A stretch of 64,000 bases of DNA from an uncultured Gammaproteobacteria bacterium (GTDB lineage: Bacteria > Patescibacteriota > Patescibacteriia > Magasanikbacterales > JBBTXJ01). Shown here one piece after another: positions 1 to 64,000 of this stretch (positions are counted from its first letter, which is position 1; each line of letters begins with the position of its first letter). Both the position numbers and the translations under genes were made by a program. The notes beneath the pieces are model-generated. The model saw only the letters and a program-made list of their open reading frames with translations. It was not told the origin of the DNA and searched no databases. The DNA lies in the NCBI GenBank assembly GCA_964636345.1, contig CAZWRL010000001.1, positions 235 through 64,234 on the forward strand, in the 5' to 3' direction.

Positions 1-25
1 GTAAAAAGTAATAAAAATAAAAAAT

Positions 26-48
26 GCGGCCTTCTCTCCGAAGGCCGC
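26..48. terminator. GC-rich hairpin (gcggcctt...aaggccgc) downstream of the minus-strand lipoprotein gene 72..728
   Basis: Inverted repeat gcggccttctctccgaaggccgc seen directly, flanked by A/T runs. Confidence 0.35.
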
Positions 49-71
49 TTAGAATTCACATTTTCTGCGTT

Positions 72-728
72 CTATTGTTGTGTGAGAACGAAGTCACATT
101 GAACCCGGAAAAAGACGATGGGATCAACGGTGCCATCACCAAATTCGCCTTCGCAGGTGCCGGAGATTGTCTGGTGATCAAGAGACAAAATGCCGGTGAA
201 GGTGATCCAGTGTTTGCTTTCACCATAAGGAACATCACTGACATAACGGAAGCCAAGTGGCGGTGGATCTATGCGCCCATCGCGCCTCAGATCACCCCAG
301 AGCGGTCCGTCGCCACCTACATTTCCCCAGAGATTGCACCCGTCCTGGTTAAGTGCGGTTTCTGGTGTCAGCCAAAAATTTCGAGCAGCCATCGTGTTGT
401 TCGCAGGATCGAATTGGTAACCAAAGGTTTGCAGATTGCTGATTTCAATCGACCATATCCCCTGAAACCATTGTGGACAGGTGCAGATGCCAGGTTCCTT
501 CGCCCCGCACTCCAGCCCATCCAGACAGGTGTTGCTGGACGATCCGCCGCACGGCTCACCATCGGCGCCAGGCGGACGCACACCCTCTCCCTCGTTCGGA
601 GATCCTTCTCCCTCGTTGCCCTCGTTGCCGCCGTTGTCACTCCCGCCACTCGGCGTCTTGCTCTCCTCGCCACAGGCGGGGAGGAGAAGGCCCAACAGGG
701 CCATGCTCATCAGGTACTTTGACACCAT
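72..728 (-). CDS. Secreted lipoprotein, paralog 1 of 3; Asp-rich Ca-binding (thrombospondin-type-3-like DxDxDG) repeats and a Cys-rich C-terminal domain
   Basis: N-terminus MSMALLGLLLPACGEE is a signal peptide plus lipobox Cys. The N-terminal half is paralogous to ORFs 1557..2315 and 3590..4348, and the C-terminal half diverges. Confidence 0.6.
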   Translation of the reverse strand: MVSKYLMSMALLGLLLPACGEESKTPSGGSDNGGNEGNEGEGSPNEGEGVRPPGADGEPCGGSSSNTCLDGLECGAKEPGICTCPQWFQGIWSIEISNLQTFGYQFDPANNTMAARNFWLTPETALNQDGCNLWGNVGGDGPLWGDLRRDGRIDPPPLGFRYVSDVPYGESKHWITFTGILSLDHQTISGTCEGEFGDGTVDPIVFFRVQCDFVLTQQ

Positions 729-930
729 CTCTCTCCTCCTCGGTTTGTTGTTTCAATTAAACCACCTTTCGCGGGATTTGTCAATAGTATGTCATTGCGA
801 GGAGTCCCGATCACAATCGGGACGACGAAGCAATCTCATTAGATTGCTTCCCCCGGATCAGGTCCGGGGTCGCAATGACACTTTCGTAGAGGTCCATTGG
901 GTTTATGTTGCCTTCGCCGACCATGACCGC

Positions 931-1512
931 ATGCCAATAACCAACATCACCGTTGACTGGGATTTTGACAACCGCATCACCGGCGGTAACCCGGGTAAGT
1001 TCAAGAACAAAAAGACCCGGTGTTCCGCCAACAAAGCGGCAGCTTCTTGCGCGAATAATGTGAATGTCACCTGCTCAAAAGATACGGAATGTTCTGACAA
1101 TGGTCTTGGAGCATGTTCTGGCACTGCGGCTTCCTTTGGCAACTCGTCCGATGCCTGTGAAAAGGGATTCCATGAGTTCTTCGGTTCCTACAACTTCCAA
1201 CCCGATGATACCACCCACTGTAACTACAAGGTTGGAACAAACAACCCTGCCAATGTCACCACAGCCCAGCTCACCAGTTACGGCCTCTCCTTTGGAGACC
1301 GCTACTGCGCCTTTAAACCGAGAGTCATCATCATAGATAACTGGGGGTGGTGTAATGGGACGTGTGATGTGAATGGAGGGTGTTGGGAGAGTGACCGTGA
1401 TAGTGATTTAGCAAATTCTGGTCATTGTACCAATCCCAATCACGATGATTATAAGGCAGGAAAAGTTGGCACGCCATTTGATGGCTGGATAATTGTTGCG
1501 GAGCAGAAATAA
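931..1512 (+). CDS. Cys-rich hypothetical protein with a C-terminal DNWGWCNGT...GWIIVAEQK module; no recognisable signal peptide, so it may be 5'-truncated
   Basis: The 481..1512 ORF is antisense to the 72..728 gene before position 728, and the first ATG after that is at 931. The C-terminal ~90 aa are paralogous to the fragment 3169..3435. Confidence 0.4.
   Translation: MPITNITVDWDFDNRITGGNPGKFKNKKTRCSANKAAASCANNVNVTCSKDTECSDNGLGACSGTAASFGNSSDACEKGFHEFFGSYNFQPDDTTHCNYKVGTNNPANVTTAQLTSYGLSFGDRYCAFKPRVIIIDNWGWCNGTCDVNGGCWESDRDSDLANSGHCTNPNHDDYKAGKVGTPFDGWIIVAEQK
1247..1320. repeat. 74-bp direct repeat, copy 1, inside gene 931..1512; copy 2 is at 3169..3243
   Basis: Near-identical string ccaatgtcaccacagcccagctcaccagttacggcctctcctttggagaccgctactgcgcctt read at both sites. 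Confidence 0.85.
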
Positions 1513-1546
1513 AAAAAGCGGCTTCCCCCCAAAAGCCGCTTACGAA
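1513..1546. terminator. Bidirectional intrinsic terminator hairpin between convergent genes (aaaaaagcggcttcccccc aaaagccgctt)
   Basis: Stem gcggctt/aagccgc with an A-run upstream and T-rich sequence on the other strand. A homologous hairpin lies at 3556..3589. Confidence 0.5.
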
Positions 1547-1556
1547 CATGTACTAC

Positions 1557-2315
1557 CTACTCGCGCCGCGTGAGCACGAACGTACAGGTGATGGGAAAGA
1601 GATTCCGGCCGGTATGCCAGCCAGGATATTCCCCGGTGCAAGTTCCCTGGACGGATTTTCCATCCGCCGATACCTGTCCAGTTGACTGGAGTGAATGCTC
1701 CTGATTGTCGCCAGCATCCCAAGTCCGTTTGTAGGAAAAACTCAGGGAGGGTAGTTTGAGCTCCCCACTTCCGTCATCCCTTGCCCACAGAAACTGCAGA
1801 TCCGGACCTCGGATCACGCACCCATCCTGTTCAAAAGTAACCTCCTGCTCGCTCCAAAACTGCCGATCCAGCCCGGGAGCCATGAAATCGTACTCCTCCC
1901 CGTCGGTGCGCCGCACCTCCGTGAACTCCGCCCACCACGTCCCCTCCATCCACTGGGGACAGGTGCAGATGTCGGGTTTCTCTGCCTCGGCTCCGCACTG
2001 GAAACCATCCTGGCAGGTTCCGCCATCTCCGCAAAGCTCCGAGTCCGCTCCGGGAGGAATCCCATCCACCTTTCCGTCGCAGTCATTGTCCTTGCCGTCG
2101 GCAACCTCCTTGGCGCCCGGATTGATGCGCGGGTCGCTGTCGTCGCAGTCGTTCTGTACTTCTCCGCAGTAAGGCCAGAAATCTCCATCCTTGTCGTTGA
2201 TGTCGGCGTCGACGGAGGTGCACGCGCCTTCTTCTCCACCACCCGACGTCTTGCTCTCCTCGCCACAGGCGGGGAGCCCCAGGCCCACCAGGGCCATGAA
2301 AAGAACGTGCCGCAT
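1557..2315 (-). CDS. Secreted lipoprotein, paralog 2 of 3 (Ca-binding DxDxDG repeats, variable C-terminal domain)
   Basis: MALVGLGLPACGEE signal plus lipobox. About 125 N-terminal aa are almost identical to ORF 3590..4348; DNDCDGKVDG-type repeats. Confidence 0.65.
   Translation of the reverse strand: MRHVLFMALVGLGLPACGEESKTSGGGEEGACTSVDADINDKDGDFWPYCGEVQNDCDDSDPRINPGAKEVADGKDNDCDGKVDGIPPGADSELCGDGGTCQDGFQCGAEAEKPDICTCPQWMEGTWWAEFTEVRRTDGEEYDFMAPGLDRQFWSEQEVTFEQDGCVIRGPDLQFLWARDDGSGELKLPSLSFSYKRTWDAGDNQEHSLQSTGQVSADGKSVQGTCTGEYPGWHTGRNLFPITCTFVLTRRE
1930..2296. repeat. ~367-bp near-identical direct repeat (copy 1) covering the 5' coding half of lipoprotein paralog 2
   Basis: Copies 1930..2296 and 3961..4327 compared by eye; only a few mismatches. 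Confidence 0.8.
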
Positions 2316-2422
2316 CTTCTCTCCCTCCTCGGTTTTTTTGCCCCCCTTCTAGGGGGTGTTGTTTTTATTTCTCTACCTATTGTACTACAGGTAGCCATCC
2401 ATTAAACCATATACAGAGAGAT

Positions 2423-2451
2423 TTGTCAAGTGGTATTGATTGTGCTATCTT
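2423..2451 (+). promoter_or_regulatory. Candidate sigma70 promoter (TTGTCA, 17 bp, TATCTT) placing a transcription start ~2 nt before ATG 2460, i.e. a leaderless HEPN transcript
   Basis: Hexamers read directly; no SD before ATG 2460. Confidence 0.3.
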
Positions 2452-2459
2452 TACTGTGT

Positions 2460-2870
2460 ATGAAGGAAATAACGAGAAAGTGGGTTCTTTTTGCCCGGGC
2501 AGATCTTGATGCGGCAGAGCTCCAGTTTCGTTATGGCGGCAAACGCGGCAGTGCCTATCAGATTGCAGTGTTCCACTGTCATCAGGCAATCGAGAAGCTC
2601 TTGAAAGCACACTTCATTGAACAGGATAAAGAAGTGAGAAAGAATCATGATTTGATTCAGCTTCGGACAGAAATCAATTTAGAGTTTCCCAAAGAGCTTT
2701 CAGTAATAATTGAAAATCTGCATCCCCACTATCTGCTCCCTCGTTATCCGGATTTAGCATTTAGACCCGCATTTTCATTCTCGTACACCCGTTCAAACAC
2801 CCGAAAAATTTTATCTGACACCAGTAAATTATTCCTATGGCTCGAACGACTTTTAAAGAAAAAAAAATAA
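2460..2870 (+). CDS. HEPN-domain protein (toxin partner of a HEPN/MNT module); alternative GTG start at 2430
   Basis: HEPN-like features (CHQAIEKLLKA helix, LLPRYPD motif). Overlaps the downstream nucleotidyltransferase gene by 34 nt. Confidence 0.55.
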   Translation: MKEITRKWVLFARADLDAAELQFRYGGKRGSAYQIAVFHCHQAIEKLLKAHFIEQDKEVRKNHDLIQLRTEINLEFPKELSVIIENLHPHYLLPRYPDLAFRPAFSFSYTRSNTRKILSDTSKLFLWLERLLKKKK

Positions 2871-3169
2871 TCAGTGCCTATCAGAAAAGTTTAGAACCGT
2901 ATTTGCGGTTAGACGGCGTTTTCGTGTTTGGTAGTACCGCGCGTGGGGAACGGACGTCATCAAGCGATCTTGATGTTATTGTATTATCACGGGATTTTAA
3001 AAAAATGTCTTTCATGCGCCGCCTTCGATTATTGAACCGTCTTCGTTCGGGCCCAGCGCTTCATGTTCCTATGGATATTATCGGGTTTACGCCGGATGAG
3101 TTTAAATCATTGAAAACAAGCGAATCTCCAAATCTGCGACGGGTGTACCATGAGGCAAAAAAAATGTAG
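2837..3169 (+). CDS. Minimal nucleotidyltransferase (MNT, pol-beta superfamily); partner of the HEPN protein
   Basis: GS...DLDV motif: FGSTARGERTSSSDLDVIV. Confidence 0.7.
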   Translation: MARTTFKEKKIISAYQKSLEPYLRLDGVFVFGSTARGERTSSSDLDVIVLSRDFKKMSFMRRLRLLNRLRSGPALHVPMDIIGFTPDEFKSLKTSESPNLRRVYHEAKKM

Positions 3170-3435
3170 CCAATGTCACCACAGCCCAGCTCACCAGTTA
3201 CGGCCTCTCCTTTGGAGACCGCTACTGCGCCTTCAAACCGCGCGTGATTGTGGTGGATAACTGGGGATGGTGTAATGGGACGGATGCACAGGGTGCGATA
3301 AAAGGATATTGGGGCAATCCGGATGCGCAACAGGCGGAACATAATATTTGTACAAATAAAGATGCCGATGATTATATGGATGGTTTGATTGGAACTAAAT
3401 TTAGTGGATGGATTGTAGTGGCAGAGCAGAAATAG
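3169..3435 (+). pseudogene. Promoterless, start-less duplicate of the 3' module of gene 931..1512, with a divergent middle segment and conserved GWIVVAEQK end
   Basis: Homology begins at the last base of the MNT stop codon. The reading frame is open from 3154 but has no ATG; the only possible initiator is GTG 3244. A repeat shared with 1247..1320 precedes a variable block. Confidence 0.5.
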
Positions 3436-3555
3436 TTCTCATCCCGGACTCGCCGCGAGATCCGGGATCCAGTCAATTGATGGGTTCCGGGGGGGGGCCT
3501 GACGGGCCGAGCGAGCGCAGGCCCAGGAGTCCGGAATGACACATGCTGAAAAATA

Positions 3556-3589
3556 AAAAAGAGCGGCTCCCCCCAAAGCCGCTCGCGCA
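3556..3589. terminator. Bidirectional terminator hairpin (aaaaaagagcggctcccccc aaagccgctc), homologous to 1513..1546
   Basis: Inverted repeat and A/T runs seen directly. Confidence 0.45.
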
Positions 3590-4348
3590 CTAGTCACGCC
3601 GTGTGAGCGTGAAACTACACTCCACATTGAAGAAGGTATCTGGTCGCGTGGACACGTCCGGATACGTTCCGGAACAGGTGCCAGCAACAACCTGATTATC
3701 AGGAGCCATGTTACCCGTGAACGTAATCCACGCTTCGCCTTCAAGGCTACCCACTTCTCTCTTCCAGAGAAATCCGTTTGGTGGCGGATCCATCTTTCCT
3801 TCGCCAGCGTTTCCTGTTGAGAACGGCCAGTTTTCCGCTGGCCTGATCAAGGTACACCCATCCTGTTGGATGTCAACCTCTCGGTTCTCCCAGAACTGGC
3901 GAGAAATGTCGTGGGCGTTGAAGTCATACTCGTAGTCCACAGCATGGGCTGTAAACTCCACCCACCACGTCCCCTCCATCCACTGGGGACAGGTGCAGAT
4001 GTCGGGATTTTCCGTCTCCGCTCCGCACTGGAAACCATCCTGGCAGGTTCTGCCATCTCCGCAAAGCTCCGAGTCCGCTCCGGGAGGAATCCCATCCACC
4101 TTTCCGTCGCAGTCATTGTCCTTGCCGTCGGCAACCTCCTTGGCGCCCGGATTGATGCGCGGGTCGCTGTCGTCGCAGTCGTTCTGTACTTCTCCGCAGT
4201 AAGGCCAGAAATCTCCATCCTTGTCGTTGATGTCGGCGTCGACGGAGGTGCACGCGCCTTCTTCTCCACCACCCGACGTCTTGCTCTCCTCGCCACAGGC
4301 GGGGAGCCCCAGGCCCACCAGGGCCATGCTCATCAGGTACTTTGACAC
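3590..4348 (-). CDS. Secreted lipoprotein, paralog 3 of 3 (Ca-binding repeats, variable C-terminal domain)
   Basis: MSMALVGLGLPACGEE. N-terminal half ~identical to paralog 2; C-terminal half distinct. Confidence 0.65.
   Translation of the reverse strand: MSKYLMSMALVGLGLPACGEESKTSGGGEEGACTSVDADINDKDGDFWPYCGEVQNDCDDSDPRINPGAKEVADGKDNDCDGKVDGIPPGADSELCGDGRTCQDGFQCGAETENPDICTCPQWMEGTWWVEFTAHAVDYEYDFNAHDISRQFWENREVDIQQDGCTLIRPAENWPFSTGNAGEGKMDPPPNGFLWKREVGSLEGEAWITFTGNMAPDNQVVAGTCSGTYPDVSTRPDTFFNVECSFTLTRRD
3961..4327. repeat. ~367-bp near-identical direct repeat (copy 2) covering the 5' coding half of lipoprotein paralog 3
   Basis: Matches 1930..2296. Confidence 0.8.
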
Positions 4349-4528
4349 CGTCTCTCTCCTCCCCGGTTTTGTTGGATTCTATCGCCCTGCTTCGCTAAAG
4401 CTACGCAGGACCCCAGAATGACGTTGTTTTTTGTTACCACCGTAGCCCCAGTAAATCACAGACGGGGGAGTTAGTCAAGAGCCAATAAGTCGACGGTGAT
4501 TTACTTTTAAGAATTTGTGGATAATTTA

Positions 4529-4882
4529 TTAGGTAAAGAAGCGATCATTATAATATCTTTTTTGCGGTGAGAAGGTGCGGTGATAAAACTTTCCGAGCCG
4601 CTCAAGATCGTGTGGTTTTAGATTAAGTCCCACTTCCTCTTTTATCTCACGCAGCGCGGCTTGCAAATAGGTCTCTCCCTTGCGCACATGTCCGGCAACT
4701 AAATGGTCAAGATAACCCCCGTCACGCTTTTGCACTAAAATTTGTCTAGCCGCATTGATTAAGTACGCTGCGATCTCCCGATGTCGCAGTTGTTTGCCAT
4801 GTATGATCTGGGAAGGAAGATGCTGAATTACGCGATCATTTTTGTCCACCACCGGGATGAGTTCGAGCATAGGAGATGCCAC
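4529..4882 (-). CDS. Nudix hydrolase
   Basis: Nudix box GHVRKGETYLQAALREIKEEVGL (GX5EX7REUXEEXGU). Confidence 0.75.
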   Translation of the reverse strand: MASPMLELIPVVDKNDRVIQHLPSQIIHGKQLRHREIAAYLINAARQILVQKRDGGYLDHLVAGHVRKGETYLQAALREIKEEVGLNLKPHDLERLGKFYHRTFSPQKRYYNDRFFT

Positions 4883-5021
4883 TAATTAAGATCACAGTGT
4901 AATCATGATATCCGGAAGGCGACCGACTGTCAATTTAACGATATCCGCTGTTCAACCCCCGAACATAATTGACAGTACTTAACATAAGGTGTAGGATTAT
5001 TACACGTTACATGGAGGAACC

Positions 5022-5906
5022 ATGAGAGAAAAACTCGATGATCTTTTACATGCGCTTCAGGCGGCGCAAACGGCGGTAATACCTTATCTTGGAAATGGCT
5101 CGGTATTTGATATCGACGCAGCTGCAACAAACGCGTTGCGAGCCACGCTTCAATCTTGCACATGGGGCATGCGTGTAGCAATTGGCGAGGGGCGCAACGA
5201 CGATATGCCGGGACTTTTTCGTGATGAGTTCCTTGGCAACGGTCCGTTCTTGCACGAGATTGCGGTTGACCCGATTGATGGCACAACTCCTGCTGCTAAT
5301 CTGGGCATGCAACAACAATGGAAACAAGGGCAAGTCGTGAGTGCGCTTGCGCTTGCGCCCATAGGTACGATTTATTATCCTTCGGGATCTGAACGGCGCA
5401 TGGAACGTATCGCCGCGCCAGGCAAGGGGTATGAGCTATCGCTGGATGCGTCTCCAGCCGAGAATGTGGAGCGTATCGCGGCAGCGCTTCGCTGTGCGCG
5501 TCAAGAACTCACCGCAATTGTAGTGTCACCGCATCGCAACGGTGCGTTGATTGAGGAGTTGAAGAAAATCGGCTTGCCGATTCTGACGCCGAAGTGCGGG
5601 CTTGGTCTTGAGCTTGCGGCGTTCATTCCACGTCTTCTAGATAGGCATCACATTGTCTATGGCATTGGCGGCGAGCCAGAAACAGTGGTGTTGGCCGCGG
5701 CGGTGCGTGCGAGCGGTGGAACCCTTCTCGCGCGATTGTGGTGTCTGGACGAGGAAGAACGCCAAGCATTTGTCACAGTCGGTACGGATGTCACCCGCGT
5801 GTATCAAGAGAATGAACTAGTGCGAGGATCTTGCGGTGTTGTAGCGGTAGGAATTACGGATGGACCAATTCCTACCGAAGGCGTGGTTCTTAGCGAGGAA
5901 AAGTGA
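5022..5906 (+). CDS. glpX: Fructose-1,6-bisphosphatase class II (GlpX-like)
   Basis: GlpX-family motifs AIGEGR and HEIAVDPIDGTT (compare VDIAVDPIEGT); ~290 aa. Confidence 0.7.
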   Translation: MREKLDDLLHALQAAQTAVIPYLGNGSVFDIDAAATNALRATLQSCTWGMRVAIGEGRNDDMPGLFRDEFLGNGPFLHEIAVDPIDGTTPAANLGMQQQWKQGQVVSALALAPIGTIYYPSGSERRMERIAAPGKGYELSLDASPAENVERIAAALRCARQELTAIVVSPHRNGALIEELKKIGLPILTPKCGLGLELAAFIPRLLDRHHIVYGIGGEPETVVLAAAVRASGGTLLARLWCLDEEERQAFVTVGTDVTRVYQENELVRGSCGVVAVGITDGPIPTEGVVLSEEK

Positions 5907-5928
5907 AGGTGGTTAGTGATACCGCCTT

Positions 5929-6561
5929 TTATTTTTTGAAAAGTTTAATTTTCCGGAAGATATGGGTAACTGGGGGCGTGAAGTGAAGACGCGCCATTTG
6001 AGATTTTGTATACCACCGCAGGTGTATAGATTCATGCGGGTTTTTCTTGATCTTTCCTTTCGCATGGATAAGGTAGAGGCGCCAGAAATGCTTATTCACA
6101 CCCCGGGTGCATGGATCTGGATCAATCAGGCCTTGAAAAATGAGTTGTTTATCTTTAATAGTAAGTCCGGTCTCCTCTTTTACTTCGCGCGCGAGCGCCT
6201 TAATCATTGTTTCATGTTTATCAACGTGGCCGCCGATAGTGGCATAGAGGAATGGCCAGTGGGTACGCTTGGAGATAAGATATTTTCCATTTTGTTCAAT
6301 GAGCGCGCCCGCAGAAAAATGAATTGGACCTTGCGCGGTATGGCGCACCTTAGTCGGCCCCGTCAGCTCTATAAAACGTGGATTGGTCTTACCGCACGCA
6401 CGACAGTGAAACAGTAAATACTTACCTTTGTGAAGCACTTTTAGCTTAGGTGATTTACAGATAAAACATCCGCGAATTTCTTTAGTCATACAAATAGATT
6501 GTGCCTTGTACATCCAAAAAAAGAAAGGGCTGAGTAGGCCCTTGGAGAAGAACGTATGCAC
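5929..6561 (-). CDS. Nudix hydrolase with an N-terminal CxxC...CxxC zinc ribbon
   Basis: CFICKSP...CRACGK zinc ribbon, then Nudix box GGHVDKHETMIKALAREVKEETGL. Confidence 0.7.
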   Translation of the reverse strand: MHTFFSKGLLSPFFFWMYKAQSICMTKEIRGCFICKSPKLKVLHKGKYLLFHCRACGKTNPRFIELTGPTKVRHTAQGPIHFSAGALIEQNGKYLISKRTHWPFLYATIGGHVDKHETMIKALAREVKEETGLTIKDKQLIFQGLIDPDPCTRGVNKHFWRLYLIHAKGKIKKNPHESIHLRWYTKSQMARLHFTPPVTHIFRKIKLFKK

Positions 6562-6562
6562 T

Positions 6563-7156
6563 CTAGGCGACTGAACGCCACCATTCTAGAATTTTGGCCG
6601 TCTGTTCATCCAGGGTGGAGCCACCGTTGTTATTGTGCAGAAGCAGTCGTCTCGTCATGCCGGATTGCGCAAATGCCTGACGGAAAAGGTCGCGTTTCTC
6701 AATGAGCGTTGGAAGGGAACGATCAGCGTGGCCAGAGGTGCCCCGAGGATTTGCCGCGTGACGCGCCTCCAGCGTGGCATCGTCAACATCAAGTAGCACA
6801 AGACCCACTTTCAACCGGTTCAATTCGTCATCCAGCACGCGGTAGTCCTGCACAATCCCAAGGTAGAGCTGGCAGTAGACAATGTCGGTAAGGTGCAGTC
6901 GAACAATGAGGAGCTCATCGTGTTTCACCGCCGCGATCAAGGGAAGGTGCGCTTCGCTTCTTTCTCTGAAATATTGCGAAAGCGCTTCTGTTCCATGCGC
7001 TTGCAGCGCTTTGCGGTAATATCCACTTGTTCTGATCACCACTGCATTTTTACAGGTTTGCAGGAGCGTTGCAAGCATAGCATCTTTTCCGCAATAGTTT
7101 GATCCCTCAATGATGATGCGTGGAGGGATGAGTTGCATGTTGCTCTCTCCTTTCAC
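6563..7156 (-). CDS. Hypothetical protein; possible degenerate P-loop nucleoside/nucleotide-kinase fold
   Basis: Weak Walker-A-like IEGSNYCGKD near the N-terminus; no confident family assignment. Confidence 0.3.
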   Translation of the reverse strand: MKGESNMQLIPPRIIIEGSNYCGKDAMLATLLQTCKNAVVIRTSGYYRKALQAHGTEALSQYFRERSEAHLPLIAAVKHDELLIVRLHLTDIVYCQLYLGIVQDYRVLDDELNRLKVGLVLLDVDDATLEARHAANPRGTSGHADRSLPTLIEKRDLFRQAFAQSGMTRRLLLHNNNGGSTLDEQTAKILEWWRSVA

Positions 7157-7220
7157 TACTTTAAGCGTATCATTTCTATTCTAACGTGTCAATTCCTTAT
7201 TTGCGTAAGCGATATTAATA

Positions 7221-8015
7221 ATGTATTATGCAAATTCACTTATGCTTCGTCTCATGCTCTACAACATTTATAAGGGCAGTGGCAAGCGCGTACCGTTCAT
7301 TGCAAAAATAGTAAAAGATGCAAAACCTGACATGTTAGGTTTACTTGAAACAGTGGCATGGGGAGAAAATGAACTCCAGAGATTTGCGCGTGTATCGGGA
7401 CTGCCACACACATTTTTAGGGAAAGCCAACACAAAGTATGATATGGCGCTTTTAGGCGTGCATACTCCGCAAGAGGTCGTCAATATACAAGAAGGATTCT
7501 GGCATACGGTTATCCGTGCGGTCTACCAAATTACTTCGATTGAAGATCTCGCGATCTTTCTCGTCCATCTCAATCCCAAGGATACAGATGCCCGACTCAA
7601 GGAGGTACGGCGATTGGTTGAACTGACTCGCTCGTATCGCCACACGGTGATTATGGGGGATTTCAATTCACTTTCACCACATGATCCTTACGACCATAAA
7701 GCGCTTCTTAAACTTCTACGCAAACAGAATATTGAGAAATTTGGTGTAGGGCAGCTTCGATTTGATTGTATAAAATTTGTTGAAGCCCAAGGGTTTATAG
7801 ATGTAATGTCTACGCTGAACAAACCATTTACTTCCACGGTTCCAACTCCAATGAATGTAGACAAAATGCATGCCGCCCCACTTCGGCTTGATTATGTATT
7901 TATCTCCGAAGGGCTCAGACCGTTCCTGCGTGATGCGACAACGCTCACGACTCCACTGGCGGACAGCGCTTCAGATCACTATCCTCTCTTGGTTGATTTC
8001 GATTTAGTGCAATAA
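7221..8015 (+). CDS. Endonuclease/exonuclease/phosphatase (EEP) family protein
   Basis: C-terminal SDHYPL motif characteristic of EEP enzymes; size ~260 aa. Confidence 0.6.
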   Translation: MYYANSLMLRLMLYNIYKGSGKRVPFIAKIVKDAKPDMLGLLETVAWGENELQRFARVSGLPHTFLGKANTKYDMALLGVHTPQEVVNIQEGFWHTVIRAVYQITSIEDLAIFLVHLNPKDTDARLKEVRRLVELTRSYRHTVIMGDFNSLSPHDPYDHKALLKLLRKQNIEKFGVGQLRFDCIKFVEAQGFIDVMSTLNKPFTSTVPTPMNVDKMHAAPLRLDYVFISEGLRPFLRDATTLTTPLADSASDHYPLLVDFDLVQ

Positions 8016-8084
8016 GTTCTGGTTTGTGCTTGACATTCTCCGCGCTTTGGCGTTTACTAGAAGAGGGCAAGCCAAGGAGGATGT

Positions 8085-9110
8085 ATGAAACGGGTGGTAA
8101 CGATCGGAGGAGGGAGCGGGCAGTATGTGCTTCTCTCTGGGTTGCGTGATGTGCCGTTCCTTGAAATCACGGCTATCGTGAGTACCGCGGATTCAGGCGG
8201 ATCATCGGAGATATTGCGCAGGGAGCGAGATATACTGCCGGTTGGCGACTTTCGTCGTTGTCTGGCCGCGCTTGCGACCACCGATGACGCGGATCTTCGT
8301 TTTTTCTTTATTGATGAGGGGCGATTTGGCGGCGATGGGGCGCTCGCGCAACATCCGCTCATGAACCTTGCGCTTGCGTACGGGGCGGAGAATGATGTTG
8401 GGAAATTCCTTGGCGCGCTTCAGCGCATGGAGCGGTTGCTCAAGGTTCGTGGCCATGTGTTTCCCGTTACCCTTGCCAAAGTTGACTTGTGCGCTGAATT
8501 TGAGAATCACGAGATTGTGCGCGGCGAGCATTTGATTGATAAGGGTGAGCATGCGGGAACCGGACGCATTACGCGGCTCTGGCTTGAGCGTCGTCCTGAC
8601 GGCAAGAAGGATAGGAAGCAGATCCAACCGTTTAAGACCGCGCTTCAGGCGATCAAGCAGGCGGATGTGGTGATTGTTGGACCCGGCGATCTTTTCACGA
8701 GCATTCTTCCCAACGTCGTGGTGCCTCGCGTTGCGGAGGCATTGCGCGTAGCAAAGGGAAAATTGGTGTTTGTAACGAGCATCATGACGAAGCGCGGCGA
8801 GACAAGCGGTTTTGACGCGGTGGATTTCTTCACGGTCTTTGAGCAATACATCGGCCGTGAAGTTGATTATGTGGTATGCAACACCACGATGCCTTCAGAG
8901 AAGGCCATTACGCGTTACGCCAAGCAGGAAGCCGAGCCGGTGAGTACGCTCCGCCTCCTTGAACCAGCCATTGGCCGGGATGAGGGTTGGTATCTTGGTC
9001 GTCATCTGGTGCCAACCGATCTACTCTTTGAGGAGCCGAGCGGCTTTACGCGGCATCATTCGGAGAAGCTAGCCCATGCGGTGTATCGGATTATTCATGG
9101 GTTGCTTTAG
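8085..9110 (+). CDS. YvcK/CofD-like protein (UPF0052 gluconeogenesis factor / 2-phospho-L-lactate transferase family)
   Basis: VTIGGGSG...ITAIVSTADSGGSSEILR N-terminal signature; strong SD aaggagg before the ATG. Confidence 0.7.
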   Translation: MKRVVTIGGGSGQYVLLSGLRDVPFLEITAIVSTADSGGSSEILRRERDILPVGDFRRCLAALATTDDADLRFFFIDEGRFGGDGALAQHPLMNLALAYGAENDVGKFLGALQRMERLLKVRGHVFPVTLAKVDLCAEFENHEIVRGEHLIDKGEHAGTGRITRLWLERRPDGKKDRKQIQPFKTALQAIKQADVVIVGPGDLFTSILPNVVVPRVAEALRVAKGKLVFVTSIMTKRGETSGFDAVDFFTVFEQYIGREVDYVVCNTTMPSEKAITRYAKQEAEPVSTLRLLEPAIGRDEGWYLGRHLVPTDLLFEEPSGFTRHHSEKLAHAVYRIIHGLL

Positions 9111-9120
9111 ACAGGTTGTT

Positions 9121-9150
9121 TTAGGCCTATTGTTAGGCCTTATTTTTTTT
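9121..9150 (+). terminator. Intrinsic terminator (AGGCCT stem, T8 run) after the yvcK-like gene
   Basis: aggcctattgttaggcct followed by tatttttttt. Confidence 0.5.
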
Positions 9151-9202
9151 GCTTAGTAGAGATAATTTGTTTAATTTTAGCCAAAATATTGCCGTCAGGG
9201 CT

Positions 9203-9236
9203 TGACAAAATCCTCTGGATATGGTATACTACTCTG
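9203..9236 (+). promoter_or_regulatory. Near-consensus sigma70 promoter with extended -10 (TTGACA, 17 bp, TGgTATACT)
   Basis: ttgacaaaatcctctggatatggtatact read directly. SD gagga lies ~7 nt before ATG 9291. Confidence 0.55.
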
Positions 9237-9290
9237 TTCTTTGAGAGTGGAAATAAACAACGTTGGGGCAATGCCCCGAGGAGAATGCAG

Positions 9291-9752
9291 ATGACCAGGC
9301 GTAATTGGGAGTTCGTGGCGGTGCTCGTGGTGATGACGATCGTGGTGATGCAGACGGCCGGGTGCGGGACCCAGTGGTCGGGCAGGGTCCACATCCCGGT
9401 CGGCGACGGCGGGGAGATCGGGATCGGGAGCGGTAGCGGCGTCGGCGTGGACGAGGTCTCCGAGACCATGCCCACGCCCGAGGTTCGCGGTCGCACGACC
9501 GCGCTCTACAACCCCACCTCCAACTGGAAGCGCGTGCTCATCGAGGACTCGATCGTGTCCCTCGAGCCGCACCAGAACCTGTACGTGGTTCGGAGCACCC
9601 CCTACGGGTACCAGCTCCGGATGTGCACGTACGACGGCCAGGGCGTCTACTTCCTCGGCGAGGGTTCGCTCAACGTGAGCGAGCCGCAGGGCGTGATGCA
9701 GAATCACACCTTGTCCAACACGGGCCGACCCGCCGCGGAGTGCTCCTTCTAG
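9291..9752 (+). CDS. Small GC-rich secreted lipoprotein (hypothetical)
   Basis: MQMTRRNWEFVAVLVVMTIVVMQTAGCG is a signal peptide plus lipobox. Codon usage is visibly GC-rich relative to neighbours. The 9189 start in the ORF track would sit inside the promoter. Confidence 0.5.
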   Translation: MTRRNWEFVAVLVVMTIVVMQTAGCGTQWSGRVHIPVGDGGEIGIGSGSGVGVDEVSETMPTPEVRGRTTALYNPTSNWKRVLIEDSIVSLEPHQNLYVVRSTPYGYQLRMCTYDGQGVYFLGEGSLNVSEPQGVMQNHTLSNTGRPAAECSF

Positions 9753-9771
9753 GAGCGACACGTCACGCGGC

Positions 9772-9822
9772 GCGAGGGGCCATCGGATTCTACATCCGGT
9801 GGCCCCTCTTCTTTTTTATCCC
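9772..9822 (+). terminator. Hairpin plus T-run after the lipoprotein gene
   Basis: ggggccatcgga...tccggtggcccctc followed by ttcttttttta. Confidence 0.4.
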
Positions 9823-9886
9823 CCAATATTTTAGCGACGGGGGATTTTTTGTGCTATAATTTTTGTATGTTACTTAACGTGCGTCA

Positions 9887-12670
9887 ATGACCGCACAGTT
9901 TCGTTATACAAAAGGGTTGCTTTTGGTTTTACTGCTATTTTTTAGTTTTTCAATAGTTGCTCCTGTTTACGCGGAAGCGCCGGCGGCAGGCGCTCCGGCA
10001 GCGAGTTCCAAAGATGAAGATGATGGTATCATTGCAGGCGCAGTGAAAGGTATTTTTGATTCTTTACTTGGGTTCATTGCCACCCTTTTCCTCATGGTTG
10101 CCAGTTTGCTCGCGGGTATTCTTGGCATGTTTATCTCCCTCCTTTTGAGCGTTGCCTCGTATAATAATTTTATTAACGCGGGCGGGGTTATTATCGGCTG
10201 GACGTTGACGCGCGACATTGTGAACATGTTTTTTGTCGCGGTATTTTTGGTTATCGCGCTGGGAACGATTATCGGCAAAAAGGAGTATCACATCAAAAAC
10301 GCGCTCCCCAAATTCGCGCTTGCCGCTATTCTGGTCAATTTTAGCCGGCTCATTCTTGGACTTATTATTGACGCGTCGCATGTCATCATGATGACGTTTG
10401 TCAATGCCATTCAACAGGTGGGGGGCGGTAATTTTTTGGCAGCGTTTAATATCCAAGCAAATTTTGAGCTGGCCAAAGACGCAGGGCTTTCCGGGTTTGA
10501 TCAACTACTCACGGCCATTATGAGTGTGCTTTTGGTTTTTATTGCCACGGTTATTGTGGGAATGTTCGCGCTCATGCTCGTTATGCGAATGGTTGGACTC
10601 TGGATATTAATTGCCGTGTCGCCCCTTGCGTTTTTTTTGCGGAGCTTGGATTCAAAAAGTTTTCAAAAATACTACGGTGATTGGGAGGGAAAGTTTAAGG
10701 TAAATGTTTTGATGGGACCGGTGATTGCATTTTTTTTGTGGCTTGCGCTTGCCATGTCGCAAGGCGGTAAATTATATTCCAGCGAGGTAAAGGGTGCATC
10801 GGACGCGGAAGCGCAAAAGAATTTGGAAGGAAAACCCGGACTGGTTGGTTCTACCATTTCTACCATTGAGGGTTTGAGTTCGTTTATTATTTCAGCGGCG
10901 TTGTTTTTGTTTGCGTATCAACAAGCGCAACAATTTGCCAAAGAGAGCGGTATACCGGGAATGGATAAGCTGGTGGGTAAGGCGGGTGATTTTATGAAGA
11001 AGGGCGCCAAGTATGTGAGCGGATATAAGGCGGCGCGCGCGGTTGGGTCATACACGGTAGGCGCCGGAGCGCGCTGGGCGTTGCGTGCGGGAGCCGGATT
11101 GGCGCGCGGTGCAGTGGGGCTTGGTAAAGTGGTTGCTGGCGGATATGCTGCTGGTGGTATGCGTGGCGCGGCGGGTGCACTTGGCGGTGCGGCGGCTGGC
11201 GCAGCACGCGCACTGCCTGGCGCAGCCATGGGAGCGGTTCGTGCGGCGGCCGTAGTTGGCGGATTGAAGGGCGCGGGTATCGCGCTTGCCGCTGGTGCCG
11301 CTGGTCTTGGCGCGACTGCAGCTGCGGGAATCAAGGGTAAACTTGGTGAAGTTGCCTCAAAGGATATAGAGAAGTTTGGCAAGGTTGACTCCAATTTGTC
11401 TAATGATCAGTTGTCTGATGTGATGCGAAGAGGCGGCGCGCGCGGTCAGGCGGCAGGATTGTCACTTGCAAAGCGCGGGTATCAATTTACAGAGACAGAG
11501 GCCAAGACAATGCAGGCATTGCTTGCCGGCAATGGGCCATCTGAAAAACAATTTAAGGATAGCTTAAAGAAAAGTGCGCCGCATCTTGCGTATGATCTTT
11601 CCGATCCGAAAAAACGCAAAGAAATGTTGCGTGATCCGGAAGTGCAAACGAATAATCTGCCACGCGAAGCGTTTGAAGGGCCACATGGCGAAGCGCTCAT
11701 GAGTGATATGCTTGAAGATTTGGGTTCAAAGGGTCTTGGTAAACAAATTAATAGTTTGCGTAACCCTGACGCGCGCAAGGCGGCGCTCAATGTGATGCGT
11801 ACCTCCACCATCCCCACCGCCTTTCGTGAGCGTGGTACGCATGTGGCGCGGCTTGGCGCAACAACCGACACTACCGCAGGGACTGTTCACGGTGAACTCC
11901 ACATGAAACGCGCCGCGCTTGCGGCGCTTCCCGCGGGTAATACGATGACGAATCGGCAGAAAAAGATTGATCTTGAGCGTGATATACGCAAGCTTGAGGG
12001 TGAAAAAAGCGCGCTTGAAACACGGGTGAGTGCCGGTGTTGATCTTGCCAAGTTGCACGCTCAAGAGACAGGTCGGCCAGATCAGACGGTTGCTTCTTTG
12101 TCATCTGCCGAGCAAGCATCGCTTCTACCCGATCTTGTTCAAGAAGTAGGAGTTGGGGGCTTGAAACCTGAAGCGCTCCAGAATCCTGAAGTGTTGGCGG
12201 CAATTGAGAAAACTGCTGGTGATCGGTTTGGCGATGCCATGAAAAAGTTGGATCCGGAAAAGATGCGGGTGGTTGTAACGGCGGTTGCCAATATTAATAG
12301 CGTCTCTGCCCCACCAGAGCAGGTGCGTGTTAAGGTGCGGGTATCCGGTGATTTTACCGGCGTTGAGGCAAATCCAGAGCGCGCTGTCATTATACAACAA
12401 GCAGTTTCAGTTATGAATTCTCGCGAATTGGCGCAGGTTAAATTAGATACACTGGGCGGCACGAGAGATGATTTTTATAGTGCGTTGACGCAGAATCCTG
12501 GGGCGGTTAGGGGATTGAATCGGGCGGAGGGGATGAGTCAAGCAAAACTTGATGAAATTGAAGCCGAGGTCAAAAAACGTGCCGTCACCGATCCCGCAAA
12601 ATTTGGTGCGCTTGCGAAGGAAATAGGCAGTTGGAATAAAGGAAAGGGTGGCGGAGGGCGAGGACCCTAA
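9887..12670 (+). CDS. VirB6/TrbL-like polytopic membrane protein with a long Gly/Ala-rich and coiled-coil C-terminal extension (T4SS-like channel component)
   Basis: Signal peptide, at least 6 TM helices in the first ~330 aa, a low-complexity GA-rich region, and a C-terminal charged/coiled-coil segment. Position ahead of VirB3/VirB4-like genes. Confidence 0.5.
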   Translation: MTAQFRYTKGLLLVLLLFFSFSIVAPVYAEAPAAGAPAASSKDEDDGIIAGAVKGIFDSLLGFIATLFLMVASLLAGILGMFISLLLSVASYNNFINAGGVIIGWTLTRDIVNMFFVAVFLVIALGTIIGKKEYHIKNALPKFALAAILVNFSRLILGLIIDASHVIMMTFVNAIQQVGGGNFLAAFNIQANFELAKDAGLSGFDQLLTAIMSVLLVFIATVIVGMFALMLVMRMVGLWILIAVSPLAFFLRSLDSKSFQKYYGDWEGKFKVNVLMGPVIAFFLWLALAMSQGGKLYSSEVKGASDAEAQKNLEGKPGLVGSTISTIEGLSSFIISAALFLFAYQQAQQFAKESGIPGMDKLVGKAGDFMKKGAKYVSGYKAARAVGSYTVGAGARWALRAGAGLARGAVGLGKVVAGGYAAGGMRGAAGALGGAAAGAARALPGAAMGAVRAAAVVGGLKGAGIALAAGAAGLGATAAAGIKGKLGEVASKDIEKFGKVDSNLSNDQLSDVMRRGGARGQAAGLSLAKRGYQFTETEAKTMQALLAGNGPSEKQFKDSLKKSAPHLAYDLSDPKKRKEMLRDPEVQTNNLPREAFEGPHGEALMSDMLEDLGSKGLGKQINSLRNPDARKAALNVMRTSTIPTAFRERGTHVARLGATTDTTAGTVHGELHMKRAALAALPAGNTMTNRQKKIDLERDIRKLEGEKSALETRVSAGVDLAKLHAQETGRPDQTVASLSSAEQASLLPDLVQEVGVGGLKPEALQNPEVLAAIEKTAGDRFGDAMKKLDPEKMRVVVTAVANINSVSAPPEQVRVKVRVSGDFTGVEANPERAVIIQQAVSVMNSRELAQVKLDTLGGTRDDFYSALTQNPGAVRGLNRAEGMSQAKLDEIEAEVKKRAVTDPAKFGALAKEIGSWNKGKGGGGRGP

Positions 12671-12679
12671 ATTTACGGT

Positions 12680-13984
12680 ATGATTCATTTTACTCCACAA
12701 AAGGTTGAAGAGCTTACCGCAAAAGCGTTGCCAAAGGCGCGTGAGCAGGCGGCTGTTTTGGTTCCCGTTGTTACGGCAACGGTTGGTGGTTTGATTGATA
12801 ATTCCACGCGGGCAAAGACACTCGGGAAGATGTTTGGGTGGGCTGCGCTTGGGGGCGCGAATTATCTGCGTGACATGCCGCAAGAAATTATTGAAACATT
12901 CGGCACGGCGGAAGATGTGGCGTATACCTTGTGTGACCGCGTGCTTGAGGCGCATGGTGATTTATTTAAACCGTTTGTTGAACATATTGATGCCATTCGC
13001 CGGCCATGGCAGGCGAAAGTGAAACAGGATGTGATGAAGGAGCGTGCTGCGGATGGGCCGGGAGCAGTGATTGCGCCGACGGTGGTATTGCCAGTGATTG
13101 CGCCGCTTGAAGAGGCGCCGGTGAATGGCGGTTTGAAACATCAAGATATTGCTGATCGGGTGAATGCGCGTTTGGCAATGGTGGAACAGTTGGCTGGCGT
13201 GACATTTACTAATCCCGACATGGCGGAACGCTTTCGCCATGCGTTGCGCTGCGCGCTTGGTGGCGTGAAAAAGTTGGATGAGGTGGCGCGACAACTTGCG
13301 CTGGTGCCGGATCGCGGCGGACTCGGCATGGGACAGGAGGAAGTGCAGGAGATTGTTGGTTTGCTTGAACGGCTTCATGCCAAAGAAGCGGAACAAGCAG
13401 AGCGGGCGCAGATGAAAAAACCAGAAACGCCGAAGAGTATGTTGCCGATGGTGGTTGGCGAGATTGCTTCATCATCTTTACCCTTCGACTCCGCTTCGCT
13501 TCGCTCAGGGACAAATATTACTCGCAATGACACGTCTCAAAAACTTGATGAATTGATTCAACAAAGCGCGGCGAATGATTCAGTTGATCTTTCGGCACTT
13601 GCTACCGGCGGCGCGGATCTTGCGGCGTCGCGCAAAATGCATGATGTGATTGCCCGGCCGCTTACCATGGGGCCGCTTGAAGAATTGCGCACGCTTGATG
13701 TGACGGATTTCAGACGTTTGGCAACCAAAGCCGGCGCGGCAGTGGATAAAATTAAACAAAAATTGGAATTATTGCGTGACGATGGCGTTGACCGGTACGC
13801 GGCGGGCATTAAGGCGTGGCGCGGAAGCCCGCTCTACTTTCTGTATGTGGATATGGTGCAGGAAGGATTGGTGGAAGGGCGCGCGCTGGAAGATATCGCC
13901 GCGTCAGATACCAATGATCCGGAGCGTTTAAGTGGCGAAGAACTGAAAAGTATAGTAGAATTAAATAAGTCATTACGATTTTAA
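12680..13984 (+). CDS. Hypothetical soluble protein (434 aa) inside the T4SS-like cluster
   Basis: ORF packed tightly between the VirB6-like and PrgI-like genes; no recognisable motifs. Confidence 0.45.
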   Translation: MIHFTPQKVEELTAKALPKAREQAAVLVPVVTATVGGLIDNSTRAKTLGKMFGWAALGGANYLRDMPQEIIETFGTAEDVAYTLCDRVLEAHGDLFKPFVEHIDAIRRPWQAKVKQDVMKERAADGPGAVIAPTVVLPVIAPLEEAPVNGGLKHQDIADRVNARLAMVEQLAGVTFTNPDMAERFRHALRCALGGVKKLDEVARQLALVPDRGGLGMGQEEVQEIVGLLERLHAKEAEQAERAQMKKPETPKSMLPMVVGEIASSSLPFDSASLRSGTNITRNDTSQKLDELIQQSAANDSVDLSALATGGADLAASRKMHDVIARPLTMGPLEELRTLDVTDFRRLATKAGAAVDKIKQKLELLRDDGVDRYAAGIKAWRGSPLYFLYVDMVQEGLVEGRALEDIAASDTNDPERLSGEELKSIVELNKSLRF

Positions 13985-13986
13985 GT

Positions 13987-14427
13987 GTGCCACAACAGTT
14001 CGCGGTGCCACAATTTATTGACGCGGAAGATAAAATTATGGGGCCGGTAACGGTGCGCCAGTTTTTAATTCTGATTGTAGCCGCGCTCGGGGCGTTTATC
14101 ATCTGGAAGCTCGCGACGTTTTGGCTCGCGATTGTGCTGGCGGTGTTATGGTTTATTCTCGCGGTTGTGGTCGCATTTGTAAAAATTAACGGGCAGAATT
14201 TTCATGTTTTTTTGTTAAGTTTTGTGCGTACGCTGGTGAAGCCGAATCTCCGCGTGTGGAAGAAAGATTACACAAAAGAGGAATTAACCGCTTTGATGCA
14301 GATGGCGCCCAAGGTAGTGGTTAAAGAAGCGGCGGTTCAGAAAGAACGGGTGGCGCGCGGACGTTTGAGTGAATTATCGCTCACGGTTAATTCCGGCGGC
14401 GCGTTTGATCCAAAGGATTACGAATAG
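13987..14427 (+). CDS. PrgI/VirB3-like small two-TM membrane protein
   Basis: 146 aa with two adjacent TM helices, immediately upstream of VirB4 (conserved VirB3-VirB4 synteny); GTG start. Confidence 0.45.
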   Translation: MPQQFAVPQFIDAEDKIMGPVTVRQFLILIVAALGAFIIWKLATFWLAIVLAVLWFILAVVVAFVKINGQNFHVFLLSFVRTLVKPNLRVWKKDYTKEELTALMQMAPKVVVKEAAVQKERVARGRLSELSLTVNSGGAFDPKDYE

Positions 14428-14428
14428 T

Positions 14429-15118
14429 ATGGCAAAACCCCCCAAAACTTCCATTCCTTCTACCCAGCGATACCTGGACATTGCGGCGATTCGCGATGGG
14501 GTGATTGTTATGCGTGATGGGACGCTTCGCGCGGTGTTGATGGTTTCAAGTATCAACTTTGCGTTGAAATCCGAGCAAGAACAGGAGGCGCTGGTGGGAA
14601 GTTATGTGAGTTTTTTGAATACGCTGGAATATCCGATTCAAATTGTGGTGCAATCGCGCAAGATGAATATTGACGCGTATCTACAGTTGCTCAAGGAGCA
14701 AGAGCAAAAGCAAACCAATGAATTATTGCGCGCGCAAATTCAGGATTATCGCGCGTTTGTGGTTGATTTGGTGGAACTGGGGGAAATTATGCAGAAACGA
14801 TTTTTTGTGGTGCTTGCGTATGATCCGGCGGCGAACATTAAAAAGGGGTTCCTGACGCGGCTGAAAGATGCGATGGCGCCCGCGAAAGTTATTAAAATGA
14901 AGGAAAAACAATTTAATGAACGGCGGCAGGATTTGCAGATGCGGGTTGACGGGGTGAGCAGCAGTTTGCAGGGGATGAGTTTAAAAGTGGTGCAATTGGA
15001 TACGCAAGGGCTCATTGAATTATTTTATAACATTTATAATCCGGTCACCGCGCCACAAGAAGAGCTCACTGATATCGGCAAGTTGCAGGTTGAGGAAGAA
15101 CCGGCGTTTGCTCCGTAA
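14429..15118 (+). CDS. VirB4/TrbE/CagE-family ATPase, N-terminal fragment, ended by an in-frame TAA
   Basis: N-terminal VirB4 signature (IRDGVIVMRDGTLRAVLMVSSINFALKSEQEQEALVGSYVSFLNTLEYPIQIVVQ). Same frame as 15122..17197, separated only by TAA plus one codon. Confidence 0.6.
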   Translation: MAKPPKTSIPSTQRYLDIAAIRDGVIVMRDGTLRAVLMVSSINFALKSEQEQEALVGSYVSFLNTLEYPIQIVVQSRKMNIDAYLQLLKEQEQKQTNELLRAQIQDYRAFVVDLVELGEIMQKRFFVVLAYDPAANIKKGFLTRLKDAMAPAKVIKMKEKQFNERRQDLQMRVDGVSSSLQGMSLKVVQLDTQGLIELFYNIYNPVTAPQEELTDIGKLQVEEEPAFAP

Positions 15119-15121
15119 TCT

Positions 15122-17197
15122 ATGGCATTTAAACCCGTACAATCTGGCGCGCTTGGAGCTACCGAACAGGTAAAGAATGTTGGGGCGGCATTAAAGACCA
15201 AAGCGGAGCATGAGGAGGCGACGCAGCAGGCGGCTGTTGACAAATCGCTTTCCGTGTTGCAGGAAGAGCGTGTGTACCGTGAGGGCGCGGTTTCGGTGCG
15301 CGATATTATCGCGCCGGCGGCGTTTAAGGTTGATCCCGGCATGGTGCATCTTGGGGATACGGTGCTCCGCACGATGTATGTGGTGACCTATCCGCGCTTC
15401 ATTAGTATTGGCTGGTTCACGCCGATTATCAACATGAATGTCACGGTTGACATTTCCATGTATTTTTATCCGATGAAATCCGAGATTGTGCTGAAGCAAC
15501 TGAAGAAAAAGGTGGGAACGCTAGAGGCAGAAATAAGTGCGGCGCGTGAGAAGGGGATGCCGCGTGATCCCGCGGCCGAGACCGCCATTGGTGACGTTGA
15601 ACGTTTGCGTGATTCATTAACGCAGGGCACCGAACATTTTTTCCAATTTGCGTTGTATGTCACCGTGTACGGCAAGGATCTGGAAACGTTAAATAAGGTC
15701 TCTGAACAGGTTGAATCCGTGTTTGCGAGTTCTTTGATTTACACGCGTCGTGTATTATATCAGGCGGAGCAAGGATTTAATTCAACCCTGCCGCTTGCCA
15801 ATGATGAATTGCAGGTCGCGTTTAACATGAATTCATCGCCGATTGCGTCGTCGTTTCCGTTCATGTCAAGCGATCTGACGTCTGACAGCGGCATTTTGTA
15901 TGGGATCAATCGGCACAATAACAGTTTGATTATTTTTGACCGTTTCAGTTTGCCGAACGCGAACGGGATTGTGTTTGCCACGTCCGGCGCGGGTAAAAGT
16001 TACGCGGTGAAATTGGAAATTTTGCGGACACTCATGATGGGCGTTGACGTTATTGTGATTGACCCTGAAATGGAGTACAAAAATTTGTCTGACGCGGTGG
16101 GCGGTTCGTATGTTAATTTGTCGCTTGCGTCAGAGAGCAAACTTAATCCGTTTGATTTGCCGCGTCCCACCACCGGCGATGCTACCACTGAAGATATTAT
16201 TCGGAGCGCGGTGATTACCACCAAAGGAATCTTGCGCGTGATGCTGGGGCAATTTTCCGTTCAGGAGGATTCATTGCTTGACCGCGCGCTATTGGAAACC
16301 TACGCCAAAAAAGATATTACGGCTGATTCTGATTTAACTAAATTGGGCCCCACCGACATGCCCATTTTGACTGACTTGCAGGATATTTTGGAGGGCATGA
16401 CCGATTCAAAAGATCTGGTTGAAAAATTGAAGAAGTATACGGAAGGCACGTTTTCCGGTTTGTTAAATTCCTACACTAATATCACGATGAATAATTTACT
16501 CGTGGTATTCAGTGTGCGTGATTTGGAAGATGAATTGCGGCCGGTGGGGATTTTCACGATTGTAAATTATATTTGGAATGTGGTGCGCTCCGAGCGAAAG
16601 AAGCGCGTGCTGGTGGTTGATGAGGCGTGGTGGCTCATGCAACATGAGGATTCCGCGCGGTTTATTTTCACGCTCGCGAAACGTTGTCGTAAATATTTTT
16701 TGGGCATTACCACCATCACGCAGGATGTGGCCGACTTTTTGGGGTCGCAGTACGGACGCGCGATTGTGACGAACTCGCAGATGCAATTGTTGTTGAAGCA
16801 ATCAACGGCCTCCGTAGATAAATTGGTTGAGGTTTTTATGTTAACGCAGGGCGAGAAGTTTTTACTGTTGGAGTCAGGAGTGGGCGAGGGTATTTTCTTT
16901 GCCGGACCGCGTCACGCCGCGATTAAAATTATTGCTTCCTATAATGAGGATAAATTGGTAACGACGAATCCGGAGCAGTTGCTCGCGATTGATAAATCCA
17001 AAAAAGCGTTTAAGGAGATGATACAAACAAAAGAGACGACGCCAGCGGCGAGTGCTCCCGCACCAGAACCGGCGCCTAAGGAAGAGCCGAAAGAAGAGCC
17101 GAAAGAAATGGCAGTGGAAACACCGGCTGAAGTAGTGGCCGTGGCACCGGAAGCCGTGGTTGCGCCTGCACCGGCGCCGGAAGCGCCTAAAACATAA
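15122..17197 (+). CDS. VirB4/TrbE/CagE-family ATPase, main body with Walker A and B
   Basis: Walker A FATSGAGKSY, Walker B RVLVVDEAWWLM, and a Pro/Glu-rich C-terminal tail. Confidence 0.75.
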   Translation: MAFKPVQSGALGATEQVKNVGAALKTKAEHEEATQQAAVDKSLSVLQEERVYREGAVSVRDIIAPAAFKVDPGMVHLGDTVLRTMYVVTYPRFISIGWFTPIINMNVTVDISMYFYPMKSEIVLKQLKKKVGTLEAEISAAREKGMPRDPAAETAIGDVERLRDSLTQGTEHFFQFALYVTVYGKDLETLNKVSEQVESVFASSLIYTRRVLYQAEQGFNSTLPLANDELQVAFNMNSSPIASSFPFMSSDLTSDSGILYGINRHNNSLIIFDRFSLPNANGIVFATSGAGKSYAVKLEILRTLMMGVDVIVIDPEMEYKNLSDAVGGSYVNLSLASESKLNPFDLPRPTTGDATTEDIIRSAVITTKGILRVMLGQFSVQEDSLLDRALLETYAKKDITADSDLTKLGPTDMPILTDLQDILEGMTDSKDLVEKLKKYTEGTFSGLLNSYTNITMNNLLVVFSVRDLEDELRPVGIFTIVNYIWNVVRSERKKRVLVVDEAWWLMQHEDSARFIFTLAKRCRKYFLGITTITQDVADFLGSQYGRAIVTNSQMQLLLKQSTASVDKLVEVFMLTQGEKFLLLESGVGEGIFFAGPRHAAIKIIASYNEDKLVTTNPEQLLAIDKSKKAFKEMIQTKETTPAASAPAPEPAPKEEPKEEPKEMAVETPAEVVAVAPEAVVAPAPAPEAPKT

Positions 17198-17202
17198 CGC
17201 CT

Positions 17203-17769
17203 ATGCTTTTTACTGAACGACGCCCACTCATGATTGGACTTATCGTGTTATCCGCGGTTGTGGTTGTGGTGGTTGTGATTTTTATTGTTCGTTTTGCGCG
17301 GAGTGGCGACTCGGGCGGAGAAGCAGTCAAGCCGACACCTGCTAAAATAGCTGGTACATCATCGGATGGCGCGGTGGTGCCACCAAAAGATTTTGATAAA
17401 CAAACGGTTGAAAGTTTGGCTCGTCTTTTTGTTGAACGGATTGGCAGTTATTCAAATCAGAGTAATTTTCAAAATTTGAATGATGTGGCAAGTTTGCTGA
17501 CGCCACGAGCGCGTACGTGGGCCGATGGTTTGAAGAAAACGCAAGATACCAGCGCGGGGTATCGCGGGATAACGACAAAAGCGTTGACCGCGGAGACCAC
17601 TGACTGGAAACCACGTGAGAGCGCGCGCGTGCGTATTGCAACGCAACGACAGGAGGAGCGTGATGGTGCCTTGCCACAGTTGCAGTATCAGGATGCTGAA
17701 GTGCGCTTGGTTTTTCAGGGTGACTCGTGGCTGGTTGATGAAATGGTATGGAAGGATGTTCAGCCATGA
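17203..17769 (+). CDS. Bitopic membrane protein (one N-terminal TM plus a ~150-aa extracytoplasmic domain); possible VirB8-like T4SS component
   Basis: Single TM (IGLIVLSAVVVVVVVIFIV). The VirB8 call rests on position only. Confidence 0.35.
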   Translation: MLFTERRPLMIGLIVLSAVVVVVVVIFIVRFARSGDSGGEAVKPTPAKIAGTSSDGAVVPPKDFDKQTVESLARLFVERIGSYSNQSNFQNLNDVASLLTPRARTWADGLKKTQDTSAGYRGITTKALTAETTDWKPRESARVRIATQRQEERDGALPQLQYQDAEVRLVFQGDSWLVDEMVWKDVQP

Positions 17770-18415
17770 GTGCGTGACACAATGGTTTTTTGATCGCTTG
17801 TTTCCGCTTTCTTGTTTTGGTTGTGAAAAGGAAGGGTGCTGGGTGTGTGGCGCGTGCGAAGACGCGCTTGTGTTTTTACCGCCGGTATGGCAGGGAGCTC
17901 CTATGCCACTCCGCGGAAGCACCGCTGTTTTTACCTATGACCAGCCGGTGGTGCGTTCCATGGTGATGGCGCTCAAATATCAGTATGCGGAATTGGTAGT
18001 TCCGGTGATGGGCGGTTTGATTGCTCGGTGGCTCTCGGACGGCGGCAGAGAAATGTTTCCCGCGAATGGCGTTATTGTTCCGGTGCCGCTCCACCCGCGA
18101 CGGTATGCCTTACGCGGATTTAATCAGGCGGAATTGATTGCCCAGGAGCTTGGCCGCCTTCTTGGTCAACCGGTCGTTTGTCTCCTGAAGCGCACACGCG
18201 CTACGCGCCATCAAACACTGCAAACGCGTCTTTTGAGATGGCAAAATGTTGATGGCGCTTTTGCGGTGGCTGATGATGCGGTGATTGATGGAAGGCCGGT
18301 TATTATTGTTGATGATGTGACCACAACCGGCGCAACGCTTGCCGCATGCGCACGGCCGCTTATGGCGGCAGGCGTTCAGAAAATATACAGCTTTGCCTTT
18401 GCGCGTGAGTTATGA
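17738..18415 (+). CDS. comFC: ComF/ComFC-family phosphoribosyltransferase-domain protein (DNA-uptake associated)
   Basis: N-terminal Cys4 zinc finger (CFGCEKEGCWVCGAC) and PRTase motif IIVDDVTTTGATL. Start chosen at the first ATG after the upstream gene. Confidence 0.7.
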   Translation: MKWYGRMFSHECVTQWFFDRLFPLSCFGCEKEGCWVCGACEDALVFLPPVWQGAPMPLRGSTAVFTYDQPVVRSMVMALKYQYAELVVPVMGGLIARWLSDGGREMFPANGVIVPVPLHPRRYALRGFNQAELIAQELGRLLGQPVVCLLKRTRATRHQTLQTRLLRWQNVDGAFAVADDAVIDGRPVIIVDDVTTTGATLAACARPLMAAGVQKIYSFAFAREL

Positions 18416-19159
18416 TTGTTTGGCCGAGAAGGCAATAATCGCGCGCATTTGCGCGAGGAGGATCGTGATCCGTTTTTTTAAGGGAAATGCATCGGGCATT
18501 TCCGTACAGATTGAAAATTGCGCGCCGGATTTGTGCGCATATTCCTCACCCGAGCCATCGGAGCGGGGATTCAGCACCAGGCCATCATTTCCGCGATGCC
18601 TGTAGATACGTTTTTTGGTAACCACCGTGCCGTATTTTTTTGCGATTTTGATGAGGTTGCGATAGATGACGGGTTCGTGCGGTTCACGGGTGTAGGCAAA
18701 AAGATAGGAGCCGCGTTGTTCTTCGTCCTCATGGAGGGCGGCGAAGAAAAAGAGTGATTCCGCGGCGAGCGCTTTTTTTAGAAGTATATTTTCCGGCGCC
18801 GGTTGGTGATCAAGAAAATGGCGATTGAGATTTCGATTATCCTCATTACGATACTGATGTCGGTCAAAACCGTATGGGTTAACGAGCGGGAAGATGATAA
18901 TCTTGATGTGCGCGGGGAGACGCGGTATTCGTTTGAGGAATGCAACGATTGCCCACGGACCTGACTCTTCGTCGCCATGAATGCCGGCAGAGAAACAGAT
19001 AACGCGCTTGGCGCGCGCGGGGTTACCGAGCGTCACTTGATAGAGCGGATATTCGTGGTTTTTTCCTACCATGCCAAGCGTGGTGAGTGGGATTTTTTTC
19101 CGTTCGCACACGCGTTGCAACTCCCGGATATAGGGAGTGTAGTTTCCGGTTTTTTGCAT
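18410..19159 (-). CDS. Zinc carboxypeptidase-like protein (M14 / succinylglutamate desuccinylase-aspartoacylase superfamily)
   Basis: GIHGDEESG zinc-binding motif. Confidence 0.45.
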   Translation of the reverse strand: MQKTGNYTPYIRELQRVCERKKIPLTTLGMVGKNHEYPLYQVTLGNPARAKRVICFSAGIHGDEESGPWAIVAFLKRIPRLPAHIKIIIFPLVNPYGFDRHQYRNEDNRNLNRHFLDHQPAPENILLKKALAAESLFFFAALHEDEEQRGSYLFAYTREPHEPVIYRNLIKIAKKYGTVVTKKRIYRHRGNDGLVLNPRSDGSGEEYAHKSGAQFSICTEMPDAFPLKKRITILLAQMRAIIAFSAKQS

Positions 19160-19164
19160 AGCGC

Positions 19165-20454
19165 TTACATTTCGCGTAGATACCCCCAGGTGTGGAGGCG
19201 GTCACTATCCTCAAACCAACGATCGCCAATATCCGTGCGATAATACATGTGAGGAATAATAATGTTTTGAATGCGACGATAGACCTGATCTTGTGTTTGT
19301 TTTACCGTATTGCCCGAGCCGCAGACGACGAGCACCACGCCGGAGGTGCCGGTAACGAGCCATTCGTCGTTCACTAATTTGACGTCTTCAATGTGCACGC
19401 CTTCGGGCGGTTTCTTGAAATAGATGATGGAGTCCTTGGATTTTATCTCAAACGTTTTTTTGTCAGTGAAAGGGAAGGGCGGCACCACCAGACGCACGCC
19501 AATTTGGAAACCGCTTTTCACTTTTAATTTTGGATCATGCCCGGCGGCAAGTTCATAGAGGAATTCGCCCATGGGCGTCACCATACCTTCATGTTGAATG
19601 AAAATAGTTGGGTAGCCAAAACGCGAGGTGAACTCCAATGGATAAATGCCGTGGCCATTCACGATGCAGTTAATATCCATGTATCCCACATACCCCTCTT
19701 CCGCGAATTTTGATTCCAGTTTTTTGAGCGTTTGGTTAAAGAGGCGGTTGGGCCCGCTCCAAAACATGAGTGTTCCCATCTCGCCGGTTGAAGGCCCCAA
19801 ATTGCCTGGGAATAATTTTTTGTGTTCAAAATTAACATTGATGGGATAGACAAATTCTTTGCCGTTAAAGAACGCGCCCACAGCAACTTCAACGCCAGTC
19901 ACGCGTTTTTGCAGTTGGAAATCCGGCATTTTTTTGGTCCATCCTTTTTTGTAATCGCCAAGTACCTGAACCACATCGCGGCCGTCTTCTTCCTCGCCCA
20001 CAAAGAGGAGTCCTTTGATGACTGATGATTCACCGTTTGGTTTAATGACGTAGCGGCCGGGGTTCGCGCGGACAAATTCAATAGCCAGATCAAACGAGGT
20101 AAAATTTTGATAGGGAATGATATTGACGCCCACTTTTTTTAGTTCTTCTTGGCCAAACGGACGGTCATCCTCAAGCATATCCGTGTACGGCGTGCCGCCT
20201 ACCACCAGCTTGCCACGCTCCCGCACTTTTTTTGCTTTGAGTCCCTGGCCGAGCACGTCATCAAAAATAACAATATCCGCCCAATCAAGTTCTGCCTCCC
20301 AGTTGTCCACTTTTGGCACAAAGCCATCCGCCACTTCCCGTTCTTCCGGTTCTTCAGTGTAATATTTTACCTCGTGTCCTTCTTTGATAATCTGCCAGGC
20401 GATGTCTCCAATCAAACCATCTATGGAGACAAACAGAAATTTTTTTGATTCCAT
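19165..20454 (-). CDS. PurD-like ATP-grasp enzyme (divergent phosphoribosylamine--glycine ligase family)
   Basis: Collinear similarity to PurD (GPSTGEMG vs GPNTGGMG; LEFTSRFG vs IEFNCRFG; C-terminal TDIGDRW). Key residues substituted. Confidence 0.5.
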   Translation of the reverse strand: MESKKFLFVSIDGLIGDIAWQIIKEGHEVKYYTEEPEEREVADGFVPKVDNWEAELDWADIVIFDDVLGQGLKAKKVRERGKLVVGGTPYTDMLEDDRPFGQEELKKVGVNIIPYQNFTSFDLAIEFVRANPGRYVIKPNGESSVIKGLLFVGEEEDGRDVVQVLGDYKKGWTKKMPDFQLQKRVTGVEVAVGAFFNGKEFVYPINVNFEHKKLFPGNLGPSTGEMGTLMFWSGPNRLFNQTLKKLESKFAEEGYVGYMDINCIVNGHGIYPLEFTSRFGYPTIFIQHEGMVTPMGEFLYELAAGHDPKLKVKSGFQIGVRLVVPPFPFTDKKTFEIKSKDSIIYFKKPPEGVHIEDVKLVNDEWLVTGTSGVVLVVCGSGNTVKQTQDQVYRRIQNIIIPHMYYRTDIGDRWFEDSDRLHTWGYLREM

Positions 20455-20517
20455 CGGTTTTCATTAGAAATAAATGACATGATGATTGTAGCAAAGTGGC
20501 GATTATTTTTCAAACAA

Positions 20518-20546
20518 AAACCCCGACGCGTCGGGGTTTTTGGTAC
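20518..20546 (-). terminator. Intrinsic terminator aaaaaccccgacgcgtcggggttttt
   Basis: Perfect palindrome flanked by A and T runs, directly downstream of the 20557..20877 gene. Confidence 0.55.
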
Positions 20547-20556
20547 GATGCTCTTT

Positions 20557-20877
20557 TTACGGTGCCGGTTGCGCCGGTGTGCCCGTTGCGGTGACGGCCG
20601 TGGTGGTTGCCGTTTCAGAGGGTGAAACAGGCGCGGCGTTACGGTTTTTATAGGCGGTGTAGCCGCCCCACGCAATGAGCGCAAGGACAATGAGCCAAAT
20701 AAGGCCGCGTACAAAGCCACCGCCTTCTTTGTGAGAGTCCCTATCGCGCTGATTCCGCGTGGGCTCTGAAGCATCAGGTGCGCGCGCCTCGTCTTCCTTT
20801 TCGATGTCGTCTTCCACCTCCAACTTCTCTTGATCTCTGGGTTCGTCCATAGAAATGGGGATAATAAATAAAGCCAT
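20557..20877 (-). CDS. Small membrane protein with acidic N-terminus and Pro/Thr/Ala-rich C-terminus
   Basis: One TM (GLIWLIVLALIAWGGYTAY); ORF only. Confidence 0.35.
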   Translation of the reverse strand: MALFIIPISMDEPRDQEKLEVEDDIEKEDEARAPDASEPTRNQRDRDSHKEGGGFVRGLIWLIVLALIAWGGYTAYKNRNAAPVSPSETATTTAVTATGTPAQPAP

Positions 20878-21035
20878 GAAAACTGCCTTCAGCTTAGCAA
20901 AGGGGGTAAAAACGTGTAAATAGGGGGCTGTGTACAGTTTATTTGTATCTGTTTTTACCGAGGCCGGAGCTCTTTACATGCGTGAATAGTTGTGGTATTA
21001 TTGATTGTCTCTCTGGGAGACACTGTTTTGTCATT

Positions 21036-22820
21036 ATGAATGCTATTAGAAACGTTGCTATCATCGCTCACGTTGACCATGGGAAGACTACGTTGGTTGA
21101 CGCGCTTTTACATCGTTCAAAAACGCAGCTCTCCAAAAAAAATGCGGATGCTATCTGCATCATGGATTCAAATGAGCTTGAGCGCGAGCGCGGTATTACC
21201 ATTTTTGCCAAAAATGCCGCGGTTTTTTGGGGCGACACAAAAATTAATATCATTGACACGCCGGGCCACGCGGATTTTGGCGGCGAGGTGGAGCGCGTGC
21301 TCAACATGGCTGATGGGTGTCTTCTTTTGGTTGATGCCAAAGAAGGGCCCATGCCGCAGACGCGTTTTGTGATGCGGAAGGCCTTGGCGCTTGGATTAAA
21401 AATTATTGTGGTGGTGAATAAAATAGATAAGCCGGACGCGCGGCCGGATTTTGTGCTGAACAAAGTGTTTGAATTATTTGTGGAATTGGGCGCCGAGGCC
21501 CAGGCGCTTGACTTTCCGGTTTTGTACGCGTCCGCAAAAAAAGAAAAGGCGGGTTTGGGACGGGATTTGAAGGACATGACGGATGTTGATCCTATTTTTG
21601 ACGCAATTATTAAATATATTTCCGCGCCAGCCGGTGATGCGGCGCTTCCGCTTCAAATGCGCGTGGTTACGTTAACTAAAGACGATTTCAAAGGCCGCAT
21701 CGGCACGGGCAGAATTTATAATGGTGTCATTCGCGCGGGGCAAGAGGTGGCGCATATTAATCGCGCGGGAGTGACGCGGAAATATCGTTTGGTGTCACTC
21801 ATGACGCTTTTGGGACTTGAGCGTATAGAAATTAAAGAAGCATCGGCCGGGGATATTGTTGCAATCGCGGGCGTTCCCGATGTGGTGAGCGGGGAAACGA
21901 TTGCGGATCCAGCAAATCCCGTAGCGTTGCCGCTACTTGCTATTGAAGAGCCCACCGTGAAAATGACATTCGCGGTCAACGATTCTCCGTTTGCCGGTAA
22001 GGAGGGGGAGTACACCACGTCGCGTCAAATTCGTGAGCGTCTGTACACGGAGCTTGAAACGGATATGGCGCTTCGTGTTATTGATGGTACGCAGGGTGAT
22101 TGGATTGTGTCCGGGCGCGGCGAATTACATTTGGCAATTTTGATTGAACGCATGCGGCGTGAGGGGTTTGAATTTCAGGTTTCCTCGCCTGAAGTTATTT
22201 ATAAAGAAGTTGGTGGTAAAAAATTGGCGCCGTATGAGCGTGTGTATATTGAGGTGCCGGAAGCGTATCAGGGAATTGTGATACAGAAATTAGGCAGTCG
22301 TCGCGGTAAACTGCAGGAAATGCGGGTGGAAAATGGCGTAGTATTTTTGGAATTCACGATTCCAACGCGAGGACTTTTTGGTTATCGCAGTGAATTTTTG
22401 ACGGATACGCGGGGTTTGGGGATTATCAATACGCTTTTTGAGGAGTATCAACCGGTGGATTCCAGCGAGTGGCAGACACGCGAAAAAGGTTCACTGGTTG
22501 CGCATGAGACGGGTACCACACAATTGTACGGACTGCTTGCTGTACAAGATAGAGGAGTGTTATTTTTTGGGTCGGCAGTTCCTGTCTACGAGGGGCAGGT
22601 GGTGGGGCAGAACACGCGCGCGGGCGATATGCGCGTGAATGTATGCAAAGAAAAACGGTTATCTAACATGCGCTCAAAAGGCGATGGTTCAAGTGAGCAT
22701 TTCAACGAACCGCGGATTATGGGTCTTGAAGATGCGTTGGAGTACATCGCGCCTGATGAACTGGTGGAAGTGACGCCAAAAAATGTTCGTATCCGCAAAA
22801 GAGATTTGTTGAAACGGTAA
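21036..22820 (+). CDS. typA: Translational GTPase TypA/BipA
   Basis: G1 AHVDHGKTT, G3 DTPGHADF, G4 NKID; ~595 aa. Start at the internal ATG of ORF 20943. Confidence 0.85.
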   Translation: MNAIRNVAIIAHVDHGKTTLVDALLHRSKTQLSKKNADAICIMDSNELERERGITIFAKNAAVFWGDTKINIIDTPGHADFGGEVERVLNMADGCLLLVDAKEGPMPQTRFVMRKALALGLKIIVVVNKIDKPDARPDFVLNKVFELFVELGAEAQALDFPVLYASAKKEKAGLGRDLKDMTDVDPIFDAIIKYISAPAGDAALPLQMRVVTLTKDDFKGRIGTGRIYNGVIRAGQEVAHINRAGVTRKYRLVSLMTLLGLERIEIKEASAGDIVAIAGVPDVVSGETIADPANPVALPLLAIEEPTVKMTFAVNDSPFAGKEGEYTTSRQIRERLYTELETDMALRVIDGTQGDWIVSGRGELHLAILIERMRREGFEFQVSSPEVIYKEVGGKKLAPYERVYIEVPEAYQGIVIQKLGSRRGKLQEMRVENGVVFLEFTIPTRGLFGYRSEFLTDTRGLGIINTLFEEYQPVDSSEWQTREKGSLVAHETGTTQLYGLLAVQDRGVLFFGSAVPVYEGQVVGQNTRAGDMRVNVCKEKRLSNMRSKGDGSSEHFNEPRIMGLEDALEYIAPDELVEVTPKNVRIRKRDLLKR

Positions 22821-22857
22821 GCGCCGAGGCAACCCTTTCAAATCGCGAAGTTTCTAT

Positions 22858-22947
22858 TGGCGGAGGAGGTGAGATTCGAACTCACGAGGGCTGTTAGACC
22901 CTACCTCGTTAGCAGTGAGGCGCACTAGACCACTATGCGACTCCTCC
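22858..22947 (-). tRNA. tRNA-Ser (anticodon GCU), long variable arm, encoded CCA
   Basis: Reverse complement folds as acceptor GGAGGAG/CTCCTCC, anticodon loop CUGCUAA, long extra arm and T-loop GTTCGAATC. Confidence 0.8.
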
Positions 22948-23015
22948 TGGTGAGAGAATCGTATCATATTTTTTCGCTTGCGTCAACGTCGCGCGCACGC
23001 TATACTCTGCTCACT

Positions 23016-23531
23016 ATGTTTTCCGATAATGTCATCTTCTTCGACGGCGAATTCACCACCCTTGATCCAACCACCGGACGGTTGTTGTCGCTCGCGCTCG
23101 TGAAACCGAGTGGCGAGTATTTATATCTTGAACTGGAGACCGGCGATGCGCCGGTGCATCCGTGGACCGCAGAGCATGTTGTGCCGTTGCTCACCACATC
23201 AAAAATATCCGATGACGAAGCGCGCCAGAAGATTCGTGAATTCGTCGGTGATGGAAGGCCATTTTTGGTTGCGAAAACAAATCAGTTTGATTGGGTTTTT
23301 CTCGCCAAACTTATTGGTATCCAGAAGAAAGACGAGGGCGGGGACATTTTTAACTGGCGTCCCATTGATTTTACCTCAATCCTGTTTTGCCGCGGCATTG
23401 ATCCGAGCCAGCCAAGCACGGTGCTTGCCAAAGATATGGGCGTTGACATTCCAGAAAATTTTCGCGAACACCACGCGCTCTCTGATGCGCAAATGCTCCG
23501 CGCGCTCTACTTGAAATTTGCGGCCGCGTAA
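23016..23531 (+). CDS. DEDDh 3'-5' exonuclease (DnaQ/oligoribonuclease-like)
   Basis: Exo I FFDGEFT and Exo III H-x4-D (HHALSDAQ) motifs. Confidence 0.6.
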   Translation: MFSDNVIFFDGEFTTLDPTTGRLLSLALVKPSGEYLYLELETGDAPVHPWTAEHVVPLLTTSKISDDEARQKIREFVGDGRPFLVAKTNQFDWVFLAKLIGIQKKDEGGDIFNWRPIDFTSILFCRGIDPSQPSTVLAKDMGVDIPENFREHHALSDAQMLRALYLKFAAA

Positions 23532-23600
23532 CGTTATCCACAAGGAGACCCGTTTCGTGCTATACTGAATGGGGTCAATCACTTCTTAATTTTTGTTTCT

Positions 23601-24179
23601 ATGGCAGCGCAAAAGTCCACGATTAAGTGGGTTATCATTGGAGCCGTTGTGCTCATTTTGGTTGGGGGTATTTGGGGTACCTATAATAAACTGGTCACCT
23701 CAAATGAGTCCATTGATGGACAATGGGCACAGGTGCAAGCGACGTATCAACGACGTGTTGATTTGATTCCTGGTCTTGTCAACTCGACACGCGGGTTCTT
23801 TAAGCAAGAACAGGCGCTTTACGAGAAAATTACGCAAGCACGCGCGGCATATTCTGGCGCAAAGACGACCGCGGAACAGGTTTCTGCGGCTAACGTGCTT
23901 GAATCAAGCTTGAGCCGCTTGTTAGTGATTGTTGAGTCAAACCCGGAGATTAAGTCAAACCAGGTGGTCACTAATTTGATGGCGGAGTTGGCTGGCACGG
24001 AAAACCGTATTTCAGTAGAACGTATGCGGTTTAATGATGCCGTGCGAAAATATAATGTGGTGGTGAAGCGATTCCCCTCAAATATTATCGCCGGTGTTTT
24101 CAGCTTTGACGCGCGTGAATTCTTCCAGGCGCAAGAAGGCGCTGATAAGGCAGTACCGGTGAATTTGGATGTGAATTAA
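23601..24179 (+). CDS. lemA: LemA family protein
   Basis: N-terminal TM plus LemA-like core (YNxLV...FP); typical partner of the downstream TPM-domain protein. Confidence 0.75.
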   Translation: MAAQKSTIKWVIIGAVVLILVGGIWGTYNKLVTSNESIDGQWAQVQATYQRRVDLIPGLVNSTRGFFKQEQALYEKITQARAAYSGAKTTAEQVSAANVLESSLSRLLVIVESNPEIKSNQVVTNLMAELAGTENRISVERMRFNDAVRKYNVVVKRFPSNIIAGVFSFDAREFFQAQEGADKAVPVNLDVN

Positions 24180-24199
24180 GGCGTGATGATGGTATTCGC

Positions 24200-25123
24200 A
24201 TGGTTGTATACCTGAAACGCATTGTTATAGGAGCATTACTTGGACTCGCGCTCGTGAGTCCAAGTTTTGCGTTGGCGCAAAGTGAATTAGTGTTTCCACA
24301 GCCGATCGGTTTTGTGAATGATTTCGCAAATTTTTTGCGGTCAGAAACCGAGGGGGCGCTTGAGGCAAAGTTGGAGGCATTCCAGATGGAAACCGGGCAC
24401 GAAATTACGGTGGTGACGACGGACAGTTTGCAAGGTACTACTATTGAAGATTTGGCGGTGCGTTGGTTTGAACGATGGGGGATCGGAAAAGAACAGGCAG
24501 ATAACGGTATTTTGATGCTCATTGTTCCCTCGGAGCGTGTCATGCGCATTGAGGTTGGTTATGGCTTGGAGGGTGCGGTGCCAGACAGCGTTGCACAGCA
24601 GGTTGGCGATAACATCGTGACACCAAAATTTCGTGCCGATGATCCGGATGCCGGGGTGACGGCAGGCGTGGACGCGCTGATGAAATTGACGCAAGGCGAA
24701 GACGTGAGTGCGCTCTTAAATCCCAACGCCAACAGTGAATCACAAATGGGTTTAGTGTTTTTTGTGATTATGATTTTTATCTTCGCGTGGATAGTGTATG
24801 ACCGGATTGCCATGGCACAAAAAATTCAGCCGTTTATGCGAAACCAAGGAACGCGCGGTGTTTTTGTTAGTGCGTTAAGCGTTGCGGGCGGTTTTATTGC
24901 CGGCCTTGCTGGATTTTTACACCCCTTGGCGTGGGCAGGAATTTTTGCGGCAACCGTTGGCGCTTTGATTTTTTATCTTACGAAAGACGCGGGGAAACAC
25001 CGTGGCGGCGGTTCGGGTGGCGGATGGTATGCTTCAGGAGGTGGATTTGGTGGCGGAGGCGGGAGTTTTGGCGGATTTGGTGGCGGTTCTTCCGGCGGTG
25101 GCGGTTCTAGCAGTAGGTGGTAA
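24200..25123 (+). CDS. TPM-domain (YgcG/TLP18.3-like) protein with C-terminal TM segments and a Gly-rich tail
   Basis: FVNDFANFL...ITVVTTDSLQGTTIEDLAVRWFERWGIG...GILMLIV TPM signature, then TMs and a GGSGGGW tail. Confidence 0.7.
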   Translation: MVVYLKRIVIGALLGLALVSPSFALAQSELVFPQPIGFVNDFANFLRSETEGALEAKLEAFQMETGHEITVVTTDSLQGTTIEDLAVRWFERWGIGKEQADNGILMLIVPSERVMRIEVGYGLEGAVPDSVAQQVGDNIVTPKFRADDPDAGVTAGVDALMKLTQGEDVSALLNPNANSESQMGLVFFVIMIFIFAWIVYDRIAMAQKIQPFMRNQGTRGVFVSALSVAGGFIAGLAGFLHPLAWAGIFAATVGALIFYLTKDAGKHRGGGSGGGWYASGGGFGGGGGSFGGFGGGSSGGGGSSSRW

Positions 25124-25159
25124 TACAAAAAACTCCCCGATCTGTCGGGGAGTTTTTTG

Positions 25160-25612
25160 TCAGACCAGCACGCGGACATGTGCCGCGAGGATTCCGGCAG
25201 CAACACTGACGTTCAGCGATTCTTTTTTTCCGTGCATGGGGATTTCAATCACGTGATCAGCCCGTTTTAAGAGCGCTGGCGAGATACCGCCCACCTCGTT
25301 ACCCACTATGAGCGCGAGCGGCAACGCCGGTTTCCATGCGCGATAGTCAGTTGCGTTTTTTGTTTGTTCCGCCGCAATGATGAGTACGCCCGCATGTTTT
25401 AATTGTTCAATGATGCGCCATGCGTGCGCGTGATGTTCCCACGGCACGTTGTGTTCAGCGCCAAGCGAAACTTTATGAATTTTAGGATTTTTATCCGGTG
25501 TTGGTGTGTAGCCGCACAAAAAAATTTTATCTACGCCAAACGCATCGGCTGTGCGAAAAATTGAGCCGACATTATAACAACTCCTGATATCCGGCAGAAC
25601 GAGGTAGAACAT
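25160..25612 (-). CDS. SpoU/TrmH-family RNA 2'-O-methyltransferase (SPOUT)
   Basis: SPOUT motifs (LIVGNEVGGIS, IEIPMHGKKESLNVSVAAGI). The ORF-track extension to 25753 would overrun the tRNA, so the internal Met was chosen. Confidence 0.6.
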   Translation of the reverse strand: MFYLVLPDIRSCYNVGSIFRTADAFGVDKIFLCGYTPTPDKNPKIHKVSLGAEHNVPWEHHAHAWRIIEQLKHAGVLIIAAEQTKNATDYRAWKPALPLALIVGNEVGGISPALLKRADHVIEIPMHGKKESLNVSVAAGILAAHVRVLV

Positions 25613-25620
25613 TTTTGACT

Positions 25621-25711
25621 TGGCGGTGGGGGTGAGATTCGAACTCACGGTACCCTTTGGGGGTACGACAGTTTTCAAGACTGTTGCCATCAACCACTCG
25701 GCCACCCCACC
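25621..25711 (-). tRNA. tRNA-Ser (anticodon UGA), long variable arm, encoded CCA
   Basis: Reverse complement GGTGGGGTGGCCGAGTGG...anticodon loop CUUGAAA...GTTCGAATC...CCCCACC-G-CCA. Confidence 0.8.
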
Positions 25712-25824
25712 ATCATGCGAAGGTAGTATGGCACACCAGAGCCAAAAAATCAAGGCGCGAGGTAGTGTTGACAGAGCGCGCCTCGTGTGATAATCTCACT
25801 CTATCTTTGACAACTAAGGAGTCA

Positions 25825-27906
25825 ATGATGGATACGATACGTCGTCCACCGCCTATCGTGCGGAACACGTGGACGTGGGGCGACGTGGACGCGCCCCGAG
25901 ACGTCTCGTGCGAGAACATCCGCATGATGCTGCTCATCGCGCGGCTCGTGTGGGGTATCGACGGTGGTTCCGTGATCGCGGAACTTCCCGCTCCCTTCGA
26001 TCGGCACGCGCTTCTTGTGGACGCGCGGAATTTCGTGCCGCTCTGGGTGTACGTGCACGTGGCGCACGGGATTCACGACCTGGTAGGTCGCGTTGAGGGG
26101 ACGCAGTATCCTTTTGCGCCGGAGCGGTTTGCCGCGTTTGGCGTGGAAGGAATCCGGTTCCAGACATGGGGCGATCGGCGCAAGGCGCTTTCACAGCTCT
26201 TTGCTTCGTTCGCGAATCCTTTGCTCGGGTACCGTCGGGTGCCGGTTGAGAACTTGGATTTCAACTGGACAAAATCCTATCGCGTGGTGAGCGAGGGTTC
26301 CACATGGTGGATGCCGATGTTCTTCGCGCGAGAAGACATCCCGCTGGTGGATGACCTGCCATCGGATTGGTGGATTGTTGAGGGGCTCTGGCCGGGCATC
26401 GCCACCATCTTCGGTCTGCCGCCGGCGCGTGTAGTTCGACGCACACGGAGCTACGATCCGGTCCAGTTTTTCACGCAGGGTCGCAAGGTGCGTGACCTGC
26501 AGTGGCGGGTTACGGAAAAGGAAGACCGGGCAACCTTCATCATTAATGGTGAACGAGTTGGCGAGCGGGTGCATCTCCTGCCACGTGCGATTCGTGACGG
26601 CACATGGTGGTTCACGGGTGACGTGCTTTCGTCTGGCGAAGCGCCGGCATCGGTGGATATGCCAATGTTTTTGGCGTCGAAGCGGTGCATGATCGGCGAT
26701 TACCCTGTCTGTGAATCTCGTGACATGCTGTATGCACCCGAGTTGAGCCGTCGGGTACTGCAGGCAGAAATTCACGCGCGTCGGCCCATCGGGTACCGCA
26801 TGCGCGGCGACGCGGTTCAGGTGGCGGTTGAGTCCGGTCAGTGGGAAAAGATCGGTACCATAAACCTGCGGAATGTTTCCGTAGCGAGCCTCCCTACAGC
26901 CATCCGTTTCACGACAGACATACAGCTGCCTCATGGCGTACCGATTGTCACGAAGGGTGAGGTGTGGGGTCAGGATCTTGGGTTCAGCGCCCGGGTCGTG
27001 TGGGACAAACCACCGCCGTTTTGGCGGCGTGACCTCCGCACCGTGTGGCAGCGGCTGTTCCCCAATCAGCGTGTATTCGAGCGTCTGGCAGATCGGGCGC
27101 GTATCGCAGGGTTGCAACGGCAGCTCTCTACCACAGAATCCGAGCGGCGGCGTGTGGAGGATGCATTCCAGTACAAGCTGGCCGAGCTGGATACGCGCGA
27201 CCATGACCTCGCCGAGGCAACCGTTCGTTCGTTCCGGCGTTTTGCTTCGCGATTTCCTTCCGCGGAAATTGCACAGCAGGTGCTTGACGGGACGTATGTT
27301 AGTGAACGAGTGGAGGACGCGGTATTCCTGGTGATTGATGCGGCAGGTTCCACAAACGCCGTGCAGGATCGTATCGCACGCGCAGGGGTGGAGCATGATC
27401 TTGCAGAACAGGCAAAGATTTTTGCCGCCGCCTACAACGGCTTCATGACGTGGGCCAAAGAGGTAGTGCAACGGCACGGTGGTTGGGTGTTTGCATTTGA
27501 AGGCGATGCGATCAAGGCGGTTTTTGGACTGAACCAAAAATCTCCGCGCGCGCTCGCGGCGAATGATGCATTCAAGACCGCGCTTGATCTATTGGCGGGT
27601 ATTGGAAAGTGGCCGTCCGGCGAAGGGTTGGCGTTTGGTGCGCGCATCGGCATTGCGATGGGTACCACCCATTTGAGCTTGGTTGGTACGGGTGAAGATG
27701 CCTTTATGACACCCAATTCACGCGCGCTTAATGCCGCGGCGCATCTTGAGAAATCAAAATGTCGTCAACGGGGTGGCGAGATTGCCATTGATGGTAAAAC
27801 CGCCGCGTTCCTTGCGGAGCAGTTGAACGAATCACGACTTTTGGTTTGGCGCGCCGTTGAAGAGCTAGATGGTGCGCAGATGGAAATTGTGCGTGTTTCG
27901 GAGTAG
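25825..27906 (+). CDS. Class III nucleotidyl (adenylyl/guanylyl-type) cyclase with a ~500-aa uncharacterised N-terminal domain
   Basis: C-terminal cyclase-homology domain (FLVIDAAGST, FEGDAIKAVFG, RIGIAMGTTHLSLVG). SD aaggag before the ATG; GC-rich gene. Confidence 0.6.
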   Translation: MMDTIRRPPPIVRNTWTWGDVDAPRDVSCENIRMMLLIARLVWGIDGGSVIAELPAPFDRHALLVDARNFVPLWVYVHVAHGIHDLVGRVEGTQYPFAPERFAAFGVEGIRFQTWGDRRKALSQLFASFANPLLGYRRVPVENLDFNWTKSYRVVSEGSTWWMPMFFAREDIPLVDDLPSDWWIVEGLWPGIATIFGLPPARVVRRTRSYDPVQFFTQGRKVRDLQWRVTEKEDRATFIINGERVGERVHLLPRAIRDGTWWFTGDVLSSGEAPASVDMPMFLASKRCMIGDYPVCESRDMLYAPELSRRVLQAEIHARRPIGYRMRGDAVQVAVESGQWEKIGTINLRNVSVASLPTAIRFTTDIQLPHGVPIVTKGEVWGQDLGFSARVVWDKPPPFWRRDLRTVWQRLFPNQRVFERLADRARIAGLQRQLSTTESERRRVEDAFQYKLAELDTRDHDLAEATVRSFRRFASRFPSAEIAQQVLDGTYVSERVEDAVFLVIDAAGSTNAVQDRIARAGVEHDLAEQAKIFAAAYNGFMTWAKEVVQRHGGWVFAFEGDAIKAVFGLNQKSPRALAANDAFKTALDLLAGIGKWPSGEGLAFGARIGIAMGTTHLSLVGTGEDAFMTPNSRALNAAAHLEKSKCRQRGGEIAIDGKTAAFLAEQLNESRLLVWRAVEELDGAQMEIVRVSE

Positions 27907-27924
27907 CACACACCTCACGTATAG

Positions 27925-28860
27925 TCACGTGAGGTTTTTATTTAGTCCAACACCCGCCATACCGGCAAGCGCGCCGGTTACAAGAAAAATCAATGTGTCT
28001 GTACTGGTGAAGATAAGCGGGGTTTCAAAAATAAATGGTTGTGGTAAGAGGACGTGAAGCGCTACAAAGATGACGCCAGCAAGTAGGCCAAGGATGAGCT
28101 GATATTTGCGTTCACCCCACCATTCAATAAGGAGCGCCGAGGCGCCAATGGCAAAGACGTACGGGAAGAGTGGCGCGACGGGATGCGGCGGGACGATGAT
28201 AAAGTCCGCGACGCGTTCAGTCCAGGTAATGGCGTAGAGGGCGAGGAAAATTGCCGCAACAGTTGCGGCGCCACCCGGTGTGATGCGACGCGCGGCGGCA
28301 AGACATGCAATAAACGGCAGGATAAATAACACCTCGGCCCACGGAGAAAAGAAGGTTGCGTACAGGCCAATGGGATCAACGGGATGCACAATAAACCAAA
28401 GCAGACCAAGTACCACCGAAAGTTGTGTAAGCGTCAAGAGTGGGAATTTGCCGGTATCGTGGTTTTTGATTAAACGAAAGAAACCCCACGCGCTGATGGC
28501 GCCGCCAATCAGTGCGATGAGGTGTGGCGGACTCCATACCGCAAACGGCGTACTTAAATTTTCAATGCCAAACGTGCGATGCCACCACTCATCAAAGGGC
28601 GCCGAGAGAAACGTGAGCACAAGACCACCGAGCGCAATGTTGAGGAGCGGGCGCAGAGCAGAATGTTTTTTCCACAACCAAAGTTGCAACACGGCAGCAA
28701 CAAGGAGCGCGGTGTAGAGAATGTTGTGTGGAGGAATAAAAAAACTGTCACGTCCCATGAATACGTGCCACCAATCGTCCCAGAATAAACCAATCAACAT
28801 GAAAAGGTAGACGATAACGATGCCGATGAGCGTTTTTTGATTGATGGTTTTTGTGGGCAT
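27925..28860 (-). CDS. Polytopic integral membrane protein (hypothetical)
   Basis: At least 8 hydrophobic helices across 311 aa with Trp-rich loops (DDWWH, DEWWH). Confidence 0.45.
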   Translation of the reverse strand: MPTKTINQKTLIGIVIVYLFMLIGLFWDDWWHVFMGRDSFFIPPHNILYTALLVAAVLQLWLWKKHSALRPLLNIALGGLVLTFLSAPFDEWWHRTFGIENLSTPFAVWSPPHLIALIGGAISAWGFFRLIKNHDTGKFPLLTLTQLSVVLGLLWFIVHPVDPIGLYATFFSPWAEVLFILPFIACLAAARRITPGGAATVAAIFLALYAITWTERVADFIIVPPHPVAPLFPYVFAIGASALLIEWWGERKYQLILGLLAGVIFVALHVLLPQPFIFETPLIFTSTDTLIFLVTGALAGMAGVGLNKNLT

Positions 28861-28943
28861 AGTGATCTTTAGTATACACGATATGTATTTGACAGGCGAA
28901 TGATGGTATGGTTAGCTTGAGATACACATTGGAGGAGGGAGCG

Positions 28944-29447
28944 GTGTCACAACCAAAGAATGAAGGTCGGGTAGACCTGATTCAGGGATTGACCGAGGGG
29001 CAGACGGATCGTTTGTTGCGCGGCTTGGTTCCGCGCATGGTTGCCGATGGTATGGTGTTCATCACGGAAGGTGATTTTACTGACAGCATGTTTCTCTTGC
29101 TTGATGGGCAGGTGCGTGTAGTTTCGCACGCTGGCACTCCCGCAGAAGTGCTGGTGGCACGACGTTCTGTCGGCTCGATGCTTGGAGAGGTGAATTTTGT
29201 GGCAGGTGGATCGCGCTCGGCATCAGTCATTGCTGAGGGTACAGTGCTCGTGCTTGAGTTCACGAAGGCCCATGTAGAGGCAGTCACGGGCGTGGATATG
29301 GGTCTTGCGAAGCAATTGGCGTGGAATCTTGCGCGCATCATGGCTGAACGGTTGCGCAATACCACCACACAACTCTGGGATGCGCAGTCAACGCATGATT
29401 TGACTATTCACGCGTTTCGGCGTTTGCAGGCGGCCACGAGGCGCTAG
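28944..29447 (+). CDS. Standalone cyclic-nucleotide-binding domain protein (CAP effector-domain family)
   Basis: cNMP-binding signature GEVNFVAGGSRSASVIAEG. GTG start preceded by ggaggagg; ORF track gives 28908. Confidence 0.6.
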   Translation: MSQPKNEGRVDLIQGLTEGQTDRLLRGLVPRMVADGMVFITEGDFTDSMFLLLDGQVRVVSHAGTPAEVLVARRSVGSMLGEVNFVAGGSRSASVIAEGTVLVLEFTKAHVEAVTGVDMGLAKQLAWNLARIMAERLRNTTTQLWDAQSTHDLTIHAFRRLQAATRR

Positions 29448-29534
29448 AAGTACACCCCGACTTCCATCGGGGTTTTTTATTTCTCGCGCGTATGGTATAC
29501 TACATGTAGTTTGTTAATTTAACAATTATCGCCT

Positions 29535-29963
29535 ATGCGTATACGATCATCGGCAACCGTTGGTTTCGCAACGGTGGGTATGCTCCTTCTCTTAGGAGCA
29601 GGATGTTCAGCGTCAGTGGGCACTGGTAGCGCGGCTCCGGAAGTTGGAGCGCGCGTTTTGGCTCCTGATAATGGGAGCGTCTGGTGGGAGGGTACCATCG
29701 ATCAGGTTGATGGTACGATTTATACGGTGAAATTTAACGCGGATGATAAAATTGTTGCGCGGCCGCTCACGAATATCGCACCGTATCCGGCTGGCGCGCT
29801 TGCGGTTGAGGTTGGCGATGCGGTTGTTGGGGAATGGACAAGCGGAACGTTCTATGCGGGAACGGTGGCGGCTATTTCGGGTAATCTCGCAACGGTCGCG
29901 TGGGATGATGGCAGTGCACCATCCGAAGTAGCGACCAATCGGCTCACCAAGACCTTCAAATAA
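29535..29963 (+). CDS. Lipoprotein with two tandem ~35-aa repeats (W..G......Y.V.F..D..........I.P), possibly SH3/Tudor-like; fold assignment by eye only
   Basis: Signal peptide plus LLGAGC lipobox. Two repeats (VWWEGTIDQVDGTIYTVKFNADDKIVARPLTNIAPY and VGEWTSGTFYAGTVAAISGNLATVAWDDGS). Confidence 0.45.
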   Translation: MRIRSSATVGFATVGMLLLLGAGCSASVGTGSAAPEVGARVLAPDNGSVWWEGTIDQVDGTIYTVKFNADDKIVARPLTNIAPYPAGALAVEVGDAVVGEWTSGTFYAGTVAAISGNLATVAWDDGSAPSEVATNRLTKTFK

Positions 29964-29974
29964 TAGTGACGTAA

Positions 29975-30000
29975 GAAGACCCGCTCGCGGGTCTTCTTCT
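29975..30000 (+). terminator. Hairpin aagacccgctcgcgggtctt after the lipoprotein gene
   Basis: Inverted repeat read directly; the T-run is weak. Confidence 0.35.
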
Positions 30001-30029
30001 TGCCACATGATTTTGTTATACTTGGTGGT

Positions 30030-30491
30030 ATGAGTACGCAAAATCGTCGCAAAGAAAAAGATGTCGTTGATTTTTTATTAGAGCAGGCGGGCGAGAGCGC
30101 GCGTGTCTACACCACGCCGGGTGACGAAGAGGCGGAGGAGACGGAGGCGCATGAGCCGGAGGGTCAACTGGCCGTTGATATTATTGATACCGACGACAGT
30201 TTGGTGGTGGTGGCAACGGTTGCTGGCGCGAGCCCGGAAGAGATCAGCGTGTATGTGCACAATGATTTGTTGACCATTCGTGGCCGGCGCGCGTTACCCG
30301 TTTCCGTGTCAGAGAACGCGTTTATTCATCGCGAATGTTTTTGGGGGCGTTTTTCACGCACCATCATTTTACCGCTTGATGTCCGCGCTGATGGAGTGCG
30401 AGCGGTGTACAAAAGCGGCGTACTGGTGGTATCGTTGCCGAAAGAAAAACGCGAATCGCGCGTTCCCATTACGGTAGTGGATGAAGGATGA
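30030..30491 (+). CDS. Small heat-shock protein (Hsp20/alpha-crystallin family)
   Basis: Alpha-crystallin domain (LAVDIIDTDDSLVVVATVAG...DLLTIRG...VYKSGVLVVSLPK). Alternative start at 30000. Confidence 0.75.
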   Translation: MSTQNRRKEKDVVDFLLEQAGESARVYTTPGDEEAEETEAHEPEGQLAVDIIDTDDSLVVVATVAGASPEEISVYVHNDLLTIRGRRALPVSVSENAFIHRECFWGRFSRTIILPLDVRADGVRAVYKSGVLVVSLPKEKRESRVPITVVDEG

Positions 30492-32475
30492 TATGAGTGA
30501 GGAGCAAACACATCACCGAAAACGGTTGATTACTATACTCGTCGTCGTGGGAGTGTTGTGGTTGCTCGCGATGAGCCGCGCGGTGTACGCATTCCAAGAT
30601 AAAAAGGTGATCTATGATGGCGTGAAAATTGGCGCGCAGGATTTTTCCGGTTTAACGTCCGCGCAGGCAAAAGAAAAAATACTCGCGTTTGAATCACGCA
30701 TGTCGGTGCAGGGATTATCTTTTTCTTATCGCACTGCGCGGGACGAGGAACGGCAAGCGGTGATTTATCCAGTGGTGTTTCGGAGTGATGGCACGGATTC
30801 ACGGGATATTATTGATATTGATGTAGAGGCAACGGTTGATGCGCTTTGGGCGGTGGGACGCACGGGAACGATGGTGCGCAAGGTGGGCGAGCGTATCGCC
30901 AGCCAGTGGTATGGGCGCACGGTACCGGCGGCGGTGCAGGTTGATCGCGTGCTGTTTCGTGATGTGGTGCGACTTAATCTTGCTTCCGATGAACAAGCGG
31001 CACGCGATGCGAGGGTAGCGTATGAGCAGGGTGTTTTTAGAATAGAACCTGACGCGACGGGTGTGGCATATACCGTTGATCGGGGGCTTGACGATGCGGT
31101 GGATCTTATTCGTCGTCTTGAGTTGCGACCCATTGCTGTTGATCGAACCATTGATAAGCCAACAATTACCGCCGCGGCGCTTGAGCCATTGGTTTCATTT
31201 CTCGCGCCGGTGACCGCGGACGATATTACGGTGACGTACGAAGATCCTCACAAAAAAGAGAAATTATCGTGGACGCTTGAGCATGAGAAAGTTGCGGCGT
31301 TTCTTAACGTCACACGGCATGAACAGACAGGGCTCACCCTTGGTTTGTCTGAAGAGCCGCTGCGTGCGTGGATTAAAGAAACCATTGGTCCGCGGGTTGA
31401 AGTGGAAGCACGCGATGCCAAATTTAAAATTGAGGGTGAACGCGTGATTGAGTTTCAATCAAGTCGCACCGGCGTCCGCATTGATACTCCCGCGCTTGAA
31501 GGCGCGCTTTCGCAGGTGGTAGCGGCGCGTTTTGATCGGCTCGCGCGTGGCGAGAGCGGACCCTTTTCACCGGAGCAACGTGTGGTATCACTCACGGTAG
31601 AGACGGCGGAGCCAAAGATTAAAACCGGAGATATCAACAATTTGGGGATTCAGGAAATTTTGGGTATTGGCACGTCCAGTTGGCGCGGGAGCTCAGCCAA
31701 TCGCATTAAAAATATTCGGAACGGCATGAATAAATTAAATGGTTTGCTCATTAAGCCGGGTGAGGAGTTTTCATTACTCGCCGCGCTTCGACCATTTACC
31801 TCCGAGGGTGGGTATTTGCCGGAACTCGTGATCAAGGGGGATAAAATTGAACCGGAAATCGGCGGCGGATTATGCCAAATTGGCACCACGTCATTTCGTA
31901 TGGCCATGAATAGCGGAATGCCCATTACGAGACGAATCAATCACGGTTTGGTGGTTACCTATTATAATGATCCGACGAACGGCAATCCAGGAACGGACGC
32001 AACCATTTATGATCCTGCGCCGGATTTTCGTTTTTTGAATGATACAGGACACTATCTTTTGTGGACGACACACATGGATTCTGGGGCCGGGAAATTGGAG
32101 TTCACCTTGTGGGGAACGTCTGATGGGCGTAAGGGCTCATACAGCGCGCCCGTGGTGCATAATTGGATTGCGACCGGCCCCATGAAGGAAATTGAAACAA
32201 CTGATTTGAAACCAGGTGTACGCAAGTGTCAAAGTAGACATCCGGGCGCGGTGGCCTCATTTACCTACACGGTTGATTTACCAAACGGTGAAAAGAAGGA
32301 AACGCTGTATAAAAGTTATTATCGGCCATTACCGGAAATTTGCAGCATTGGTGTTGAAAAGAAGACAGAGGGTGAACCGATACTGTCTGCCGATGGCGTG
32401 CCAACGGAAGGCGCACCTGCTGATGCTCAGGTTGCTGATACGCCGCCCATTTCAGTTGACGATCTTGCCGGATGA
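30481..32475 (+). CDS. VanW-family protein with an N-terminal TM
   Basis: VanW core GGGLCQIGTTSFRMAMNSGMPI and a downstream Cys/Gly-rich region. Confidence 0.65.
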   Translation: MKDDMSEEQTHHRKRLITILVVVGVLWLLAMSRAVYAFQDKKVIYDGVKIGAQDFSGLTSAQAKEKILAFESRMSVQGLSFSYRTARDEERQAVIYPVVFRSDGTDSRDIIDIDVEATVDALWAVGRTGTMVRKVGERIASQWYGRTVPAAVQVDRVLFRDVVRLNLASDEQAARDARVAYEQGVFRIEPDATGVAYTVDRGLDDAVDLIRRLELRPIAVDRTIDKPTITAAALEPLVSFLAPVTADDITVTYEDPHKKEKLSWTLEHEKVAAFLNVTRHEQTGLTLGLSEEPLRAWIKETIGPRVEVEARDAKFKIEGERVIEFQSSRTGVRIDTPALEGALSQVVAARFDRLARGESGPFSPEQRVVSLTVETAEPKIKTGDINNLGIQEILGIGTSSWRGSSANRIKNIRNGMNKLNGLLIKPGEEFSLLAALRPFTSEGGYLPELVIKGDKIEPEIGGGLCQIGTTSFRMAMNSGMPITRRINHGLVVTYYNDPTNGNPGTDATIYDPAPDFRFLNDTGHYLLWTTHMDSGAGKLEFTLWGTSDGRKGSYSAPVVHNWIATGPMKEIETTDLKPGVRKCQSRHPGAVASFTYTVDLPNGEKKETLYKSYYRPLPEICSIGVEKKTEGEPILSADGVPTEGAPADAQVADTPPISVDDLAG

Positions 32476-32492
32476 TTTTATTTAATTTCAGC

Positions 32493-32528
32493 CAAAAAAT
32501 ACCCTCTTGACAAGAGGTATTTTATTGT
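32493..32528 (+). terminator. Intrinsic terminator of the VanW gene (ataccctctt-gaca-aagaggtat plus T-run); its loop carries the -35 of the next promoter
   Basis: Hairpin and tttatt read directly. Confidence 0.5.
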
Positions 32529-32536
32529 GGTATGGT
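32507..32536 (+). promoter_or_regulatory. Candidate sigma70 promoter (TTGACA, 18 bp, TGgTATGGT) driving the structured RNA and GT-C gene
   Basis: Same architecture as the promoter at 9203. Confidence 0.4.
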
Positions 32537-32543
32537 GTAGTTT

Positions 32544-32729
32544 CGCTCGTGCGAAGAAGTGGCCATTCATCCGTAGTCACGACAAGCATGGAGACACCTT
32601 GTGGGGTATTGCTGGCCTCCGGGCTCGCACGCTACTTCAAGGTGTCTTCTTGACTACGGGTTCTGTGGTTATTTCTGCAACACAGGAAACACATCACCAC
32701 CCCGGCTCTGCCGGGGTGGTTTGTTTTTC
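32544..32729 (+). ncRNA. Candidate ~185-nt structured RNA or cis-regulatory leader: nested long helices ending in a perfect 10-bp terminator
   Basis: Inverted repeats read directly: ccgtagtca/tgactacgg, gacaccttg/caaggtgtc, ctgtg/cacag, and terminator ACCACCCCGG-ctctg-CCGGGGTGGT plus TTGTTTTT. Embedded ORFs are short and lack SD. Confidence 0.4.
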
Positions 32730-32771
32730 AGAGTTGCGGGAAACGAAGGGAGTGTATATAGTGGTATCGCT

Positions 32772-34469
32772 ATGAAGAAGATAATAGTTATTCTTTTTTT
32801 GTTTCTCCTCTTTCTTCCGTATTTTGGGCGCCCCTTCGCGCTAAATTTGAATCCGGATATGGGACTACAGCTCATGGATGTGTTCCGTATGGTGGATGCG
32901 CGATGGAGTTTTGCGCTTGACCCAAGCGCCGCGTACGCCAATCCACTGGTGCAGATGCTCGTGGATTTTCACGGCGTCTTTCGTCAGCTCATTTACTTTC
33001 CCATTTTTTATATTTTGGATTTGTTTGGCATGGGGATCCGCGAGGCCACCGTGTATGGAACACTCCTTATCGTAGGCGTCGCCCTCACATACCTTAATTA
33101 TATTTTTGCGCGCGTGATAGCAGGGGAGAAAAAAGCGTTTTGGTTTACCGCGCTCCTTTCGGTTATTCCTTTTTATGTGTTGCAAGTGAAAGGCGGGTGG
33201 TGGCATGTGTTTGTGTATCCGTTGCTTTTGGCAGGGCTCGCGGCGGAACACAAATTTTTAACGACCAGAGCCCGGCGATGGTACGCCTGGTTTTGCATCG
33301 CCGCTTCCGCGTATCTGTTAGCCGATACCGGTTTTGTCTTTGGCGGCTTATTGTTTGTGGTATACGCAGTGATATTTTTTTGGCAGGGGAGTAATCTGCG
33401 TGCGGTGCCCGCACATTTGTGGCGGGCCGTACGGAGTCCGTGGACGTTTCTTCCGCTTTTCGTGCTCGCTGGCTCGTTTGTTGTAACGTACATCGGAAAA
33501 ACGCGTTTCGGCGCTGAATTTGGCATCATGGCGCGTTTCTTGGAAAAAGGCGGGCATGTCGGATTTTCTGGGTTCGGTGTTCTCCCGCATTTTATCAGTC
33601 AAGGAATGGGGCTTACGGGTTTTATTCTTTTCCCCGTAATTCTTGCGACCGCTTGTTGGTTTTTGATGCGCGTTTGGCGACAAGAGCGCGATTCGTTACT
33701 TTTAACCTGTATCACTTATTTTTTTGTTACGTTTGTTCTGTTGCTTTTTGCCGGCGGATCAGGCGCGGCGGTGTATGAGTTGTATATTCCTGGTTTGCTA
33801 TTGCTGGTATACGCTTTTTCTCGGCTCAAAAAAGCATGGATACAAAATGTGTTCATGACAGGCATTGCGGCAGTGACGATGATGCAAACGGTGGCATATA
33901 ATTTTGAAATACATCCTCCGCAGTTTCTTGCTCGTTCGTATTCATTCATTCGCCCAAACGATGCCTGTACGGCACTTTGGTGTCCGTGGCATTTTGCAGA
34001 GCCCAAAAATTTAGGCATTACCACGGCCGCATTTGTGTTACGAGATTATCTCGGCATCACGCCGGTTCTCTTTACCTCCATGCAGGAGAATTTTTACGAA
34101 AAACCAAAAGAGATATTTTTTTATAGCAACTACGGGCAAGGGCCGTCCATGAGCATCGGCCGGCGGATTAGTTATGAGGTGAAGGATGTTGCGTCGGCAC
34201 GGATAATACTCGTGTTTGCGCCAGAAGTTTCCGCGCATGCGCCGGGAGCTGTAGAGAAAGAGAAAAATCAGGCAGTGTTGGATTTTCTCGCGGCTCATCC
34301 GGAATATAGAGAAGTGGCAATCGTAACACAGGACGGCGTGGAAATGATAAAAATTTTTGAGCGCGATTCAGCGCGCGCACCACGCGTGTTCTCGGTAGAG
34401 GAATACGATGCCAAGTTCAACGCGCGCTACGGGCATTTGCGGGATATTGGGTTTATTGATTTGGGGTAA
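32772..34469 (+). CDS. GT-C membrane glycosyltransferase (ArnT/PMT-like, GT39/GT83 family)
   Basis: Signal/TM N-terminus, ~11 TM helices then a soluble C-terminal domain. SD gggag before the ATG. Confidence 0.5.
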   Translation: MKKIIVILFLFLLFLPYFGRPFALNLNPDMGLQLMDVFRMVDARWSFALDPSAAYANPLVQMLVDFHGVFRQLIYFPIFYILDLFGMGIREATVYGTLLIVGVALTYLNYIFARVIAGEKKAFWFTALLSVIPFYVLQVKGGWWHVFVYPLLLAGLAAEHKFLTTRARRWYAWFCIAASAYLLADTGFVFGGLLFVVYAVIFFWQGSNLRAVPAHLWRAVRSPWTFLPLFVLAGSFVVTYIGKTRFGAEFGIMARFLEKGGHVGFSGFGVLPHFISQGMGLTGFILFPVILATACWFLMRVWRQERDSLLLTCITYFFVTFVLLLFAGGSGAAVYELYIPGLLLLVYAFSRLKKAWIQNVFMTGIAAVTMMQTVAYNFEIHPPQFLARSYSFIRPNDACTALWCPWHFAEPKNLGITTAAFVLRDYLGITPVLFTSMQENFYEKPKEIFFYSNYGQGPSMSIGRRISYEVKDVASARIILVFAPEVSAHAPGAVEKEKNQAVLDFLAAHPEYREVAIVTQDGVEMIKIFERDSARAPRVFSVEEYDAKFNARYGHLRDIGFIDLG

Positions 34470-34513
34470 TAACGCCATAGGTTGCCCTCTATACCATAGG
34501 ATGATAATATGCT

Positions 34514-35257
34514 ATGTATATGCCAGCTAAATTTATTTTTTCCGAGGATTGGAGCACCGCGAACCGTGCACAGTCCTGGTTAAAGGAGGTTGAACAATAT
34601 GGTAAGAATTCCTATGTTTTGGGTATACTGAATTTAATAGAGGGGTGCAAACCTCGCAGGGTTTTTGATGTTGGGTGTGGCAATGGATTTCCCTTTGCGA
34701 GTAGTTTACTAGAAAAAAACATTGAGGTACATGGTTGCGATCCCTCTCTCTCTCTCTTAAAAGAAGCAACACGGCAGTATCCAGCGCTTCGGTGGTATCA
34801 CACGGGTTACGAGCACATGGTAGAAAAAATTAATGGCGCACGTTACGATGTGGTGTATTGTTTGCGTAGTACGTGGTTATTCCCCAATATTATTTCCGCG
34901 CTTGGGAATATGCTTGAAATTACAAAACCCGGTGGTATAATAATTTTTGATATTATGAATAGTGATTCTCCAGAGATTAGTAAGTTTATAAAAACAATGA
35001 GAAAGAAAAAATATCGTACGTTTTTTAAAAATATTGTTAAACTTGTCCTCAATACAGTAGTGCGTACCAGCTATTCCTATGCTAGTGGCATAGATAAAAA
35101 TTATCCCGTTTCACCAAATCAGGTAGATACCTTTTTGATAAGAAAAAAATTCTTATTTAAGAAGTTTACTTTTAGTCAGATGTCGGGAGAAAATACCAGT
35201 TATGATCCGCTGGCATTTAGGATTTTATATTGCGTACAAGTTCCCGAGAATATTTAA
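34514..35257 (+). CDS. Class I SAM-dependent methyltransferase
   Basis: Motif I VFDVGCGNG; AT-rich gene relative to its surroundings. Confidence 0.55.
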   Translation: MYMPAKFIFSEDWSTANRAQSWLKEVEQYGKNSYVLGILNLIEGCKPRRVFDVGCGNGFPFASSLLEKNIEVHGCDPSLSLLKEATRQYPALRWYHTGYEHMVEKINGARYDVVYCLRSTWLFPNIISALGNMLEITKPGGIIIFDIMNSDSPEISKFIKTMRKKKYRTFFKNIVKLVLNTVVRTSYSYASGIDKNYPVSPNQVDTFLIRKKFLFKKFTFSQMSGENTSYDPLAFRILYCVQVPENI

Positions 35258-36108
35258 CCCCGCACAATCTTTTCCGCCTCTTCCGGTTTTATTTCGTAGA
35301 AGTGTTCGGGTTTGGGGAAGGCGCCCGTGCGCACGTCTTCAACATACGCGCGGAGCGCGAGTGAAATGAGTTGTCCGGCTTCGCAATAACGCTTGACGAA
35401 TTTTGGTTTGAATTGTTCAAACAAGCCAATCATGTCATGGATGATGACGAGTTGACCATCTACGTGGTCACCAGCGCCAATGCCGTAGACGGGTATTCTT
35501 AATTTTCCAGCAATCATGCCTCCGGATTCCGCCGGCATCGCTTCCAACAGCAAGAAATGTGCGCCTGCTTCTTCCAAGGCAAGTGCATCTTCCAAAAGCG
35601 CATCATAACTTTCTTTGGTTTTTCCTTGTACGCGGTAGCCGCCAAATTGCGCCATGTTTTGCGGGGTCAAACCGAGATGTCCCATCACCACAAAACCAGC
35701 ATCAACCATGGCGCGCACGCGGGACGCAACGCGTCGGCCGCCTTCACATTTCACCGCGTCACAGCCCGCTTCTTGAATAAACCGTCCGGCGTTCCGAATG
35801 GCGGTTTCCTCAGACGGTTGATAGCTCATAAAAGGCATGTCGCCCACAATAAACGCGCCTTTGCCTGCGGCGCGCACCACGGCTTTTGAGTGGCTGATCA
35901 TTTCATCCATCGTGACCGGGATGGTGGTTTCATAGCCGAGTGTTGTCATACCGAGTGAATCGCCAACCAAAATCATGTCCACACCCGCGCGGTTCGCCAA
36001 AAGCGCGAGCGGATAATCATACGCGGTGATGTACACCACTTTTTCGCCCTTTTTCTTTTTATCCAGGAGGGTGAGAAGGTTTATTTTTTTGCGTTCTTCA
36101 GTAGACAT
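35254..36108 (-). CDS. panB: 3-methyl-2-oxobutanoate hydroxymethyltransferase (ketopantoate hydroxymethyltransferase)
   Basis: PanB signature YDYPLALLANRAGVDMILVGDSLGMTTLGYETTIPVTMDEMISHSKAV...GDMPFMSY. Confidence 0.75.
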   Translation of the reverse strand: MSTEERKKINLLTLLDKKKKGEKVVYITAYDYPLALLANRAGVDMILVGDSLGMTTLGYETTIPVTMDEMISHSKAVVRAAGKGAFIVGDMPFMSYQPSEETAIRNAGRFIQEAGCDAVKCEGGRRVASRVRAMVDAGFVVMGHLGLTPQNMAQFGGYRVQGKTKESYDALLEDALALEEAGAHFLLLEAMPAESGGMIAGKLRIPVYGIGAGDHVDGQLVIIHDMIGLFEQFKPKFVKRYCEAGQLISLALRAYVEDVRTGAFPKPEHFYEIKPEEAEKIVRG

Positions 36109-36112
36109 ATAG

Positions 36113-37972
36113 TTAGTTTATTTCAGACGACTTTTTCTCGCCGCGACCTTCCAGCGGTTCAATCAGCATGTTGGTATAAAACTCTTCGCGTGGCAAGAAC
36201 GGCGCCATGTCTTCCAAAGGTTTTGAAATATAGCGCCCGTCCGGCAGACGATCGGCAACGAGTTTTGGCACGAGTTTTTGACCGGAATCTAAAATGACAT
36301 CGCAGAGCACTGGGCCGTTCATGTGGAGTACGTTTTGGATGCCGGCGCGCATTTCATCGTGATTGGCGATGGTGATGCCCGGAATACCATACGCCGCGGC
36401 AACACGAATAAAGTCAGGCGTGCTATATCCGCGCCCCGTTGCCTCGTAACGCGAATCAAAATAAATTTCTTGGAATTGTTTGATAATGCCGTAGCCGTGA
36501 TTATTCAAAATAAACATTTTGATTGGCAGATCATGGAAGCGAACCGTTTGCAACTCTTGGATATTGAGTTGAAAACCACCATCGCCATCAATACAGATAA
36601 TGCGTTTCTTTTTGTCCGTGCCAAATGCCGCTCCTATCGCCGCCGGCAGTGCATAGCCCATGGGTGAATTGCCAAAGGTGGAAAAAAGTTGCTGGCCTTC
36701 TTTGACGTGAAATGCCTGCATGGTCCACGTCAGATTGCCGCCCTGGTCAGGAATAATAATGTCATCCGCGCCTAATTCTTGCGACAACGTTTCAATGAAC
36801 GCGTAGGAGTTTACGGTGCCTTGTTGCGCGTAATATTCAGGGAGGACGGTGGGGTAGCGCTGTTTTTGTGTGGCGCAATAGGTTTTCCATTCCGTAAGAT
36901 CCGGCACGCGGATTGCCGGAAGCGCGGCGTAGAGCGCCTGTATAAAATCTTTGGCATCCAGAAGAATGGGCACATCCGCTTTGACACGATGAGACAATAT
37001 GTCACCTTTGAACAATTCTTTTTCGTCGATATCAACAACGATTTTTTTTGCGCCGCGCGCAAACGTTTGTCCTTGCGCGCTCGTTTGGCGCGTATCTAAC
37101 CGCGAACCAATCGCCATCACCAGATCAGCGTTTTGCACGGCAAAATTCGCGGCGCGGTTTCCGTATACGCCGTACTGTTCAACGTAGAGCGGATGGTTGT
37201 GGGGGAGAATATCAATGCCGCTCCAGCTTGCAATCACCGGGATGCCGAGTGCGTCTATCAGCGCGCGAAATTCTTTGGTGGCGCGCGCGAGTTTAATGCC
37301 GCCGCCCGCGATGATGACCGGACGACGCGATTGATTGATCAGCGTCACCACTTCTTGTATTTTTTTTTCAAGCGCATCCGGCGGCGTCAGCACGAGCGGT
37401 TCCGGCGTGTAACCAACCAGGGTGTCGGGATCAATGTCCGCGTGTTGAATGTTGAGTGAAATATCCAAAAGAACCGGTCCGGGACGGCCGCTTTGCGCAA
37501 TAGAGAACGCCTGTTCCAGCACGGCGCGGATTTTTTCCGGCTCCGTAATTTGGTATGCCCATTTGGTGATGGGTTTTGCGATATCCACAATTTCCGTTTC
37601 CTGAAAGCCAAGTTGCCGAACGCCGCTCGTCCCTTTGGTTTCGTGCATATTCACTTGTCCGCACAAGAAAATGCAGGGGATGGAATCAAACCACGCGCAG
37701 CAGATGCCGGTGATGAGATTGGTGGCTCCCGGGCCGCTGGTCACCACGGCCGCGCCCGGTACGCCGGTTACGCGCGCGTACGCCTCGGCCGCCATGGCGC
37801 CGGCCTGTTCGTGATTGACGCAGACGTAATCAATGTCGCGCGTCTTGCGTACCGTGCCGATGGAATCAACAATATGGGCGCATGCGCCGCCCGTGATGAG
37901 GAAGATTTTTTTTATGCCGCGATCGGCCAAAAAGTGAATGAGATAATCGGACAATTTCATACCTTCACACAC
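36113..37972 (-). CDS. Thiamine-diphosphate-dependent enzyme of the acetolactate-synthase large-subunit family; possible YerE-like sugar-branching enzyme
   Basis: TPP motif IDGDGGFQLNIQELQTV...NNHGYG; N-terminal Pyr domain; ~620 aa. Overlaps the adjacent sugar 3-dehydratase gene by 16 nt. Confidence 0.7.
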   Translation of the reverse strand: MCEGMKLSDYLIHFLADRGIKKIFLITGGACAHIVDSIGTVRKTRDIDYVCVNHEQAGAMAAEAYARVTGVPGAAVVTSGPGATNLITGICCAWFDSIPCIFLCGQVNMHETKGTSGVRQLGFQETEIVDIAKPITKWAYQITEPEKIRAVLEQAFSIAQSGRPGPVLLDISLNIQHADIDPDTLVGYTPEPLVLTPPDALEKKIQEVVTLINQSRRPVIIAGGGIKLARATKEFRALIDALGIPVIASWSGIDILPHNHPLYVEQYGVYGNRAANFAVQNADLVMAIGSRLDTRQTSAQGQTFARGAKKIVVDIDEKELFKGDILSHRVKADVPILLDAKDFIQALYAALPAIRVPDLTEWKTYCATQKQRYPTVLPEYYAQQGTVNSYAFIETLSQELGADDIIIPDQGGNLTWTMQAFHVKEGQQLFSTFGNSPMGYALPAAIGAAFGTDKKKRIICIDGDGGFQLNIQELQTVRFHDLPIKMFILNNHGYGIIKQFQEIYFDSRYEATGRGYSTPDFIRVAAAYGIPGITIANHDEMRAGIQNVLHMNGPVLCDVILDSGQKLVPKLVADRLPDGRYISKPLEDMAPFLPREEFYTNMLIEPLEGRGEKKSSEIN

Positions 37973-39180
37973 TGTTCAAGATATTGTTTGATGACGTTTA
38001 ATTCGTAGTCAACCATTTCCTCGGTCAGGCCGTGATTGCATCCGATAATGAAGGTGCGGCGCATAATGGTGTTCGCCCCCGTTAATTCTCCGTGTACGCG
38101 GCAGGCGAGATTTTTATAGGGTTCATGATAAAGAATATTGCCGGTAAAGAGCAGGCGCGTCTGGATGCGATTTTTTTCAAGATACGTTAAGAGATGCCGG
38201 CGCCCAATGGGTGAACTTTCACGAATGGTCACGGGGAAAGCAAGCCAGTACACCGTGGCCTTGGGATGCGACGTTGGCATGATAAAGTGTTCCGGATATT
38301 GCGAGAGGAAGTGGAATATCTTATTGAAATTCCGCATGCGAATGGTGTTGAAATAGGAAAGTTTTTTCAACTGCACCAGTCCAAACGCCGCCTGCATTTC
38401 AACTGGCTTGAAGTTATAGCCGATTTTGACGTGATAGAACTTACCGTCGTAGTCCGTGTCGTCTAATTTGAAATTGAAACGCTGTTCAATGTCTTCATCG
38501 TAGTTTTCTGGCAGGGCGCGTCCCCAGTCGCGGTAGACTTTTGCCGTGCGAATGAGATCAGGATTATTCACCATCACCATGCCGCCACCGCCACCGGCCG
38601 TCATGTTGTGCGAGGCATAGAAACTGGTGGTGGTAATATCTGACCACAGCCCCGGCGGTTTACCGTCATATAAACTGCCGTGCGTGTCGCATGAGTCCTC
38701 AATAAAGAGGAGGCCATATTTGTCACAGAGCGCGCGAATGCGTTCCATGTCATTCATGTTGCCGAGCGCGTGCGAGATAAAAATGGCTTTGGTTTTTGGC
38801 GAGATTGCGGCCTCCAGTTGATCAACGTCAATGTTGTAATTGCCTGGTTTTGAGTCAACAAAAACCGGCGTGTGTCCCTTTACGATAATCGGATTTAATG
38901 TGGCGGGGAAGGTGCAGGCCTGGGTGATAACCTCACAATCGCGCGGGAGGTTCGCAATTTCCATGGCAATTTGATTGGCCGAGGATCCGGAATTAACAAA
39001 AAGGCCGTATTGCTTGCCGAAGAGCGCGGCGATTTTATTTTCAAATTCTTCAGTGAGGCGGCCGGGACCCAGCCAGCCATCTTTCAAGCAGGCCACAACG
39101 GCGTCAATTTCTTCTTGATCAAAGACCGCTTTGGCGTAGAGGACGCGATCGCGACCCGGGACAAACTCCGTAGGGTTCAT
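37957..39180 (-). CDS. DegT/DnrJ/EryC1-family sugar 3-dehydratase (ColD/E1-like; His in place of the PLP lysine)
   Basis: Aminotransferase fold class (FVNSGSSANQIAME) with SFYASHNMTAGGGG, where His occupies the Schiff-base Lys position, the hallmark of 3-dehydratases. Confidence 0.6.
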   Translation of the reverse strand: MNPTEFVPGRDRVLYAKAVFDQEEIDAVVACLKDGWLGPGRLTEEFENKIAALFGKQYGLFVNSGSSANQIAMEIANLPRDCEVITQACTFPATLNPIIVKGHTPVFVDSKPGNYNIDVDQLEAAISPKTKAIFISHALGNMNDMERIRALCDKYGLLFIEDSCDTHGSLYDGKPPGLWSDITTTSFYASHNMTAGGGGGMVMVNNPDLIRTAKVYRDWGRALPENYDEDIEQRFNFKLDDTDYDGKFYHVKIGYNFKPVEMQAAFGLVQLKKLSYFNTIRMRNFNKIFHFLSQYPEHFIMPTSHPKATVYWLAFPVTIRESSPIGRRHLLTYLEKNRIQTRLLFTGNILYHEPYKNLACRVHGELTGANTIMRRTFIIGCNHGLTEEMVDYELNVIKQYLEQCVKV

Positions 39181-39186
39181 AGGAAT

Positions 39187-40134
39187 TTATAATTTGTTTT
39201 TATGATCGTTAATAATATCACGAACGACAAAGTGGGGGCGCTGTTTGACCTCTTGATAAATCCGGCCAATGTATTCGCCAATGATGGAAAGACACAAGAG
39301 TTGAATGGCGCCCAAAAAGAGCACCGAGACGAGCAGGGTCAAAAATCCTGGGGGCGCCTGCCGGTAGGTATACGCAAGCGCGATATAAAAAATAATGCCG
39401 ATTGCGGAGAGGAGGGTGACCGCGGCGGCAAGATAGCTAATCCATTCAAGCGGTTGTGACGAAAACGCAAAGATCATTTTTTTGGCCCATCGCACGTTGT
39501 CCATGAAGGTCAGATTGGTTTGTCCGGAAAATCGTTCGGCGCGGGTGTAAGGGATGCCGGTGCTCTTTAATCCTGTCCAAGCGCGGAGACCCCGGATAAA
39601 TCGGTTTGCTTCCGGTAACGTACTAATAAGATCAATCGCGCGACGATCCATGAGTCCAAATTCACTGGCGTCAAGCGGCATAGGCACATCAGCCACTTTT
39701 TTGAAAAGACGATAGAATGTTTTATAACCGATGCGGCGAATGACGCTGCCGCGGCGTCGCGCGCGGATGCCATACACGATGTGGTATCCTTCCAGCCATT
39801 TTTTTACGAATTCCGGAAAGAGTTCGGGCGGGTCTTGGATGTCGCCATCTAAGAGAATAGCCGCGTCTCCGGTGCAATAGGTGAGGCCGCTCGTGTAGGC
39901 ACTCTGAACACCAAAATTGCGCGTGTGGTTGATAACCGTGAGGCGGTTATCTTGGGCGGCAATTTCACGCAGGATTTCTTCAGCGCCGTCAGGACTGTTC
40001 TCATTCACGTACACTATTTCGTAGTTGGGCGTGATATTCGTCATCACGTCGGTCACGCGCCGGTGCATTTCTCGCACGCTGCCGCCGTCGTTATAGCAAA
40101 TGACGATAACAGAGAGTTTTTTGTCTGTCAGCAT
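39187..40134 (-). CDS. GT2 polyprenol-phosphate glycosyltransferase (DPM1/GtrB/ArnC-like) with C-terminal TM helices
   Basis: LSVIVICYND..., DGDIQDPPE (DxD), two C-terminal TMs. Confidence 0.7.
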   Translation of the reverse strand: MLTDKKLSVIVICYNDGGSVREMHRRVTDVMTNITPNYEIVYVNENSPDGAEEILREIAAQDNRLTVINHTRNFGVQSAYTSGLTYCTGDAAILLDGDIQDPPELFPEFVKKWLEGYHIVYGIRARRRGSVIRRIGYKTFYRLFKKVADVPMPLDASEFGLMDRRAIDLISTLPEANRFIRGLRAWTGLKSTGIPYTRAERFSGQTNLTFMDNVRWAKKMIFAFSSQPLEWISYLAAAVTLLSAIGIIFYIALAYTYRQAPPGFLTLLVSVLFLGAIQLLCLSIIGEYIGRIYQEVKQRPHFVVRDIINDHKNKL

Positions 40135-40232
40135 AGGGTTTTGACTGGATAATCACTCTAGCATAAGGGTTCCCCGGACACAAGAGCGGCTTGGTGGTTG
40201 ATTTTTTACAGATACCTGGGTATGCTCCTCAT

Positions 40233-40964
40233 ATGAAGGTTTTAATTACGGGCGTCTCATCGGGGATAGGACGAGCGCTTACGATACAATTGATTGAGCA
40301 AGGGCACGAGGTATGGGGTGTGGCGCGCCGGGCTGATATGTTGGCTGAATTAACGAGCACGGTAGTGAGCCCACGCTTGCATGTTGCTCCGTGCGATGTG
40401 AAGGATGCCGCGCACGTCACTGCCGTGGCGGCTGAAATGCGCACGGCTGGCTTTATACCGGATGTGGTTGTGCTGAATGCCGGTGTTTTTATCTCGGATA
40501 TTCACGGTGGGTTTCATTTTGATGCCCATCAAGAGTCATTTGATATTAATTTGAACGGCGCCCTCAGGTGGGTGGCTGAATTCTTGCCGGATTTTTTGGC
40601 GCGCGGTGCTGGTACGTTTATTGCTGTTTCTTCAACCGCTGCTTTTCGTCCAAGTGGCAGCGCTTCCTATTCGGGAAGTAAGGCCGCGCTTTCTATGGCG
40701 TTCCGTCAGTTTGCCATGAGTTTTGCTGATACGGGAATCACGTTTTCAACGGTTCATTTTGGACCCATTGATACGCGGCTCTGGCCGGGCAGGCGATTTT
40801 TTTTGGTGCCATCGTCCGGGCGCGCTGCCGCGTATGTGGCGCGGATGTTTGACCGGCCGAGCGGCTCGTACTTTTTTCCGTCCATTACGACGACGCTTTT
40901 GCGATTGTCGTTTTTTGTGCCGGATCGCGTCTTCAGATTTTTCGCGCGTTATTTGCGTCCATGA
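40233..40964 (+). CDS. Short-chain dehydrogenase/reductase (SDR)
   Basis: TGVSSGIGRAL Rossmann motif and YSGSKAAL catalytic Y-x3-K. Alternative start 40191. Confidence 0.6.
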   Translation: MKVLITGVSSGIGRALTIQLIEQGHEVWGVARRADMLAELTSTVVSPRLHVAPCDVKDAAHVTAVAAEMRTAGFIPDVVVLNAGVFISDIHGGFHFDAHQESFDINLNGALRWVAEFLPDFLARGAGTFIAVSSTAAFRPSGSASYSGSKAALSMAFRQFAMSFADTGITFSTVHFGPIDTRLWPGRRFFLVPSSGRAAAYVARMFDRPSGSYFFPSITTTLLRLSFFVPDRVFRFFARYLRP

Positions 40965-41683
40965 GTACATTGAATACATTTAGTGTTCACCTATCCGTGG
41001 TCATTCCGGCACATAACGAGGCGGAGAATTTGCGCGTGTTACTTCCGGAGTTGGACAATGCGCTCCAGCATATCTCCGCGGAAATGGTGGTGGTGAATAA
41101 CGCCTCAACCGACGCGACCGCGCGGATGCTCGCGGGGTTGCAGCGCGAGCTGCCGCGTCTTATGGTTGTTGAAGAACCAACACGTGGGTACGGCCGGGCG
41201 GTGCTGGCGGGGTTACGCCAGGTGCGCGGGGAAACCATTGCCATCATTCGGGGTGACGGCCAAGAGAAACCAATAGATGTTGCGCGGATGTATGCCTTTC
41301 ATCGCGCAGAAGGGCACGATGTTTCAAAGGGCGTGCGGAGCACACGCGCGCATGACGGCCTGCGCCGCATTGCGGTCAGTTGGTTTTTTAACACGCTGTT
41401 TCGGCAGGTATTTGAGGTTCCGTTTCGCGATATCAACGCTGCGCCCAAGTTTTTTTCGCGTCGTTTTTATGAGCAGGCGCGACTTGAATCATTGGATTGG
41501 TTTTTAGACGCCGAGATTATGTTGAAGGCCGCGGCGCTTCATTGCAAAATAGGGGAAATGGGAATAGAATACCTCCCGCGTCGTTCGGGGAAATCAACGG
41601 TGCGCTTTCGGCATATCGTGGAGTTTGTGAGAAATATCGCGCAGTGGCGGGCGCGCAAAACACATGACGGATACTTTTTATAA
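40961..41683 (+). CDS. GT2 glycosyltransferase
   Basis: LSVVIPAHNEAENL...; GT-A fold features. Confidence 0.6.
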   Translation: MSTLNTFSVHLSVVIPAHNEAENLRVLLPELDNALQHISAEMVVVNNASTDATARMLAGLQRELPRLMVVEEPTRGYGRAVLAGLRQVRGETIAIIRGDGQEKPIDVARMYAFHRAEGHDVSKGVRSTRAHDGLRRIAVSWFFNTLFRQVFEVPFRDINAAPKFFSRRFYEQARLESLDWFLDAEIMLKAAALHCKIGEMGIEYLPRRSGKSTVRFRHIVEFVRNIAQWRARKTHDGYFL

Positions 41684-42635
41684 CAATAAACGCGTTCTGG
41701 TGACGGGTGGGGCTGGATTTATCGGGTCATTTTTGGTGTTGGGGCTTGTGCGCGCGGGCGCGCGCGTTACGGTGCTCACGCGTCCTGGCGGAAACACGTG
41801 GCGACTGGCGGATATGCGCAAGAGTATTGAGATTGTCCCCGTTGATTTATTGAACAAGTCAGAGACGCTTGCGCTCCTCACGTCAGTTAAACCAGAATTG
41901 ATCTTTAATGTGGCCTCGCTCGTGAATACCACACAAACCGTTGAAGTGTTGGAAGAGTTGCTCCTGCAAAATTTTAGCATCGCCAAAAATCTTTTTCGGG
42001 CGGCGGCGCAGGCGGGTATTCCCAAGGTGGTGCAGGTGGGCAGTATTGAAGAATATGGGCACGGCGAGGTGCCGTTTCTTGAAACCGCGCGCGAGGCGCC
42101 CATTTCACCGTATTCACTTGCCAAGGTGATGACCACGCATTGCGCGCTTTGGTTTCATCGCACAGGCGCACTCCGCGTTTCGGTGGTGCGACCCGCCGCC
42201 ACGTTTGGCCCCGCGCAGGGCTTTGGCATGTTAACGCCCAATCTTATCCGCGCGTGTCTTGAAAAGAAGGATTTTTTGATGAACCCGGGCGATCAAATTC
42301 GCGATCTTATTTTTGTTGAAGATGTGGCGCGCGGCATCATGGCCGCGGGAGAGCGCGCGGAAGCGGACGGAGAAATTCTTAATTTGGGCAGCGGACGATT
42401 GTATCGCGTGAAAGAAGTGGCGCTTTTGATCAATGAATTACTCGGGAACCCCATTACCATTCAGTTTGGCGCGTATCCCTATCGTCCGCTTGATACGATG
42501 CGTTTTTTTATGGATTCACATAAGTCCCATCAGCTTTTGGGCTGGCACGCGCGCACGGATTTGACGCTCGGTATGCAACACACGGTTGCGTGGTATCGTG
42601 CCCATTATCAGGAGATGCCTTATGGCCAAACGTAG
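41664..42635 (+). CDS. NAD-dependent epimerase/dehydratase (extended SDR)
   Basis: VLVTGGAGFIGSFLV; YSLAK catalytic motif. Confidence 0.7.
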   Translation: MTDTFYNNKRVLVTGGAGFIGSFLVLGLVRAGARVTVLTRPGGNTWRLADMRKSIEIVPVDLLNKSETLALLTSVKPELIFNVASLVNTTQTVEVLEELLLQNFSIAKNLFRAAAQAGIPKVVQVGSIEEYGHGEVPFLETAREAPISPYSLAKVMTTHCALWFHRTGALRVSVVRPAATFGPAQGFGMLTPNLIRACLEKKDFLMNPGDQIRDLIFVEDVARGIMAAGERAEADGEILNLGSGRLYRVKEVALLINELLGNPITIQFGAYPYRPLDTMRFFMDSHKSHQLLGWHARTDLTLGMQHTVAWYRAHYQEMPYGQT

Positions 42636-44529
42636 TATCTTTTTTCTTTTTTCTTTGTTTTTGGCATTTGAATATATTATTTTGGGTCCATTTTCGTATG
42701 TGCGGATTGGCGATAACATGGATATTTTTATTCCGCGCTTGGTATCACTGTGGCAGGGATTTTTTGTAGACGGATTTTCTTTTTGGGATGGGCGTTTTGC
42801 CGGCGGGATTGATCGTCTCGCGAATGACATGGTGTATCCCAACGTGGGCGGTCTCTTGTTTGGGATCCTGCCCGCATGGGTAGCGTATGGGTTGGTTATT
42901 ATTGGCGCGACATGGCTTGGCGGATGGTATACCTATCGGCTCTGCCGCGAACACCTTGGTTTAGGCGAGCGCGCGAGCACGGTTGCGGGGGTGCTGTGGT
43001 CTTATGCGCTTATCACCGCGGATGTTATTCCGTATTTGCTTGGATTCGGCGCGTTGCCGGTTGCGCTGTATTATCTGGAAGCGCTTGCGCGCGCAGGAAA
43101 ACCGTGGTGCGGCAGGGCGTTTCTTTTGGGCATTGCGTTTGCGTTTTTTTCATCCGTGCCTTTTACGTTGCCGTTTACCCTGGCAGCAAGCGCGCTCTGG
43201 TTTGTGGCGGTGCGGAAACACACCACACGTTCCGCTATTGCTCTTTTTTCTCTCTTTGCGCTTGGCGCAATTCTGCCGCACATTCCCGAGGTGGGGGCGC
43301 TTGCGGTGAATGCGCCGCTTTCCAATCGCGGCGGCGATTTTTATAACGCGCCGTGGTCATACGGACTTTCCACTATTATCTATCTTTCGCGTTCCTATTG
43401 GTTTGTGATCGCGCTTGCCGCGGCTGGTTTTCTGGTGCGCAGTAAAGAACGCGCGTTTCGCGGCGCGTTTTTGCTTGGCGCGCTTTTTCTTGTAGTGGCG
43501 CCGTGGTATCAGCCGTTTGCCACGCGGTTCGGTCAGTATTTTCTGCTCGTCAAAGATTTTGGTTTTGACCGTTTTTACTTTCTCGCGCCGTTCTTTTTTG
43601 CCATTGCCGGCGGTTTCACGTTGCATCATCTCACGGGCACGGTGCGCGTGCGACAGCGGGAATATGAAAAGAGCGTGATCGCGATTGCCGCGCTTGCCGT
43701 GGCGCTGGTAGGGGCGCTGGGAATGCAAAAAGTCGCGCATGCGCGGGTGTGGCTGCGCGAGGGAAGTTTTTACGCGGCAACCCACAGTCCGGCCATTGAA
43801 AAAATTCGTGAACTCAACATGCAAGAACCGTTTCGCGTGGCTACTATTGCGGATGAACGCACTGGGCTCCGTCCCACACTCGCCAACATGAATGGTTGGG
43901 AAACCATTGATGGGGATATTAACATCGCGTCGCGGCGGTATGTGGAGTTTTTTAAAGCCTTGACGCAGAATCCGGCGGTTGAACCAAAACATAGTTTTTA
44001 TCTGTTGTGGCAGGCGGGCGATGAGGAGCGTGCGCAGGCGGCGAGTGACGCGAGCGCGCTTTTGGATCCCGCGTTGCTTTCACTGGCGAATGTGCGTTTT
44101 CTTTTGTCGCCGTTTCCGGTCTTTCTCACTGGTTTTCAGTTACTTCACGCGCCGGCTGTGGCGGCGGACGCGCCATCGTTTAAGGAGGCATGGAAGATAA
44201 ATACGCGCGGCAGGGATCTCTATCTGTATGAAAATAGTGCTGTGTTTTCGCGCGCGTTTTTGGTTGATGACGCAGAAAAAATTCCTGATGTAAAAAAAGT
44301 GCATCGCGCTGAAATTATTTTTTACACTCATGATAAAATTGAAATGACCACCGCGAGCAGTACGCCAGGAGTTTTGGTGTTAACCAATAACTATAATCCG
44401 GGATGGCACGTGCTGGTGGATGGCGAGGAGAAAAAAATAATGCCGGTATATACGACATTTATGGGAATATCGCTTGAAGGCGGAAATCATACCGTAGTGT
44501 GGAAATATACTCCGGAATCAAGCAAATAA
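42622..44529 (+). CDS. Large polytopic membrane protein, possible YfhO/GT-C-like glycosyltransferase
   Basis: At least 12 TM helices then a ~200-aa soluble C-terminal domain. SD aggag before the ATG; start overlaps the upstream gene. Confidence 0.4.
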   Translation: MAKRSIFFLFSLFLAFEYIILGPFSYVRIGDNMDIFIPRLVSLWQGFFVDGFSFWDGRFAGGIDRLANDMVYPNVGGLLFGILPAWVAYGLVIIGATWLGGWYTYRLCREHLGLGERASTVAGVLWSYALITADVIPYLLGFGALPVALYYLEALARAGKPWCGRAFLLGIAFAFFSSVPFTLPFTLAASALWFVAVRKHTTRSAIALFSLFALGAILPHIPEVGALAVNAPLSNRGGDFYNAPWSYGLSTIIYLSRSYWFVIALAAAGFLVRSKERAFRGAFLLGALFLVVAPWYQPFATRFGQYFLLVKDFGFDRFYFLAPFFFAIAGGFTLHHLTGTVRVRQREYEKSVIAIAALAVALVGALGMQKVAHARVWLREGSFYAATHSPAIEKIRELNMQEPFRVATIADERTGLRPTLANMNGWETIDGDINIASRRYVEFFKALTQNPAVEPKHSFYLLWQAGDEERAQAASDASALLDPALLSLANVRFLLSPFPVFLTGFQLLHAPAVAADAPSFKEAWKINTRGRDLYLYENSAVFSRAFLVDDAEKIPDVKKVHRAEIIFYTHDKIEMTTASSTPGVLVLTNNYNPGWHVLVDGEEKKIMPVYTTFMGISLEGGNHTVVWKYTPESSK

Positions 44530-44532
44530 AAC

Positions 44533-45276
44533 ATGGAAAAAAAATTTATAAACAATATCTTGCGCCGGTTTGGATATGAAATTCAAAAATCAGGCGGCAA
44601 GGGTTCGCTTGCGGCCGTACTTTTGCGTGCGAAACAAAATGGTCTTGCGCCTGCAACGGTCATTGATGTTGGCGCGGCGTGGGGGAATTGGAGTCGCGAG
44701 AGCGCGCGAGTATTTCCCGATGCGCGGTATGTGCTTGTTGAGCCGCTGGTGGAATATCGCGCATCGCTTGAGCAGGTGGCCAAAGAATTACCGGGCGCGG
44801 TTTTGGTGCCATTGGTTGCGGCCTCGGCGCCGGGAACCATGACGTTTCACGTGCATCCTGATCTTGAAGGATCGTCGGTGTATCGCGAAGGCGATGATCC
44901 GCAGATCAATGGCGTGCCGCGCGAGCTTCCAGCCACTACGCTTGATGCCATCGCCTATGAGCATCACGTTGAAGGGCCGTGTCTTTTGAAACTTGATGTG
45001 CAAGGCGCGGAACTTGAGGTGCTTCGTGGTGCGGAAGAGACGTTAAAAAATACCGAGTACGCGATACTTGAAACCTCGCTCTTTGCATCCTATGACAATG
45101 TGCCGCTTTTGCACGAGGTGATTGCGTTTATGGCCGGGCGCGGTTTTGTTCCGTACGATATTTTAGGATTGCTCTACCGTCCGCTTGATGGCGCGCTGTG
45201 CCAGACAGATGTATGTTTTGTGAAGGAAAATGGCATGTTCCGCCGCGAGCGGGCATACCGACACCACGGGGATTGA
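44533..45276 (+). CDS. FkbM-family methyltransferase
   Basis: VIDVGAAWGNW...LKLDVQGAELEVL FkbM signature. Confidence 0.6.
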   Translation: MEKKFINNILRRFGYEIQKSGGKGSLAAVLLRAKQNGLAPATVIDVGAAWGNWSRESARVFPDARYVLVEPLVEYRASLEQVAKELPGAVLVPLVAASAPGTMTFHVHPDLEGSSVYREGDDPQINGVPRELPATTLDAIAYEHHVEGPCLLKLDVQGAELEVLRGAEETLKNTEYAILETSLFASYDNVPLLHEVIAFMAGRGFVPYDILGLLYRPLDGALCQTDVCFVKENGMFRRERAYRHHGD

Positions 45277-45348
45277 TTTTTTTTGGCTTTGTTGCTACCA
45301 TATAACCCATACGGTCTATTTTTATTTTTCCTCTCAATCTTGCGAAAT

Positions 45349-46074
45349 ATGGACTTAGAAAATCATGGTTATGAGGTCAGCACTCGTTTAGTGGAAGAGT
45401 TAGCCATTCGTCAGCTTGCGCAGGTGTATCGGAAGGCAGACCCCTTTCCGCACACGGTTATAGATGGCTTTTTGTCAGAGGATTTTTTAGATGAAGTCGT
45501 TCACGATTTTGATGCCATACCAGATTCCCACTGGCAGGTATTTGAAAAAGAGGGATATGCGTATAAATTGGAGTGTCGGGAGATGGAACATTTAGGGTCA
45601 AGGGGTCGCCAAATTTTTTACGAATTGAATTCACCCCCTTTTCTGCGTTATCTTGAAAAATTAACGGGCATTACAGGATTAGTGCCCGATCCGTATCTCA
45701 TGGGTGCTGGTTTCCATAAAATTCCCCGCGGTGGCAAGCTGGCGGTGCACGCTGATTTTAATTGGTATGAACATTTTAAACTGTACCGCCGCGTCAATCT
45801 TCTGTGTTATTTAAACAAAGAATGGCAGGATGATTATAACGGGCATCTTGAGCTGTGGGATAAAACACTTGAACATTGTGTGAAACGTGTGGCACCCGTG
45901 TTTAACCGTGCCGTTATATTTAATACGACTGATTCGAGTTTTCACGGGTACCCGGGTGAAATACAATGTCCTGAAGGCATGCATCGTAAGGCAGTAACGC
46001 TATATTATTATACGAATGGCCGACCGGAAGAGGAAGCGGCTGCGCCACATAAAACCATTTGGAAAGAAACATAG
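45349..46074 (+). CDS. 2-oxoglutarate/Fe(II)-dependent oxygenase superfamily protein
   Basis: HxD...H arrangement (AVHADF ... SFHGYP) and PFPHTVIDGFLS N-terminus. Alternative start 45283. Confidence 0.45.
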   Translation: MDLENHGYEVSTRLVEELAIRQLAQVYRKADPFPHTVIDGFLSEDFLDEVVHDFDAIPDSHWQVFEKEGYAYKLECREMEHLGSRGRQIFYELNSPPFLRYLEKLTGITGLVPDPYLMGAGFHKIPRGGKLAVHADFNWYEHFKLYRRVNLLCYLNKEWQDDYNGHLELWDKTLEHCVKRVAPVFNRAVIFNTTDSSFHGYPGEIQCPEGMHRKAVTLYYYTNGRPEEEAAAPHKTIWKET

Positions 46075-46075
46075 T

Positions 46076-48232
46076 ATGCGTATTTCAGTCATTGGACTCG
46101 GGAAATTGGGAGCGAGCATGGCGGCCGCGTATGCAGACCGGGGATTTTCAGTTGTTGGTGTTGATGTGAATGAATATAACGTCTCGTGTATCAATAATAA
46201 AATTTCGCCGGTGCCGGAACCGCATGTTGATGAACTTTTGAAAAAAAATGCAGAGCGCGTACGGGCAACGATGAGTATGGAAGAGGCGGTTCTTGGAAGT
46301 GACGTTTCTTTTGTCATGGTACCAACCCCTACTGATGAAACCGGCCGTTTTACGTCGCGCTACGTGATTGCGGCGTGTGAAAAGATTGGTGAAGCTTTGC
46401 GCAAAAAAGAAGAGTATCACCTGGTGGTGGTCACGAGCACGGTGATGCCGGGGGATACCCATACGCGTATCGTTCCTATTTTGGAACAGTTTTCTGGCAA
46501 AAAATGCGGTGTTGATTTTGGTTACTGCTACAATCCTGAATTTATCGCGATCGGCTCTGTGGTGCGGGATTTACTCAATCCGGATTTTTTGCTTGTCGGC
46601 GAATATGATACGCGTTCAGGCGATGTGCTCGCGGAGTTTTATACCCAGGCCGTAGAAAATCAGGCACCGCTCAAACGCATGAGCATTGTTAGTGCGGAAA
46701 TTGCAAAATTGTCCCTCAATGTGTTTGTGACGATGAAAATTTCTTTTGCCAACACGCTTGCAGAATTGTGTGAGCAATTTCCGGGAGCAGATGTTGATAG
46801 TATCACCGACGCCATTGGCACCGATAGTAGGATTGGTAAAAAATATTTAAAAGCAGGCGTGGGATATGGGGGTCCATGTTTTCCGCGTGATAATCGTGCG
46901 TTTGAAAAAATAGTGCCCGCCGCGCCAGATATTATTTTTCACTCATCCGTTACCGACCGCATTAATGAGCGTAGTAAAAAACGTCTTCTTGATCTGGTGC
47001 TTCGCCATGCCGACGCAGGTAAACGGGTGACTATCATTGGACTATCCTATAAATCAGGTACGCCGGTTGTTGAAGAATCACATGGCATCGCGCTTGCGCT
47101 TGCATGTCTTAAAGCAGATAAAACCGTTTGTGTGTATGACGCAAGTGGTTATCAGCATGCGCGCGCTATACTTGCGGAGCGGGTAACGTATGCGGCGTCA
47201 TTGAAAGAATCGGTTGAAAAAGGGGACGTTTTGGTAGTCATGAATATGGATCCGGCATATAACGAGATGATACCGTATCTCACCCACCAGCACACGGTTA
47301 TTGATCCGTGGCGTGTATTTCGTGACCGGTTGCCCGCGTCAGTGTTGTATGTTCCTATGGGGCTTGGTTGCACGCCGACACGAGAAATAGCACAAGACGC
47401 AGCATTTGATGTAACGCCAGTTGAACGAGTGGCGGCATACTGGGATGCACGGCCATGTAATATACGGCATTCGCTTGCGCCGGTTGGAACACAACAGTAT
47501 TTTGATGAGGTGGAAGCCCGTAAGTATTTAGTTGAGCCCCATATCCCGGGTTTTGCCGAGTTTGAAAAATGGCGTGGCAAGCGTGTACTTGAAGTTGGTT
47601 GTGGCATTGGCACGGATACTATTAATTTTGCTCGCGCGGGTGCGCGTGTCACCGCCGTTGAGTTGTCAGAAAAATCACTCGCGCTTGCGCGTGAACGCGC
47701 TCGTATATTTGGACTGGAGGATGTTATTACCTTTTATGTTGCCAATGCAGAAGAATTATCTCGCGTTGTTCCGGTAGAACCCTATGATCTTGTGTACTCA
47801 TTTGGCGTCATACATCACACGCCGCATCCGGAGCGTGCCATTGTTGAAATTCAAAAATATCTCCATCGGGAGAGTGTGCTAAAAATCATGGTGTATCATC
47901 GTCACTCGTGGAAGGTGTGGTGGATTATGCTTCGTTACGGAAAAGGAAAATTTTGGGATGGTGATCGTTTAGTGGCGAACTATTCGGAGGCACAAACCGG
48001 ATGTCCGGTAACCTATATTTATTCTAAACGGCAGGCCAAAAAATTATTGCAGGGTTTTGATATTCTTGCTGAGCAGCCCGAACATATTTTTCCCTACGTT
48101 ATTTCCGAATATGTACAGCATCGGTATAAGAAAGTATGGTATTTTCGCTATCTGCCGACGTTTATTTTTCATTGGCTTGAGCGTAGCGCAGGGTGGCATT
48201 TATGTATTTCTGCGCGGCCACGTACCACATAA
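46076..48232 (+). CDS. Fusion protein: UDP-glucose/GDP-mannose dehydrogenase-family enzyme (N-terminal ~430 aa) plus class I SAM methyltransferase (C-terminal ~250 aa)
   Basis: MRISVIGLGKLG Rossmann motif and GGPCFPRD catalytic Cys. C-terminal motif I VLEVGCGIGTD. One uninterrupted ORF. Confidence 0.6.
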   Translation: MRISVIGLGKLGASMAAAYADRGFSVVGVDVNEYNVSCINNKISPVPEPHVDELLKKNAERVRATMSMEEAVLGSDVSFVMVPTPTDETGRFTSRYVIAACEKIGEALRKKEEYHLVVVTSTVMPGDTHTRIVPILEQFSGKKCGVDFGYCYNPEFIAIGSVVRDLLNPDFLLVGEYDTRSGDVLAEFYTQAVENQAPLKRMSIVSAEIAKLSLNVFVTMKISFANTLAELCEQFPGADVDSITDAIGTDSRIGKKYLKAGVGYGGPCFPRDNRAFEKIVPAAPDIIFHSSVTDRINERSKKRLLDLVLRHADAGKRVTIIGLSYKSGTPVVEESHGIALALACLKADKTVCVYDASGYQHARAILAERVTYAASLKESVEKGDVLVVMNMDPAYNEMIPYLTHQHTVIDPWRVFRDRLPASVLYVPMGLGCTPTREIAQDAAFDVTPVERVAAYWDARPCNIRHSLAPVGTQQYFDEVEARKYLVEPHIPGFAEFEKWRGKRVLEVGCGIGTDTINFARAGARVTAVELSEKSLALARERARIFGLEDVITFYVANAEELSRVVPVEPYDLVYSFGVIHHTPHPERAIVEIQKYLHRESVLKIMVYHRHSWKVWWIMLRYGKGKFWDGDRLVANYSEAQTGCPVTYIYSKRQAKKLLQGFDILAEQPEHIFPYVISEYVQHRYKKVWYFRYLPTFIFHWLERSAGWHLCISARPRTT

Positions 48233-48237
48233 CCTCT

Positions 48238-49134
48238 ATGCATTACCCCGCCATTGCTTTGGTAACGGGCTGTTACAATGATGAGAAATATATCGGCGAG
48301 ACCATTGAGTCCGTGCTTTCGCAGAATTATCCCAATCTTCAGTACGTTGTTATTAATGATGGTTCTACCGATGGAAGTTTGCGTGTTATCCAGAAGTACG
48401 AAAAATTTTTGCACTATTTTGAAAATTGGGAGGGTTATCGAAAGAGCATTGCCGCGGCGCTTAATCGTGGATTTTCTCATACCGACGCGTCGCTCATGGG
48501 CTGGATTAATAGCGATGATGTTCTGCTTCCTAAAAGTTTGCTTACCGTTGCTGATATTTTTGAAGAAATGCCAGGGGTTGATTGGTTTACCGGACTGGCG
48601 ACCACGCTTAATGACCGTTCACAGATTGTTGAGGTGCGTCCTTTCCGTAAAAATTTATACGATTATTTAGCAGGGGATTGGCAGACCATTCAGCAGGAAT
48701 CTACCTTTTGGCGTCGTTCTCTTTGGGATCAGGCAGGAGGACATCTTGAGGAAAGCTTTGAACACGCTTTTGATGTTGAACTATGGACTCGTTTTTTTAG
48801 ATTTGCAGAACATTATCATGTAACCACGGTACTTGGCGGGTACCGGCGTATTAGCGAGAGTGGCAGTATTAGACATAAAGACGAGTTTTACGCGTTTGTT
48901 AAACAGGCGCTTGACGAACTTCGTCGGCAGATTCCTGCTACGGACATGAAGCGTACACGGCACTATTCAGCACTCAAACGTTATGCCAGGCGGTTTCTTC
49001 GTTTTATCCCGCATGCATGGTATGAAAAAAGTAAACGTTTAGCACCACTGGGATATAAAATAATCTCCCGAGATTATGCAAATAATCGCTATGCGCTCCG
49101 TACCCAAAACCCATTTAGGTCATTGTTTGAATAA
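48238..49134 (+). CDS. GT2 glycosyltransferase
   Basis: ALVTGCYNDEKYIGETIESVLSQNYPNLQYVVINDGSTDGS. Start at the first ATG after the upstream stop. Confidence 0.6.
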   Translation: MHYPAIALVTGCYNDEKYIGETIESVLSQNYPNLQYVVINDGSTDGSLRVIQKYEKFLHYFENWEGYRKSIAAALNRGFSHTDASLMGWINSDDVLLPKSLLTVADIFEEMPGVDWFTGLATTLNDRSQIVEVRPFRKNLYDYLAGDWQTIQQESTFWRRSLWDQAGGHLEESFEHAFDVELWTRFFRFAEHYHVTTVLGGYRRISESGSIRHKDEFYAFVKQALDELRRQIPATDMKRTRHYSALKRYARRFLRFIPHAWYEKSKRLAPLGYKIISRDYANNRYALRTQNPFRSLFE

Positions 49135-49137
49135 GCT

Positions 49138-50073
49138 ATGGCAAAAATTCTTGTTACGGGAGGAGCGGGGTTTGTTGGTTCGGTCTTGGTCGAGTTTTTA
49201 CTTTCGGCAGGACATACCGTGACCGTTTTTGACAACCTCATGTATCGGCAGCACACGTTTTTGCCGCATTTTATTAATCCGCATTTTGAATTTATACAGG
49301 GTGATATACGTGATGCGGCTGCGGTTTTTGCTGCGCTGCGCGGCGCAGATGTGGTAGTTCACCTTGCTGCGCTTGTGGGAGCGCCTCTGTGTGAACAACG
49401 CAAGCACATGGCAGAGGAAGTTAATGTTGGCGGCACTCGTACGGTGTTGGATGCCTGTTCGCCAGAACAATTCGTTTTGTTTGCGTCCACGGGTTCAAAT
49501 TATGGGAAGGTAGACACCTTGTGCACGGAAAACAGCCCGCTCAATCCGCTGTCGGTCTACAGTATCACCAAAACCCGCGCGGAAGAACTGGTGATGGCGC
49601 GCGGCAACGCCATTTCGTATCGCTTTGCCACCGGTTTTGGGCTCTCACCGCGGCTTCGGCTTGATTTGTTGCCCAATGACTATGTGCATCAGGCGATTAA
49701 AAACGGGACGCTTATTGTGTACGAACGCGGCGCGCTTCGCACGTTCATCCATGTGCGCGATATGGCGCGCGCGTTTCTTCACGCGATTGATAATTACGAG
49801 CGCATGAAAAACAACGTGTATAATGTAGGTTCAAACGACATGAATTTTTCCAAAGAAGACCTTGCACGGCTCGTGCAAAAACACGTTGATTTTTATCTTC
49901 ATTTTGCGGAGTTCGGCGCTGACCCGGACAAACGGGATTACGAGGTGAGTTACGATAAACTCGCAGCCACAGGATTTCGTACGAGCATTACCATGGAGCA
50001 CGGTATTACGGAATTGGTGAAGGGCATGCGCACGGTTCCCGGATTTAATCCCTACATTAATGTCATTCACTAA
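49138..50073 (+). CDS. NAD-dependent epimerase/dehydratase (extended SDR)
   Basis: ILVTGGAGFVGSVLV; YSITK motif. Confidence 0.7.
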   Translation: MAKILVTGGAGFVGSVLVEFLLSAGHTVTVFDNLMYRQHTFLPHFINPHFEFIQGDIRDAAAVFAALRGADVVVHLAALVGAPLCEQRKHMAEEVNVGGTRTVLDACSPEQFVLFASTGSNYGKVDTLCTENSPLNPLSVYSITKTRAEELVMARGNAISYRFATGFGLSPRLRLDLLPNDYVHQAIKNGTLIVYERGALRTFIHVRDMARAFLHAIDNYERMKNNVYNVGSNDMNFSKEDLARLVQKHVDFYLHFAEFGADPDKRDYEVSYDKLAATGFRTSITMEHGITELVKGMRTVPGFNPYINVIH

Positions 50074-50075
50074 CC

Positions 50076-51734
50076 ATGAAGATCGCGCTTGCGCAACACA
50101 ATTATACGGTGGGGGATATTGTCGGCAACACGGCATTGCTTTTGGCATCAGTGGCTCGCGCGGCGCAGGAGGGCGCGGACGCCGTGGTTTTTTCTGAAAT
50201 GGCGGTCACAGGCTATCCGCCCATGGATCTTTTGGATCAAAAAGATTTCGTTGCCGATGCCTTGCATGCCATAACCGCGGTGCGAGAAAAGAGCAGGGCA
50301 TATACGCAGTTGACGATTGTGGTGGGTGGCATTGATCGCACGGAGTTGGATGGCGTGGTGTCGCTCTACAACAGCGCGTATGTGCTCCGGGGCGGCGAGA
50401 TGGTGGCGGTGTATCATAAATCACTGTTGCCAACCTATGATGTGTTTGACGAACGGCGATATTTTGCATCAGGCACCGCGCCGTGCGTCGTAGAAATTGC
50501 TGGAGAGAAATGTGGCATTACGATTTGTGAGGACATTTGGAACGACCGTTTTTATTGGCCCGAGCGGCGGTACGGGTATGATCCGGTAGAGGATTGCGTA
50601 GCACGCGGCGCACGAATGATTATCAATATTTCCGCATCGCCCTATCATGTTGGTAAAGAGCGCGAACGCGAAGCGATGGTCGCGGCACTCGCAAAACGCC
50701 ACGGGGTCACGGTGGTGTATGTGAACCAAGTTGGCGGTAATGACGAGCTTATTTTTGACGGGCATTCGTTGGTGATGACATCGGATGGCGCGGTGTGCCG
50801 CGCGCCGGGGTTTGAGGAGGCGGTTAATATGGCAGCCATTCTTGATTCTATCGCACCGACTTCGTCGGTGCTTCAGAATGACAGTGTTGAGGAATCCATC
50901 GTATGCGCCCTCACGCTTGGTATTCGTGATTACACGCGCAAATGCGGTTTCAAAAATGTGGTGCTCGGACTTTCCGGTGGCATTGATTCTGCAGTCACCG
51001 CGGCGCTTGCCGTTCGGGCGCTTGGGGCCGAGCATGTGCGCGGCATCGGGATGCCATCAAAATTTTCATCAGAAGGTTCAGTGAATGACGCACAGCAACT
51101 CGCGAACAATTTATGTATTCAGTTTGACCTGTTGCCCATTGAACCAATTGTGCAGGCGTATGCCGCTGTGCTTGCGCCGGTTTTCGCCGGCACTGTGCCT
51201 GGCGTTGCCGAGGAAAACATTCAGGCGCGCATTCGCGGTGCGCTCCTCATGGCAATTTCCAATAAATCGGACGCGCTCCTTTTGACCACCGGCAACAAAA
51301 GCGAACTCGCGGTTGGTTATTGCACGTTATATGGCGATATGTCGGGTGGTCTTGCCGTCATCGCGGATCTTTCAAAGGGCACGGTGTATCGCGTGGCGCG
51401 GTTTATTAATGAAGAGGCAGGGCGCGACATCATACCCGCATCAACACTCACCAAAGCTCCGTCGGCGGAATTGCGACCCAATCAGACGGATCAAGATACC
51501 CTGCCACCGTATGATATATTGGATGAAATTATTCATCGGTATGTTGAGGAAGGGCAGGGGGCAGAGGAAATTATCGGTACCGGTTTTGATCCGGCAGTAG
51601 TTAGCGCGACCATGCGTATGATTAATCAAAATGAGTATAAACGACGGCAGGCCGCGCCCGGACTGCGTGTGACGAGCAAAGCGTTTGGCGTGGGGCGCCG
51701 AATGCCGATCGCCACAAAACGGACGCGTCTTTAA
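50076..51734 (+). CDS. nadE: Glutamine-dependent NAD+ synthetase (CN-hydrolase domain plus NadE domain)
   Basis: N-terminal nitrilase-like domain. PP-loop GLSGGIDSAV; ~550 aa. Confidence 0.8.
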   Translation: MKIALAQHNYTVGDIVGNTALLLASVARAAQEGADAVVFSEMAVTGYPPMDLLDQKDFVADALHAITAVREKSRAYTQLTIVVGGIDRTELDGVVSLYNSAYVLRGGEMVAVYHKSLLPTYDVFDERRYFASGTAPCVVEIAGEKCGITICEDIWNDRFYWPERRYGYDPVEDCVARGARMIINISASPYHVGKEREREAMVAALAKRHGVTVVYVNQVGGNDELIFDGHSLVMTSDGAVCRAPGFEEAVNMAAILDSIAPTSSVLQNDSVEESIVCALTLGIRDYTRKCGFKNVVLGLSGGIDSAVTAALAVRALGAEHVRGIGMPSKFSSEGSVNDAQQLANNLCIQFDLLPIEPIVQAYAAVLAPVFAGTVPGVAEENIQARIRGALLMAISNKSDALLLTTGNKSELAVGYCTLYGDMSGGLAVIADLSKGTVYRVARFINEEAGRDIIPASTLTKAPSAELRPNQTDQDTLPPYDILDEIIHRYVEEGQGAEEIIGTGFDPAVVSATMRMINQNEYKRRQAAPGLRVTSKAFGVGRRMPIATKRTRL

Positions 51735-51735
51735 T

Positions 51736-53274
51736 ATGGGACATGTCAAAACAATCGGCATGGGCACGATTACGGGCGCTATCTCTAATGTTGTCGCACT
51801 CGCGGCCGGTATTATCACCGTGCCTCTCTTAATCAAGAATCTTGGCACGGATGCGTACGGTCTTTTGGGCGTGGTATCCGCACTGGTTGGTTTTGTTGGT
51901 GTCGTTGATCTCGGACTCACCTCAACCATCACGAACGCGATTGCGTACGGCAACGCGCGCGCTGATCATTCGCGCATCAACCGGCTTTTTTCCGGCGGTA
52001 TCTTGCTCTACACGCCGCTCGTGTTCGCGATTGTTGGGCTGGTGACATTGCTCGTATACGCGCCCTGGTTTCCACTCGCGTCGCTGTTGAATATCACCCC
52101 TGATGTTGCGCGTCTTGCCCGTTTGGTGATTGTTATCATGCTCTCCTATACGATGGCCGGCGCGTTTTGGGGCGGCGTGTTGAAATCGCTCTATCACGGC
52201 GTGAATGATGTGGCAATCTACAATGGCACCCAGACCATCTATAATAGTTTCTTTGCTCTTGCGTTCATTTTGTATCTGTTGTTTGGGCAGGTAACGCTCC
52301 TTGGGGTGGTGCTGGTACAAGCGGTTGGCGCGCTCGTGCGTTTACTCTTGTTTGTTGGTGTTGCCACACGGCGGTATACGTGGTTTTCTTTCATATGGTC
52401 ACGGGAGAGTGTGCGGGTTGTCGCGCCGCTCCTCAACTATTCCGTGATATTGTTTTTGTCCATGGTCTGTATTGTTATTCTTGAACGCAGCGACAATATT
52501 GTGTTGGCGCATTATCTTGGCCTTGCGGCCGTTGCCTCATACTCTATTGTGTATAAACTTTTTTATTTGCCGGCAGCAATGCTCCCCATTGCAACCGCAA
52601 GCGCGCCCACGGTTGCCGCCTTGTATGAACAAAAGGACTGGGCGGCGCTTGCCACGCTCTATCGCCGTATTTTGCGCGTGAATATTATTCTCAAGTTCAT
52701 CGTATTTGCATTTCTTTTGGTGTTTGCGCGCGAGATTGTGGTGCTCTGGGTTGGTGTTGATTTATTTACCGGTTACGGCACCGTCGCGGCGATCGCCGCC
52801 ACATATATGGTTTTTGCCTGGAACGGCACCCATAGTTTATTTTTCGGCGCCATGCAGAATTTCAAGCCGGAATTGCGCGCGAACGCGATTTCTATTGTTT
52901 TGAATCTTGCTTTTTCCATTTATTTGGTGCAAAAGATCGGTATGGCGGGTGTGCCGCTCGGCACGCTCCTGTCATTTTTGTTGGTCAACGCGTGGTATTT
53001 GCCGCGCACGCTCGTTCGGCTTCTGGATATTCATCCGTGGCGCGAAGCTGTGCGATTACTGTCTCGGATTGTGCCGTTACTCTTGGCGCTGGTGGCCGTG
53101 CATTATTTTTTGATTACGCTCGTGACCGATAATCTCCCACGGTATATCCTGGCAGCCGTGATAGGCGTGTTATTCATGTTCGCAGTATTTTTGGTGGCAT
53201 TTGGGCCGGGCGAGAAACAGTTTATAGTAGCCGGTGTGCGGAATAAATTACAGGGTTTATTGCGACGCGTATGA
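51736..53274 (+). CDS. Polysaccharide flippase (Wzx-like, MOP superfamily)
   Basis: At least 12 TM helices across ~510 aa with the typical Wzx N-terminus. Confidence 0.55.
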   Translation: MGHVKTIGMGTITGAISNVVALAAGIITVPLLIKNLGTDAYGLLGVVSALVGFVGVVDLGLTSTITNAIAYGNARADHSRINRLFSGGILLYTPLVFAIVGLVTLLVYAPWFPLASLLNITPDVARLARLVIVIMLSYTMAGAFWGGVLKSLYHGVNDVAIYNGTQTIYNSFFALAFILYLLFGQVTLLGVVLVQAVGALVRLLLFVGVATRRYTWFSFIWSRESVRVVAPLLNYSVILFLSMVCIVILERSDNIVLAHYLGLAAVASYSIVYKLFYLPAAMLPIATASAPTVAALYEQKDWAALATLYRRILRVNIILKFIVFAFLLVFAREIVVLWVGVDLFTGYGTVAAIAATYMVFAWNGTHSLFFGAMQNFKPELRANAISIVLNLAFSIYLVQKIGMAGVPLGTLLSFLLVNAWYLPRTLVRLLDIHPWREAVRLLSRIVPLLLALVAVHYFLITLVTDNLPRYILAAVIGVLFMFAVFLVAFGPGEKQFIVAGVRNKLQGLLRRV

Positions 53275-54017
53275 GTAAACCACTCGTGTCTGTTATCATG
53301 CCTGCGTATAACAATGCTGCGACCATCGCGGTTGCGCTTGATGCTCTCCTCGCGCAGACGTATCAGCCGTTGGAAATTATCGTGGTTGATGATATGAGTG
53401 ATGATGGCACCGCCGAGATAGTGAAGCGTTATCGCGCGGCGCATCCGGAGGTGATTCGGTACCTGCGCGTGCCATACGATGATCCGTATCGGTATAATGA
53501 TAAGGGTATTAATATCAATGCCGGATGGAGCGCACGGAATTTTGGCGTGGAACAGGCGCGTGGCGAATTAGTAACATTTCAAGATGCCGATGACGGCGCG
53601 CGCGCGAATAGGATTGAGGTGCAGTATGAACTCATGCAAAAATATAACTCGCATCATGTGGTGGTGGATTGGCAAAAATTTGATCCGACGTTGAATGGGA
53701 AGGTGTGGGAAGGCGAAATGAAAGGGTTTGTTTCAACAAAAGAAATTATGCGGTTGGTGCGAAAAACCAGGCCGCGTCGTTCTTTTACACGCTGGGACGC
53801 ATACCCATGCGCCGGCAGTAATCCGCTTGTGCGGCGCGAGGTGTTTGAAAAGGTGCGGTTCCGCCCGCTGTGGGAACGCACGCGGCCATCAAAAAAGGGG
53901 AGAGGCGCGGATCGTGATTTTAACTTCTGGGTGGCGGAAACATTTGGTGACAGCATCGCCGCAAAAATCCCACTCGTCTTGTGGCGCGTTGATAGCCAGA
54001 ATCCAGAATACCAATAA
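53271..54017 (+). CDS. GT2 glycosyltransferase
   Basis: VSVIMPAYNNAATI...VVDDMSDDGT...QDADD (DxD). Confidence 0.65.
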   Translation: MSKPLVSVIMPAYNNAATIAVALDALLAQTYQPLEIIVVDDMSDDGTAEIVKRYRAAHPEVIRYLRVPYDDPYRYNDKGININAGWSARNFGVEQARGELVTFQDADDGARANRIEVQYELMQKYNSHHVVVDWQKFDPTLNGKVWEGEMKGFVSTKEIMRLVRKTRPRRSFTRWDAYPCAGSNPLVRREVFEKVRFRPLWERTRPSKKGRGADRDFNFWVAETFGDSIAAKIPLVLWRVDSQNPEYQ

Positions 54018-54018
54018 T

Positions 54019-55809
54019 ATGTGTGGCATTTTAGGGTCGTTTGGGACGCGGCTCCCGGAACGCGAAACATTCCAAAAAGCGCTTGATACACTTGCCCGTC
54101 GCGGTCCGGATGGCGAGGGTATCTTTGCAACGCCAACCTGTTTACTGGGTCATCGGCGGCTTGCCATTATTGATCTGGCAACCGGCGCGCAACCGATGAC
54201 TTCTTTTGATGGGCGGTTCATCATCACCTTTAACGGCGAGATTTATAATTATCGCGAGCTGAAAAAAGAGCTGGAAGGGGTGTATCCTTTTTCAACCAAT
54301 TCCGATACGGAAGTCATTTTGGCAGGTTACCGCGCGTGGGGCAGGGGGATACTGGATCGTTTGGAGGGCATGTTTGCGTTTGCTATTTTGGACACCGAAA
54401 AACAAGAATTATTTTGCGCGCGCGATCCGTTTGGCATCAAGCCGTTTGTGTACGGAACCGCGGGAAATACTTTTTTCTTTGCGTCAGAAATTAAGGCGCT
54501 CCGCGCGCTCGGCATTTTTGAGGGCGGCATTGATGAGGCGCGCATTCCGGAATTTTTTGCGTTGAAACACATACCCGCGCCACATACCATCTATCGCGAT
54601 ATTAAGAAATTACCGGCTGGACACTTTTTGTGTTCACGACTGGACGGGAATGTGTTGACGGTAGATGAGCCAGTGTCATTCTGGAGTCCCGATAGTGAGC
54701 TCTGCGAGCGTATCGGGACGATAGAATCTCGTCTGGATGCTATCGCTCGGCCTCTGGCCTCGCTCCAGCATGACATACGTACGTGGCTCCTCGATTCCGT
54801 AAAAGCGCATCTCGTTTCAGACGTGCCGATTGGCGCATTTTTGAGTGGCGGACTTGATTCCTCTTCCATCGTGTGGGCCATGAGCCAGTTCACGCGCCCA
54901 AAAACGTTCACCGTTGGATTCAAGGAGATGCCCGATGATCCGGATTTGTTTCACGCGCGCTTGGTTGCCAAGCATTTCAACACCGAACATACAGAAATTT
55001 TGCTAGACCTTGATCTCCGTGACACCTTTTCCAAAGTGATGCGCTATTTTGATGAACCGTTTGCCGACCCGGCAACGGTGATGAACTGGTATGTGGCGCA
55101 GGCAACCAGCGGACAGGTGAAAGTGGCGCTCTCCGGTGATGGCGGAGACGAGCTCTTTTTTGGCTATGACACCTACGCGGCGATTGGCGCTGCGGCCACG
55201 ATGCGGCGTCTTTTGCCGTGGTTTGATTCGCGTTCATTTATTTTACAACGCTATTTTGGCTATAATCCGCGCATGCAAAAGCGGGTACTGCGCGGGGCAC
55301 AGCAGATAAGGGAACCGTTTATAGATTGGGAAGTTGATGGGCGCGATCTCAAAGAGGCCGTCCGCCAGATGGATATTGCGTACACCTTGCCCGAATATTA
55401 TTTGCGTAAAGTTGATGGCGTCAGCATGATGAATTCTCTTGAGGTGCGGGTGCCGTTTGTCAGCCGCGCGTTTGCCGCTCATATTCTTCCCCTGCCGGTG
55501 GCGGCGCATTATGATGAGCGTGCCGGAAAAGCGCTTCTCCGGCAGGCGATGGCCGGCGTCTTGCCAGAGCCGGTGTTGACGCGAAAAAAACAAGGCTTCA
55601 CGCGCCCATGGAGGACGCTGTTTGCGGGATCAATGCGTGATATGGTGCGCGAACGTTTGTTGTCACAGAATATGGCGCGATCCGGATGGTTTAATATGAA
55701 TTACCTTGGCATGATGCTCCTCGATCAGGAAGAGGGGCGGCGCGATTACGCGAACATGCTCTTTCGCCTTTTGGTTTTTTCCGAATGGTTGGAAGCGCAA
55801 ACCGTATGA
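54019..55809 (+). CDS. asnB: Asparagine synthetase B-type glutamine amidotransferase (likely glycan amidation, WbpS-like)
   Basis: N-terminal MCGI; PP-loop SGGLDSSSIV; ~595 aa. Confidence 0.75.
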   Translation: MCGILGSFGTRLPERETFQKALDTLARRGPDGEGIFATPTCLLGHRRLAIIDLATGAQPMTSFDGRFIITFNGEIYNYRELKKELEGVYPFSTNSDTEVILAGYRAWGRGILDRLEGMFAFAILDTEKQELFCARDPFGIKPFVYGTAGNTFFFASEIKALRALGIFEGGIDEARIPEFFALKHIPAPHTIYRDIKKLPAGHFLCSRLDGNVLTVDEPVSFWSPDSELCERIGTIESRLDAIARPLASLQHDIRTWLLDSVKAHLVSDVPIGAFLSGGLDSSSIVWAMSQFTRPKTFTVGFKEMPDDPDLFHARLVAKHFNTEHTEILLDLDLRDTFSKVMRYFDEPFADPATVMNWYVAQATSGQVKVALSGDGGDELFFGYDTYAAIGAAATMRRLLPWFDSRSFILQRYFGYNPRMQKRVLRGAQQIREPFIDWEVDGRDLKEAVRQMDIAYTLPEYYLRKVDGVSMMNSLEVRVPFVSRAFAAHILPLPVAAHYDERAGKALLRQAMAGVLPEPVLTRKKQGFTRPWRTLFAGSMRDMVRERLLSQNMARSGWFNMNYLGMMLLDQEEGRRDYANMLFRLLVFSEWLEAQTV

Positions 55810-56897
55810 AGAAATCACGCTTACTTTTTGTTTTTCGTTTCAATTATTTACAGGCGGTGTTGCCGCACTATAAAACACCCGGCCGCGCGCCGCTTGATTT
55901 TTTGTATGGCATGCAGGCGATTGATGAGAGCCGGTTTGATGTGGCGTACGTGAACGCGCCGCAGGGGCCGCGTACGGAATTTATGTCACGTCTCTTTTTC
56001 CAGATTGAAAAATTTTTTTCAAAACTCACTAAACTCGGTTGGCCGCTTGAGATTTTCTTTTTGTTCCGTCGTGAATTACGGTCAGCGCCGCATATTTTTT
56101 GCGTCAATGACCCTATCGGTTTTGCCGTTCTTTTCTGGAAACGCCTCGGCATGATTCCCGGCAACGTGTATATTATTGCGCAAAGCGCTCATGAGCGCTG
56201 TCGCGAGCATTTTAGAATCGCGTGGTTCACCCGTCGTTTGGTGGGATGGCTGCTCCGCGCGGCACGGGGCGTGTTTGTGCTTGCGCCATCGGCACGGCAA
56301 TCAATGACGGATTATTTTCAGGTACCGTCTTCGCGCGTACACGAGTTTGTCTTTGGCGGCGATGCTGATTTTTGGACACCCAGCGACGCGGCACGTGAAC
56401 CGTTTGTGCTTTCAATCGGCAATGATTTTAATCGCGATTATCAGACACTCGTCCGCGCCGTGCCGGATGATGAATCACTCACCATTATTACCACAAAACC
56501 GGTAGAAAAAAATGGCAAAGATATTACCCTGGTGCAAGGGTTGTCCAACGAAACCGTGCGTGATTATTATCGCCGTGCCGCGGTAGTGGTCATTCCGAGC
56601 GTGCCGCTCGTGTATGAATCATCAGGGTTATCATCTGCGTTGCAAGCGGTGTTATGCGGCGCGCCGCTCATTATGTCTGATGCGCCGACTATGCGAGATG
56701 TGTTTACGGAAAAGGAACATTGTCTTTTTTACGAAGCCGGCAATCCGGACGCGCTGCGCAAGGTACTCGCGTATGCCAAAAAGCATCCGGAAGATATGCG
56801 CGTTATGGCCGACCGCGCGCGCGCTCATGTGCTTGCGTGCCGCACGCCGCGCCATGCCGCAGAAAGTTTAGAACGGGTCATATATGCAAACACCTAA
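55806..56897 (+). CDS. GT4 (GT-B fold) glycosyltransferase
   Basis: C-terminal GT-B donor-binding region; ATGA start/stop overlap with asnB. Confidence 0.55.
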   Translation: MKKSRLLFVFRFNYLQAVLPHYKTPGRAPLDFLYGMQAIDESRFDVAYVNAPQGPRTEFMSRLFFQIEKFFSKLTKLGWPLEIFFLFRRELRSAPHIFCVNDPIGFAVLFWKRLGMIPGNVYIIAQSAHERCREHFRIAWFTRRLVGWLLRAARGVFVLAPSARQSMTDYFQVPSSRVHEFVFGGDADFWTPSDAAREPFVLSIGNDFNRDYQTLVRAVPDDESLTIITTKPVEKNGKDITLVQGLSNETVRDYYRRAAVVVIPSVPLVYESSGLSSALQAVLCGAPLIMSDAPTMRDVFTEKEHCLFYEAGNPDALRKVLAYAKKHPEDMRVMADRARAHVLACRTPRHAAESLERVIYANT

Positions 56898-58452
56898 TCG
56901 TGTTCAACTGAAAAAATGGGGAGGCGCGTTGCTTTTTTGGGGCATCGTTGCCTTGTTGCTGTGTGTCGGCGTACGCGAGCGATCATTTTGGACGGACGAA
57001 TGGTACGCGTTTAAATATTTTGATCGTTCATTCTTTGAATTTCTGAAAGCATACTGGCAGAACCCGGATAATCATCCGCCCGGGTATTATCTGATACTCC
57101 TCGCGTTCATAAAATTATTGGGACGCCATGATTTTGTGGTGCGGTTGCCGTCGCTTCTTGCCGGCTTTGGCGCGCTTATTATGACGTGGCGTATTGCGCG
57201 GTTGATTGCCGGCAGGGATGAGCGTTGGCCGTATTTCGCCGTGCTTCTCGCCGCCACATCGCCGTATCTTATTATTTTGTCACAAACGGCGCGATACTTT
57301 TCACTCGCCGCTTTTTTTGCGCTTTTTGCGATATACACGGTGTTGAAAATTATAACAGGCGGAGAACGGACGTGGTTTTTTGGGTACGCAATCGCGCTTG
57401 TTTTGATTGGCTACGTTGATTACACAACTTTTTTGTATGTGAGTGCGGGGAGTACGCTGGTGATTCTGTTTACGGCATGGCGCGCCAAGAGCAAGCAACT
57501 ACTCATGTACTGGTTGCTTGCGGTGGCCTCTGCGGCGCTGCTCCTTGTGCCGCTTCTTGGAATTGCGCTTGCCAAGGCACAAGCGGAAGCGGCGTATGGC
57601 GGTGATGTATTAACAAGTGGCCCACTTGCGTGGCTCCTTCGTATTGGTATCTACGGATACGCCGCGCTGTATGGTTTTGTGGCATTTCCGTGGGATCTTG
57701 AAGTAACCATTCCGCTTGCGCTTGCGTTTCTGCTTTTGATTATTGTTTGTTTTAGAGATCGCGCAGCGCGCGGGCATTTCTGGCGGAGACCCGAAATAGT
57801 GGTCATCACGGTGATGGGCGTGCTTGCCCTTGTTTTCAATACCGCACTTTTTTCATTTTTGCCGCGTTACACGCCGCTTGCGTATCCGCGGTATGTGAGT
57901 TTTGCGCTGTATCTTTTCTTTCTTCTTTTGGCGGCGCTGGTGTGGTGGATCACGGACAAACGGCGCGGTATTCGTTTGGTGATTATCGTGTTGTTGCTCG
58001 CTACCCCCGCGTGGTCGCTCTTTGATACATTCGGCGTGACTTCTGCGGATCCAACGCTGTTTTCGATGGATAGAAATTTGTATCGCGCCGTGGAGCAGGG
58101 TGATTACATAATGATTAATGATGATTTTCCGCGTGTGATATTTGATTGGTATCGTGAAAAATATTTTGCCAACGTGACACCGCTTGAAACGCCGCCGAAT
58201 CAATCATTTTTTGAGAGCGGGAAGCGGCTCTGGGTGATTGGCTATGGATATGATGATCGCGATGGGTTCCGCGCGCCACGACAAAAAGCGGAGGATATTA
58301 CCGAGCCGCTTGGGGACGCGGTACGGGTTATTGAAAAGGGTTACGGGCCATCCATTGATTCAGAGCTTCGCGCGTTCAAAAAACGGCTCACCGGTCATGA
58401 TACCTACGAACACAAAATTGGGTTATTTTTAATCACGGCGGCGGACAAGTAA
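56884..58452 (+). CDS. GT-C membrane glycosyltransferase (ArnT/PMT_2-like)
   Basis: ~12 TM helices; PMT_2-like N-terminus (TDEWYAF...HPPGYYLILLAF). Confidence 0.5.
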   Translation: MQTPNRVQLKKWGGALLFWGIVALLLCVGVRERSFWTDEWYAFKYFDRSFFEFLKAYWQNPDNHPPGYYLILLAFIKLLGRHDFVVRLPSLLAGFGALIMTWRIARLIAGRDERWPYFAVLLAATSPYLIILSQTARYFSLAAFFALFAIYTVLKIITGGERTWFFGYAIALVLIGYVDYTTFLYVSAGSTLVILFTAWRAKSKQLLMYWLLAVASAALLLVPLLGIALAKAQAEAAYGGDVLTSGPLAWLLRIGIYGYAALYGFVAFPWDLEVTIPLALAFLLLIIVCFRDRAARGHFWRRPEIVVITVMGVLALVFNTALFSFLPRYTPLAYPRYVSFALYLFFLLLAALVWWITDKRRGIRLVIIVLLLATPAWSLFDTFGVTSADPTLFSMDRNLYRAVEQGDYIMINDDFPRVIFDWYREKYFANVTPLETPPNQSFFESGKRLWVIGYGYDDRDGFRAPRQKAEDITEPLGDAVRVIEKGYGPSIDSELRAFKKRLTGHDTYEHKIGLFLITAADK

Positions 58453-59321
58453 TGTATCGTATGTTCACCTGCGTTGTATGTCATGGCACTGCCCATAGTG
58501 CGTATCACGCCAAGAAAAATTTTGATATTTTTGTGTGTGATGACTGCGACACGCTCCGCATACATCCCCTGCCCACCAAAGAGCAGTTAGACCGCGCGTA
58601 TGGCGCGGGATATTTTATGGGCGACGCCACCTGCGATGGGTACATGGATTATGAGTTTGAAAAGGAAGTGACACGGCGGACATTTGAGGAACATCTTGAT
58701 GATATTGAGGCATATCAAGCGCCCGGTGAGTTATTTGAGGTGGGCGCGGCGACCGGTTATTTTTTGTCACTCGCGCGCGAGCGCGGATGGCGTGTTGCTG
58801 GCGTTGATTATTCATCCTACGCGGCGGCGCGGGCGCAAGAAAAGGGCATTCCGGTTGCGGCGGGCGGAGTGCAAGCGCTTGCAGAGAGCGAGAACCGGTA
58901 TGATGTGATCGCGCTTTTTGACGTGATTGAACACCTTTTGTACCCAGAAGAAGAACTGGCGCAGATGGTGCGCGCGCTCAAACCCGGCGGGCTCTTGGTG
59001 TTTGCAACTCCGGATCGTTCAAGCGTATTTGCCCGCTTGACAGGCAGGTTTTGGCATGCCATTGTTCCTCCACAGCATGTGTTTTTATTTGGATCAAAAA
59101 CGATTGATCAATTGTTGCGGCGGCACGGCCTTACGGTACTTGAAAAATCGCGTCCGGGCAAATGGTTCACCGTGCAATATCTGTTTCGCGCGCTGTATAC
59201 GTGGCTTGGCTTTCGTTTTTTATACACGTTTGCTGAACGTGTCGCCCACACCCGTTTTGGCCGTTTCGCATTCCCGCTTAATGTGCGCGATACGATGTTC
59301 GTGATTGCGCGAAAAGTATGA
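58452..59321 (+). CDS. Class I SAM-dependent methyltransferase with an N-terminal Cys4 zinc ribbon
   Basis: CVVCHG...CDDCDT, then motif I LFEVGAATGYF. Confidence 0.6.
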   Translation: MYRMFTCVVCHGTAHSAYHAKKNFDIFVCDDCDTLRIHPLPTKEQLDRAYGAGYFMGDATCDGYMDYEFEKEVTRRTFEEHLDDIEAYQAPGELFEVGAATGYFLSLARERGWRVAGVDYSSYAAARAQEKGIPVAAGGVQALAESENRYDVIALFDVIEHLLYPEEELAQMVRALKPGGLLVFATPDRSSVFARLTGRFWHAIVPPQHVFLFGSKTIDQLLRRHGLTVLEKSRPGKWFTVQYLFRALYTWLGFRFLYTFAERVAHTRFGRFAFPLNVRDTMFVIARKV

Positions 59322-60427
59322 TTGTCCTCAACATCAACAAATTGTACGCGCCCGCCATTGGCGGTGTTGAAACCGTGGTGCAACAACTGGCGGAGGGTTT
59401 TATGTTGCAGGGTCATTCGCGGGTGCTGGTGGTGCGCGATGGTTTTGGTTTTGGCGCGACTGAACAAAAGAACGGCGTTATCGTGCGACGCGCGGGGAGT
59501 GTGGGGCGTGTGCGTTCTATGCCGGTTTCGTTTTCTTTCATCTATTGGCTTTGGAAAGAAAGTAAAACCGCGGACGTGTTGCATGTTCACTATCCCTTTC
59601 CGCTTGCCGCGTTTGCGTTGTGGCTTGCGCGACCCAAAAAGCCGCTCATCATTACGTGGCATAGTTCCGTGGTGCGCCAGCGGTTGTTGAATTTTTTTGT
59701 ACAGCCGTTTGTGCGTTGGACACTCGCGCGCGCGGAAAAAATTGTGGTGACGTTTCCAAACGCGGTATCGTATTTTAAGGAACTCGCGCCGTTCCGTGAA
59801 AAATGTGTCGTGGTGCCCCTCGGCATTGATCTGACAAAAGCGCAGTCGGAAACACCGAATGTTGTATTTCCGGATCGCGAGTGTCCAACATTCGTCTTTG
59901 TGGGGCGTTTTATTTATTACAAAGGATTGCCGGAACTGGTGACTGCGTTTGCCGCTGTGCCACGCGGCACCTTGTATTTAGTGGGCGATGGTCCCATGCG
60001 GCGTAAAATTGCACGTCTCATTGCATGCAAAGGTCTTTCCGCGCGCGTAAAAATTATTGCAACGCGTGATGACAAGACACTTCGTTTTTATCTTGGCGCG
60101 GCTGATGTGGTTGTTTTCCCGTCAACGCAACCATCGGAAGTGTTTGGGTTGGTTCAACTTGAGGCAATGGCGACCGGCAAACCCATTATCAATACCGCGC
60201 TTCCAACCGGCGTGCCGTGGGTTGCGCGCCATGAGCAGGAGGCGCTCACGGTGCCGCCGGGTGATGTGTCGGCGCTCGCACGTGCCGTGGAACTGCTTGG
60301 AAATGACGCGGCGCTGCGCGCTCGTTTAGGGCAGGCGGGCAGGGAACGGGTAGCGCAGGAATTCACGCTTGCCAACATGCGGGCCGCGTATTATGATCTC
60401 TACCACTATGTCAGCTCTCAAAGATAA
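59318..60427 (+). CDS. GT4 (GT-B fold) glycosyltransferase
   Basis: EVFGLVQLEAMATGKPII (E-x7-E motif). Confidence 0.7.
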   Translation: MIVLNINKLYAPAIGGVETVVQQLAEGFMLQGHSRVLVVRDGFGFGATEQKNGVIVRRAGSVGRVRSMPVSFSFIYWLWKESKTADVLHVHYPFPLAAFALWLARPKKPLIITWHSSVVRQRLLNFFVQPFVRWTLARAEKIVVTFPNAVSYFKELAPFREKCVVVPLGIDLTKAQSETPNVVFPDRECPTFVFVGRFIYYKGLPELVTAFAAVPRGTLYLVGDGPMRRKIARLIACKGLSARVKIIATRDDKTLRFYLGAADVVVFPSTQPSEVFGLVQLEAMATGKPIINTALPTGVPWVARHEQEALTVPPGDVSALARAVELLGNDAALRARLGQAGRERVAQEFTLANMRAAYYDLYHYVSSQR

Positions 60428-61217
60428 ACGCGTGGGTGTGATGGGCGCCGGCATGGTTGGCGGCGCGCTCATCAAGTATTTTGAAAAGAAAAAATGTAAT
60501 TTTGTCATCTACGATCCGCCAAAGGGTTTTGCGGATGCGGGCGCGTTGAATACCGCGGAGGTGGTTTTTGTGTGTGTTCCAACGCCGTTTGATGAGCGAT
60601 TAGGGTTTGATTTGAGTTACGTGCGGCAGGCGCTCTCCACGCTGACGGGTGAAAAAATTGTCGTGCTCAAATCAACGGTGGTTCCGGGCACCACCGCGCG
60701 ATTGCAAAAGGAATTTCCACAGCATCGCCTGTGTTACAATCCGGAATTTTTGACCGAAGTGACGGCTGATCAAGATTTCGCGTTTCCGGATAGGCAAATT
60801 TTAGGATACACGGAGCGGAGTTTTGGCATCGCGAAAGATATTATTTTGCTCATGCCGCAGGCGCCGTTTGAGCGCATCGTTCCGTCCACGGCGGCGGAAA
60901 TGATTAAGTATTTTGGCAATACGTGGTTTTCCACCAAAGTGGTGTTCGCAAACCAGATGTACGATTTGTGTCAAAAACTCGGTGTGGAGTATGACACGGT
61001 GAAAGACGCGGTGGCGGCGGATAAACGCATCGGGCCGACGCATTTGGAGATATTGCATGACGGCTATCGCGGGTACGGCGGCAAGTGTTTGCCAAAAGAT
61101 ACCCGCGCGCTCATTCAGTTGGGAGATACGCTGGGCGCGGAGTTGGAGCTTTTGAAAATGGTGGAGTATATTAATAATCAGTTGGTTAAGCAATCAGAAT
61201 TAGATCGTGATCGTTAA
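60408..61217 (+). CDS. Short UDP-glucose/GDP-mannose dehydrogenase-family protein (~270 aa; appears to lack the C-terminal UDP-binding domain)
   Basis: VGVMGAGMVGG Rossmann motif and GGKCLPKD catalytic Cys. Confidence 0.5.
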   Translation: MSALKDKRVGVMGAGMVGGALIKYFEKKKCNFVIYDPPKGFADAGALNTAEVVFVCVPTPFDERLGFDLSYVRQALSTLTGEKIVVLKSTVVPGTTARLQKEFPQHRLCYNPEFLTEVTADQDFAFPDRQILGYTERSFGIAKDIILLMPQAPFERIVPSTAAEMIKYFGNTWFSTKVVFANQMYDLCQKLGVEYDTVKDAVAADKRIGPTHLEILHDGYRGYGGKCLPKDTRALIQLGDTLGAELELLKMVEYINNQLVKQSELDRDR

Positions 61218-61219
61218 AT

Positions 61220-62128
61220 ATGCGCTATCTCGTCACCGGCGGGGCCGGATTTATTGGAACGAATATCGTGGAAGCGCTTTTGGCGCGCAATGATAGTGTT
61301 TGTATTCTTGATGATTTTTCAACCGGCAAACGCGAACGTGTGCCGGTTGTGGCGGAATTGATTGAAGGCACCATCACAAATCTTGAAACATGTCGGCGCG
61401 CCTGCGCGGGAGTTGATGGCGTATTTCATACCGCCGCTCTCGCTCGCATGCCGCGCTCCATTGAAGACCCCATCGGCACCAATGACGCCAACGTGAACGG
61501 CACGCTCAATATGCTCGTTGCCGCGCGCGATGCCGGCGTGAAGCGGTTTGTGTTTAGCGGTTCGTCATCCGTGTACGGCGTGCAAGACACCCTGCCTCTG
61601 AAAGAAGACATGAAGCCGCGACCGGGCAATCCGTACGCGCTCCAGAAACTCGCGGGAGAAGAGTATTGCCGGCTCTTTTGGGAGTTGTTTCAATTTCCAA
61701 CCGTGACGTTGCGGTATTTCAATGTGTACGGCGGCAAGTATCAGACCACGGATGGCGCGTACGCGCTCGTGTTCGGGATTTTTATCAGGCAGAAACGCGC
61801 CGGTGAACCATTAACACTTTGTGGCGACGGTGAATATCGCCGAGATTTTACTCATGTTGACGATGTCGTCCGCGCGAATCTTTTGGCAATGGACGGCGCG
61901 ACGGTTGGCCACGGCGAGATTATCAATATCGGAGCGGGGGATAACCACACCGTTAAAGCGTTGGCCGCGCTGGTAGGCGGGGAGACAGTGTTTATTCCGC
62001 CGCGTCCGGGCGATGCGCGGGATTCATTGGCTGATCGCGCACGCGCCAAAGAGCTTTTGGGCTGGGAGCCGATGGTTCCCTTTGAAGACGGCGTGCGCGG
62101 GACGCTCACCTTCATGGGTCTTGCGTGA
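61220..62128 (+). CDS. NAD-dependent epimerase/dehydratase (extended SDR; UDP-sugar epimerase/decarboxylase-like)
   Basis: YLVTGGAGFIGTNIV; YALQK motif. Confidence 0.7.
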   Translation: MRYLVTGGAGFIGTNIVEALLARNDSVCILDDFSTGKRERVPVVAELIEGTITNLETCRRACAGVDGVFHTAALARMPRSIEDPIGTNDANVNGTLNMLVAARDAGVKRFVFSGSSSVYGVQDTLPLKEDMKPRPGNPYALQKLAGEEYCRLFWELFQFPTVTLRYFNVYGGKYQTTDGAYALVFGIFIRQKRAGEPLTLCGDGEYRRDFTHVDDVVRANLLAMDGATVGHGEIINIGAGDNHTVKALAALVGGETVFIPPRPGDARDSLADRARAKELLGWEPMVPFEDGVRGTLTFMGLA

Positions 62129-62150
62129 CGCAACGAAATATACCGTGTTT

Positions 62151-62846
62151 TTACCGTAACCGCCACCCAATGCGGAGGGCTTCCAGAATCATTTTTTTTG
62201 AGAATTTTGAGTAGCCGTTGTAGCGGTCGCGGAAGATGATCGGGATTTCAGCAAAACGGGCTCCGGCGCGATGAGCATGATGCTTCATTTCAATTTGAAA
62301 ACCATAGCCGTCGGATTGGATCGCGTGAAAGGGGATGTGTTCCAGCACGTGCCGGCGGTACCCCACAAAACCACCCGTGATGTCGAGGATTGGGAGACGG
62401 GTCAGCGTGCGGGCATAGGTATTGGCGGCGCGGGAGATCAGTTTTCGGTGCCAGGAAAAGTTAGAAATGTCACCACCCGGCACATAGCGGGAGCCGATGA
62501 CGACATCGTTATCCAAGAGCGCGCTCATGAGCGCGGGAAGATACTGCGGGTGGTGCGAAAGATCCGCATCCATTTCAAAGACGGCTTCAGTTGCCGGATC
62601 AGCAAGCGCTACTTTGAATCCCTCAATGTATGATTGCGCAAAACTGCGTGGATTGGTGCGGCGAATAACGGCTACGCGCGGATGAACACTAAAAGTGTTC
62701 ATGACGATATCCGCGGTGCCATCTGGCGACTGGTCATCAACAATGAGCAGGCGAACGTCTTCCGGCGCATGACGAAAAATTTCTTCAATGGTTCCGAGAA
62801 TTGATTCCGCTTCGTTGTAAGTTGGTATGACGATGGTTGTTTTCAT
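62151..62846 (-). CDS. GT2 polyprenol-phosphate glycosyltransferase (DPM1-like)
   Basis: TIVIPTYNEAESI...LLIVDDQSPDGT...EMDADLSH. Confidence 0.7.
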   Translation of the reverse strand: MKTTIVIPTYNEAESILGTIEEIFRHAPEDVRLLIVDDQSPDGTADIVMNTFSVHPRVAVIRRTNPRSFAQSYIEGFKVALADPATEAVFEMDADLSHHPQYLPALMSALLDNDVVIGSRYVPGGDISNFSWHRKLISRAANTYARTLTRLPILDITGGFVGYRRHVLEHIPFHAIQSDGYGFQIEMKHHAHRAGARFAEIPIIFRDRYNGYSKFSKKMILEALRIGWRLR

Positions 62847-64000
62847 CTTCCCATTGCTTTAACAATAATATGTAGGGTCTTGAGGACAATCACGAGGTCA
62901 AGCAGGAGCGAACGGTGTTTCATGTAAAAGAGATCATACTCAAGTTTTACCAAACTTTCGTCAAGCGTTGCGCCGTATCGGTAACTGATCTGTGCCCAGC
63001 CGGTGATGCCCGGCCGTAACAAGTGACGGATGCTGTAAAACGGCGCGCGTTCTTGTAGTTGCTCAACAAACTCCGGGCGTTCCGGCCGCGGACCAATAAG
63101 ATTCATGTCGCGGCGCAAGATATTCCACACCTGCGGCAATTCATCAATACGGAAACGGCGGAGCCATTTACCGATGCGCGTGACGCGTCGGTCATTCACC
63201 TGGGTAAATTGCGCGCCGCTGGTTTCTGCCAGGCCGCTCTTATTTTGTACGTACATGGTGCGGAGTTTCACAATGGGGAATATCTTATTATTGTATCCCA
63301 CGCGTGTTTGTTTGATGAAAACCGGCCGGCCGGATTCTATGATAATCGCGAGCGCCACAAAGGGGAAGAGCGCGAGAAAAACGATCCCCAAGAGCAGTGC
63401 GATGAGAATGTCAAAGATGGTGCGCGCGGCATCGTAATACTGTTTGCGACTTTCGCGGAGATTCTGTACAAACCACGCTTCGGTTAACATGTCGCGGTTC
63501 ACGCGGCCGGTGACCGCCTCATAAAATGACGCGAGATCCGCCATTTCCACGCGCCAAAACAGGAGTTCGTATAATTCTTTTTCCAGTTCCAGGGTGCGCA
63601 TGAGCGCGGGCGAGATCACCACCATGTGTATTTCTTTAATATCAACGACCGCGCGAATGCGCAGTGGGTCAGTGAAACATTCCACCATTGCTTGTATATT
63701 TTTTGGGATGTTGTCATGGTTCGGATCAACAATCGCGGCCGTGGTGAAGCCAATCTGCGGATCATTCGCGAAGATGGTGACCAATTCTTCTAAACGCGGA
63801 TGATAGCCAAGAAACAGAATACTGCGGCGCAAGAGCGCGGGTCCCAAGAGCCAGTTAAAGAGCGCGCGCCAGAGCGAGACCAAGACGGTGGCAAGGAGCA
63901 CCACCAGAATAAGATTGGTTTTAGGCGTGATGCGAAACGCGGGAATAAAATAAAAAAAGGCCAGTCCGAGGAAAAAATTGACCAGGAAACTCAACGAGAT
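62843..64000 (-). CDS. Initiating polyprenyl-phosphate sugar-phosphate transferase (WbaP/PglC 'bacterial sugar transferase' family); N-terminus lies beyond the window
   Basis: C-terminal catalytic domain (RPVFIKQTRVGYNNKIFPIVKLRTM...DELPQVWNILRRDMNLIGPRPERPEF); the ORF runs off the window end. Confidence 0.7.
   Translation of the reverse strand: MSLSFLVNFFLGLAFFYFIPAFRITPKTNLILVVLLATVLVSLWRALFNWLLGPALLRRSILFLGYHPRLEELVTIFANDPQIGFTTAAIVDPNHDNIPKNIQAMVECFTDPLRIRAVVDIKEIHMVVISPALMRTLELEKELYELLFWRVEMADLASFYEAVTGRVNRDMLTEAWFVQNLRESRKQYYDAARTIFDILIALLLGIVFLALFPFVALAIIIESGRPVFIKQTRVGYNNKIFPIVKLRTMYVQNKSGLAETSGAQFTQVNDRRVTRIGKWLRRFRIDELPQVWNILRRDMNLIGPRPERPEFVEQLQERAPFYSIRHLLRPGITGWAQISYRYGATLDESLVKLEYDLFYMKHRSLLLDLVIVLKTLHIIVKAMGR

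Follow-up and report, generated by a model that had tools for sequence, protein, structure and literature searches.

Soluble guanylate cyclase (sGC), a sensor cyclase, is built, in this order, of an H-NOX domain, a PAS/H-NOXA domain, a coiled coil and a class III cyclase domain. A group of canonical bacterial class III adenylate cyclases with a sensor domain, among them MCX6819974.1 of Candidatus Adlerbacteria (P0011), have a sensor-linker-cyclase layout and come from CPR bacteria, which are genome-reduced and mostly episymbiotic. In the anti-phage system Pycsar, a class III-type cyclase (PycC) is found near a protein in which a cyclic-nucleotide-binding domain (CNBD) is fused to a TIR or transmembrane (TM) effector. 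Cyclic-nucleotide signalling in CPR bacteria appears to have been little studied, and a limited literature search found no relevant paper.

We have analysed a 64-kb stretch of DNA (64,000 nucleotides, hereafter the window) from an uncultured Magasanikbacteria-like CPR bacterium, in which three genes lie where the preliminary description had placed them. They encode a sensor cyclase (25825-27906, plus strand, 693 aa), a polytopic TM protein on the opposite strand (27925-28860, minus strand, 311 aa) and a stand-alone CNBD protein (28944-29447, plus strand, 167 aa). On balance we think it probable that the locus is a small-ligand-regulated cNMP signalling module, composed of the sensor cyclase and the stand-alone receptor. 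This pair is rare and lineage-restricted, and its sensor domain, predicted to be of H-NOX/V4R fold, is previously undescribed. The cyclase starts at an ATG with an AAGGAG Shine-Dalgarno motif 3-6 nt before it, and its five homologues (694-699 aa, 58-100% identical) align from that start. The CNBD gene starts at a GTG preceded by GGAGGAGGG, and its database copy (P0006) is likewise 167 aa long. The three genes are predicted to be separate transcription units, given the opposite strand of the TM gene and the terminator-like hairpins of their own. One such hairpin (27912-27935, plus strand; 9-bp stem, then TTTTATTT) lies where the cyclase and TM genes converge and the other (29454-29473, plus strand; 7-bp stem, then TTTTTATTT) after the CNBD gene; the TM and CNBD genes diverge from start codons ~85 bp apart. 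A putative promoter of the cyclase, read by eye (25768-25794, plus strand; TTGACA, 15 nt, extended -10 TGtGATAAT), was missed by a consensus promoter scan because of its 15-nt spacer. Rfam found no regulatory RNA besides tRNAs between 22.5 and 33 kb.

The cyclase holds the same chromosomal position, within a conserved housekeeping block, in those relatives whose contigs show the flank: the upstream TPM-SpoU-tRNA-Ser arrangement is common to the related loci L003 and L005, and the downstream HSP20-VanW pair to L001, L003, L004 and L006. A tRNA-Ser beside the cyclase had been noted before, and it is indeed there (tRNA-Ser(UGA), 25621-25711, minus strand; ARAGORN, and Rfam tRNA at 60 bits), 113 nt upstream of the cyclase start, marking the upstream edge of the locus as a neighbour without functional role. 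The suggestion that it betrays an acquired island was not borne out. Islands targeted to tRNA genes bring an integrase, are bounded by a direct repeat (att) of the tRNA 3' end and occupy the 3' flank of the tRNA gene. Here it is the 5' flank that the cyclase occupies, neither an integrase among the neighbours nor a tRNA-derived att-like repeat was found, and the tRNA adjoins the cyclase gene also in L003 and L005; on these grounds we reject insertion at the tRNA. A contig scan based on TPM recovered one related Patescibacteria locus (L021), with LemA-TPM and without conserved downstream synteny, and no clean "empty site".

The cyclase gene is GC-rich, as previously stated, at 58.8% and not the ~62% then estimated; its first 1245 nt reach 60.5% (GC3 0.70), the whole window being at 51%. 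The patch is a recombinant segment of ~1.4 kb from a divergent lineage (25780-27200, plus strand), comprising the promoter-proximal region, the sensor and the linker. Sliding identity at both protein and nucleotide level showed the segment to be L005-like and its flanks L001/L003-like, and the dS of the segment is 0.44 to L005 versus 2.4-2.8 to L001/L003. Identity to L001, L003 and L006 is 73-79% in the catalytic domain and ~51% in the sensor, while for L005, whose lineage resembles the donor of the sensor segment, the figures are 65% and 82.5%. This is a natural domain swap: the exchanged piece, sensor plus linker, ends precisely where the catalytic domain begins, which fits current models of modular signal transmission in cyclases.

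The ~500-aa N-terminal region, in which no motif had been recognised, turned out to be a module of sensor and transducer such as signalling cyclases typically have, as indicated by a sensor-only profile and by the HNOBA linkers of its relatives. The HMM and structure predictions proposed for residues 1-500 gave a fold from AF2 and no Pfam family for the sensor. The sensor domain (residues ~21-215; 25885-26469, plus strand) is predicted to have an H-NOX-type (H-NOX/V4R/Bet3) fold in a model built from 14 sequences, in which three of the five N-terminal models had pLDDT ~59; a full-length model from five sequences reached 37.6. It is followed by a beta-rich middle domain (residues ~225-395; 26497-27009, plus strand; AF2 secondary structure, pLDDT 86-96), ~100 aa of which (255-355) are an insertion specific to the five-member family in the alignment, and by a helical or coiled-coil transducer (residues ~398-470; 27016-27234, plus strand) that AF2 models as long helices leading to the catalytic domain. 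The equivalent region of distant relatives matches the C-terminal part of Pfam HNOBA. No sensor among the 14 members matched any Pfam family at E up to 1, H-NOX and V4R included, and the sensor profile had no match among PDB sequences at E up to 10. Residues N31, G106, F146, N147, T149, D177 and G187 are invariant in the 14-member alignment, with an FNxTK motif roughly where the YxSxR of H-NOX would fall; no His is conserved, so that the ligand is probably not a His-ligated heme.

A search with a profile built from the first 415 aa, and thus free of cyclase residues, found 11 distant proteins. Seven of the nine that were checked bear Pfam Guanylate_cyc downstream, four of these with an HNOBA-type linker, and one is HisKA-like; another relative is a GAF-GGDEF protein. 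A later homologue search with the sensor profile, confined to 8000 candidates, added P0026. Found with such varied output partners, the sensor thus behaves as a modular domain. The distant cyclase relatives sit among housekeeping genes, for example those of NusA, trigger factor, ribosomal protein L32 and TsaD.

The C-terminal region (residues ~471-693; 27235-27903, plus strand) had been described as a class III cyclase with both metal-binding Asp residues, and this holds. With the C-terminal 218 aa as query, Pfam PF00211 (Guanylate_cyc) gave 18.9 bits, where its gathering cut-off is 21.9, and with the full-length protein it gave no match. Despite this score the homology speaks for a real, if divergent, class III domain, since the family profile matches CyaB of P. 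aeruginosa (E 2.8e-5, ahead of BcPycC at 6e-4) and the domain aligns with canonical relatives. Neither of the metal Asp residues, D505 (VIDAAGST) and D561 (FEGDAIKAVFG), varies among the five homologues, and the same is true of T629, N636 and R607, the Arg of the RIGI motif; D505 is also invariant in all 14 sequences of the wider alignment, where D561 shares a column with the second metal Asp of those relatives that bear a cyclase domain. The specificity residues, whose inspection had been proposed, proved unusual. The purine-specifying Lys, four positions before the second Asp, is absent (A557 in the window protein, Gly in the other four members), and T629 occupies the second substrate-specifying position (-7 of the Asn); distant relatives have Lys and Asp at these two positions. 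The residue two positions ahead of this Asp is acidic (E559). In the NxxxR motif N636 is kept and the Arg has become an invariant His (H640, LNAAAHLE), where BcPycC has Lys in the HMMER alignment. The set fits neither purine pattern, and opposite Y50 and R97 of BcPycC the window protein has V503 and A562. A 12-aa insertion follows the first metal Asp in the alignment. The gene is under purifying selection (dN/dS 0.08-0.24), and the catalytic domain, at 0.08-0.14, is at the level of the housekeeping neighbours VanW and HSP20.

The smallest of the three proteins is indeed a CNBD and nothing else, without HTH or enzymatic effector as had been proposed: Pfam cNMP_binding is its sole domain (E 5.9e-13) and the phosphate-binding cassette is intact (GE...RSAS, with the Gly-Glu and Arg-Ser-Ala kept). 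Its PDB relatives, PKA-R, CRP and PycTIR among them, match at similarly weak levels. No HTH family was matched and no TIR or TM domain was found, and the ~22 residues after the C-helix leave no room for the cryptic HTH that the preliminary description had named as grounds for an ordinary CRP-like regulator.

Co-occurrence of the trio across genomes, the check that had been suggested, gave a divided answer. The cyclase and CNBD genes adjoin in the window and in L001, L003, L004, L006 and L027, five of the six related loci with a contig long enough to include the CNBD position, the exception being L005; this adjacency is confined to close, syntenic genomes and is thus weak evidence of a functional link. 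Strict co-conservation of all three genes failed, since the TM gene is missing in L003 and L004, which keep the CNBD gene, and L005 has the cyclase and TM genes with no CNBD gene at that position. Lack of co-conservation and a housekeeping adenylate cyclase conserved in relatives had both been named as arguments against the first proposal; the former was observed, and the cyclase does occupy a conserved position. The TM protein, which was correctly described as polytopic and on the opposite strand, carries several copies of the motif D(D/E)WWH...PPH; it matches no family in Pfam or NCBIfam and contains no CNBD. On its distribution, together with ten of ten loci in which distant homologues lack a CNBD neighbour, we reject it as the effector, and the TM gene is probably a variable neighbour outside the signalling pair.

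The replacements of Lys by Ala/Gly and of Arg by His mean that the cyclase could have weak activity, none at all or an unusual specificity. With two of six canonical catalytic residues replaced in all five homologues, the sub-threshold Pfam score and the 12-aa insertion, one could see in it a degenerate pseudo-cyclase serving as a ligand-binding scaffold or regulator, next to a CNBD protein that is unrelated or senses cNMP from elsewhere. We consider this unlikely. The metal Asp residues, the Asn and the RIGI-motif Arg do not vary, and of the whole protein the catalytic domain is best conserved in the comparisons with L001, L003 and L006 (reversed for L005), with a low dN/dS. Moreover, some cyclases are active although they depart from the canonical residues at these positions, BcPycC for one having Ala and Lys, and no other cyclase was found within the 64-kb window. 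Another reading takes the divergent TM and CNBD genes, present together in four loci (L001, L006, L027 and the window), as a split cNMP-gated membrane function of housekeeping signalling, in which the CNBD protein docks on the TM protein and, responding to the product of the cyclase, gates a transport or enzymatic activity; the conserved His/Asp/Trp motifs of the latter suggest a predicted cofactor or ion site. We give this little credence, with each gene found without the other in relatives (L003/L004 and L005), the ten distant TM homologues without a CNBD neighbour, and allele types that do not co-vary (to L001, 88% identity for the TM and 52% for the CNBD protein).

The preliminary description had also proposed a Pycsar-like defence unit, and in a Pycsar-like (or Pucsar-like) system infection would trigger synthesis of cCMP, cUMP or cGMP, with the CNBD and the separate TM protein as a split effector that kills or arrests the cell. 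There are weak PADLOC matches to PycC and PycTIR-CNBD, and the best single-sequence PDB match of the cyclase is the uridylate cyclase BcPycC (7R65, E 0.0016; PMC11224242), in which the Lys four positions ahead of the second metal Asp is likewise missing and position -2 is acidic too (D94, corresponding to E559); allele replacement and variable gene content at the locus would also suit a defence function. These matches are generic, however: the best PADLOC PycC score here is 4.1e-8, whereas canonical cyclases that share the sensor domain reach 1e-14 to 5e-22, CyaB outranks BcPycC in the family profile, and the Y50 and R97 of the latter are not matched. At the position equivalent to S128 of CRP, where PycTIR has an Asn for pyrimidine recognition (PMC11224242), a hand alignment to CRP places Thr in the window (RLRNTTT) and L001 and Ser in L006, with low confidence since the BLASTP alignment is gapped there. 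Neither a TIR nor a TM domain is present in the CNBD protein, nor a CNBD in the TM protein, the transcription units are separate, some relatives lack one gene or the other, the surrounding genes are housekeeping with no other defence genes in the neighbourhood, and dN/dS is at most 0.29 for all genes. No relatives were found in IMG/VR or among GenBank phages, which speaks against the defence reading and on which ground we reject a viral origin. Altogether we regard the defence reading as very improbable, and the case shows that weak PADLOC PycC matches plus a nearby CNBD protein are insufficient to call Pycsar.

The more general part of the first proposal, a cyclic-nucleotide signalling unit, is supported by the class III cyclase, the intact cassette of the adjacent CNBD-only protein and their recurring adjacency. 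In the signalling module that we favour, the cyclase would be a soluble protein laid out like sGC, with a pocket domain, a beta-rich middle, a helical transducer and a dimerising catalytic domain. A ligand, probably a small hydrophobic molecule, would bind in the sensor and, relayed via the transducer, would change the cyclase output; the 3',5'-cNMP product may then be read by the 167-aa CNBD protein. Having no effector domain, this protein would act on its target by protein-protein contacts, or else by buffering the nucleotide. A bolder version, which we hold to be distinctly doubtful, would make the locus a CPR counterpart of sGC: the H-NOX-superfamily pocket would sense a gas, a lipid or a host-derived molecule, the class III domain, its base pocket rewired (Ala/Gly, Glu559, Thr, His), would make a non-canonical cNMP, possibly a pyrimidine one, for a dedicated CNBD receptor, and sensor alleles would be recombined between lineages to retune sensing, for instance in the interaction of episymbiont with host or with phage.

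Compared with the known systems, the locus shares with Pycsar a class III-type cyclase near a CNBD protein, the absence of the purine-specifying Lys and the acidic -2 residue of BcPycC; it differs in its effector-less CNBD, in the large sensor before the cyclase domain and in having neither an operon nor a defence island. The canonical sensor adenylate cyclases (P0011, for example) are similar in layout, likewise come from CPR bacteria and have a homologous N-terminal sensor (E 2e-9, sensor-only profile). Unlike the window protein, they retain all four of Lys, Asp, Asn and Arg and score above the Pfam threshold, and they lack the ~100-aa beta-rich insertion, the 12-aa insertion and a CNBD neighbour. 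With CRP/FNR and stand-alone CNBD proteins (PDB 3GYD, 5D1I, 2PQQ) the receptor has in common the beta-barrel, the intact cassette and a long C-helix, but no winged-helix, kinase, channel or acetyltransferase domain is attached to it. In the V4R and AraC-type 'Arabinose_bd' proteins (DmpR/PoxR, VirS, CdpR) the output is a transcription factor, whereas here it is a nucleotide cyclase, and the sensor does not preserve the Cys cluster by which V4R/PoxR bind Zn. The locus would define a hitherto unnamed sensor domain, predicted to belong to the H-NOX/V4R/Bet3 superfamily and fused to class III cyclases, to a HisKA-like protein and to a GGDEF protein. As to sGC, the sensor has no sequence similarity to H-NOX and no conserved His in the 14-member alignment, the middle domain is beta-rich and not demonstrably PAS, the catalytic residues follow neither the Glu/Cys pattern of GC nor the Lys/Asp pattern of AC, and the protein is presumably a homodimer. 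The modelled order of modules (sensor, middle domain, helical linker, class III domain) is nevertheless similar, and such an sGC-like order in bacteria bears on the origin of the sGC architecture.

The three neighbouring genes named in the preliminary description were borne out as open reading frames. The cyclase (693 aa) lies at 25825-27906 on the forward strand, with an AAGGAG Shine-Dalgarno sequence just 5' of its start, and its five homologues (694-699 aa) align with it from the N terminus. The membrane protein (TM, 311 aa) occupies 27925-28860 on the reverse strand, opposite to the other two genes. The cyclic-nucleotide-binding protein (CNBD, 167 aa) is encoded at 28944-29447 on the forward strand, its best start being the GTG at 28944, preceded by a GGAGGAGGG Shine-Dalgarno; the database copy likewise has 167 aa. 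Terminator-like hairpins were found at the end of both the cyclase and CNBD genes. Downstream is a predicted lipoprotein of 142 aa (29535-29963, forward strand) with a signal peptide and a lipobox (LLGAGC); its weak Agenet/Tudor-like matches (E 3.5e-4 and 9e-3) were both below threshold.

The full-length cyclase matched no Pfam family above threshold; for its C-terminal 218 aa the Guanylate_cyc score was 18.9 bits, short of the 21.9 required. Among 5.8 billion proteins only five homologues were found (58-100% identity), one of them annotated as Candidatus Magasanikbacteria. No motif had been recognised in the N-terminal ~500 aa by the preliminary description. A profile built from nothing but the N-terminal 415 aa matched 11 distant proteins (E 2e-9 to 7e-4) in a search of 1.84 billion cluster representatives. 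A well-scoring C-terminal Guanylate_cyc domain was present in seven of the nine that were checked, four of these seven with an HNOBA-type coiled-coil linker; one of the remaining two was HisKA-like and the other had no Pfam hit. In a further relative the domain precedes GAF-GGDEF (hhalign 97.4% over residues 8-179). These varied C-terminal partners argue that the N-terminal region is a modular sensor domain and not an orphan extension. No sequence-level link to the H-NOX/V4R families was detected in PDB sequences or Pfam, and canonical heme ligation is unlikely, since no His is conserved across the sensor family. The sensor is followed by a beta-rich domain (residues ~225-395; about 100 aa of it are an insertion peculiar to the family), a helical transducer (residues ~398-470) and the catalytic domain (residues ~471-693).

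Catalytic residues were read from alignments with canonical relatives and with CyaC and BcPycC, the roles of the CyaC residues being those general to class III cyclases. Both metal-binding Asp were confirmed (D505 and D561), and N636 (the Asn) and T629 (a Thr seven residues before it) are also kept. In place of the purine-specifying Lys the window protein has Ala and the other four homologues have Gly, and where the transition-state Arg would stand the family has an invariant His (H640); Lys, Asp, Asn and Arg are all kept in the distant relatives. Conservation within the protein is highest in the catalytic domain (73-79% identity among the relatives' loci L001, L003 and L006, with about 51% for the sensor). 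With a dN/dS of 0.08-0.14, the same as for VanW and HSP20 nearby, this domain is under selection.

All relatives share one syntenic housekeeping block: LemA, TPM, SpoU, tRNA-Ser, cyclase, HSP20 and VanW, with TM, CNBD and Tudor-like lipoprotein genes variably present, in this order, between cyclase and HSP20. All three are found in the window and in L001. L027 has TM and CNBD, its contig ending before the lipoprotein position, and L006 has both but lacks the lipoprotein; L003 and L004 have CNBD and lipoprotein and no TM; L005 lacks CNBD, its lipoprotein directly following the TM gene. Cyclase, TM and CNBD are thus not strictly co-conserved, L003, L004 and L005 being the exceptions. None of ten distant TM homologues in metagenomes had a CNBD neighbour, and neither did the distant cyclase relatives, whose surroundings are genes for NusA, trigger factor, ribosomal protein L32 and TsaD.

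The GC-rich cyclase gene and the adjacent tRNA-Ser(UGA) (25621-25711, reverse strand) had suggested an acquired island. The tRNA is there, and the gene is GC-rich (58.8% vs. 51% for the window; 60.5% in its first 1245 nt), although the ~62% claimed was somewhat overstated. However, neither an integrase nor an att-like repeat was found at the locus, the cyclase is located 5' of the tRNA and no viral relatives were found, so that an island is not supported. The composition is instead explained by a swapped segment akin to L005. Proteins encoded beside the cyclase in the window show 87-93% identity to their L001 and L003 counterparts; the sensor shows only about 51% to those of L001 and L003 and 82.5% to that of L005, a locus whose own flanks match the window at only about 68%. 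By sliding-window comparison, one breakpoint falls a little before the cyclase start codon (about 25.78 kb) and the other where transducer and catalytic domain meet, near residue 465 (about 27.2 kb). Synonymous divergence tells the same story: the sensor is close to L005 (dS 0.44) and far from L001 and L003 (2.4-2.8), whereas the catalytic domain is nearer to L001 (0.66) than to L005 (1.7). GC3 in the segment is 0.70, as in L005, the other alleles having 0.53-0.56. The CNBD gene also comes in two allele types (52% amino-acid identity, dS 1.6-1.9, with about 0.5-0.9 for flanking genes), the window copy being 71% identical to L003 and 52% to L001 (3333-3836) and L006 (3825-4328); they do not co-vary with sensor type. 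The locus is thus a recombination-prone, variable spot, yet purifying selection acts on each of its genes (dN/dS at most 0.29).

A Pycsar-like defence unit, the other reading put forward, finds some footing in the best single-sequence PDB match of the cyclase, 7R65 (E 0.0016), which is the uridylate cyclase BcPycC (PMC11224242). The family profile, however, ranks the adenylate cyclase CyaB first (2.8e-5), with BcPycC behind (6e-4). The window cyclase reached at best 4.1e-8 on the PADLOC PycC models; since values of 1e-14 to 5e-22 are obtained on them by canonical cyclases with this sensor domain, its matches are generic. The UTP-recognising residues of BcPycC, Y50, D94 and R97 (PMC11224242), correspond to V503, E559 and A562, so the likeness is confined to the acidic position. 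The CNBD protein, with an intact phosphate-binding cassette, matches PKA-R, CRP and PycTIR about equally weakly and, as had been described, is a CNBD only: no TIR, TM or HTH domain was found in it, and it thus lacks a TIR or TM effector. PycTIR has Asn at the equivalent of CRP S128, where the window protein appears to have Thr/Ser, a weak assignment because it comes from a hand alignment from which the BLASTP alignment of the region departs. A Pycsar unit is accordingly not supported.

Other features of the region deserve mention. A second tRNA-Ser (GCU; 22858-22947, reverse strand) lies 2.7 kb upstream of the first, a pair also seen in L003. In L006 an HNH endonuclease gene (29-580, reverse strand) directly precedes the cyclase, at the place that tRNA-Ser and SpoU occupy in the window; no tRNA was found in L006, and the site is the same junction as the window's 5' breakpoint. 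L003 carries a 65-aa ORF and an AbiEii-family toxin gene (12353-13199) inserted downstream of the VanW block, roughly the slot of a methyltransferase (34508-35254) in the window. The TM protein, for which there is neither a Pfam nor an NCBIfam model, comes from an uncharacterised polytopic family and shows a duplicated D(D/E)WWHxxxGR(D/E)xF(F/W)xPPH motif along with HPVDPIGLY and PPHPV motifs. Its distant homologues (25-41% identity; metagenome loci L011-L020) have neighbouring ORFs that vary by locus. Only one of the ten, L013, has a 224-aa stand-alone class III cyclase domain (1926-2597, reverse strand; Guanylate_cyc E 1.8e-9) 3.3 kb from the TM homologue, a proximity that, in a single locus, is probably coincidental. 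Elsewhere in the window, a TraG/VirB4-like P-loop ATPase (15119-17194, forward strand; P-loop_TraG, E 1e-26) and a nearby 930-aa protein of no Pfam family (9878-12667, forward strand) may be part of a type IV secretion or DNA-uptake apparatus. A long, mostly co-oriented glycan/envelope biosynthesis cluster (~35000-62000) includes a DegT aminotransferase, a GT2 glycosyltransferase, an asparagine synthase-like gene, a YfhO/DUF6044 membrane protein and a UDP-glucose dehydrogenase fused to a methyltransferase.

The evidence best supports an ordinary second-messenger arrangement: a sensor cyclase regulated by a ligand and, next to it, a stand-alone cNMP receptor. Its three unusual features are a rewired catalytic pocket, a sensor module exchanged between lineages and, judging from the predicted fold, a sensor that would represent a new H-NOX/V4R-superfamily domain in a layout whose module order is that of soluble guanylate cyclase.

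What the first reader, a model, noticed from the sequence alone, without database searches (positions are those of the whole stretch)
32493..32735. Promoter-driven, terminator-ended ~185-nt highly structured RNA upstream of a GT-C glycosyltransferase gene
- The -35 of a TTGACA-18-TGgTATGGT promoter sits in the loop of the VanW terminator.
- The transcript folds into nested long helices (9-bp ccgtagtca/tgactacgg enclosing 9-bp gacaccttg/caaggtgtc and a ~40-nt apical region) plus a second hairpin.
- It ends in a perfect 10-bp GC stem and U-tract ~40 nt before the SD of the GT-C gene.
- This is either a stand-alone sRNA (size and long irregular helix are 6S-like) or a riboswitch/attenuator leader for the glycan locus. 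I cannot match it to a known family by eye.
Basis: seen in the sequence. Interest (0 to 1): 0.55.

Follow-up and report, generated by a model that had tools for sequence, protein, structure and literature searches.

The report
New conserved RNA gene in CPR bacteria
The flagged region is a real, separately transcribed gene for a rod-shaped structured RNA; it belongs to an RNA family not found in Rfam 15 or the searched literature, present in about 140 loci from ultra-small (CPR/Patescibacteria) bacteria, and it is not a control element for the gene next to it.

Summary
A TTGACA-18-TGgTATGGT promoter, a roughly 185-nt transcript that folds far better than shuffles (z = -9.1), and an 11-bp GC terminator are all at the stated coordinates.

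The core of the RNA (32553-32677) is a roughly 120-nt hairpin. I found the same hairpin in 71 species-representative genomes, 67 metagenome contigs and 6 further loci reached through the neighbouring VanW gene. Where the records name a phylum, it is CPR/Patescibacteria (Uhrbacteria, Magasanikbacteria, Komeilibacteria).

- **Structure:** 29 of 38 consensus pairs show compensatory changes. 90.9% of cells are paired, against 43-46% in slid controls.
- **Invariant centre:** a 10-nt bulge, CGACAAGCAU, faces a single U and is flanked by fixed G·U pairs. It stays essentially invariant even when the search did not require it.
- **Own transcription unit:** 85% of loci carry their own consensus promoter.
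- **Neighbourhood:** the usual arrangement is clpP -> RNA -> <- VanW <- HSP20, so there is normally no downstream gene to regulate. The riboswitch/leader reading is refuted.
- **Known families:** there is no Rfam 15 match, and 6S and SRP membership tests fail.

My best reading is a trans-acting, protein-binding housekeeping-type RNA. A 6S-like RNA polymerase decoy is the leading specific candidate, but it is unproven.

The parts
32493..32527 (.). Terminator-like inverted repeat after the VanW stop codon (core stem 32503-32517 plus a T-run). Its loop carries the -35 of the RNA promoter.
32507..32512 (+). -35 hexamer TTGACA
   Evidence: The same element is present in 94 of 111 family loci.
32528..32536 (+). 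Extended -10, TGgTATGGT
   Evidence: The TG extension is seen in 82 of the 94 family promoters.
32543..32728 (+). Predicted primary transcript, about 185 nt. The start is inferred from the -10 and the end from the U-tract.
   Evidence: Inference. No RNA-seq data were available.
32542..32555 (+). Small 5' hairpin (UUCGC-loop-GCGAA). It is lineage-specific, and the loop differs among the three closest genomes.
32553..32677 (+). Family core: the roughly 120-nt rod-like hairpin matched by family model R2 (79.5 bits, E = 1e-18).
32556..32566 (+). Outer stem, 5' arm. It pairs with 32665-32675. The sequence is free across the family but the pairing is conserved.
32665..32675 (+). Outer stem, 3' arm.
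32569..32579 (+). Conserved helix next to the bulge, 5' arm (core CCGUAGUCA; family consensus CUGCRGYCA). It pairs with 32651-32661.
   Evidence: Covarying variants are seen.
32651..32661 (+). Conserved helix next to the bulge, 3' arm (UGACUACGG...).
32580..32589 (+). Invariant 10-nt bulge CGACAAGCAU. It lies opposite the single U at 32650.
   Evidence: It is unchanged in 65 of 67 family members found without requiring it, and also in the Magasanikbacteria loci.
32590..32601 (+). Inner helix, 5' arm (GGAGACACCUUG). It pairs with 32638-32649. The first four pairs (G-C, G·U, G/A·U, G-C) barely vary across the family.
32638..32649 (+). Inner helix, 3' arm (CAAGGUGUCUUC). The family-wide motif UCUUCUUG spans 32645-32652.
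   Evidence: This strand was not part of the first search pattern.
32602..32637 (+). Apical domain: an irregular stem that ends in GGCC-UCCG-GGCU (tetraloop 32618-32621). It contains a family-invariant G·U pair.
32676..32695 (+). Variable single-stranded linker
32696..32728 (+). Intrinsic terminator: an 11-bp stem (9 GC pairs), a 3-nt loop and the tail UUUGUUUUU.

Best explanation
**What it is (shown).** This is an independent gene for a structured non-coding RNA. In this genome the RNA is about 185 nt. Its conserved core is a roughly 120-nt rod-like hairpin. It belongs to an uncatalogued family that occurs once per locus in CPR/Patescibacteria genomes named Uhrbacteria, Magasanikbacteria and Komeilibacteria. 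From my own knowledge these fall in GTDB class ABY1.

**How it most likely works (inferred).** The RNA is made constitutively from a near-consensus sigma-70-type promoter and acts in trans as a protein-binding RNA. The docking site is the invariant asymmetric centre: a 10-nt bulge CGACAAGCAU opposite one U, clamped by the conserved helix CUGCRGYCA/UGRCYGCAG on one side and G-C, G·U, G·U, G-C pairs on the other. A second fixed point, an invariant G·U pair in the apical stem, sits about two helical turns away.

**Leading specific candidate.** A 6S-like decoy of RNA polymerase holoenzyme, in which the 5'-side bulge would play the part of the template strand of an open promoter.

**Probabilities.**
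- Stand-alone structured RNA gene of a new family: about 0.95.
- Trans-acting protein-binding RNA: about 0.55.
- RNA polymerase as the specific partner: about 0.2.
For: **Expression signals.**
- A promoter and a terminator flank the RNA in the window.
- A TTGACN-N16-18-TAnnnT promoter is present in 94 of 111 distinct upstream regions, against 7 of 111 on the opposite strand. 82 of the 94 carry the TG extension, and the -10 ends 8-98 nt (median 24) before the hairpin base.
- A U-run follows the outer stem directly in 56 of 128 loci. A separate hairpin plus U-run follows in 32 more.

**Structure.**
- The window RNA folds with z = -9.1.
- In a MAFFT alignment of 72 sequences, 29 of 38 consensus pairs have compensatory changes.
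- 90.9% of cells are paired against 43-46% when partners are slid. The covariation score is 0.557 against at most 0.19, and 0 of 500 shuffles reach it.

**Strand specificity.**
- Three G·U pairs are fixed in 65-72 of 72 sequences.
- Model R2 scores 69-119 bits on the sense strand and 19-39 bits on the antisense strand.

**Conservation.**
- The RNA is 95-97% identical to its two closest relatives, while flanking DNA is mostly 75-90% identical.
- The loop-centred scan found 76 loci, against about 9 expected by my estimate. 71 of them match the model.
- In a scan that did not specify the loop, 65 of 67 family members have exactly CGACAAGCAUGG and 2 have one change.
- The core stretch (hairpin plus a fixed 16 nt on each side) is 118-123 nt in 110 distinct sequences.

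**Independence from neighbouring genes.**
- The usual layout is clpP(+) RNA(+) VanW(-) HSP20(-). VanW is convergent downstream in 101 of 141 loci.
- The RNA gene is found inverted in place in the window lineage and in some Magasanikbacteria.

**Other points.**
- No reading frame is open across the family.
- There is one copy per locus and none in viral contigs.

**Features compatible with an RNA polymerase decoy.**
- A rod shape with two arms of about 24 bp around a bulge on the 5' strand.
- The helix on the closing side of the bulge is sequence-conserved, as a region coding for product RNAs (pRNAs) would be.
- CAAG in the bulge can pair with the invariant CUUG of the 3' strand. This resembles the 'central bubble collapse helix' described for B. 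subtilis 6S-1 (PMC8876501).
- That paper also reports that base identities in the 5' bubble strand matter for binding, and that short arms suffice for function.
Against: - No transcript data exist. Expression is inferred from sequence signals only.
- No protein partner was identified, and synteny points only to proteostasis genes (clpP, HSP20) and VanW, not to an RNA-binding protein.
- Against RNA polymerase specifically, the Rfam 6S model does not match at E <= 10 or in 8 diverse loci.
- The Rfam 6S consensus has a two-sided bubble of about 16 nt and 13 nt. This RNA has 10 nt opposite 1 nt.
- Family model R2 does not hit E. coli ssrS.
- The 11/14 local match to E. coli 6S falls on positions that are not conserved in the 6S family.
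- One Magasanikbacteria lineage has a much shorter outer stem, so the outer arm length is not fixed.
- I could not test whether these genomes lack a canonical 6S RNA.
Confidence: 0.5

Rival explanations
1. It is a trans-acting base-pairing sRNA. The invariant bulge, or the strands of the weak AU/G·U-rich inner helix once they melt, would serve as a seed that pairs with one or more conserved mRNAs.
For: - It is an independent promoter-to-terminator unit.
- A 10-nt invariant single-stranded stretch is typical of a seed.
- Its complement contains AUG.
Against: - The complement ATGCTTGTCG occurs 3 times outside the RNA in 1.17 Mb of related DNA, against about 2.2 expected.
- In the window, near-matches number 6 against 6.1 expected.
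- The neighbouring genes do not start with the matching codons.
- A seed does not explain the conserved hairpin length, the fixed G·U pairs or the invariant apical pair.
- Only a small part of each genome could be searched.
Confidence: 0.15
2. It is a cis-acting element of its neighbours. It could be an elaborate terminator, processing site or stabiliser at the 3' end of clpP, or a bidirectional terminator between clpP and VanW.
For: - In most loci it lies directly after clpP, and in several lineages it abuts the VanW stop codon.
- In those lineages an A-run lies on one side and a U-run on the other.
Against: - 85% of loci have a dedicated promoter between clpP and the hairpin.
- In the window lineage the RNA is separated from clpP and inverted, yet it keeps its own promoter and terminator.
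- Terminators do not keep a 10-nt bulge invariant across many species.
Confidence: 0.07
3. It is a riboswitch or attenuator leader that controls the downstream 565-aa membrane-protein ('GT-C') gene.
For: The order promoter, structured RNA, terminator, gene on one strand in the window looks like a leader.
Against: - Only the window and its two closest relatives have this gene downstream.
- Homologues at 42-56% identity lack the RNA.
- In 101 of 141 loci the next gene is convergent.
- No antiterminator pairing with the terminator arm was apparent by eye. This was not tested computationally.
- A conserved -10-like TATATAGTG sits just before the gene's ATG.
Confidence: 0.01
4. It is a divergent member of a known housekeeping RNA family: SRP RNA, Y RNA or a canonical 6S RNA.
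For: - It is a single-copy hairpin about the size of 4.5S RNA with a strong promoter.
- It shows a loose similarity to the Ro-binding helix of Y RNA (GUC.../...UUGAC). This rests on my recollection of the Y RNA sequence.
- It has an 11/14 local match to E. coli 6S.
Against: - No Rfam 15 family matches at E <= 10 or E <= 5.
- The apical loop is a variable UNCG-type tetraloop, not the GNRA loop with the symmetric and asymmetric loops of SRP domain IV.
- No rsr gene appears among the immediate neighbours examined.
- The 6S tests fail.
Confidence: 0.05
5. It is a small protein-coding gene. JGI called an 82-aa ORF at 32527-32775 whose stop codon overlaps the next ATG.
For: A gene caller predicted the ORF. 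The ATGA overlap looks like translational coupling.
Against: - No frame is open in more than 32% of 117 distinct family sequences.
- Substitutions are compensatory in the stems.
- Gene callers produce different ORFs in L003 and L004.
Confidence: 0.01

Closest known systems
6S RNA (SsrS, Rfam RF00013)
   Same: - It is a single-copy, independently transcribed, abundant-type RNA.
- It is rod-shaped, with a closing arm and an apical arm around an unpaired centre on the 5' strand.
- The total length in the window, about 185 nt, equals that of E. coli 6S.
- The helix on the closing side of the centre is sequence-conserved.
- A potential rearrangement helix (CAAG/CUUG) recalls the bubble-collapse helix of B. 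subtilis 6S-1 (PMC8876501).
   Different: - There is no covariance-model match in either direction.
- The centre is a one-sided 10-nt bulge opposite 1 nt, where the 6S consensus has bubble strands of about 16 nt and 13 nt.
- The family core is only about 120 nt.
- The centre is invariant in sequence, whereas the 6S bubble is poorly conserved in sequence.
- Binding to RNA polymerase and pRNA synthesis are untested.
Bacterial small SRP RNA (4.5S, RF00169)
   Same: It is a hairpin of 110-120 nt with a conserved length, a strong promoter, one copy, an asymmetric internal loop heavy on the 5' side, and two conserved sites spaced along a rod.
   Different: - There is no model match.
- The tetraloop is UNCG-type and variable, not GNRA.
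- The conserved loop lies about 24 bp from the apex rather than next to it.
- The AGCA/GGAA domain IV motif is absent (sequence).
Orphan structured RNAs known only from comparative genomics (for example raiA and OLE)
   Same: It is defined by covariation and conserved synteny. It is restricted to one bacterial lineage, and its function is unknown at discovery.
   Different: It differs in sequence, fold and host lineage. It is a much simpler single-rod architecture with an rRNA-like invariant centre.

Membership tests
6S RNA (RF00013) | Match to the family covariance model at or above the gathering score | tested here: not met
   - No 6S hit in the window at gathering score.
- None at E <= 10 on 32400-32850.
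- None in 8 family loci at E <= 5.
- The same tool scores E. coli ssrS at 139.8 bits.
6S RNA (RF00013) | Large central bubble with both strands unpaired (open-promoter mimic) | tested here: not met
   The Rfam consensus has about 16 nt on the 5' strand and 13 nt on the 3' strand. This RNA has 10 nt against 1 nt. If pairs that never vary are discounted, the figures are at most 16 nt against 7 nt.
6S RNA (RF00013) | Rod shape with a closing stem and an apical stem, from a single independent gene | tested here: met
6S RNA (RF00013) | Binds sigma-70/sigma-A holoenzyme and templates short product RNAs | not testable with these tools
   This needs biochemistry or small-RNA sequencing.
SRP RNA (RF00169/RF01854) | Model match, and the domain IV motif (GNRA tetraloop with symmetric and asymmetric loops next to it) | tested here: not met
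   - No hit.
- The apical loops are UCCG, UUCG, CUAG, UCAC and similar.
- The conserved loop is about 24 bp from the apex.
Riboswitch / transcription-attenuator leader | Conserved position upstream of, and on the same strand as, a functionally coherent set of genes | tested here: not met
   The next gene is a convergent VanW in 101 of 141 loci. GT-C homologues elsewhere lack the RNA.
Riboswitch / transcription-attenuator leader | Mutually exclusive terminator and antiterminator pairings | not tested
   I saw no convincing antiterminator by eye, but no systematic computation was run. The separate terminator is not conserved. In many loci the hairpin's own outer stem is followed by the U-run.
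Y RNA / YrlA | Model match and linkage to an rsr (Ro60/TROVE) gene | tested here: not met
   No hit. The neighbours are clpP, VanW and HSP20.
Intrinsic terminator (the 3' element only) | GC-rich stem-loop followed by a U-run | tested here: met
   Stem 32696-32720 and U-tract 32721-32728.
Small protein-coding gene | A reading frame conserved across homologues | tested here: not met
   The best frame is open in 37 of 117 distinct sequences.

The most novel reading that the evidence does not exclude
This is the first member seen of a CPR-specific housekeeping ribonucleoprotein RNA. Two readings remain open. In one, it is a minimal one-sided-bubble analogue of 6S RNA that regulates RNA polymerase in bacteria where no 6S RNA has been reported in the literature I could search. 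In the other, it is the RNA subunit of a particle with no counterpart in cultured bacteria. The rRNA-like invariance of its 10-nt bulge across the species sampled would mark the contact with a conserved cellular machine.
Probability: 0.4. Interest if true: 0.85.

Novelty: new variant of a known kind. Interest (0 to 1): 0.72.

Why it matters
CPR/Patescibacteria make up a large share of bacterial diversity. Apart from a few host-dependent Saccharibacteria co-cultures they are uncultured, and their non-coding RNA content has hardly been explored.

- **Scale of conservation.** A single-copy, strongly promoted RNA with this much covariation and an invariant centre, conserved across many species-level genomes, is the signature of a core cellular component rather than a local regulator.
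- **If it binds RNA polymerase.** It would show that the 6S principle can work with a one-sided bubble and only about 120 nt.
- **If it binds something else.** It would point to an unknown RNA-protein complex (RNP).
- **Practical uses.** The covariance model and the invariant motif give a marker for annotating these genomes. The locus is currently mis-annotated with spurious ORFs and N-terminal extensions. The RNA is also small enough to make for pull-down experiments from enrichment cultures.

Tried and rejected
**Known RNA families**
- Rfam 15 gave nothing relevant at gathering score or at relaxed E-values, for the window region and for 8 diverse family loci.
- Gathering-score scans of a further 280 kb of related contigs found only tRNAs and a 16S fragment. 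These scans had too little power to say whether canonical 6S or SRP genes exist in these genomes.

**Homology to E. coli 6S**
- A local 11/14 match is real (the sequence was verified as ssrS).
- It falls on positions that are not conserved in the 6S family, and family model R2 does not hit ssrS. I treat it as coincidence.

**Pairing targets for the bulge**
- No excess of complementary sites in the window or in 1.17 Mb of related DNA.
- No special complementarity to the 3' domain of a CPR 16S rRNA: 498 of 500 shuffled loops paired at least as well.

**Other readings**
- Coding potential: rejected.
- Repeat or mobile element: there is no second copy in the window and none in viral contigs.
- Forcing the 5' strand of the conserved helix open, to mimic a bound pRNA, gave only a weak 2-4 bp extension. 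This is not informative.
- Resemblance to HAIR, CtsR or CIRCE heat-shock operators: considered by eye and dropped. The half-sites are in the wrong order and spacing, and the long covarying stems argue for an RNA.

**Searches that found nothing useful**
- The first genome scan, using the GT-C protein, found no relatives.
- Literature searches for the motif sequence, for 6S RNA in CPR, and for structured RNAs in Patescibacteria found nothing relevant.

Full report
**1. The observation**

- The only sigma-70-like promoter in 32000-33200 is TTGACA (32507-12), an 18-nt spacer and TATGGT (32531-36), preceded by TG. It matches 10 of 12 consensus positions.
- The -35 lies in the loop of the terminator-like hairpin 32503-32517 that follows the VanW stop codon.
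- The stretch 32538-32728 folds at -96.2 kcal/mol, against -59.1 +/- 4.1 for 200 dinucleotide shuffles (z = -9.13).
- It ends in an 11-bp stem with 9 GC pairs and a U-tract.
- Both named helices are present.

One detail is wrong. The 'second hairpin' is not supported, because its 5' arm is the 3' strand of an outer stem (32556-66 with 32665-75). The MFE fold uses that stem, and it covaries across relatives.

**2. Organism and close relatives**

- Exact and near-exact copies of the neighbouring proteins come from groundwater metagenomes and from MAGs named Candidatus Magasanikbacteria or Uhrbacteria. The window is therefore from a CPR/Patescibacteria genome.
- Two syntenic genomes (L003, L004) carry the RNA at 95-97% identity per 100-nt window. 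Flanking DNA is mostly 75-90% identical.
- Their few differences fall in the loop of a small 5' hairpin, in a 6-nt indel after it, and in the linker before the terminator. There is no covariation at this distance.

**3. It is not tied to the downstream gene**

- Homologues of the 565-aa downstream protein at 42-56% identity sit in glycan-synthesis clusters with short upstream spacers.
- A model built from the three close sequences finds no RNA in those loci.
- In genome GCA_038061815.1 the homologue (L006) and the RNA (L069) are on different contigs.

**4. A large family**

- **First scan.** I scanned one genome per GTDB species for the 10-nt bulge plus its closing pairs (RRYCACGACAAGCATGGRRRYRY). 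This gave 76 loci, where I estimate about 9 by chance. 71 of them match the model (E from 5e-29 to 5e-5).
- **Record titles of the 71.** Uhrbacteria 18, 'Patescibacteria group' 14, Parcubacteria group 2, Komeilibacteria 1, unnamed 'bacterium' 5, 'uncultured Gammaproteobacteria' 29 (TPA assemblies), and 1 each Bdellovibrionales and Kapaibacterium.
- **Doubtful labels.** The odd labels are probably wrong. Those loci share the same gene order, and the core of L023 is identical to that of an Uhrbacteria locus, L051.
- **Second scan, loop not specified.** A metagenome scan required only the two strands of the conserved helix and left the loop free (CTGCRGYCA-N58-72-TCTTCTTGRCYGCAG). It returned 71 stretches. 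67 are family members, and of these 65 have exactly CGACAAGCAUGG and 2 have a single C-to-A change. The other 4 are unrelated. The invariance of the bulge is therefore not an artefact of how I searched.
- **Third route.** Magasanikbacteria loci reached through VanW homologues also carry the RNA. Their helix sequence differs (CUGUAUCCA/UGGAUACAG) and the bulge is the same.
- **Copy number and spread.** The family model R2 finds one sense hit per locus and no second copy in the window. No viral contig carries the motif.

**5. Structure**

- **Alignment.** A MAFFT alignment of 72 distinct sequences has 130 columns and few gaps (A4). In 110 distinct sequences the extracted core stretch is 118-123 nt.
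- **Consensus fold.** RNAalifold gives one long hairpin, from the base upward:
  - an outer 14-bp stem of free sequence;
  - a 9-bp helix, CUGCRGYCA/UGRCYGCAG;
  - the 10-nt bulge opposite one U;
  - a helix of about 10 bp that begins G-C, G·U, G·U, G-C;
  - an irregular middle section;
  - a 5-bp apical stem with an invariant G·U pair and a mostly UNCG-type tetraloop.
- **Covariation.** 29 of 38 pairs show compensatory changes. 90.9% of cells are paired, against 70.6% in column shuffles and 43-46% when partners are slid. The covariation score is 0.557 against at most 0.19, and 0 of 500 shuffles reach it.
- **Strand.** The fixed G·U pairs, and a gap of roughly 60-80 bits between sense and antisense model scores, show that the structure belongs to the + strand transcript.
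- **Coding.** No reading frame is conserved. The 82-aa ORF called over the RNA, and the N-terminal extensions called in L003 and L004, are annotation artefacts.

**6. Transcription unit and neighbourhood**

- **Promoter.** 94 of 111 distinct upstream regions have TTGACN-N16-18-TAnnnT on the RNA strand, against 7 on the other strand. 82 have the TG extension. The -10 ends 8-98 nt (median 24) before the hairpin base, so in some lineages the transcript starts at the base of the hairpin.
- **Terminator.** The outer stem is followed directly by a U-run in 56 of 128 loci. A separate terminator follows in 32 more.
- **Gene order.** The commonest arrangement is clpP(+) RNA(+) VanW(-) HSP20(-). VanW is convergent downstream in 101 of 141 loci (Pfam assignments).
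- **Inversions.** In the window lineage and in some Magasanikbacteria the RNA gene is inverted relative to its neighbours and keeps its own signals.

Together these points rule out a leader or riboswitch. They make a purely cis-acting 3' element of clpP unlikely.

**7. Comparison with known RNAs**

- No Rfam 15 family matches, and the literature library has nothing on it.
- **6S RNA.** This is the nearest analogue in size, rod shape and gene organisation. But the Rfam 6S consensus has a two-sided bubble of about 16 nt and 13 nt, whereas this RNA has 10 nt against 1 nt. The models do not cross-match.
- **Local match to E. coli 6S.** An 11/14 match to nt 53-66 arises in 0.8% of shuffles. It lies on positions that are not conserved in the 6S family.
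- **SRP RNA.** Excluded by the variable non-GNRA apical loop and by the position of the conserved loop.
- **Y RNA.** Excluded by the lack of a model match and of an rsr neighbour.

**8. Mechanism**

*Shown:* this is an independent, single-copy gene for a structured RNA with an invariant asymmetric centre and a conserved length.

*Inferred:* that pattern fits an RNA held by a conserved protein machine along its length. The pattern is a free-sequence outer stem, sequence-fixed helices clamping an invariant bulge, fixed G·U pairs, and a second fixed pair about two turns away.

- Pairing targets were looked for and not found. Only a small part of each genome could be examined.
- RNA polymerase is the most concrete candidate partner, for these reasons:
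  - the bulge is on the strand that serves as template in 6S RNAs;
  - the adjacent closing-side helix is sequence-conserved;
  - CAAG in the bulge can pair with the invariant CUUG, in the manner of the bubble-collapse helix of B. subtilis 6S-1;
  - published work shows that the 5' bubble strand and short arms suffice for 6S function (PMC8876501).
- I put this candidate at about 0.2, and 'protein-binding trans RNA' at about 0.55. The remainder is split among a base-pairing sRNA, a cis element and other roles.

**9. Verdict**

It is a member of a widespread RNA family in CPR bacteria that is absent from Rfam 15 and from the literature I could search. Its function is open. The tests that would settle it are listed under next steps.

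Noticed in passing
Its relatives sit in glycan-synthesis clusters, so the label is plausible but unverified.
   Followed up: partly
window 32733-32774 (also L003 and L004): A conserved TATATAGTG lies 9-12 nt before the ATG of the downstream gene, with TTGCGG 17 nt upstream of TATAGT and no Shine-Dalgarno sequence at the usual distance. This may be a separate promoter that gives a leaderless mRNA. The consensus promoter scan did not flag it.
   Followed up: no
window 32527-32775; L003 4001-5944; L004 4001-5782: Gene callers placed ORFs over the RNA. These are an 82-aa ORF in the JGI record, and N-terminal extensions of the downstream gene (647 aa and 593 aa against 565 aa). None is conserved across the family.
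   Followed up: yes
L009-L084 (record titles): 29 of the 71 species-representative genomes that carry the RNA are titled 'uncultured Gammaproteobacteria' (TPA assemblies). They have the same clpP/VanW/HSP20 arrangement as the CPR records, and the core of L023 is identical to that of Uhrbacteria L051. The taxonomic labels are probably wrong.
   Followed up: partly
L053, L070, L038, L048, L054, L062, L068, L077: In these lineages the RNA hairpin is flanked by an A-run and a U-run and abuts the stop codon of the convergent VanW gene. It probably also serves as a bidirectional terminator.
   Followed up: partly
L156 1553-1566 (E. coli ssrS nt 53-66): CCACAAGAAUGUGG in E. coli 6S matches the family centre CGACAAGCAUGGGG at 11 of 14 positions (0.8% of shuffles). 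It lies at the junction between the bubble and the apical stem. The positions are not conserved in the Rfam 6S consensus.
   Followed up: yes
L017 58-80 and L057 270-292: Two CPR genomes contain the 23-nt search motif inside a different conserved stretch, apparently the 3' end of a gene followed by a terminator. There is no family hairpin there. I take this as a chance match shared by homologous genes.
   Followed up: partly
L159/L160 6022-6126: One Magasanikbacteria lineage has a family member of only about 105 nt with a much shorter outer stem. The outer arm is therefore not indispensable at full length.
   Followed up: no
window 22861-22947 and 25624-25711: Two tRNA genes of 87-88 nt (long variable-arm type) lie on the minus strand. 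They are the only Rfam hits in the window.
   Followed up: no
L003 6253-6912: An AbiEii toxin-family gene, with a small upstream ORF, is inserted downstream of the 565-aa gene in the closest relative. The window has a methyltransferase gene at that position.
   Followed up: no

Follow-up and report, generated by a model that had tools for sequence, protein, structure and literature searches.

A large glycan locus of a Patescibacteria bacterium with an unrecognised GT-C family and a probable branched-deoxysugar module

We analysed a stretch of DNA of 64,000 nt (the window) from a Patescibacteria metagenome-assembled genome, close to Magasanikbacteria/Uhrbacteria, and confirmed that the region past 32.7 kb is a genuine cell-surface sugar locus, of more than 31 kb, of this ultra-small (CPR) bacterium. 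With a probability of roughly 0.6, it is a two-route cell-envelope glycan locus in which an acyl-branched 3,6-dideoxyhexose branch is delivered on a lipid carrier.

Extent, gene content and composition of the locus

The 30 kb upstream of the locus contain unrelated housekeeping and T4SS-like genes, and the locus runs on for at least 5 kb beyond the window end. Its gene set and three GT-C enzymes, all located from 32.7 kb to the end of the window, bear out the glycan locus of around 31 kb proposed in a previous, sequence-only reading. Pfam identified seven glycosyltransferases: five GT2, which are GT2a (39187–40134, minus strand), GT2b (40961–41683, plus), two Leloir-type enzymes (48193–49134 and 53271–54017, both plus) and GT2e (62151–62846, minus), and two of type GT4/GT1 (about 55806–56897 and 59318–60427, both plus). 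This is the number of GT2/GT4 enzymes previously proposed, although the two DPM1-like enzymes then listed as additional are included in the same seven. Profile matches likewise agreed with the Wzx flippase, WbaP-like initiating transferase, epimerases and dehydrogenases of that reading, and the locus also codes for methyltransferases, with five methyltransferase domains in all; the SDR epimerase/dehydratases number three, and two genes encode UDP-sugar dehydrogenases.

The polyprenyl glycosylphosphotransferase of the WbaP/WcaJ class (about 62843–64000, minus strand; Bac_transf) has its N-terminus beyond the window end; on the longer JGI contig L007 it comprises 446 aa and exceeds the TIGR03025 cut-off (321.5 against 295.55). 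The Wzx-type flippase is Polysacc_synt/MatE/MurJ-like (about 51736–53274, plus; start as in the JGI gene call), and an AsnB-type glutamine amidotransferase (54019–55809, plus; Asn_synthase and GATase_7, start as in the gene call; TIGR01536, 417.7 against 267.1) is a candidate for uronic-acid amidation. The plus strand also carries genes for an FkbM-family methyltransferase (44533–45276), 85 % identical in relative L005, an SDR epimerase/dehydratase (49138–50073), a SAM methyltransferase (58452–59321), a short nucleotide-sugar dehydrogenase-like protein (60393–61217) with the Rossmann and central domains and the catalytic Cys but lacking the C-terminal UDP-binding domain, and a TviC/GalE-like UDP-(N-acetyl)hexuronic acid or hexose 4-epimerase (61220–62128). 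A bona fide glutamine-dependent NAD+ synthetase, NadE (50076–51734, plus), previously overlooked, passes the NF010588 equivalog (694.6 against 479), occupies an identical position in L005 and is probably a housekeeping enzyme whose gene lies inside the locus.

As previously noticed, the locus is a compositional mosaic: the GC content of 28 genes averages 50.6 % (sd 3.7), whereas it drops to 37.4 % in gene 34514–35257 and to 43.6–47.2 % in the block 45283–49134, with 44.1 % for the GT2 gene at 48193–49134. The low-GC genes coincide exactly with cassettes absent in relatives. The gene at 34514–35257 (plus), an insertion cassette for a SAM methyltransferase (Methyltransf_23/12/25/11), is missing from relatives L004 and L005, and that for a 2OG-Fe(II) oxygenase (45283–46074, plus; 2OG-FeII_Oxy_3; 43.6 % GC) is missing from L005. 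The product of the following gene (46016–48232, plus) joins a UDP-sugar 6-dehydrogenase and a SAM methyltransferase in one protein, and its counterpart in the relative is the dehydrogenase alone (432 aa; 64 % identity across 429 aa).

The fragment 32507–32735 (plus), which lies upstream of the first GT-C gene, possibly specifies a leader or small RNA. Besides a promoter-like sequence (TTGACA-18-TATGGT, 32507–32536), it contains a long hairpin and another, at 32696–32720, that resembles an intrinsic terminator and comes with a T run, and its fold energy is -96.4 kcal/mol (z -7.95). An Rfam search with this fragment gave no match, and comparison with two relatives showed 96 % nucleotide identity, with a run of ca. 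170 nt at 100 %, against 80–85 % in the flanking coding DNA.

Lipid-carrier glycosyltransferases and three GT-C enzymes

GT2a, from the first gene of a minus-strand operon, is a polyprenyl-phosphate glycosyltransferase of the GtrB/ArnC/PgfS type, with full-length alignments to GtrB sll0501 (5ekp, 240 bits) and ArnC (141 bits), 246 bits with the PgfS model and two C-terminal TM helices. GT2b is a soluble DPM1-like enzyme whose best PDB matches are, in this order, the P. furiosus Dol-P-Man synthase 5mlz, ArnC and GtrB, with weak PgfS/ArnC/AglJ/PpgS matches; its gene lies directly upstream of those for an epimerase and the YfhO-type GT-C. GT2e, also soluble and DPM1/AglJ/PpgS-like, shows weak likeness to AglJ/ArnC/PpgS.

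The three proteins previously proposed as PMT/ArnT/YfhO-like GT-Cs all have the GT-C fold, although one of them fails the PMT/ArnT/YfhO profiles. This is the product of 32772–34469 (plus; 565 aa), a GT-C glycosyltransferase by fold, whose N-terminal part is polytopic and whose C-terminal domain, of ca. 180 aa, is conserved and extracytoplasmic. Pfam and PDB sequence searches with this protein returned no match; its family, an unrecognised one among GT-Cs, has 12 members in 1.84e9 representatives, with D29, R39 and D42 invariant, and its distant relatives are borderline PMT_2/STT3. The second (42622–44529, plus) is of the YfhO/DUF6044 type, above the Pfam gathering score, with a C-terminal beta-rich domain, an AF2 pLDDT of 82.6, D31 invariant and D34 nearly so. 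The third (56884–58452, plus) is a PMT_2 (ArnT/PMT-like) enzyme (35.2 bits, GA 26.1) with at least eight hydrophobic segments and an FWTDEW motif after TM1. Acidic residues are conserved in the first extracytoplasmic loop of the three: D29/D42, D31/D34 and FWTDEW, respectively.

The adjacency of GtrB/ArnC/DPM1-type GT2s to three GT-C fold enzymes supports the proposed lipid-carrier-mediated glycosylation at the membrane's outer face. This GT2 and GT-C architecture, shared by the locus, defines multi-component transmembrane glycosylation systems (review PMC8035078). In two lineages (loci L082 and L083), a homolog of the new GT-C (44–50 % identity) abuts a protein in which a transketolase-type ThDP enzyme is fused to a GT2a homolog (53–54 % identity over the full length). 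Such adjacency, found in only five lineages for a family too small for statistics, suggests that the new GT-C pairs with GT2a.

Since neither Wzy_C/WaaL nor LPS core genes were found anywhere in the window, the locus does not match the canonical O-antigen cluster against which the glycosylation proposal had been set. Patescibacteria are not known to have an outer membrane.

A probable module for a branched deoxysugar

A group of genes at 35.2–42.6 kb, including those for a 3-dehydratase, a YerE-like ThDP enzyme and PanB, was overlooked in the sequence-only reading. The DegT-family protein 37957–39180 (minus) is a PMP-dependent NDP-4-keto-6-deoxyhexose 3-dehydratase of the E1/ColD type and not an aminotransferase: its best PDB match is E1 (3bcx, 278 bits), and it has a His at the position of E1 His220, the site marked by the H220K mutant 3bb8. 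This His is kept in all six CPR orthologs, whereas other aminotransferases of those loci retain Lys. Unlike E1, the protein lacks the Fe-S cysteine stretch, and its score with the RfbH model (397.8 bits) is below the cut-off of 423.

The ThDP-dependent carboligase (36113–37972, minus) has three TPP domains, an intact GDG...NN motif and best PDB matches to 8rph, which is the YerE-like enzyme JanthE (PMC12188165), and 5ahk (379 bits); likeness to JanthE is only about 419 bits, and JanthE itself has no known physiological substrate. Annotated elsewhere as acetolactate synthase-like, the enzyme falls below every AHAS equivalog cut-off and matches AHAS structures with at most 300 bits, lower than JanthE. 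Among 25 metagenome loci with the ThDP enzyme, 13 contain E1-like genes and 16 a GT2a homolog, directly adjoining the ThDP enzyme in 11. Many CPR loci have a GtrB/ArnC-type GT2 right beside the ThDP enzyme, and in other CPR loci the module is neighboured by genes for GT-Cs (PMT_2, YfhO) or unclassified polytopic proteins.

The PanB-type 2-oxoacid hydroxymethyltransferase (35254–36108, minus) shows 98/94 % amino acid and 90/85 % nucleotide identity to those of its relatives. A plain role in pantoate synthesis is possible for it, because it passes the strict panB equivalogs (323 against 207.55; 349.6 against 272), and NadE indicates that housekeeping genes do occur in this locus. Its subclade adjoins ThDP-enzyme homologs in five phyla: the four closest PanBs (64–73 % identity; Chloroflexi, Omnitrophota, Patescibacteria and Prochlorococcus) and one from Lachnospiraceae all abut such a homolog, found beside ordinary PanB in none of 37 loci. 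PanB (KPHMT) produces 3-substituted 4-hydroxy-2-oxoacids in vitro (PMC11331486).

Two further enzymes would complete the acyl-branched pathway considered here. A classical SDR (40191–40964, plus; adh_short), candidate side-chain ketoreductase in the role of YerF, shares synteny with the module in a further 11 loci (including L004, L005, L011, L012, L057–L060, L071 and L075). An extended SDR (41664–42635, plus; Epimerase/GDP_Man_Dehyd), NDP-hexose 4,6-dehydratase-like, has LegB-type and dTDP-glucose 4,6-dehydratase as top models and keeps its synteny in L004 and L005. An Omnitrophota operon has the order NTP-transferase, 3-dehydratase-like, 4,6-dehydratase, ThDP enzyme, PanB, reductase and GtrB-like GT2; no nucleotidyltransferase for the branched sugar was found within the window. 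In the published scheme, acyl-branched sugars depend on a 4-hydroxy-2-oxoacid supplied by an aldolase, together with a YerE-like enzyme, a reductase and 3,6-dideoxy-4-keto sugar genes (PMC9306805, PMC12247030). The 3-dehydratase, ThDP enzyme, PanB, SDR and dehydratase-like enzyme together fit a pathway to an acyl-branched 3,6-dideoxyhexose, and one branch most likely carries a sugar of this kind.

Two proposed routes to the cell envelope

Gene content suggests a first route in which oligosaccharide assembly would begin with the WbaP/WcaJ-type phosphotransferase acting on polyprenyl phosphate, continue with extension by Leloir-type GT2/GT4 enzymes and be followed by outward flipping by Wzx; genes of the Wzy, LCP or oligosaccharyltransferase type were not identified for this route. 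Its sugars would include uronic acids (Ugd, TviC-like epimerase), probably amidated by the AsnB-type enzyme and methylated by several methyltransferases. In the second, a multi-component transmembrane glycosylation route, the GtrB/ArnC/DPM1-type GT2s would load single sugars onto polyprenyl phosphate and, after the flip, the three GT-Cs (new family, YfhO/DUF6044 and PMT_2) would pass them to an extracytoplasmic acceptor, perhaps a protein, the S-layer or a wall polymer. There is no GtrA-type flippase in the window; this step must fall to Wzx or to a gene located elsewhere.

Substrates are assigned here entirely from homology and neighbourhood. The 4,6-dehydratase-like SDR and the His-type 3-dehydratase would produce an NDP-4-keto-3,6-dideoxyhexose, the nucleotide being likewise putative, to which the YerE/JanthE-like enzyme would attach an acyl branch. 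The branch would derive from a 2-oxoacid, probably one that the adjacent PanB hydroxymethylates in this lineage. After reduction of the branch by the SDR, GT2a would load the sugar onto the lipid carrier, from which the new-family GT-C would transfer it to the acceptor. The locus offers an unrecognised GT-C family and a module whose probable role is to make a rare branched deoxysugar and to deliver it extracellularly on a lipid carrier.

Gene content and mosaic structure of the glycan locus

ORF listing together with Pfam and NCBIfam scans revealed a tightly packed gene block running from 32.7 kb to the end of the window, whose gene content confirms the glycan locus first noticed from the sequence alone. 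The block opens on the plus strand with genes for a polytopic protein without profile match (32772-34469; candidate 1) and a methyltransferase (34514-35257), followed by a minus-strand operon coding for PanB (35254-36108), a three-domain ThDP enzyme (36113-37972), a DegT-family protein (37957-39180) and the glycosyltransferase GT2a (39187-40134). A plus-strand run then starts with an SDR, the glycosyltransferase GT2b (40961-41683), an epimerase/dehydratase (41664-42635), a DUF6044/YfhO protein (42622-44529; candidate 2), an FkbM methyltransferase and a 2OG oxygenase; continues with a UDP-sugar dehydrogenase-methyltransferase fusion, a GT2, an epimerase, NadE, Wzx, another GT2, an AsnB-type amidotransferase and a GT4; and ends with a PMT_2 protein (56884-58452; candidate 3), a methyltransferase, a GT4, a short dehydrogenase-like protein and a TviC-like epimerase. 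The last two genes, on the minus strand, code for a DPM1-like GT2 (GT2e, 62151-62846) and for a Bac_transf phosphoglycosyltransferase that extends past the window end. A JGI contig with the same genes (L007) shows that the locus continues further (L007:13134-18479), adding a subtilisin-like S8 peptidase with a faint FG-GAP match, an epimerase, a PpgS-like GT2 with a small DUF2304 membrane protein, and a GT4. The sequence-only reading had recognized the glycosyltransferase, flippase and GT-C parts of this inventory, which stand, but it overlooked a branched-deoxysugar module composed of a 3-dehydratase, the ThDP enzyme and PanB. Homologs of candidate 1, of the YfhO-type protein and of PanB originate from Patescibacteria MAGs, named as Candidatus Magasanikbacteria (GCA_016204305.1), Candidatus Uhrbacteria and "Patescibacteria group".

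Gene-by-gene identity to two relatives ranged from 47 % (YfhO-type protein) to 98 % (PanB), and several genes were absent from these relatives: the methyltransferase at 34514-35257, the 2OG oxygenase, GT2b and the methyltransferase half of the dehydrogenase fusion. The low-GC stretches, at 34514-35257 (37.4 %) and 45283-49134 (43.6-47.2 %, against a mean of 50.6 %), coincide with genes lacking in the relatives, although GT2b, also absent from them, is an exception with 54.1 % GC. The compositional mosaic already perceived in the sequence thus corresponds to variable cassettes around a conserved core. Within the low-GC block, the gene at 46016-48232 codes for a UDP-sugar 6-dehydrogenase fused to a SAM methyltransferase domain, whereas a relative has the dehydrogenase alone. 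Another gene (60393-61217) codes for a nucleotide-sugar dehydrogenase-like protein of ca. 270 aa that lacks the C-terminal UDP-binding domain; a frameshifted pseudogene was considered, but its start, Rossmann motif and catalytic Cys (GGKCLPKD) are intact and there is no space for a C-terminal domain before the next gene. NadE (50076-51734), in the middle of the locus, passes the strict equivalog for glutamine-dependent NAD+ synthetase, and a relative has it at the corresponding position. It probably serves a housekeeping function, although it may, less probably, act as an amidotransferase of the glycan pathway.

Unrelated genes fill the first 30 kb of the window: they code for GlpX, CofD, BipA, a TraG/VirB4-like ATPase, large proteins without match and two tRNA-Ser, the only matches that an Rfam scan of the whole window returned. 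In this part, two paralogous predicted lipoproteins with a MopE-type metal-binding motif (1557-2315 and 3590-4348, both minus strand) are 64 % identical overall, their first ca. 130 residues being nearly identical and their C-terminal halves diverged. On both sides of the gene for the TraG/VirB4-like P-loop ATPase (15122-17197) lie genes for large proteins (927, 434, 249 and 188 aa) that gave no Pfam match, and the region 9887-17769 might correspond to a pilus-like or type IV secretion apparatus. The gene directly upstream of the locus codes for a VanW and PG_binding_4 protein (30481-32475), found in the same position, with 86 % identity, in a Magasanikbacteria relative.

The intergenic region between this VanW gene and the gene of candidate 1 (32476-32735) is more conserved than the surrounding genes, showing 96 % DNA identity to two relatives (L004:6894-7165 and L056:13560-13830, minus strand), with a run of ca. 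170 nt at 100 %, versus 80-85 % for the flanking coding DNA. Its features are a promoter-like sequence (TTGACA-18-TATGGT), a long and almost perfect hairpin (-96.4 kcal/mol, z -7.95) and, 52 nt before the ATG, a second, strong hairpin of the terminator kind with a T run. Rfam returned chance-level matches for this element (best E 0.18), which was found in three lineages alone among the 83 loci fetched for comparison. It could represent the gene of a small RNA (ca. 185 nt) or else a leader, of attenuator type, for the GT-C gene. An 82-aa ORF upstream of candidate 1 overlaps the element, is non-hydrophobic and is probably not a gene.

Lipid-carrier glycosyltransferases, GT-C enzymes and their acceptor

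GT2a could be aligned over its full length to GtrB (5ekp, 240 bits; residues 6-307 versus 27-329) and matched ArnC with 141 bits; two TM segments (235-253 and 267-285) follow its GT-A domain at the C-terminal end. The best NCBIfam model was PgfS, but GT2a missed the equivalog scores of named members (245.9 bits versus 500 for PgfS; 147.6 versus 529 for ArnC). These comparisons place GT2a in the polyisoprenyl-phosphate glycosyltransferase class (GtrB/ArnC/CsbB type), as an ortholog of neither PgfS nor ArnC. GT2b and GT2e are soluble DPM1/AglJ/PpgS-like enzymes, and the PpgS-like GT2 that has a small membrane partner, encoded just past the window end, is a further candidate.

Three GT-C candidates accompany these enzymes, all of which the sequence-only reading had assigned to the PMT/ArnT/YfhO type. 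This assignment holds for two of them: candidate 2 exceeds the gathering score of the YfhO/DUF6044 Pfam profile and has a GT-C fold, and candidate 3 scores 35.2 bits with PMT_2 (GA 26.1) and carries, immediately after TM1, the acidic motif FWTDEW in its translation, its class assignment being based on Pfam and this motif. A literature search for DUF6044 gave no papers. Candidate 1, in turn, fails all sequence profiles: Pfam at E ≤ 10 and a PDB sequence search gave no match, leaving it outside the described GT-C sequence families. Nevertheless, it is a polytopic membrane protein whose fold matches that of solved GT-C enzymes, with residues D29, D42 and R39, in the first extracytoplasmic loop directly after TM1, invariant across 12 sequences. 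A profile search among 1.84 billion representatives retrieved 46 proteins at E ≤ 1e-3, of which 12 reached E ≤ 1e-30, and candidate 1 was linked to known families only transitively, the distant matches (E 1e-12 to 1e-8) being borderline PMT_2/STT3 proteins. Candidate 1 thus represents a very rare branch of the ArnT/PMT-type GT-C enzymes that has diverged strongly.

The coexistence of three GT-C enzymes with three to four candidate polyprenyl-phosphate GT2s is the architecture found in multi-component transmembrane glycosylation systems (PMC8035078), and thus supports, at the level of mechanism class, the earlier interpretation of lipid-carrier-mediated glycosylation at the membrane's outer side. 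The arrangement would work as in the Gram-positive three-component systems CsbB/GtcA/YfhO, GtlA/GtlB, GacI-J-K-L and Csd pairs: the polyprenyl-P-sugar would be made by a GT-A that is either soluble or membrane-linked and, after a flippase, a GT-C with an acidic outer-loop motif would carry out the transfer, with several GT-A/GT-C pairs possible per genome (PMC8035078). The GacI/GacJ pair is mirrored by the PpgS-like GT2 and the DUF2304 protein just past the window end. Unlike in those systems, the host here belongs to the Patescibacteria, one GT-C is in no described family, one donor is a predicted acyl-branched deoxysugar instead of Glc, Gal or GlcNAc, and the locus has no GtrA-type flippase, as none was detected among ORFs of 70-200 aa with at least three hydrophobic segments in the window. 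Wzx-type flippases are, however, accepted for some multi-component systems (PMC8035078). The PpgS-like GT2 followed by a small DUF2304 protein, with GT-Cs in the same locus, also resembles the mycobacterial PpgS system, but the enzyme scores below the PpgS equivalog cut-off (145 versus 370 bits) and the host phylum differs. The mycobacterial system comprises PpgS (Rv3631), Rv3632 and Rv3779 and decorates arabinogalactan with galactosamine; its NCBIfam model is NF058614.

Besides these pairs, the locus contains the start of a Wzx/Wzy-dependent assembly pathway, with an initiating phosphoglycosyltransferase (Bac_transf/TIGR03025) and Wzx (Polysacc_synt/MatE). Among the scanned window genes there was no Pfam match to a Wzy polymerase, a chain-length regulator or a ligase (WaaL/Wzy_C, LCP), Wzy proteins being divergent, and no OTase-type gene for a Wzx-flipped oligosaccharide was recognized in the window.

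It is possible, and we propose it only tentatively, that the GT-Cs O-glycosylate surface or membrane proteins, such as S-layer proteins, pilins or Ser/Thr-rich regions, and not a wall polysaccharide or teichoic-acid-like polymer. The similarity of GT2a to PgfS favors a protein acceptor, because the streptococcal Pgf pathway combines PgfS with PgfM1 and PgfM2, YfhO-type GT-Cs that glycosylate proteins outside the membrane (bioRxiv 10.1101/2024.05.05.592596). The Pgf cluster of Streptococcus mutans (PgfS, PgfE, PgfM1, PgfM2) likewise groups a PgfS-like GT2, an epimerase and YfhO-type GT-Cs, and the match of candidate 3 to a protein mannosyltransferase-like profile, together with the lack of Wzy and LCP polymer genes in the window, points in the same direction. 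However, the PgfS score is far under the cut-off, and members of the YfhO and PMT_2 families also act on LTA, WTA and wall polysaccharides (PMC8035078). Additionally, the locus is far larger than that of S. mutans and has a Wzx-dependent arm, which would itself provide a glycan acceptor, and no adhesin or protein with a Ser/Thr-rich region is encoded, in real frames, in the window or just beyond.

A predicted module for acyl-branched deoxysugars

The ThDP enzyme contains three TPP domains and the GDG...NN motif. Although its best NCBIfam matches were AHAS models, it fell below every AHAS equivalog cut-off (430 versus 538 for TIGR00118), and the best PDB matches were JanthE (8rph, 419 bits) and 5ahk (379 bits), which we take to be the structure of PpYerE, with true AHAS reaching at most 300 bits. 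By these matches it is a YerE/JanthE-like carboligase, predicted to accept ketones (keto-sugars). According to a review, structures exist for both PpYerE and JanthE, the latter being a YerE-like ketone-accepting carboligase without a known natural substrate (PMC12188165). A literature search combining YerE with CPR names ranked at the top papers without YerE.

The DegT-family protein (37957-39180) had the 3-dehydrase E1 as its best PDB match (278 bits). Its sequence FYASHNMT aligns with FYPAHHIT of E1, placing a His where aminotransferases have a Lys, in the column of E1 His220 as fixed by the wild-type (3bcx) and H220K mutant (3bb8) structures. This His was kept in the six CPR orthologs (6/6) that flank the ThDP enzyme, whereas the second aminotransferases of the same loci keep the Lys. 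The cysteines of the E1-specific [2Fe-2S] motif, presumably C-X57-C-X-C-X7-C, are missing from the protein (CyCapgCdntC of E1 aligns with al--penydedie), indicating that it is not an E1 ortholog; its chemistry would be ColD-like and independent of a reductase, judging from these residues.

The gene for the ThDP enzyme is clustered with those for this His-type 3-dehydratase, an SDR and a dehydratase-like SDR, an association that recurs in CPR loci and in an Omnitrophota operon, and this set of neighbors fits the published scheme for acyl-branched sugars, which requires a 3,6-dideoxy-4-keto sugar, a YerE-like enzyme, a reductase and an aldolase for the 4-hydroxy-2-oxoacid donor (PMC9306805, PMC12247030). 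As in the pathways of yersiniose (YerE/YerF), erwiniose (ErwE/ErwF/ErwI/ErwJ), caryophyllose (MMAR_2332) and gastriose (MyGE), an E1-type 3-dehydratase adjoins a three-domain ThDP carboligase and a reductase, next to an enzyme able to make a 4-hydroxy-2-oxoacid donor and with SAM methyltransferases nearby (PMC9306805, PMC12247030). There are three differences from the known pathways: these use a pyruvate aldolase where the present locus has a PanB-type hydroxymethyltransferase as predicted donor enzyme, the E1 Fe-S cysteines are missing from the dehydratase here, and the glycosyltransferase that follows is a GtrB/ArnC-type polyprenyl-phosphate transferase and not a Leloir enzyme acting on an Und-PP-glycan. 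The window contains no nucleotidyltransferase for the branched sugar.

PanB passes the two curated panB equivalogs (TIGR00222, 323.2 bits over 207.55; NF001452, 349.6 over 272), and enzymes of this kind (KPHMT) are used in biocatalysis to make 3-substituted 4-hydroxy-2-oxoacids (PMC11331486). In a scan of one genome per GTDB species, with the flanks checked by tblastn, the four PanBs nearest to that of the window (64-73 % identity), which belong to Chloroflexi, Omnitrophota, Patescibacteria and Prochlorococcus, and one from Lachnospiraceae (57 %) each directly adjoined a homolog of the ThDP enzyme inside sugar operons (L014, L015, L016, L017 and L021), versus none of the 37 other PanB loci. 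The ThDP enzyme from Prochlorococcus also has JanthE as its closest match, and the Omnitrophota operon contains, in this order, a nucleotidyltransferase, an E1-like DegT protein, a 4,6-dehydratase, the ThDP enzyme, PanB, a reductase-type SDR and a GtrB-like GT2. No paper linking PanB with YerE clusters was found in a literature search. With respect to the two relatives, the PanB protein is 98 % and 94 % identical and its DNA 90 % and 85 %, which indicates strong purifying selection; the proteins encoded around it show 55-85 % identity to the same relatives.

These data bear on whether PanB and the ThDP enzyme might simply belong to ordinary metabolism, that is, to pantoate synthesis and to an ilvB-like acetolactate synthase, present in the locus by chance and making no branched sugar. 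The panB equivalogs, the AHAS models as best matches of the ThDP enzyme and the housekeeping nadE embedded in the same locus, here and in a relative, would agree with this. We nonetheless regard it as unlikely, because the ThDP enzyme is under all AHAS cut-offs and closer to JanthE, because ilvN, ilvC, ilvD, panC, panD and panE were not found among the window genes scanned, and because the PanB subclade lies beside such a ThDP enzyme in sugar operons of five phyla and is under purifying selection inside this locus. Furthermore, a His-type 3-dehydratase and a GtrB-type GT2 flank the ThDP enzyme in most of the 25 metagenome loci compared: the dehydratase was present in 13, and a GT2a homolog in 16, directly adjoining the ThDP gene in 11.

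Since the DegT-family protein belongs to the DegT_DnrJ_EryC1 family and GT2a aligns over its full length with ArnC, we also considered an Arn-like operon, in which an aminotransferase would make a 4-amino sugar, an ArnC-like GT2 load it onto undecaprenyl phosphate and an ArnT-like GT-C transfer it; the locus also has UDP-sugar dehydrogenases and decarboxylase-like SDRs. There is a parallel: in the Arn pathway, which adds L-Ara4N to lipid A, an unusual sugar is likewise built on a nucleotide, handed to undecaprenyl phosphate by a GT2 whose C-terminal end has TM helices, and transferred outside by a GT-C. However, the DegT-family protein has a His in place of the catalytic Lys, a feature of the E1 and ColD dehydratases, which led us to reject an aminotransferase or Arn enzyme, and it scores 397.8 bits with the RfbH model (cut-off 423) versus ca. 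130 bits with ArnB models. With GtrB a much better match to GT2a than ArnC, and no formyltransferase (ArnA), deformylase (ArnD) or ArnE/F genes in the locus, this option is very improbable; moreover, lipid A, the Arn acceptor, is not expected in Patescibacteria. Finally, a canonical Gram-negative O-antigen or LPS cluster, which Wzx, the WbaP-like initiating transferase and the many glycosyltransferases and sugar-modifying enzymes could evoke, can be discarded, because the 64-kb window contains no Wzy_C/WaaL, Wzz or LPS core/lipid A gene (WaaL and LPS core genes nearby being what the sequence-only reading had named as evidence against itself), the close homologs are all from Patescibacteria MAGs, and Patescibacteria are not known to have an outer membrane.

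Recurrence of the module and of the new GT-C family

Homologs of the ThDP enzyme with at least 50 % identity occur commonly in MAGs of the Yanofsky-, Doudna-, Parcu- and Paceibacteria type, and in several loci the acyl-branched deoxysugar module is accompanied by PMT_2- or YfhO-type GT-Cs, or by unclassified polytopic proteins of 550-720 aa. HMMs from A1 and A2, and jackhmmer with candidate 3, identified GT-Cs near the module only in loci L056 and L071, the GT-Cs being too divergent for these searches, and they were finally sought with Pfam on polytopic ORFs.

The homologs of candidate 1 in comparison loci L082 and L083 (44-50 % identity) adjoin a fusion of a transketolase-type ThDP protein with a GT2 (L082:7667-10494, L083:7693-9582), composed of Transket_pyr, Transketolase_C and a GT2 domain, the last of these matching GT2a along its entire length with 53-54 % identity. 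In L082 the fusion is preceded by a Transketolase_N gene, whereas the L083 contig ends there; L082 also contains the dehydratase (77 % identity) and a second GT2a. In locus L081, the neighbors of the candidate 1 homolog (42 % identity) are a sugar C-methyltransferase, a nucleotidyltransferase and a 4,6-dehydratase. Members of the new GT-C family thus occur together with genes for branched-chain deoxysugars, representing three different chemistries, and with a GtrB-type GT2, which was found near them in five of six lineages. Based on this gene neighborhood, candidate 1 is a putative user of a polyprenyl-phosphate-linked sugar donor at the membrane's outer side.

The most far-reaching interpretation of these data, to which we assign a probability of roughly one in three with all its parts included, is that Patescibacteria and some Omnitrophota, Chloroflexi and cyanobacteria carry an undescribed route for rare branched sugars. 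In this route, a His-type 3-dehydratase and a YerE-like ThDP enzyme would produce an acyl-branched 3,6-dideoxyhexose, whose side chain would come, in one subclade, from a 2-oxoacid made by a dedicated PanB paralog. The sugar would be loaded onto polyprenyl phosphate not by a cytoplasmic Leloir enzyme but by a GtrB-type GT2, fused in some lineages to the ThDP branching enzyme, and would be transferred by GT-Cs outside the membrane, including a profile-invisible GT-C family dedicated to branched deoxysugars. Both multi-component transmembrane glycosylation and acyl-branched sugar biosynthesis are systems of known kinds, present here in a new form; what appears to be novel, from computation, is the unrecognized GT-C family, the PanB/YerE-like cassette and the use, as predicted, of a polyprenyl-monophosphate carrier to deliver a branched sugar.

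The new GT-C family is invisible to Pfam and NCBIfam and was always found with branched-deoxysugar genes. The cassette of 3-dehydratase, YerE-like enzyme, SDR and GtrB-type GT2, widespread in CPR, predicts acyl-branched sugars that travel through a lipid-monophosphate carrier, and we know of no such delivery route described for them. The YerE-linked PanB subclade, present in five phyla, extends the aldolase-based "unifying scheme" for acyl-branched sugars, and hints at what the physiological donors of JanthE-type enzymes may be. Genes annotated in CPR genomes as "Acetolactate synthase", "panB" or "DegT aminotransferase" may be misread as belonging to amino-acid or vitamin metabolism. Members of the CPR/Patescibacteria have genomes of ca. 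1 Mb and live attached to host cells, and their surface chemistry is, to our knowledge, essentially unknown. For genomes of this size, more than 36 kb dedicated to surface glycans is a large investment, and the locus is a likely determinant of host attachment or of phage/host recognition.
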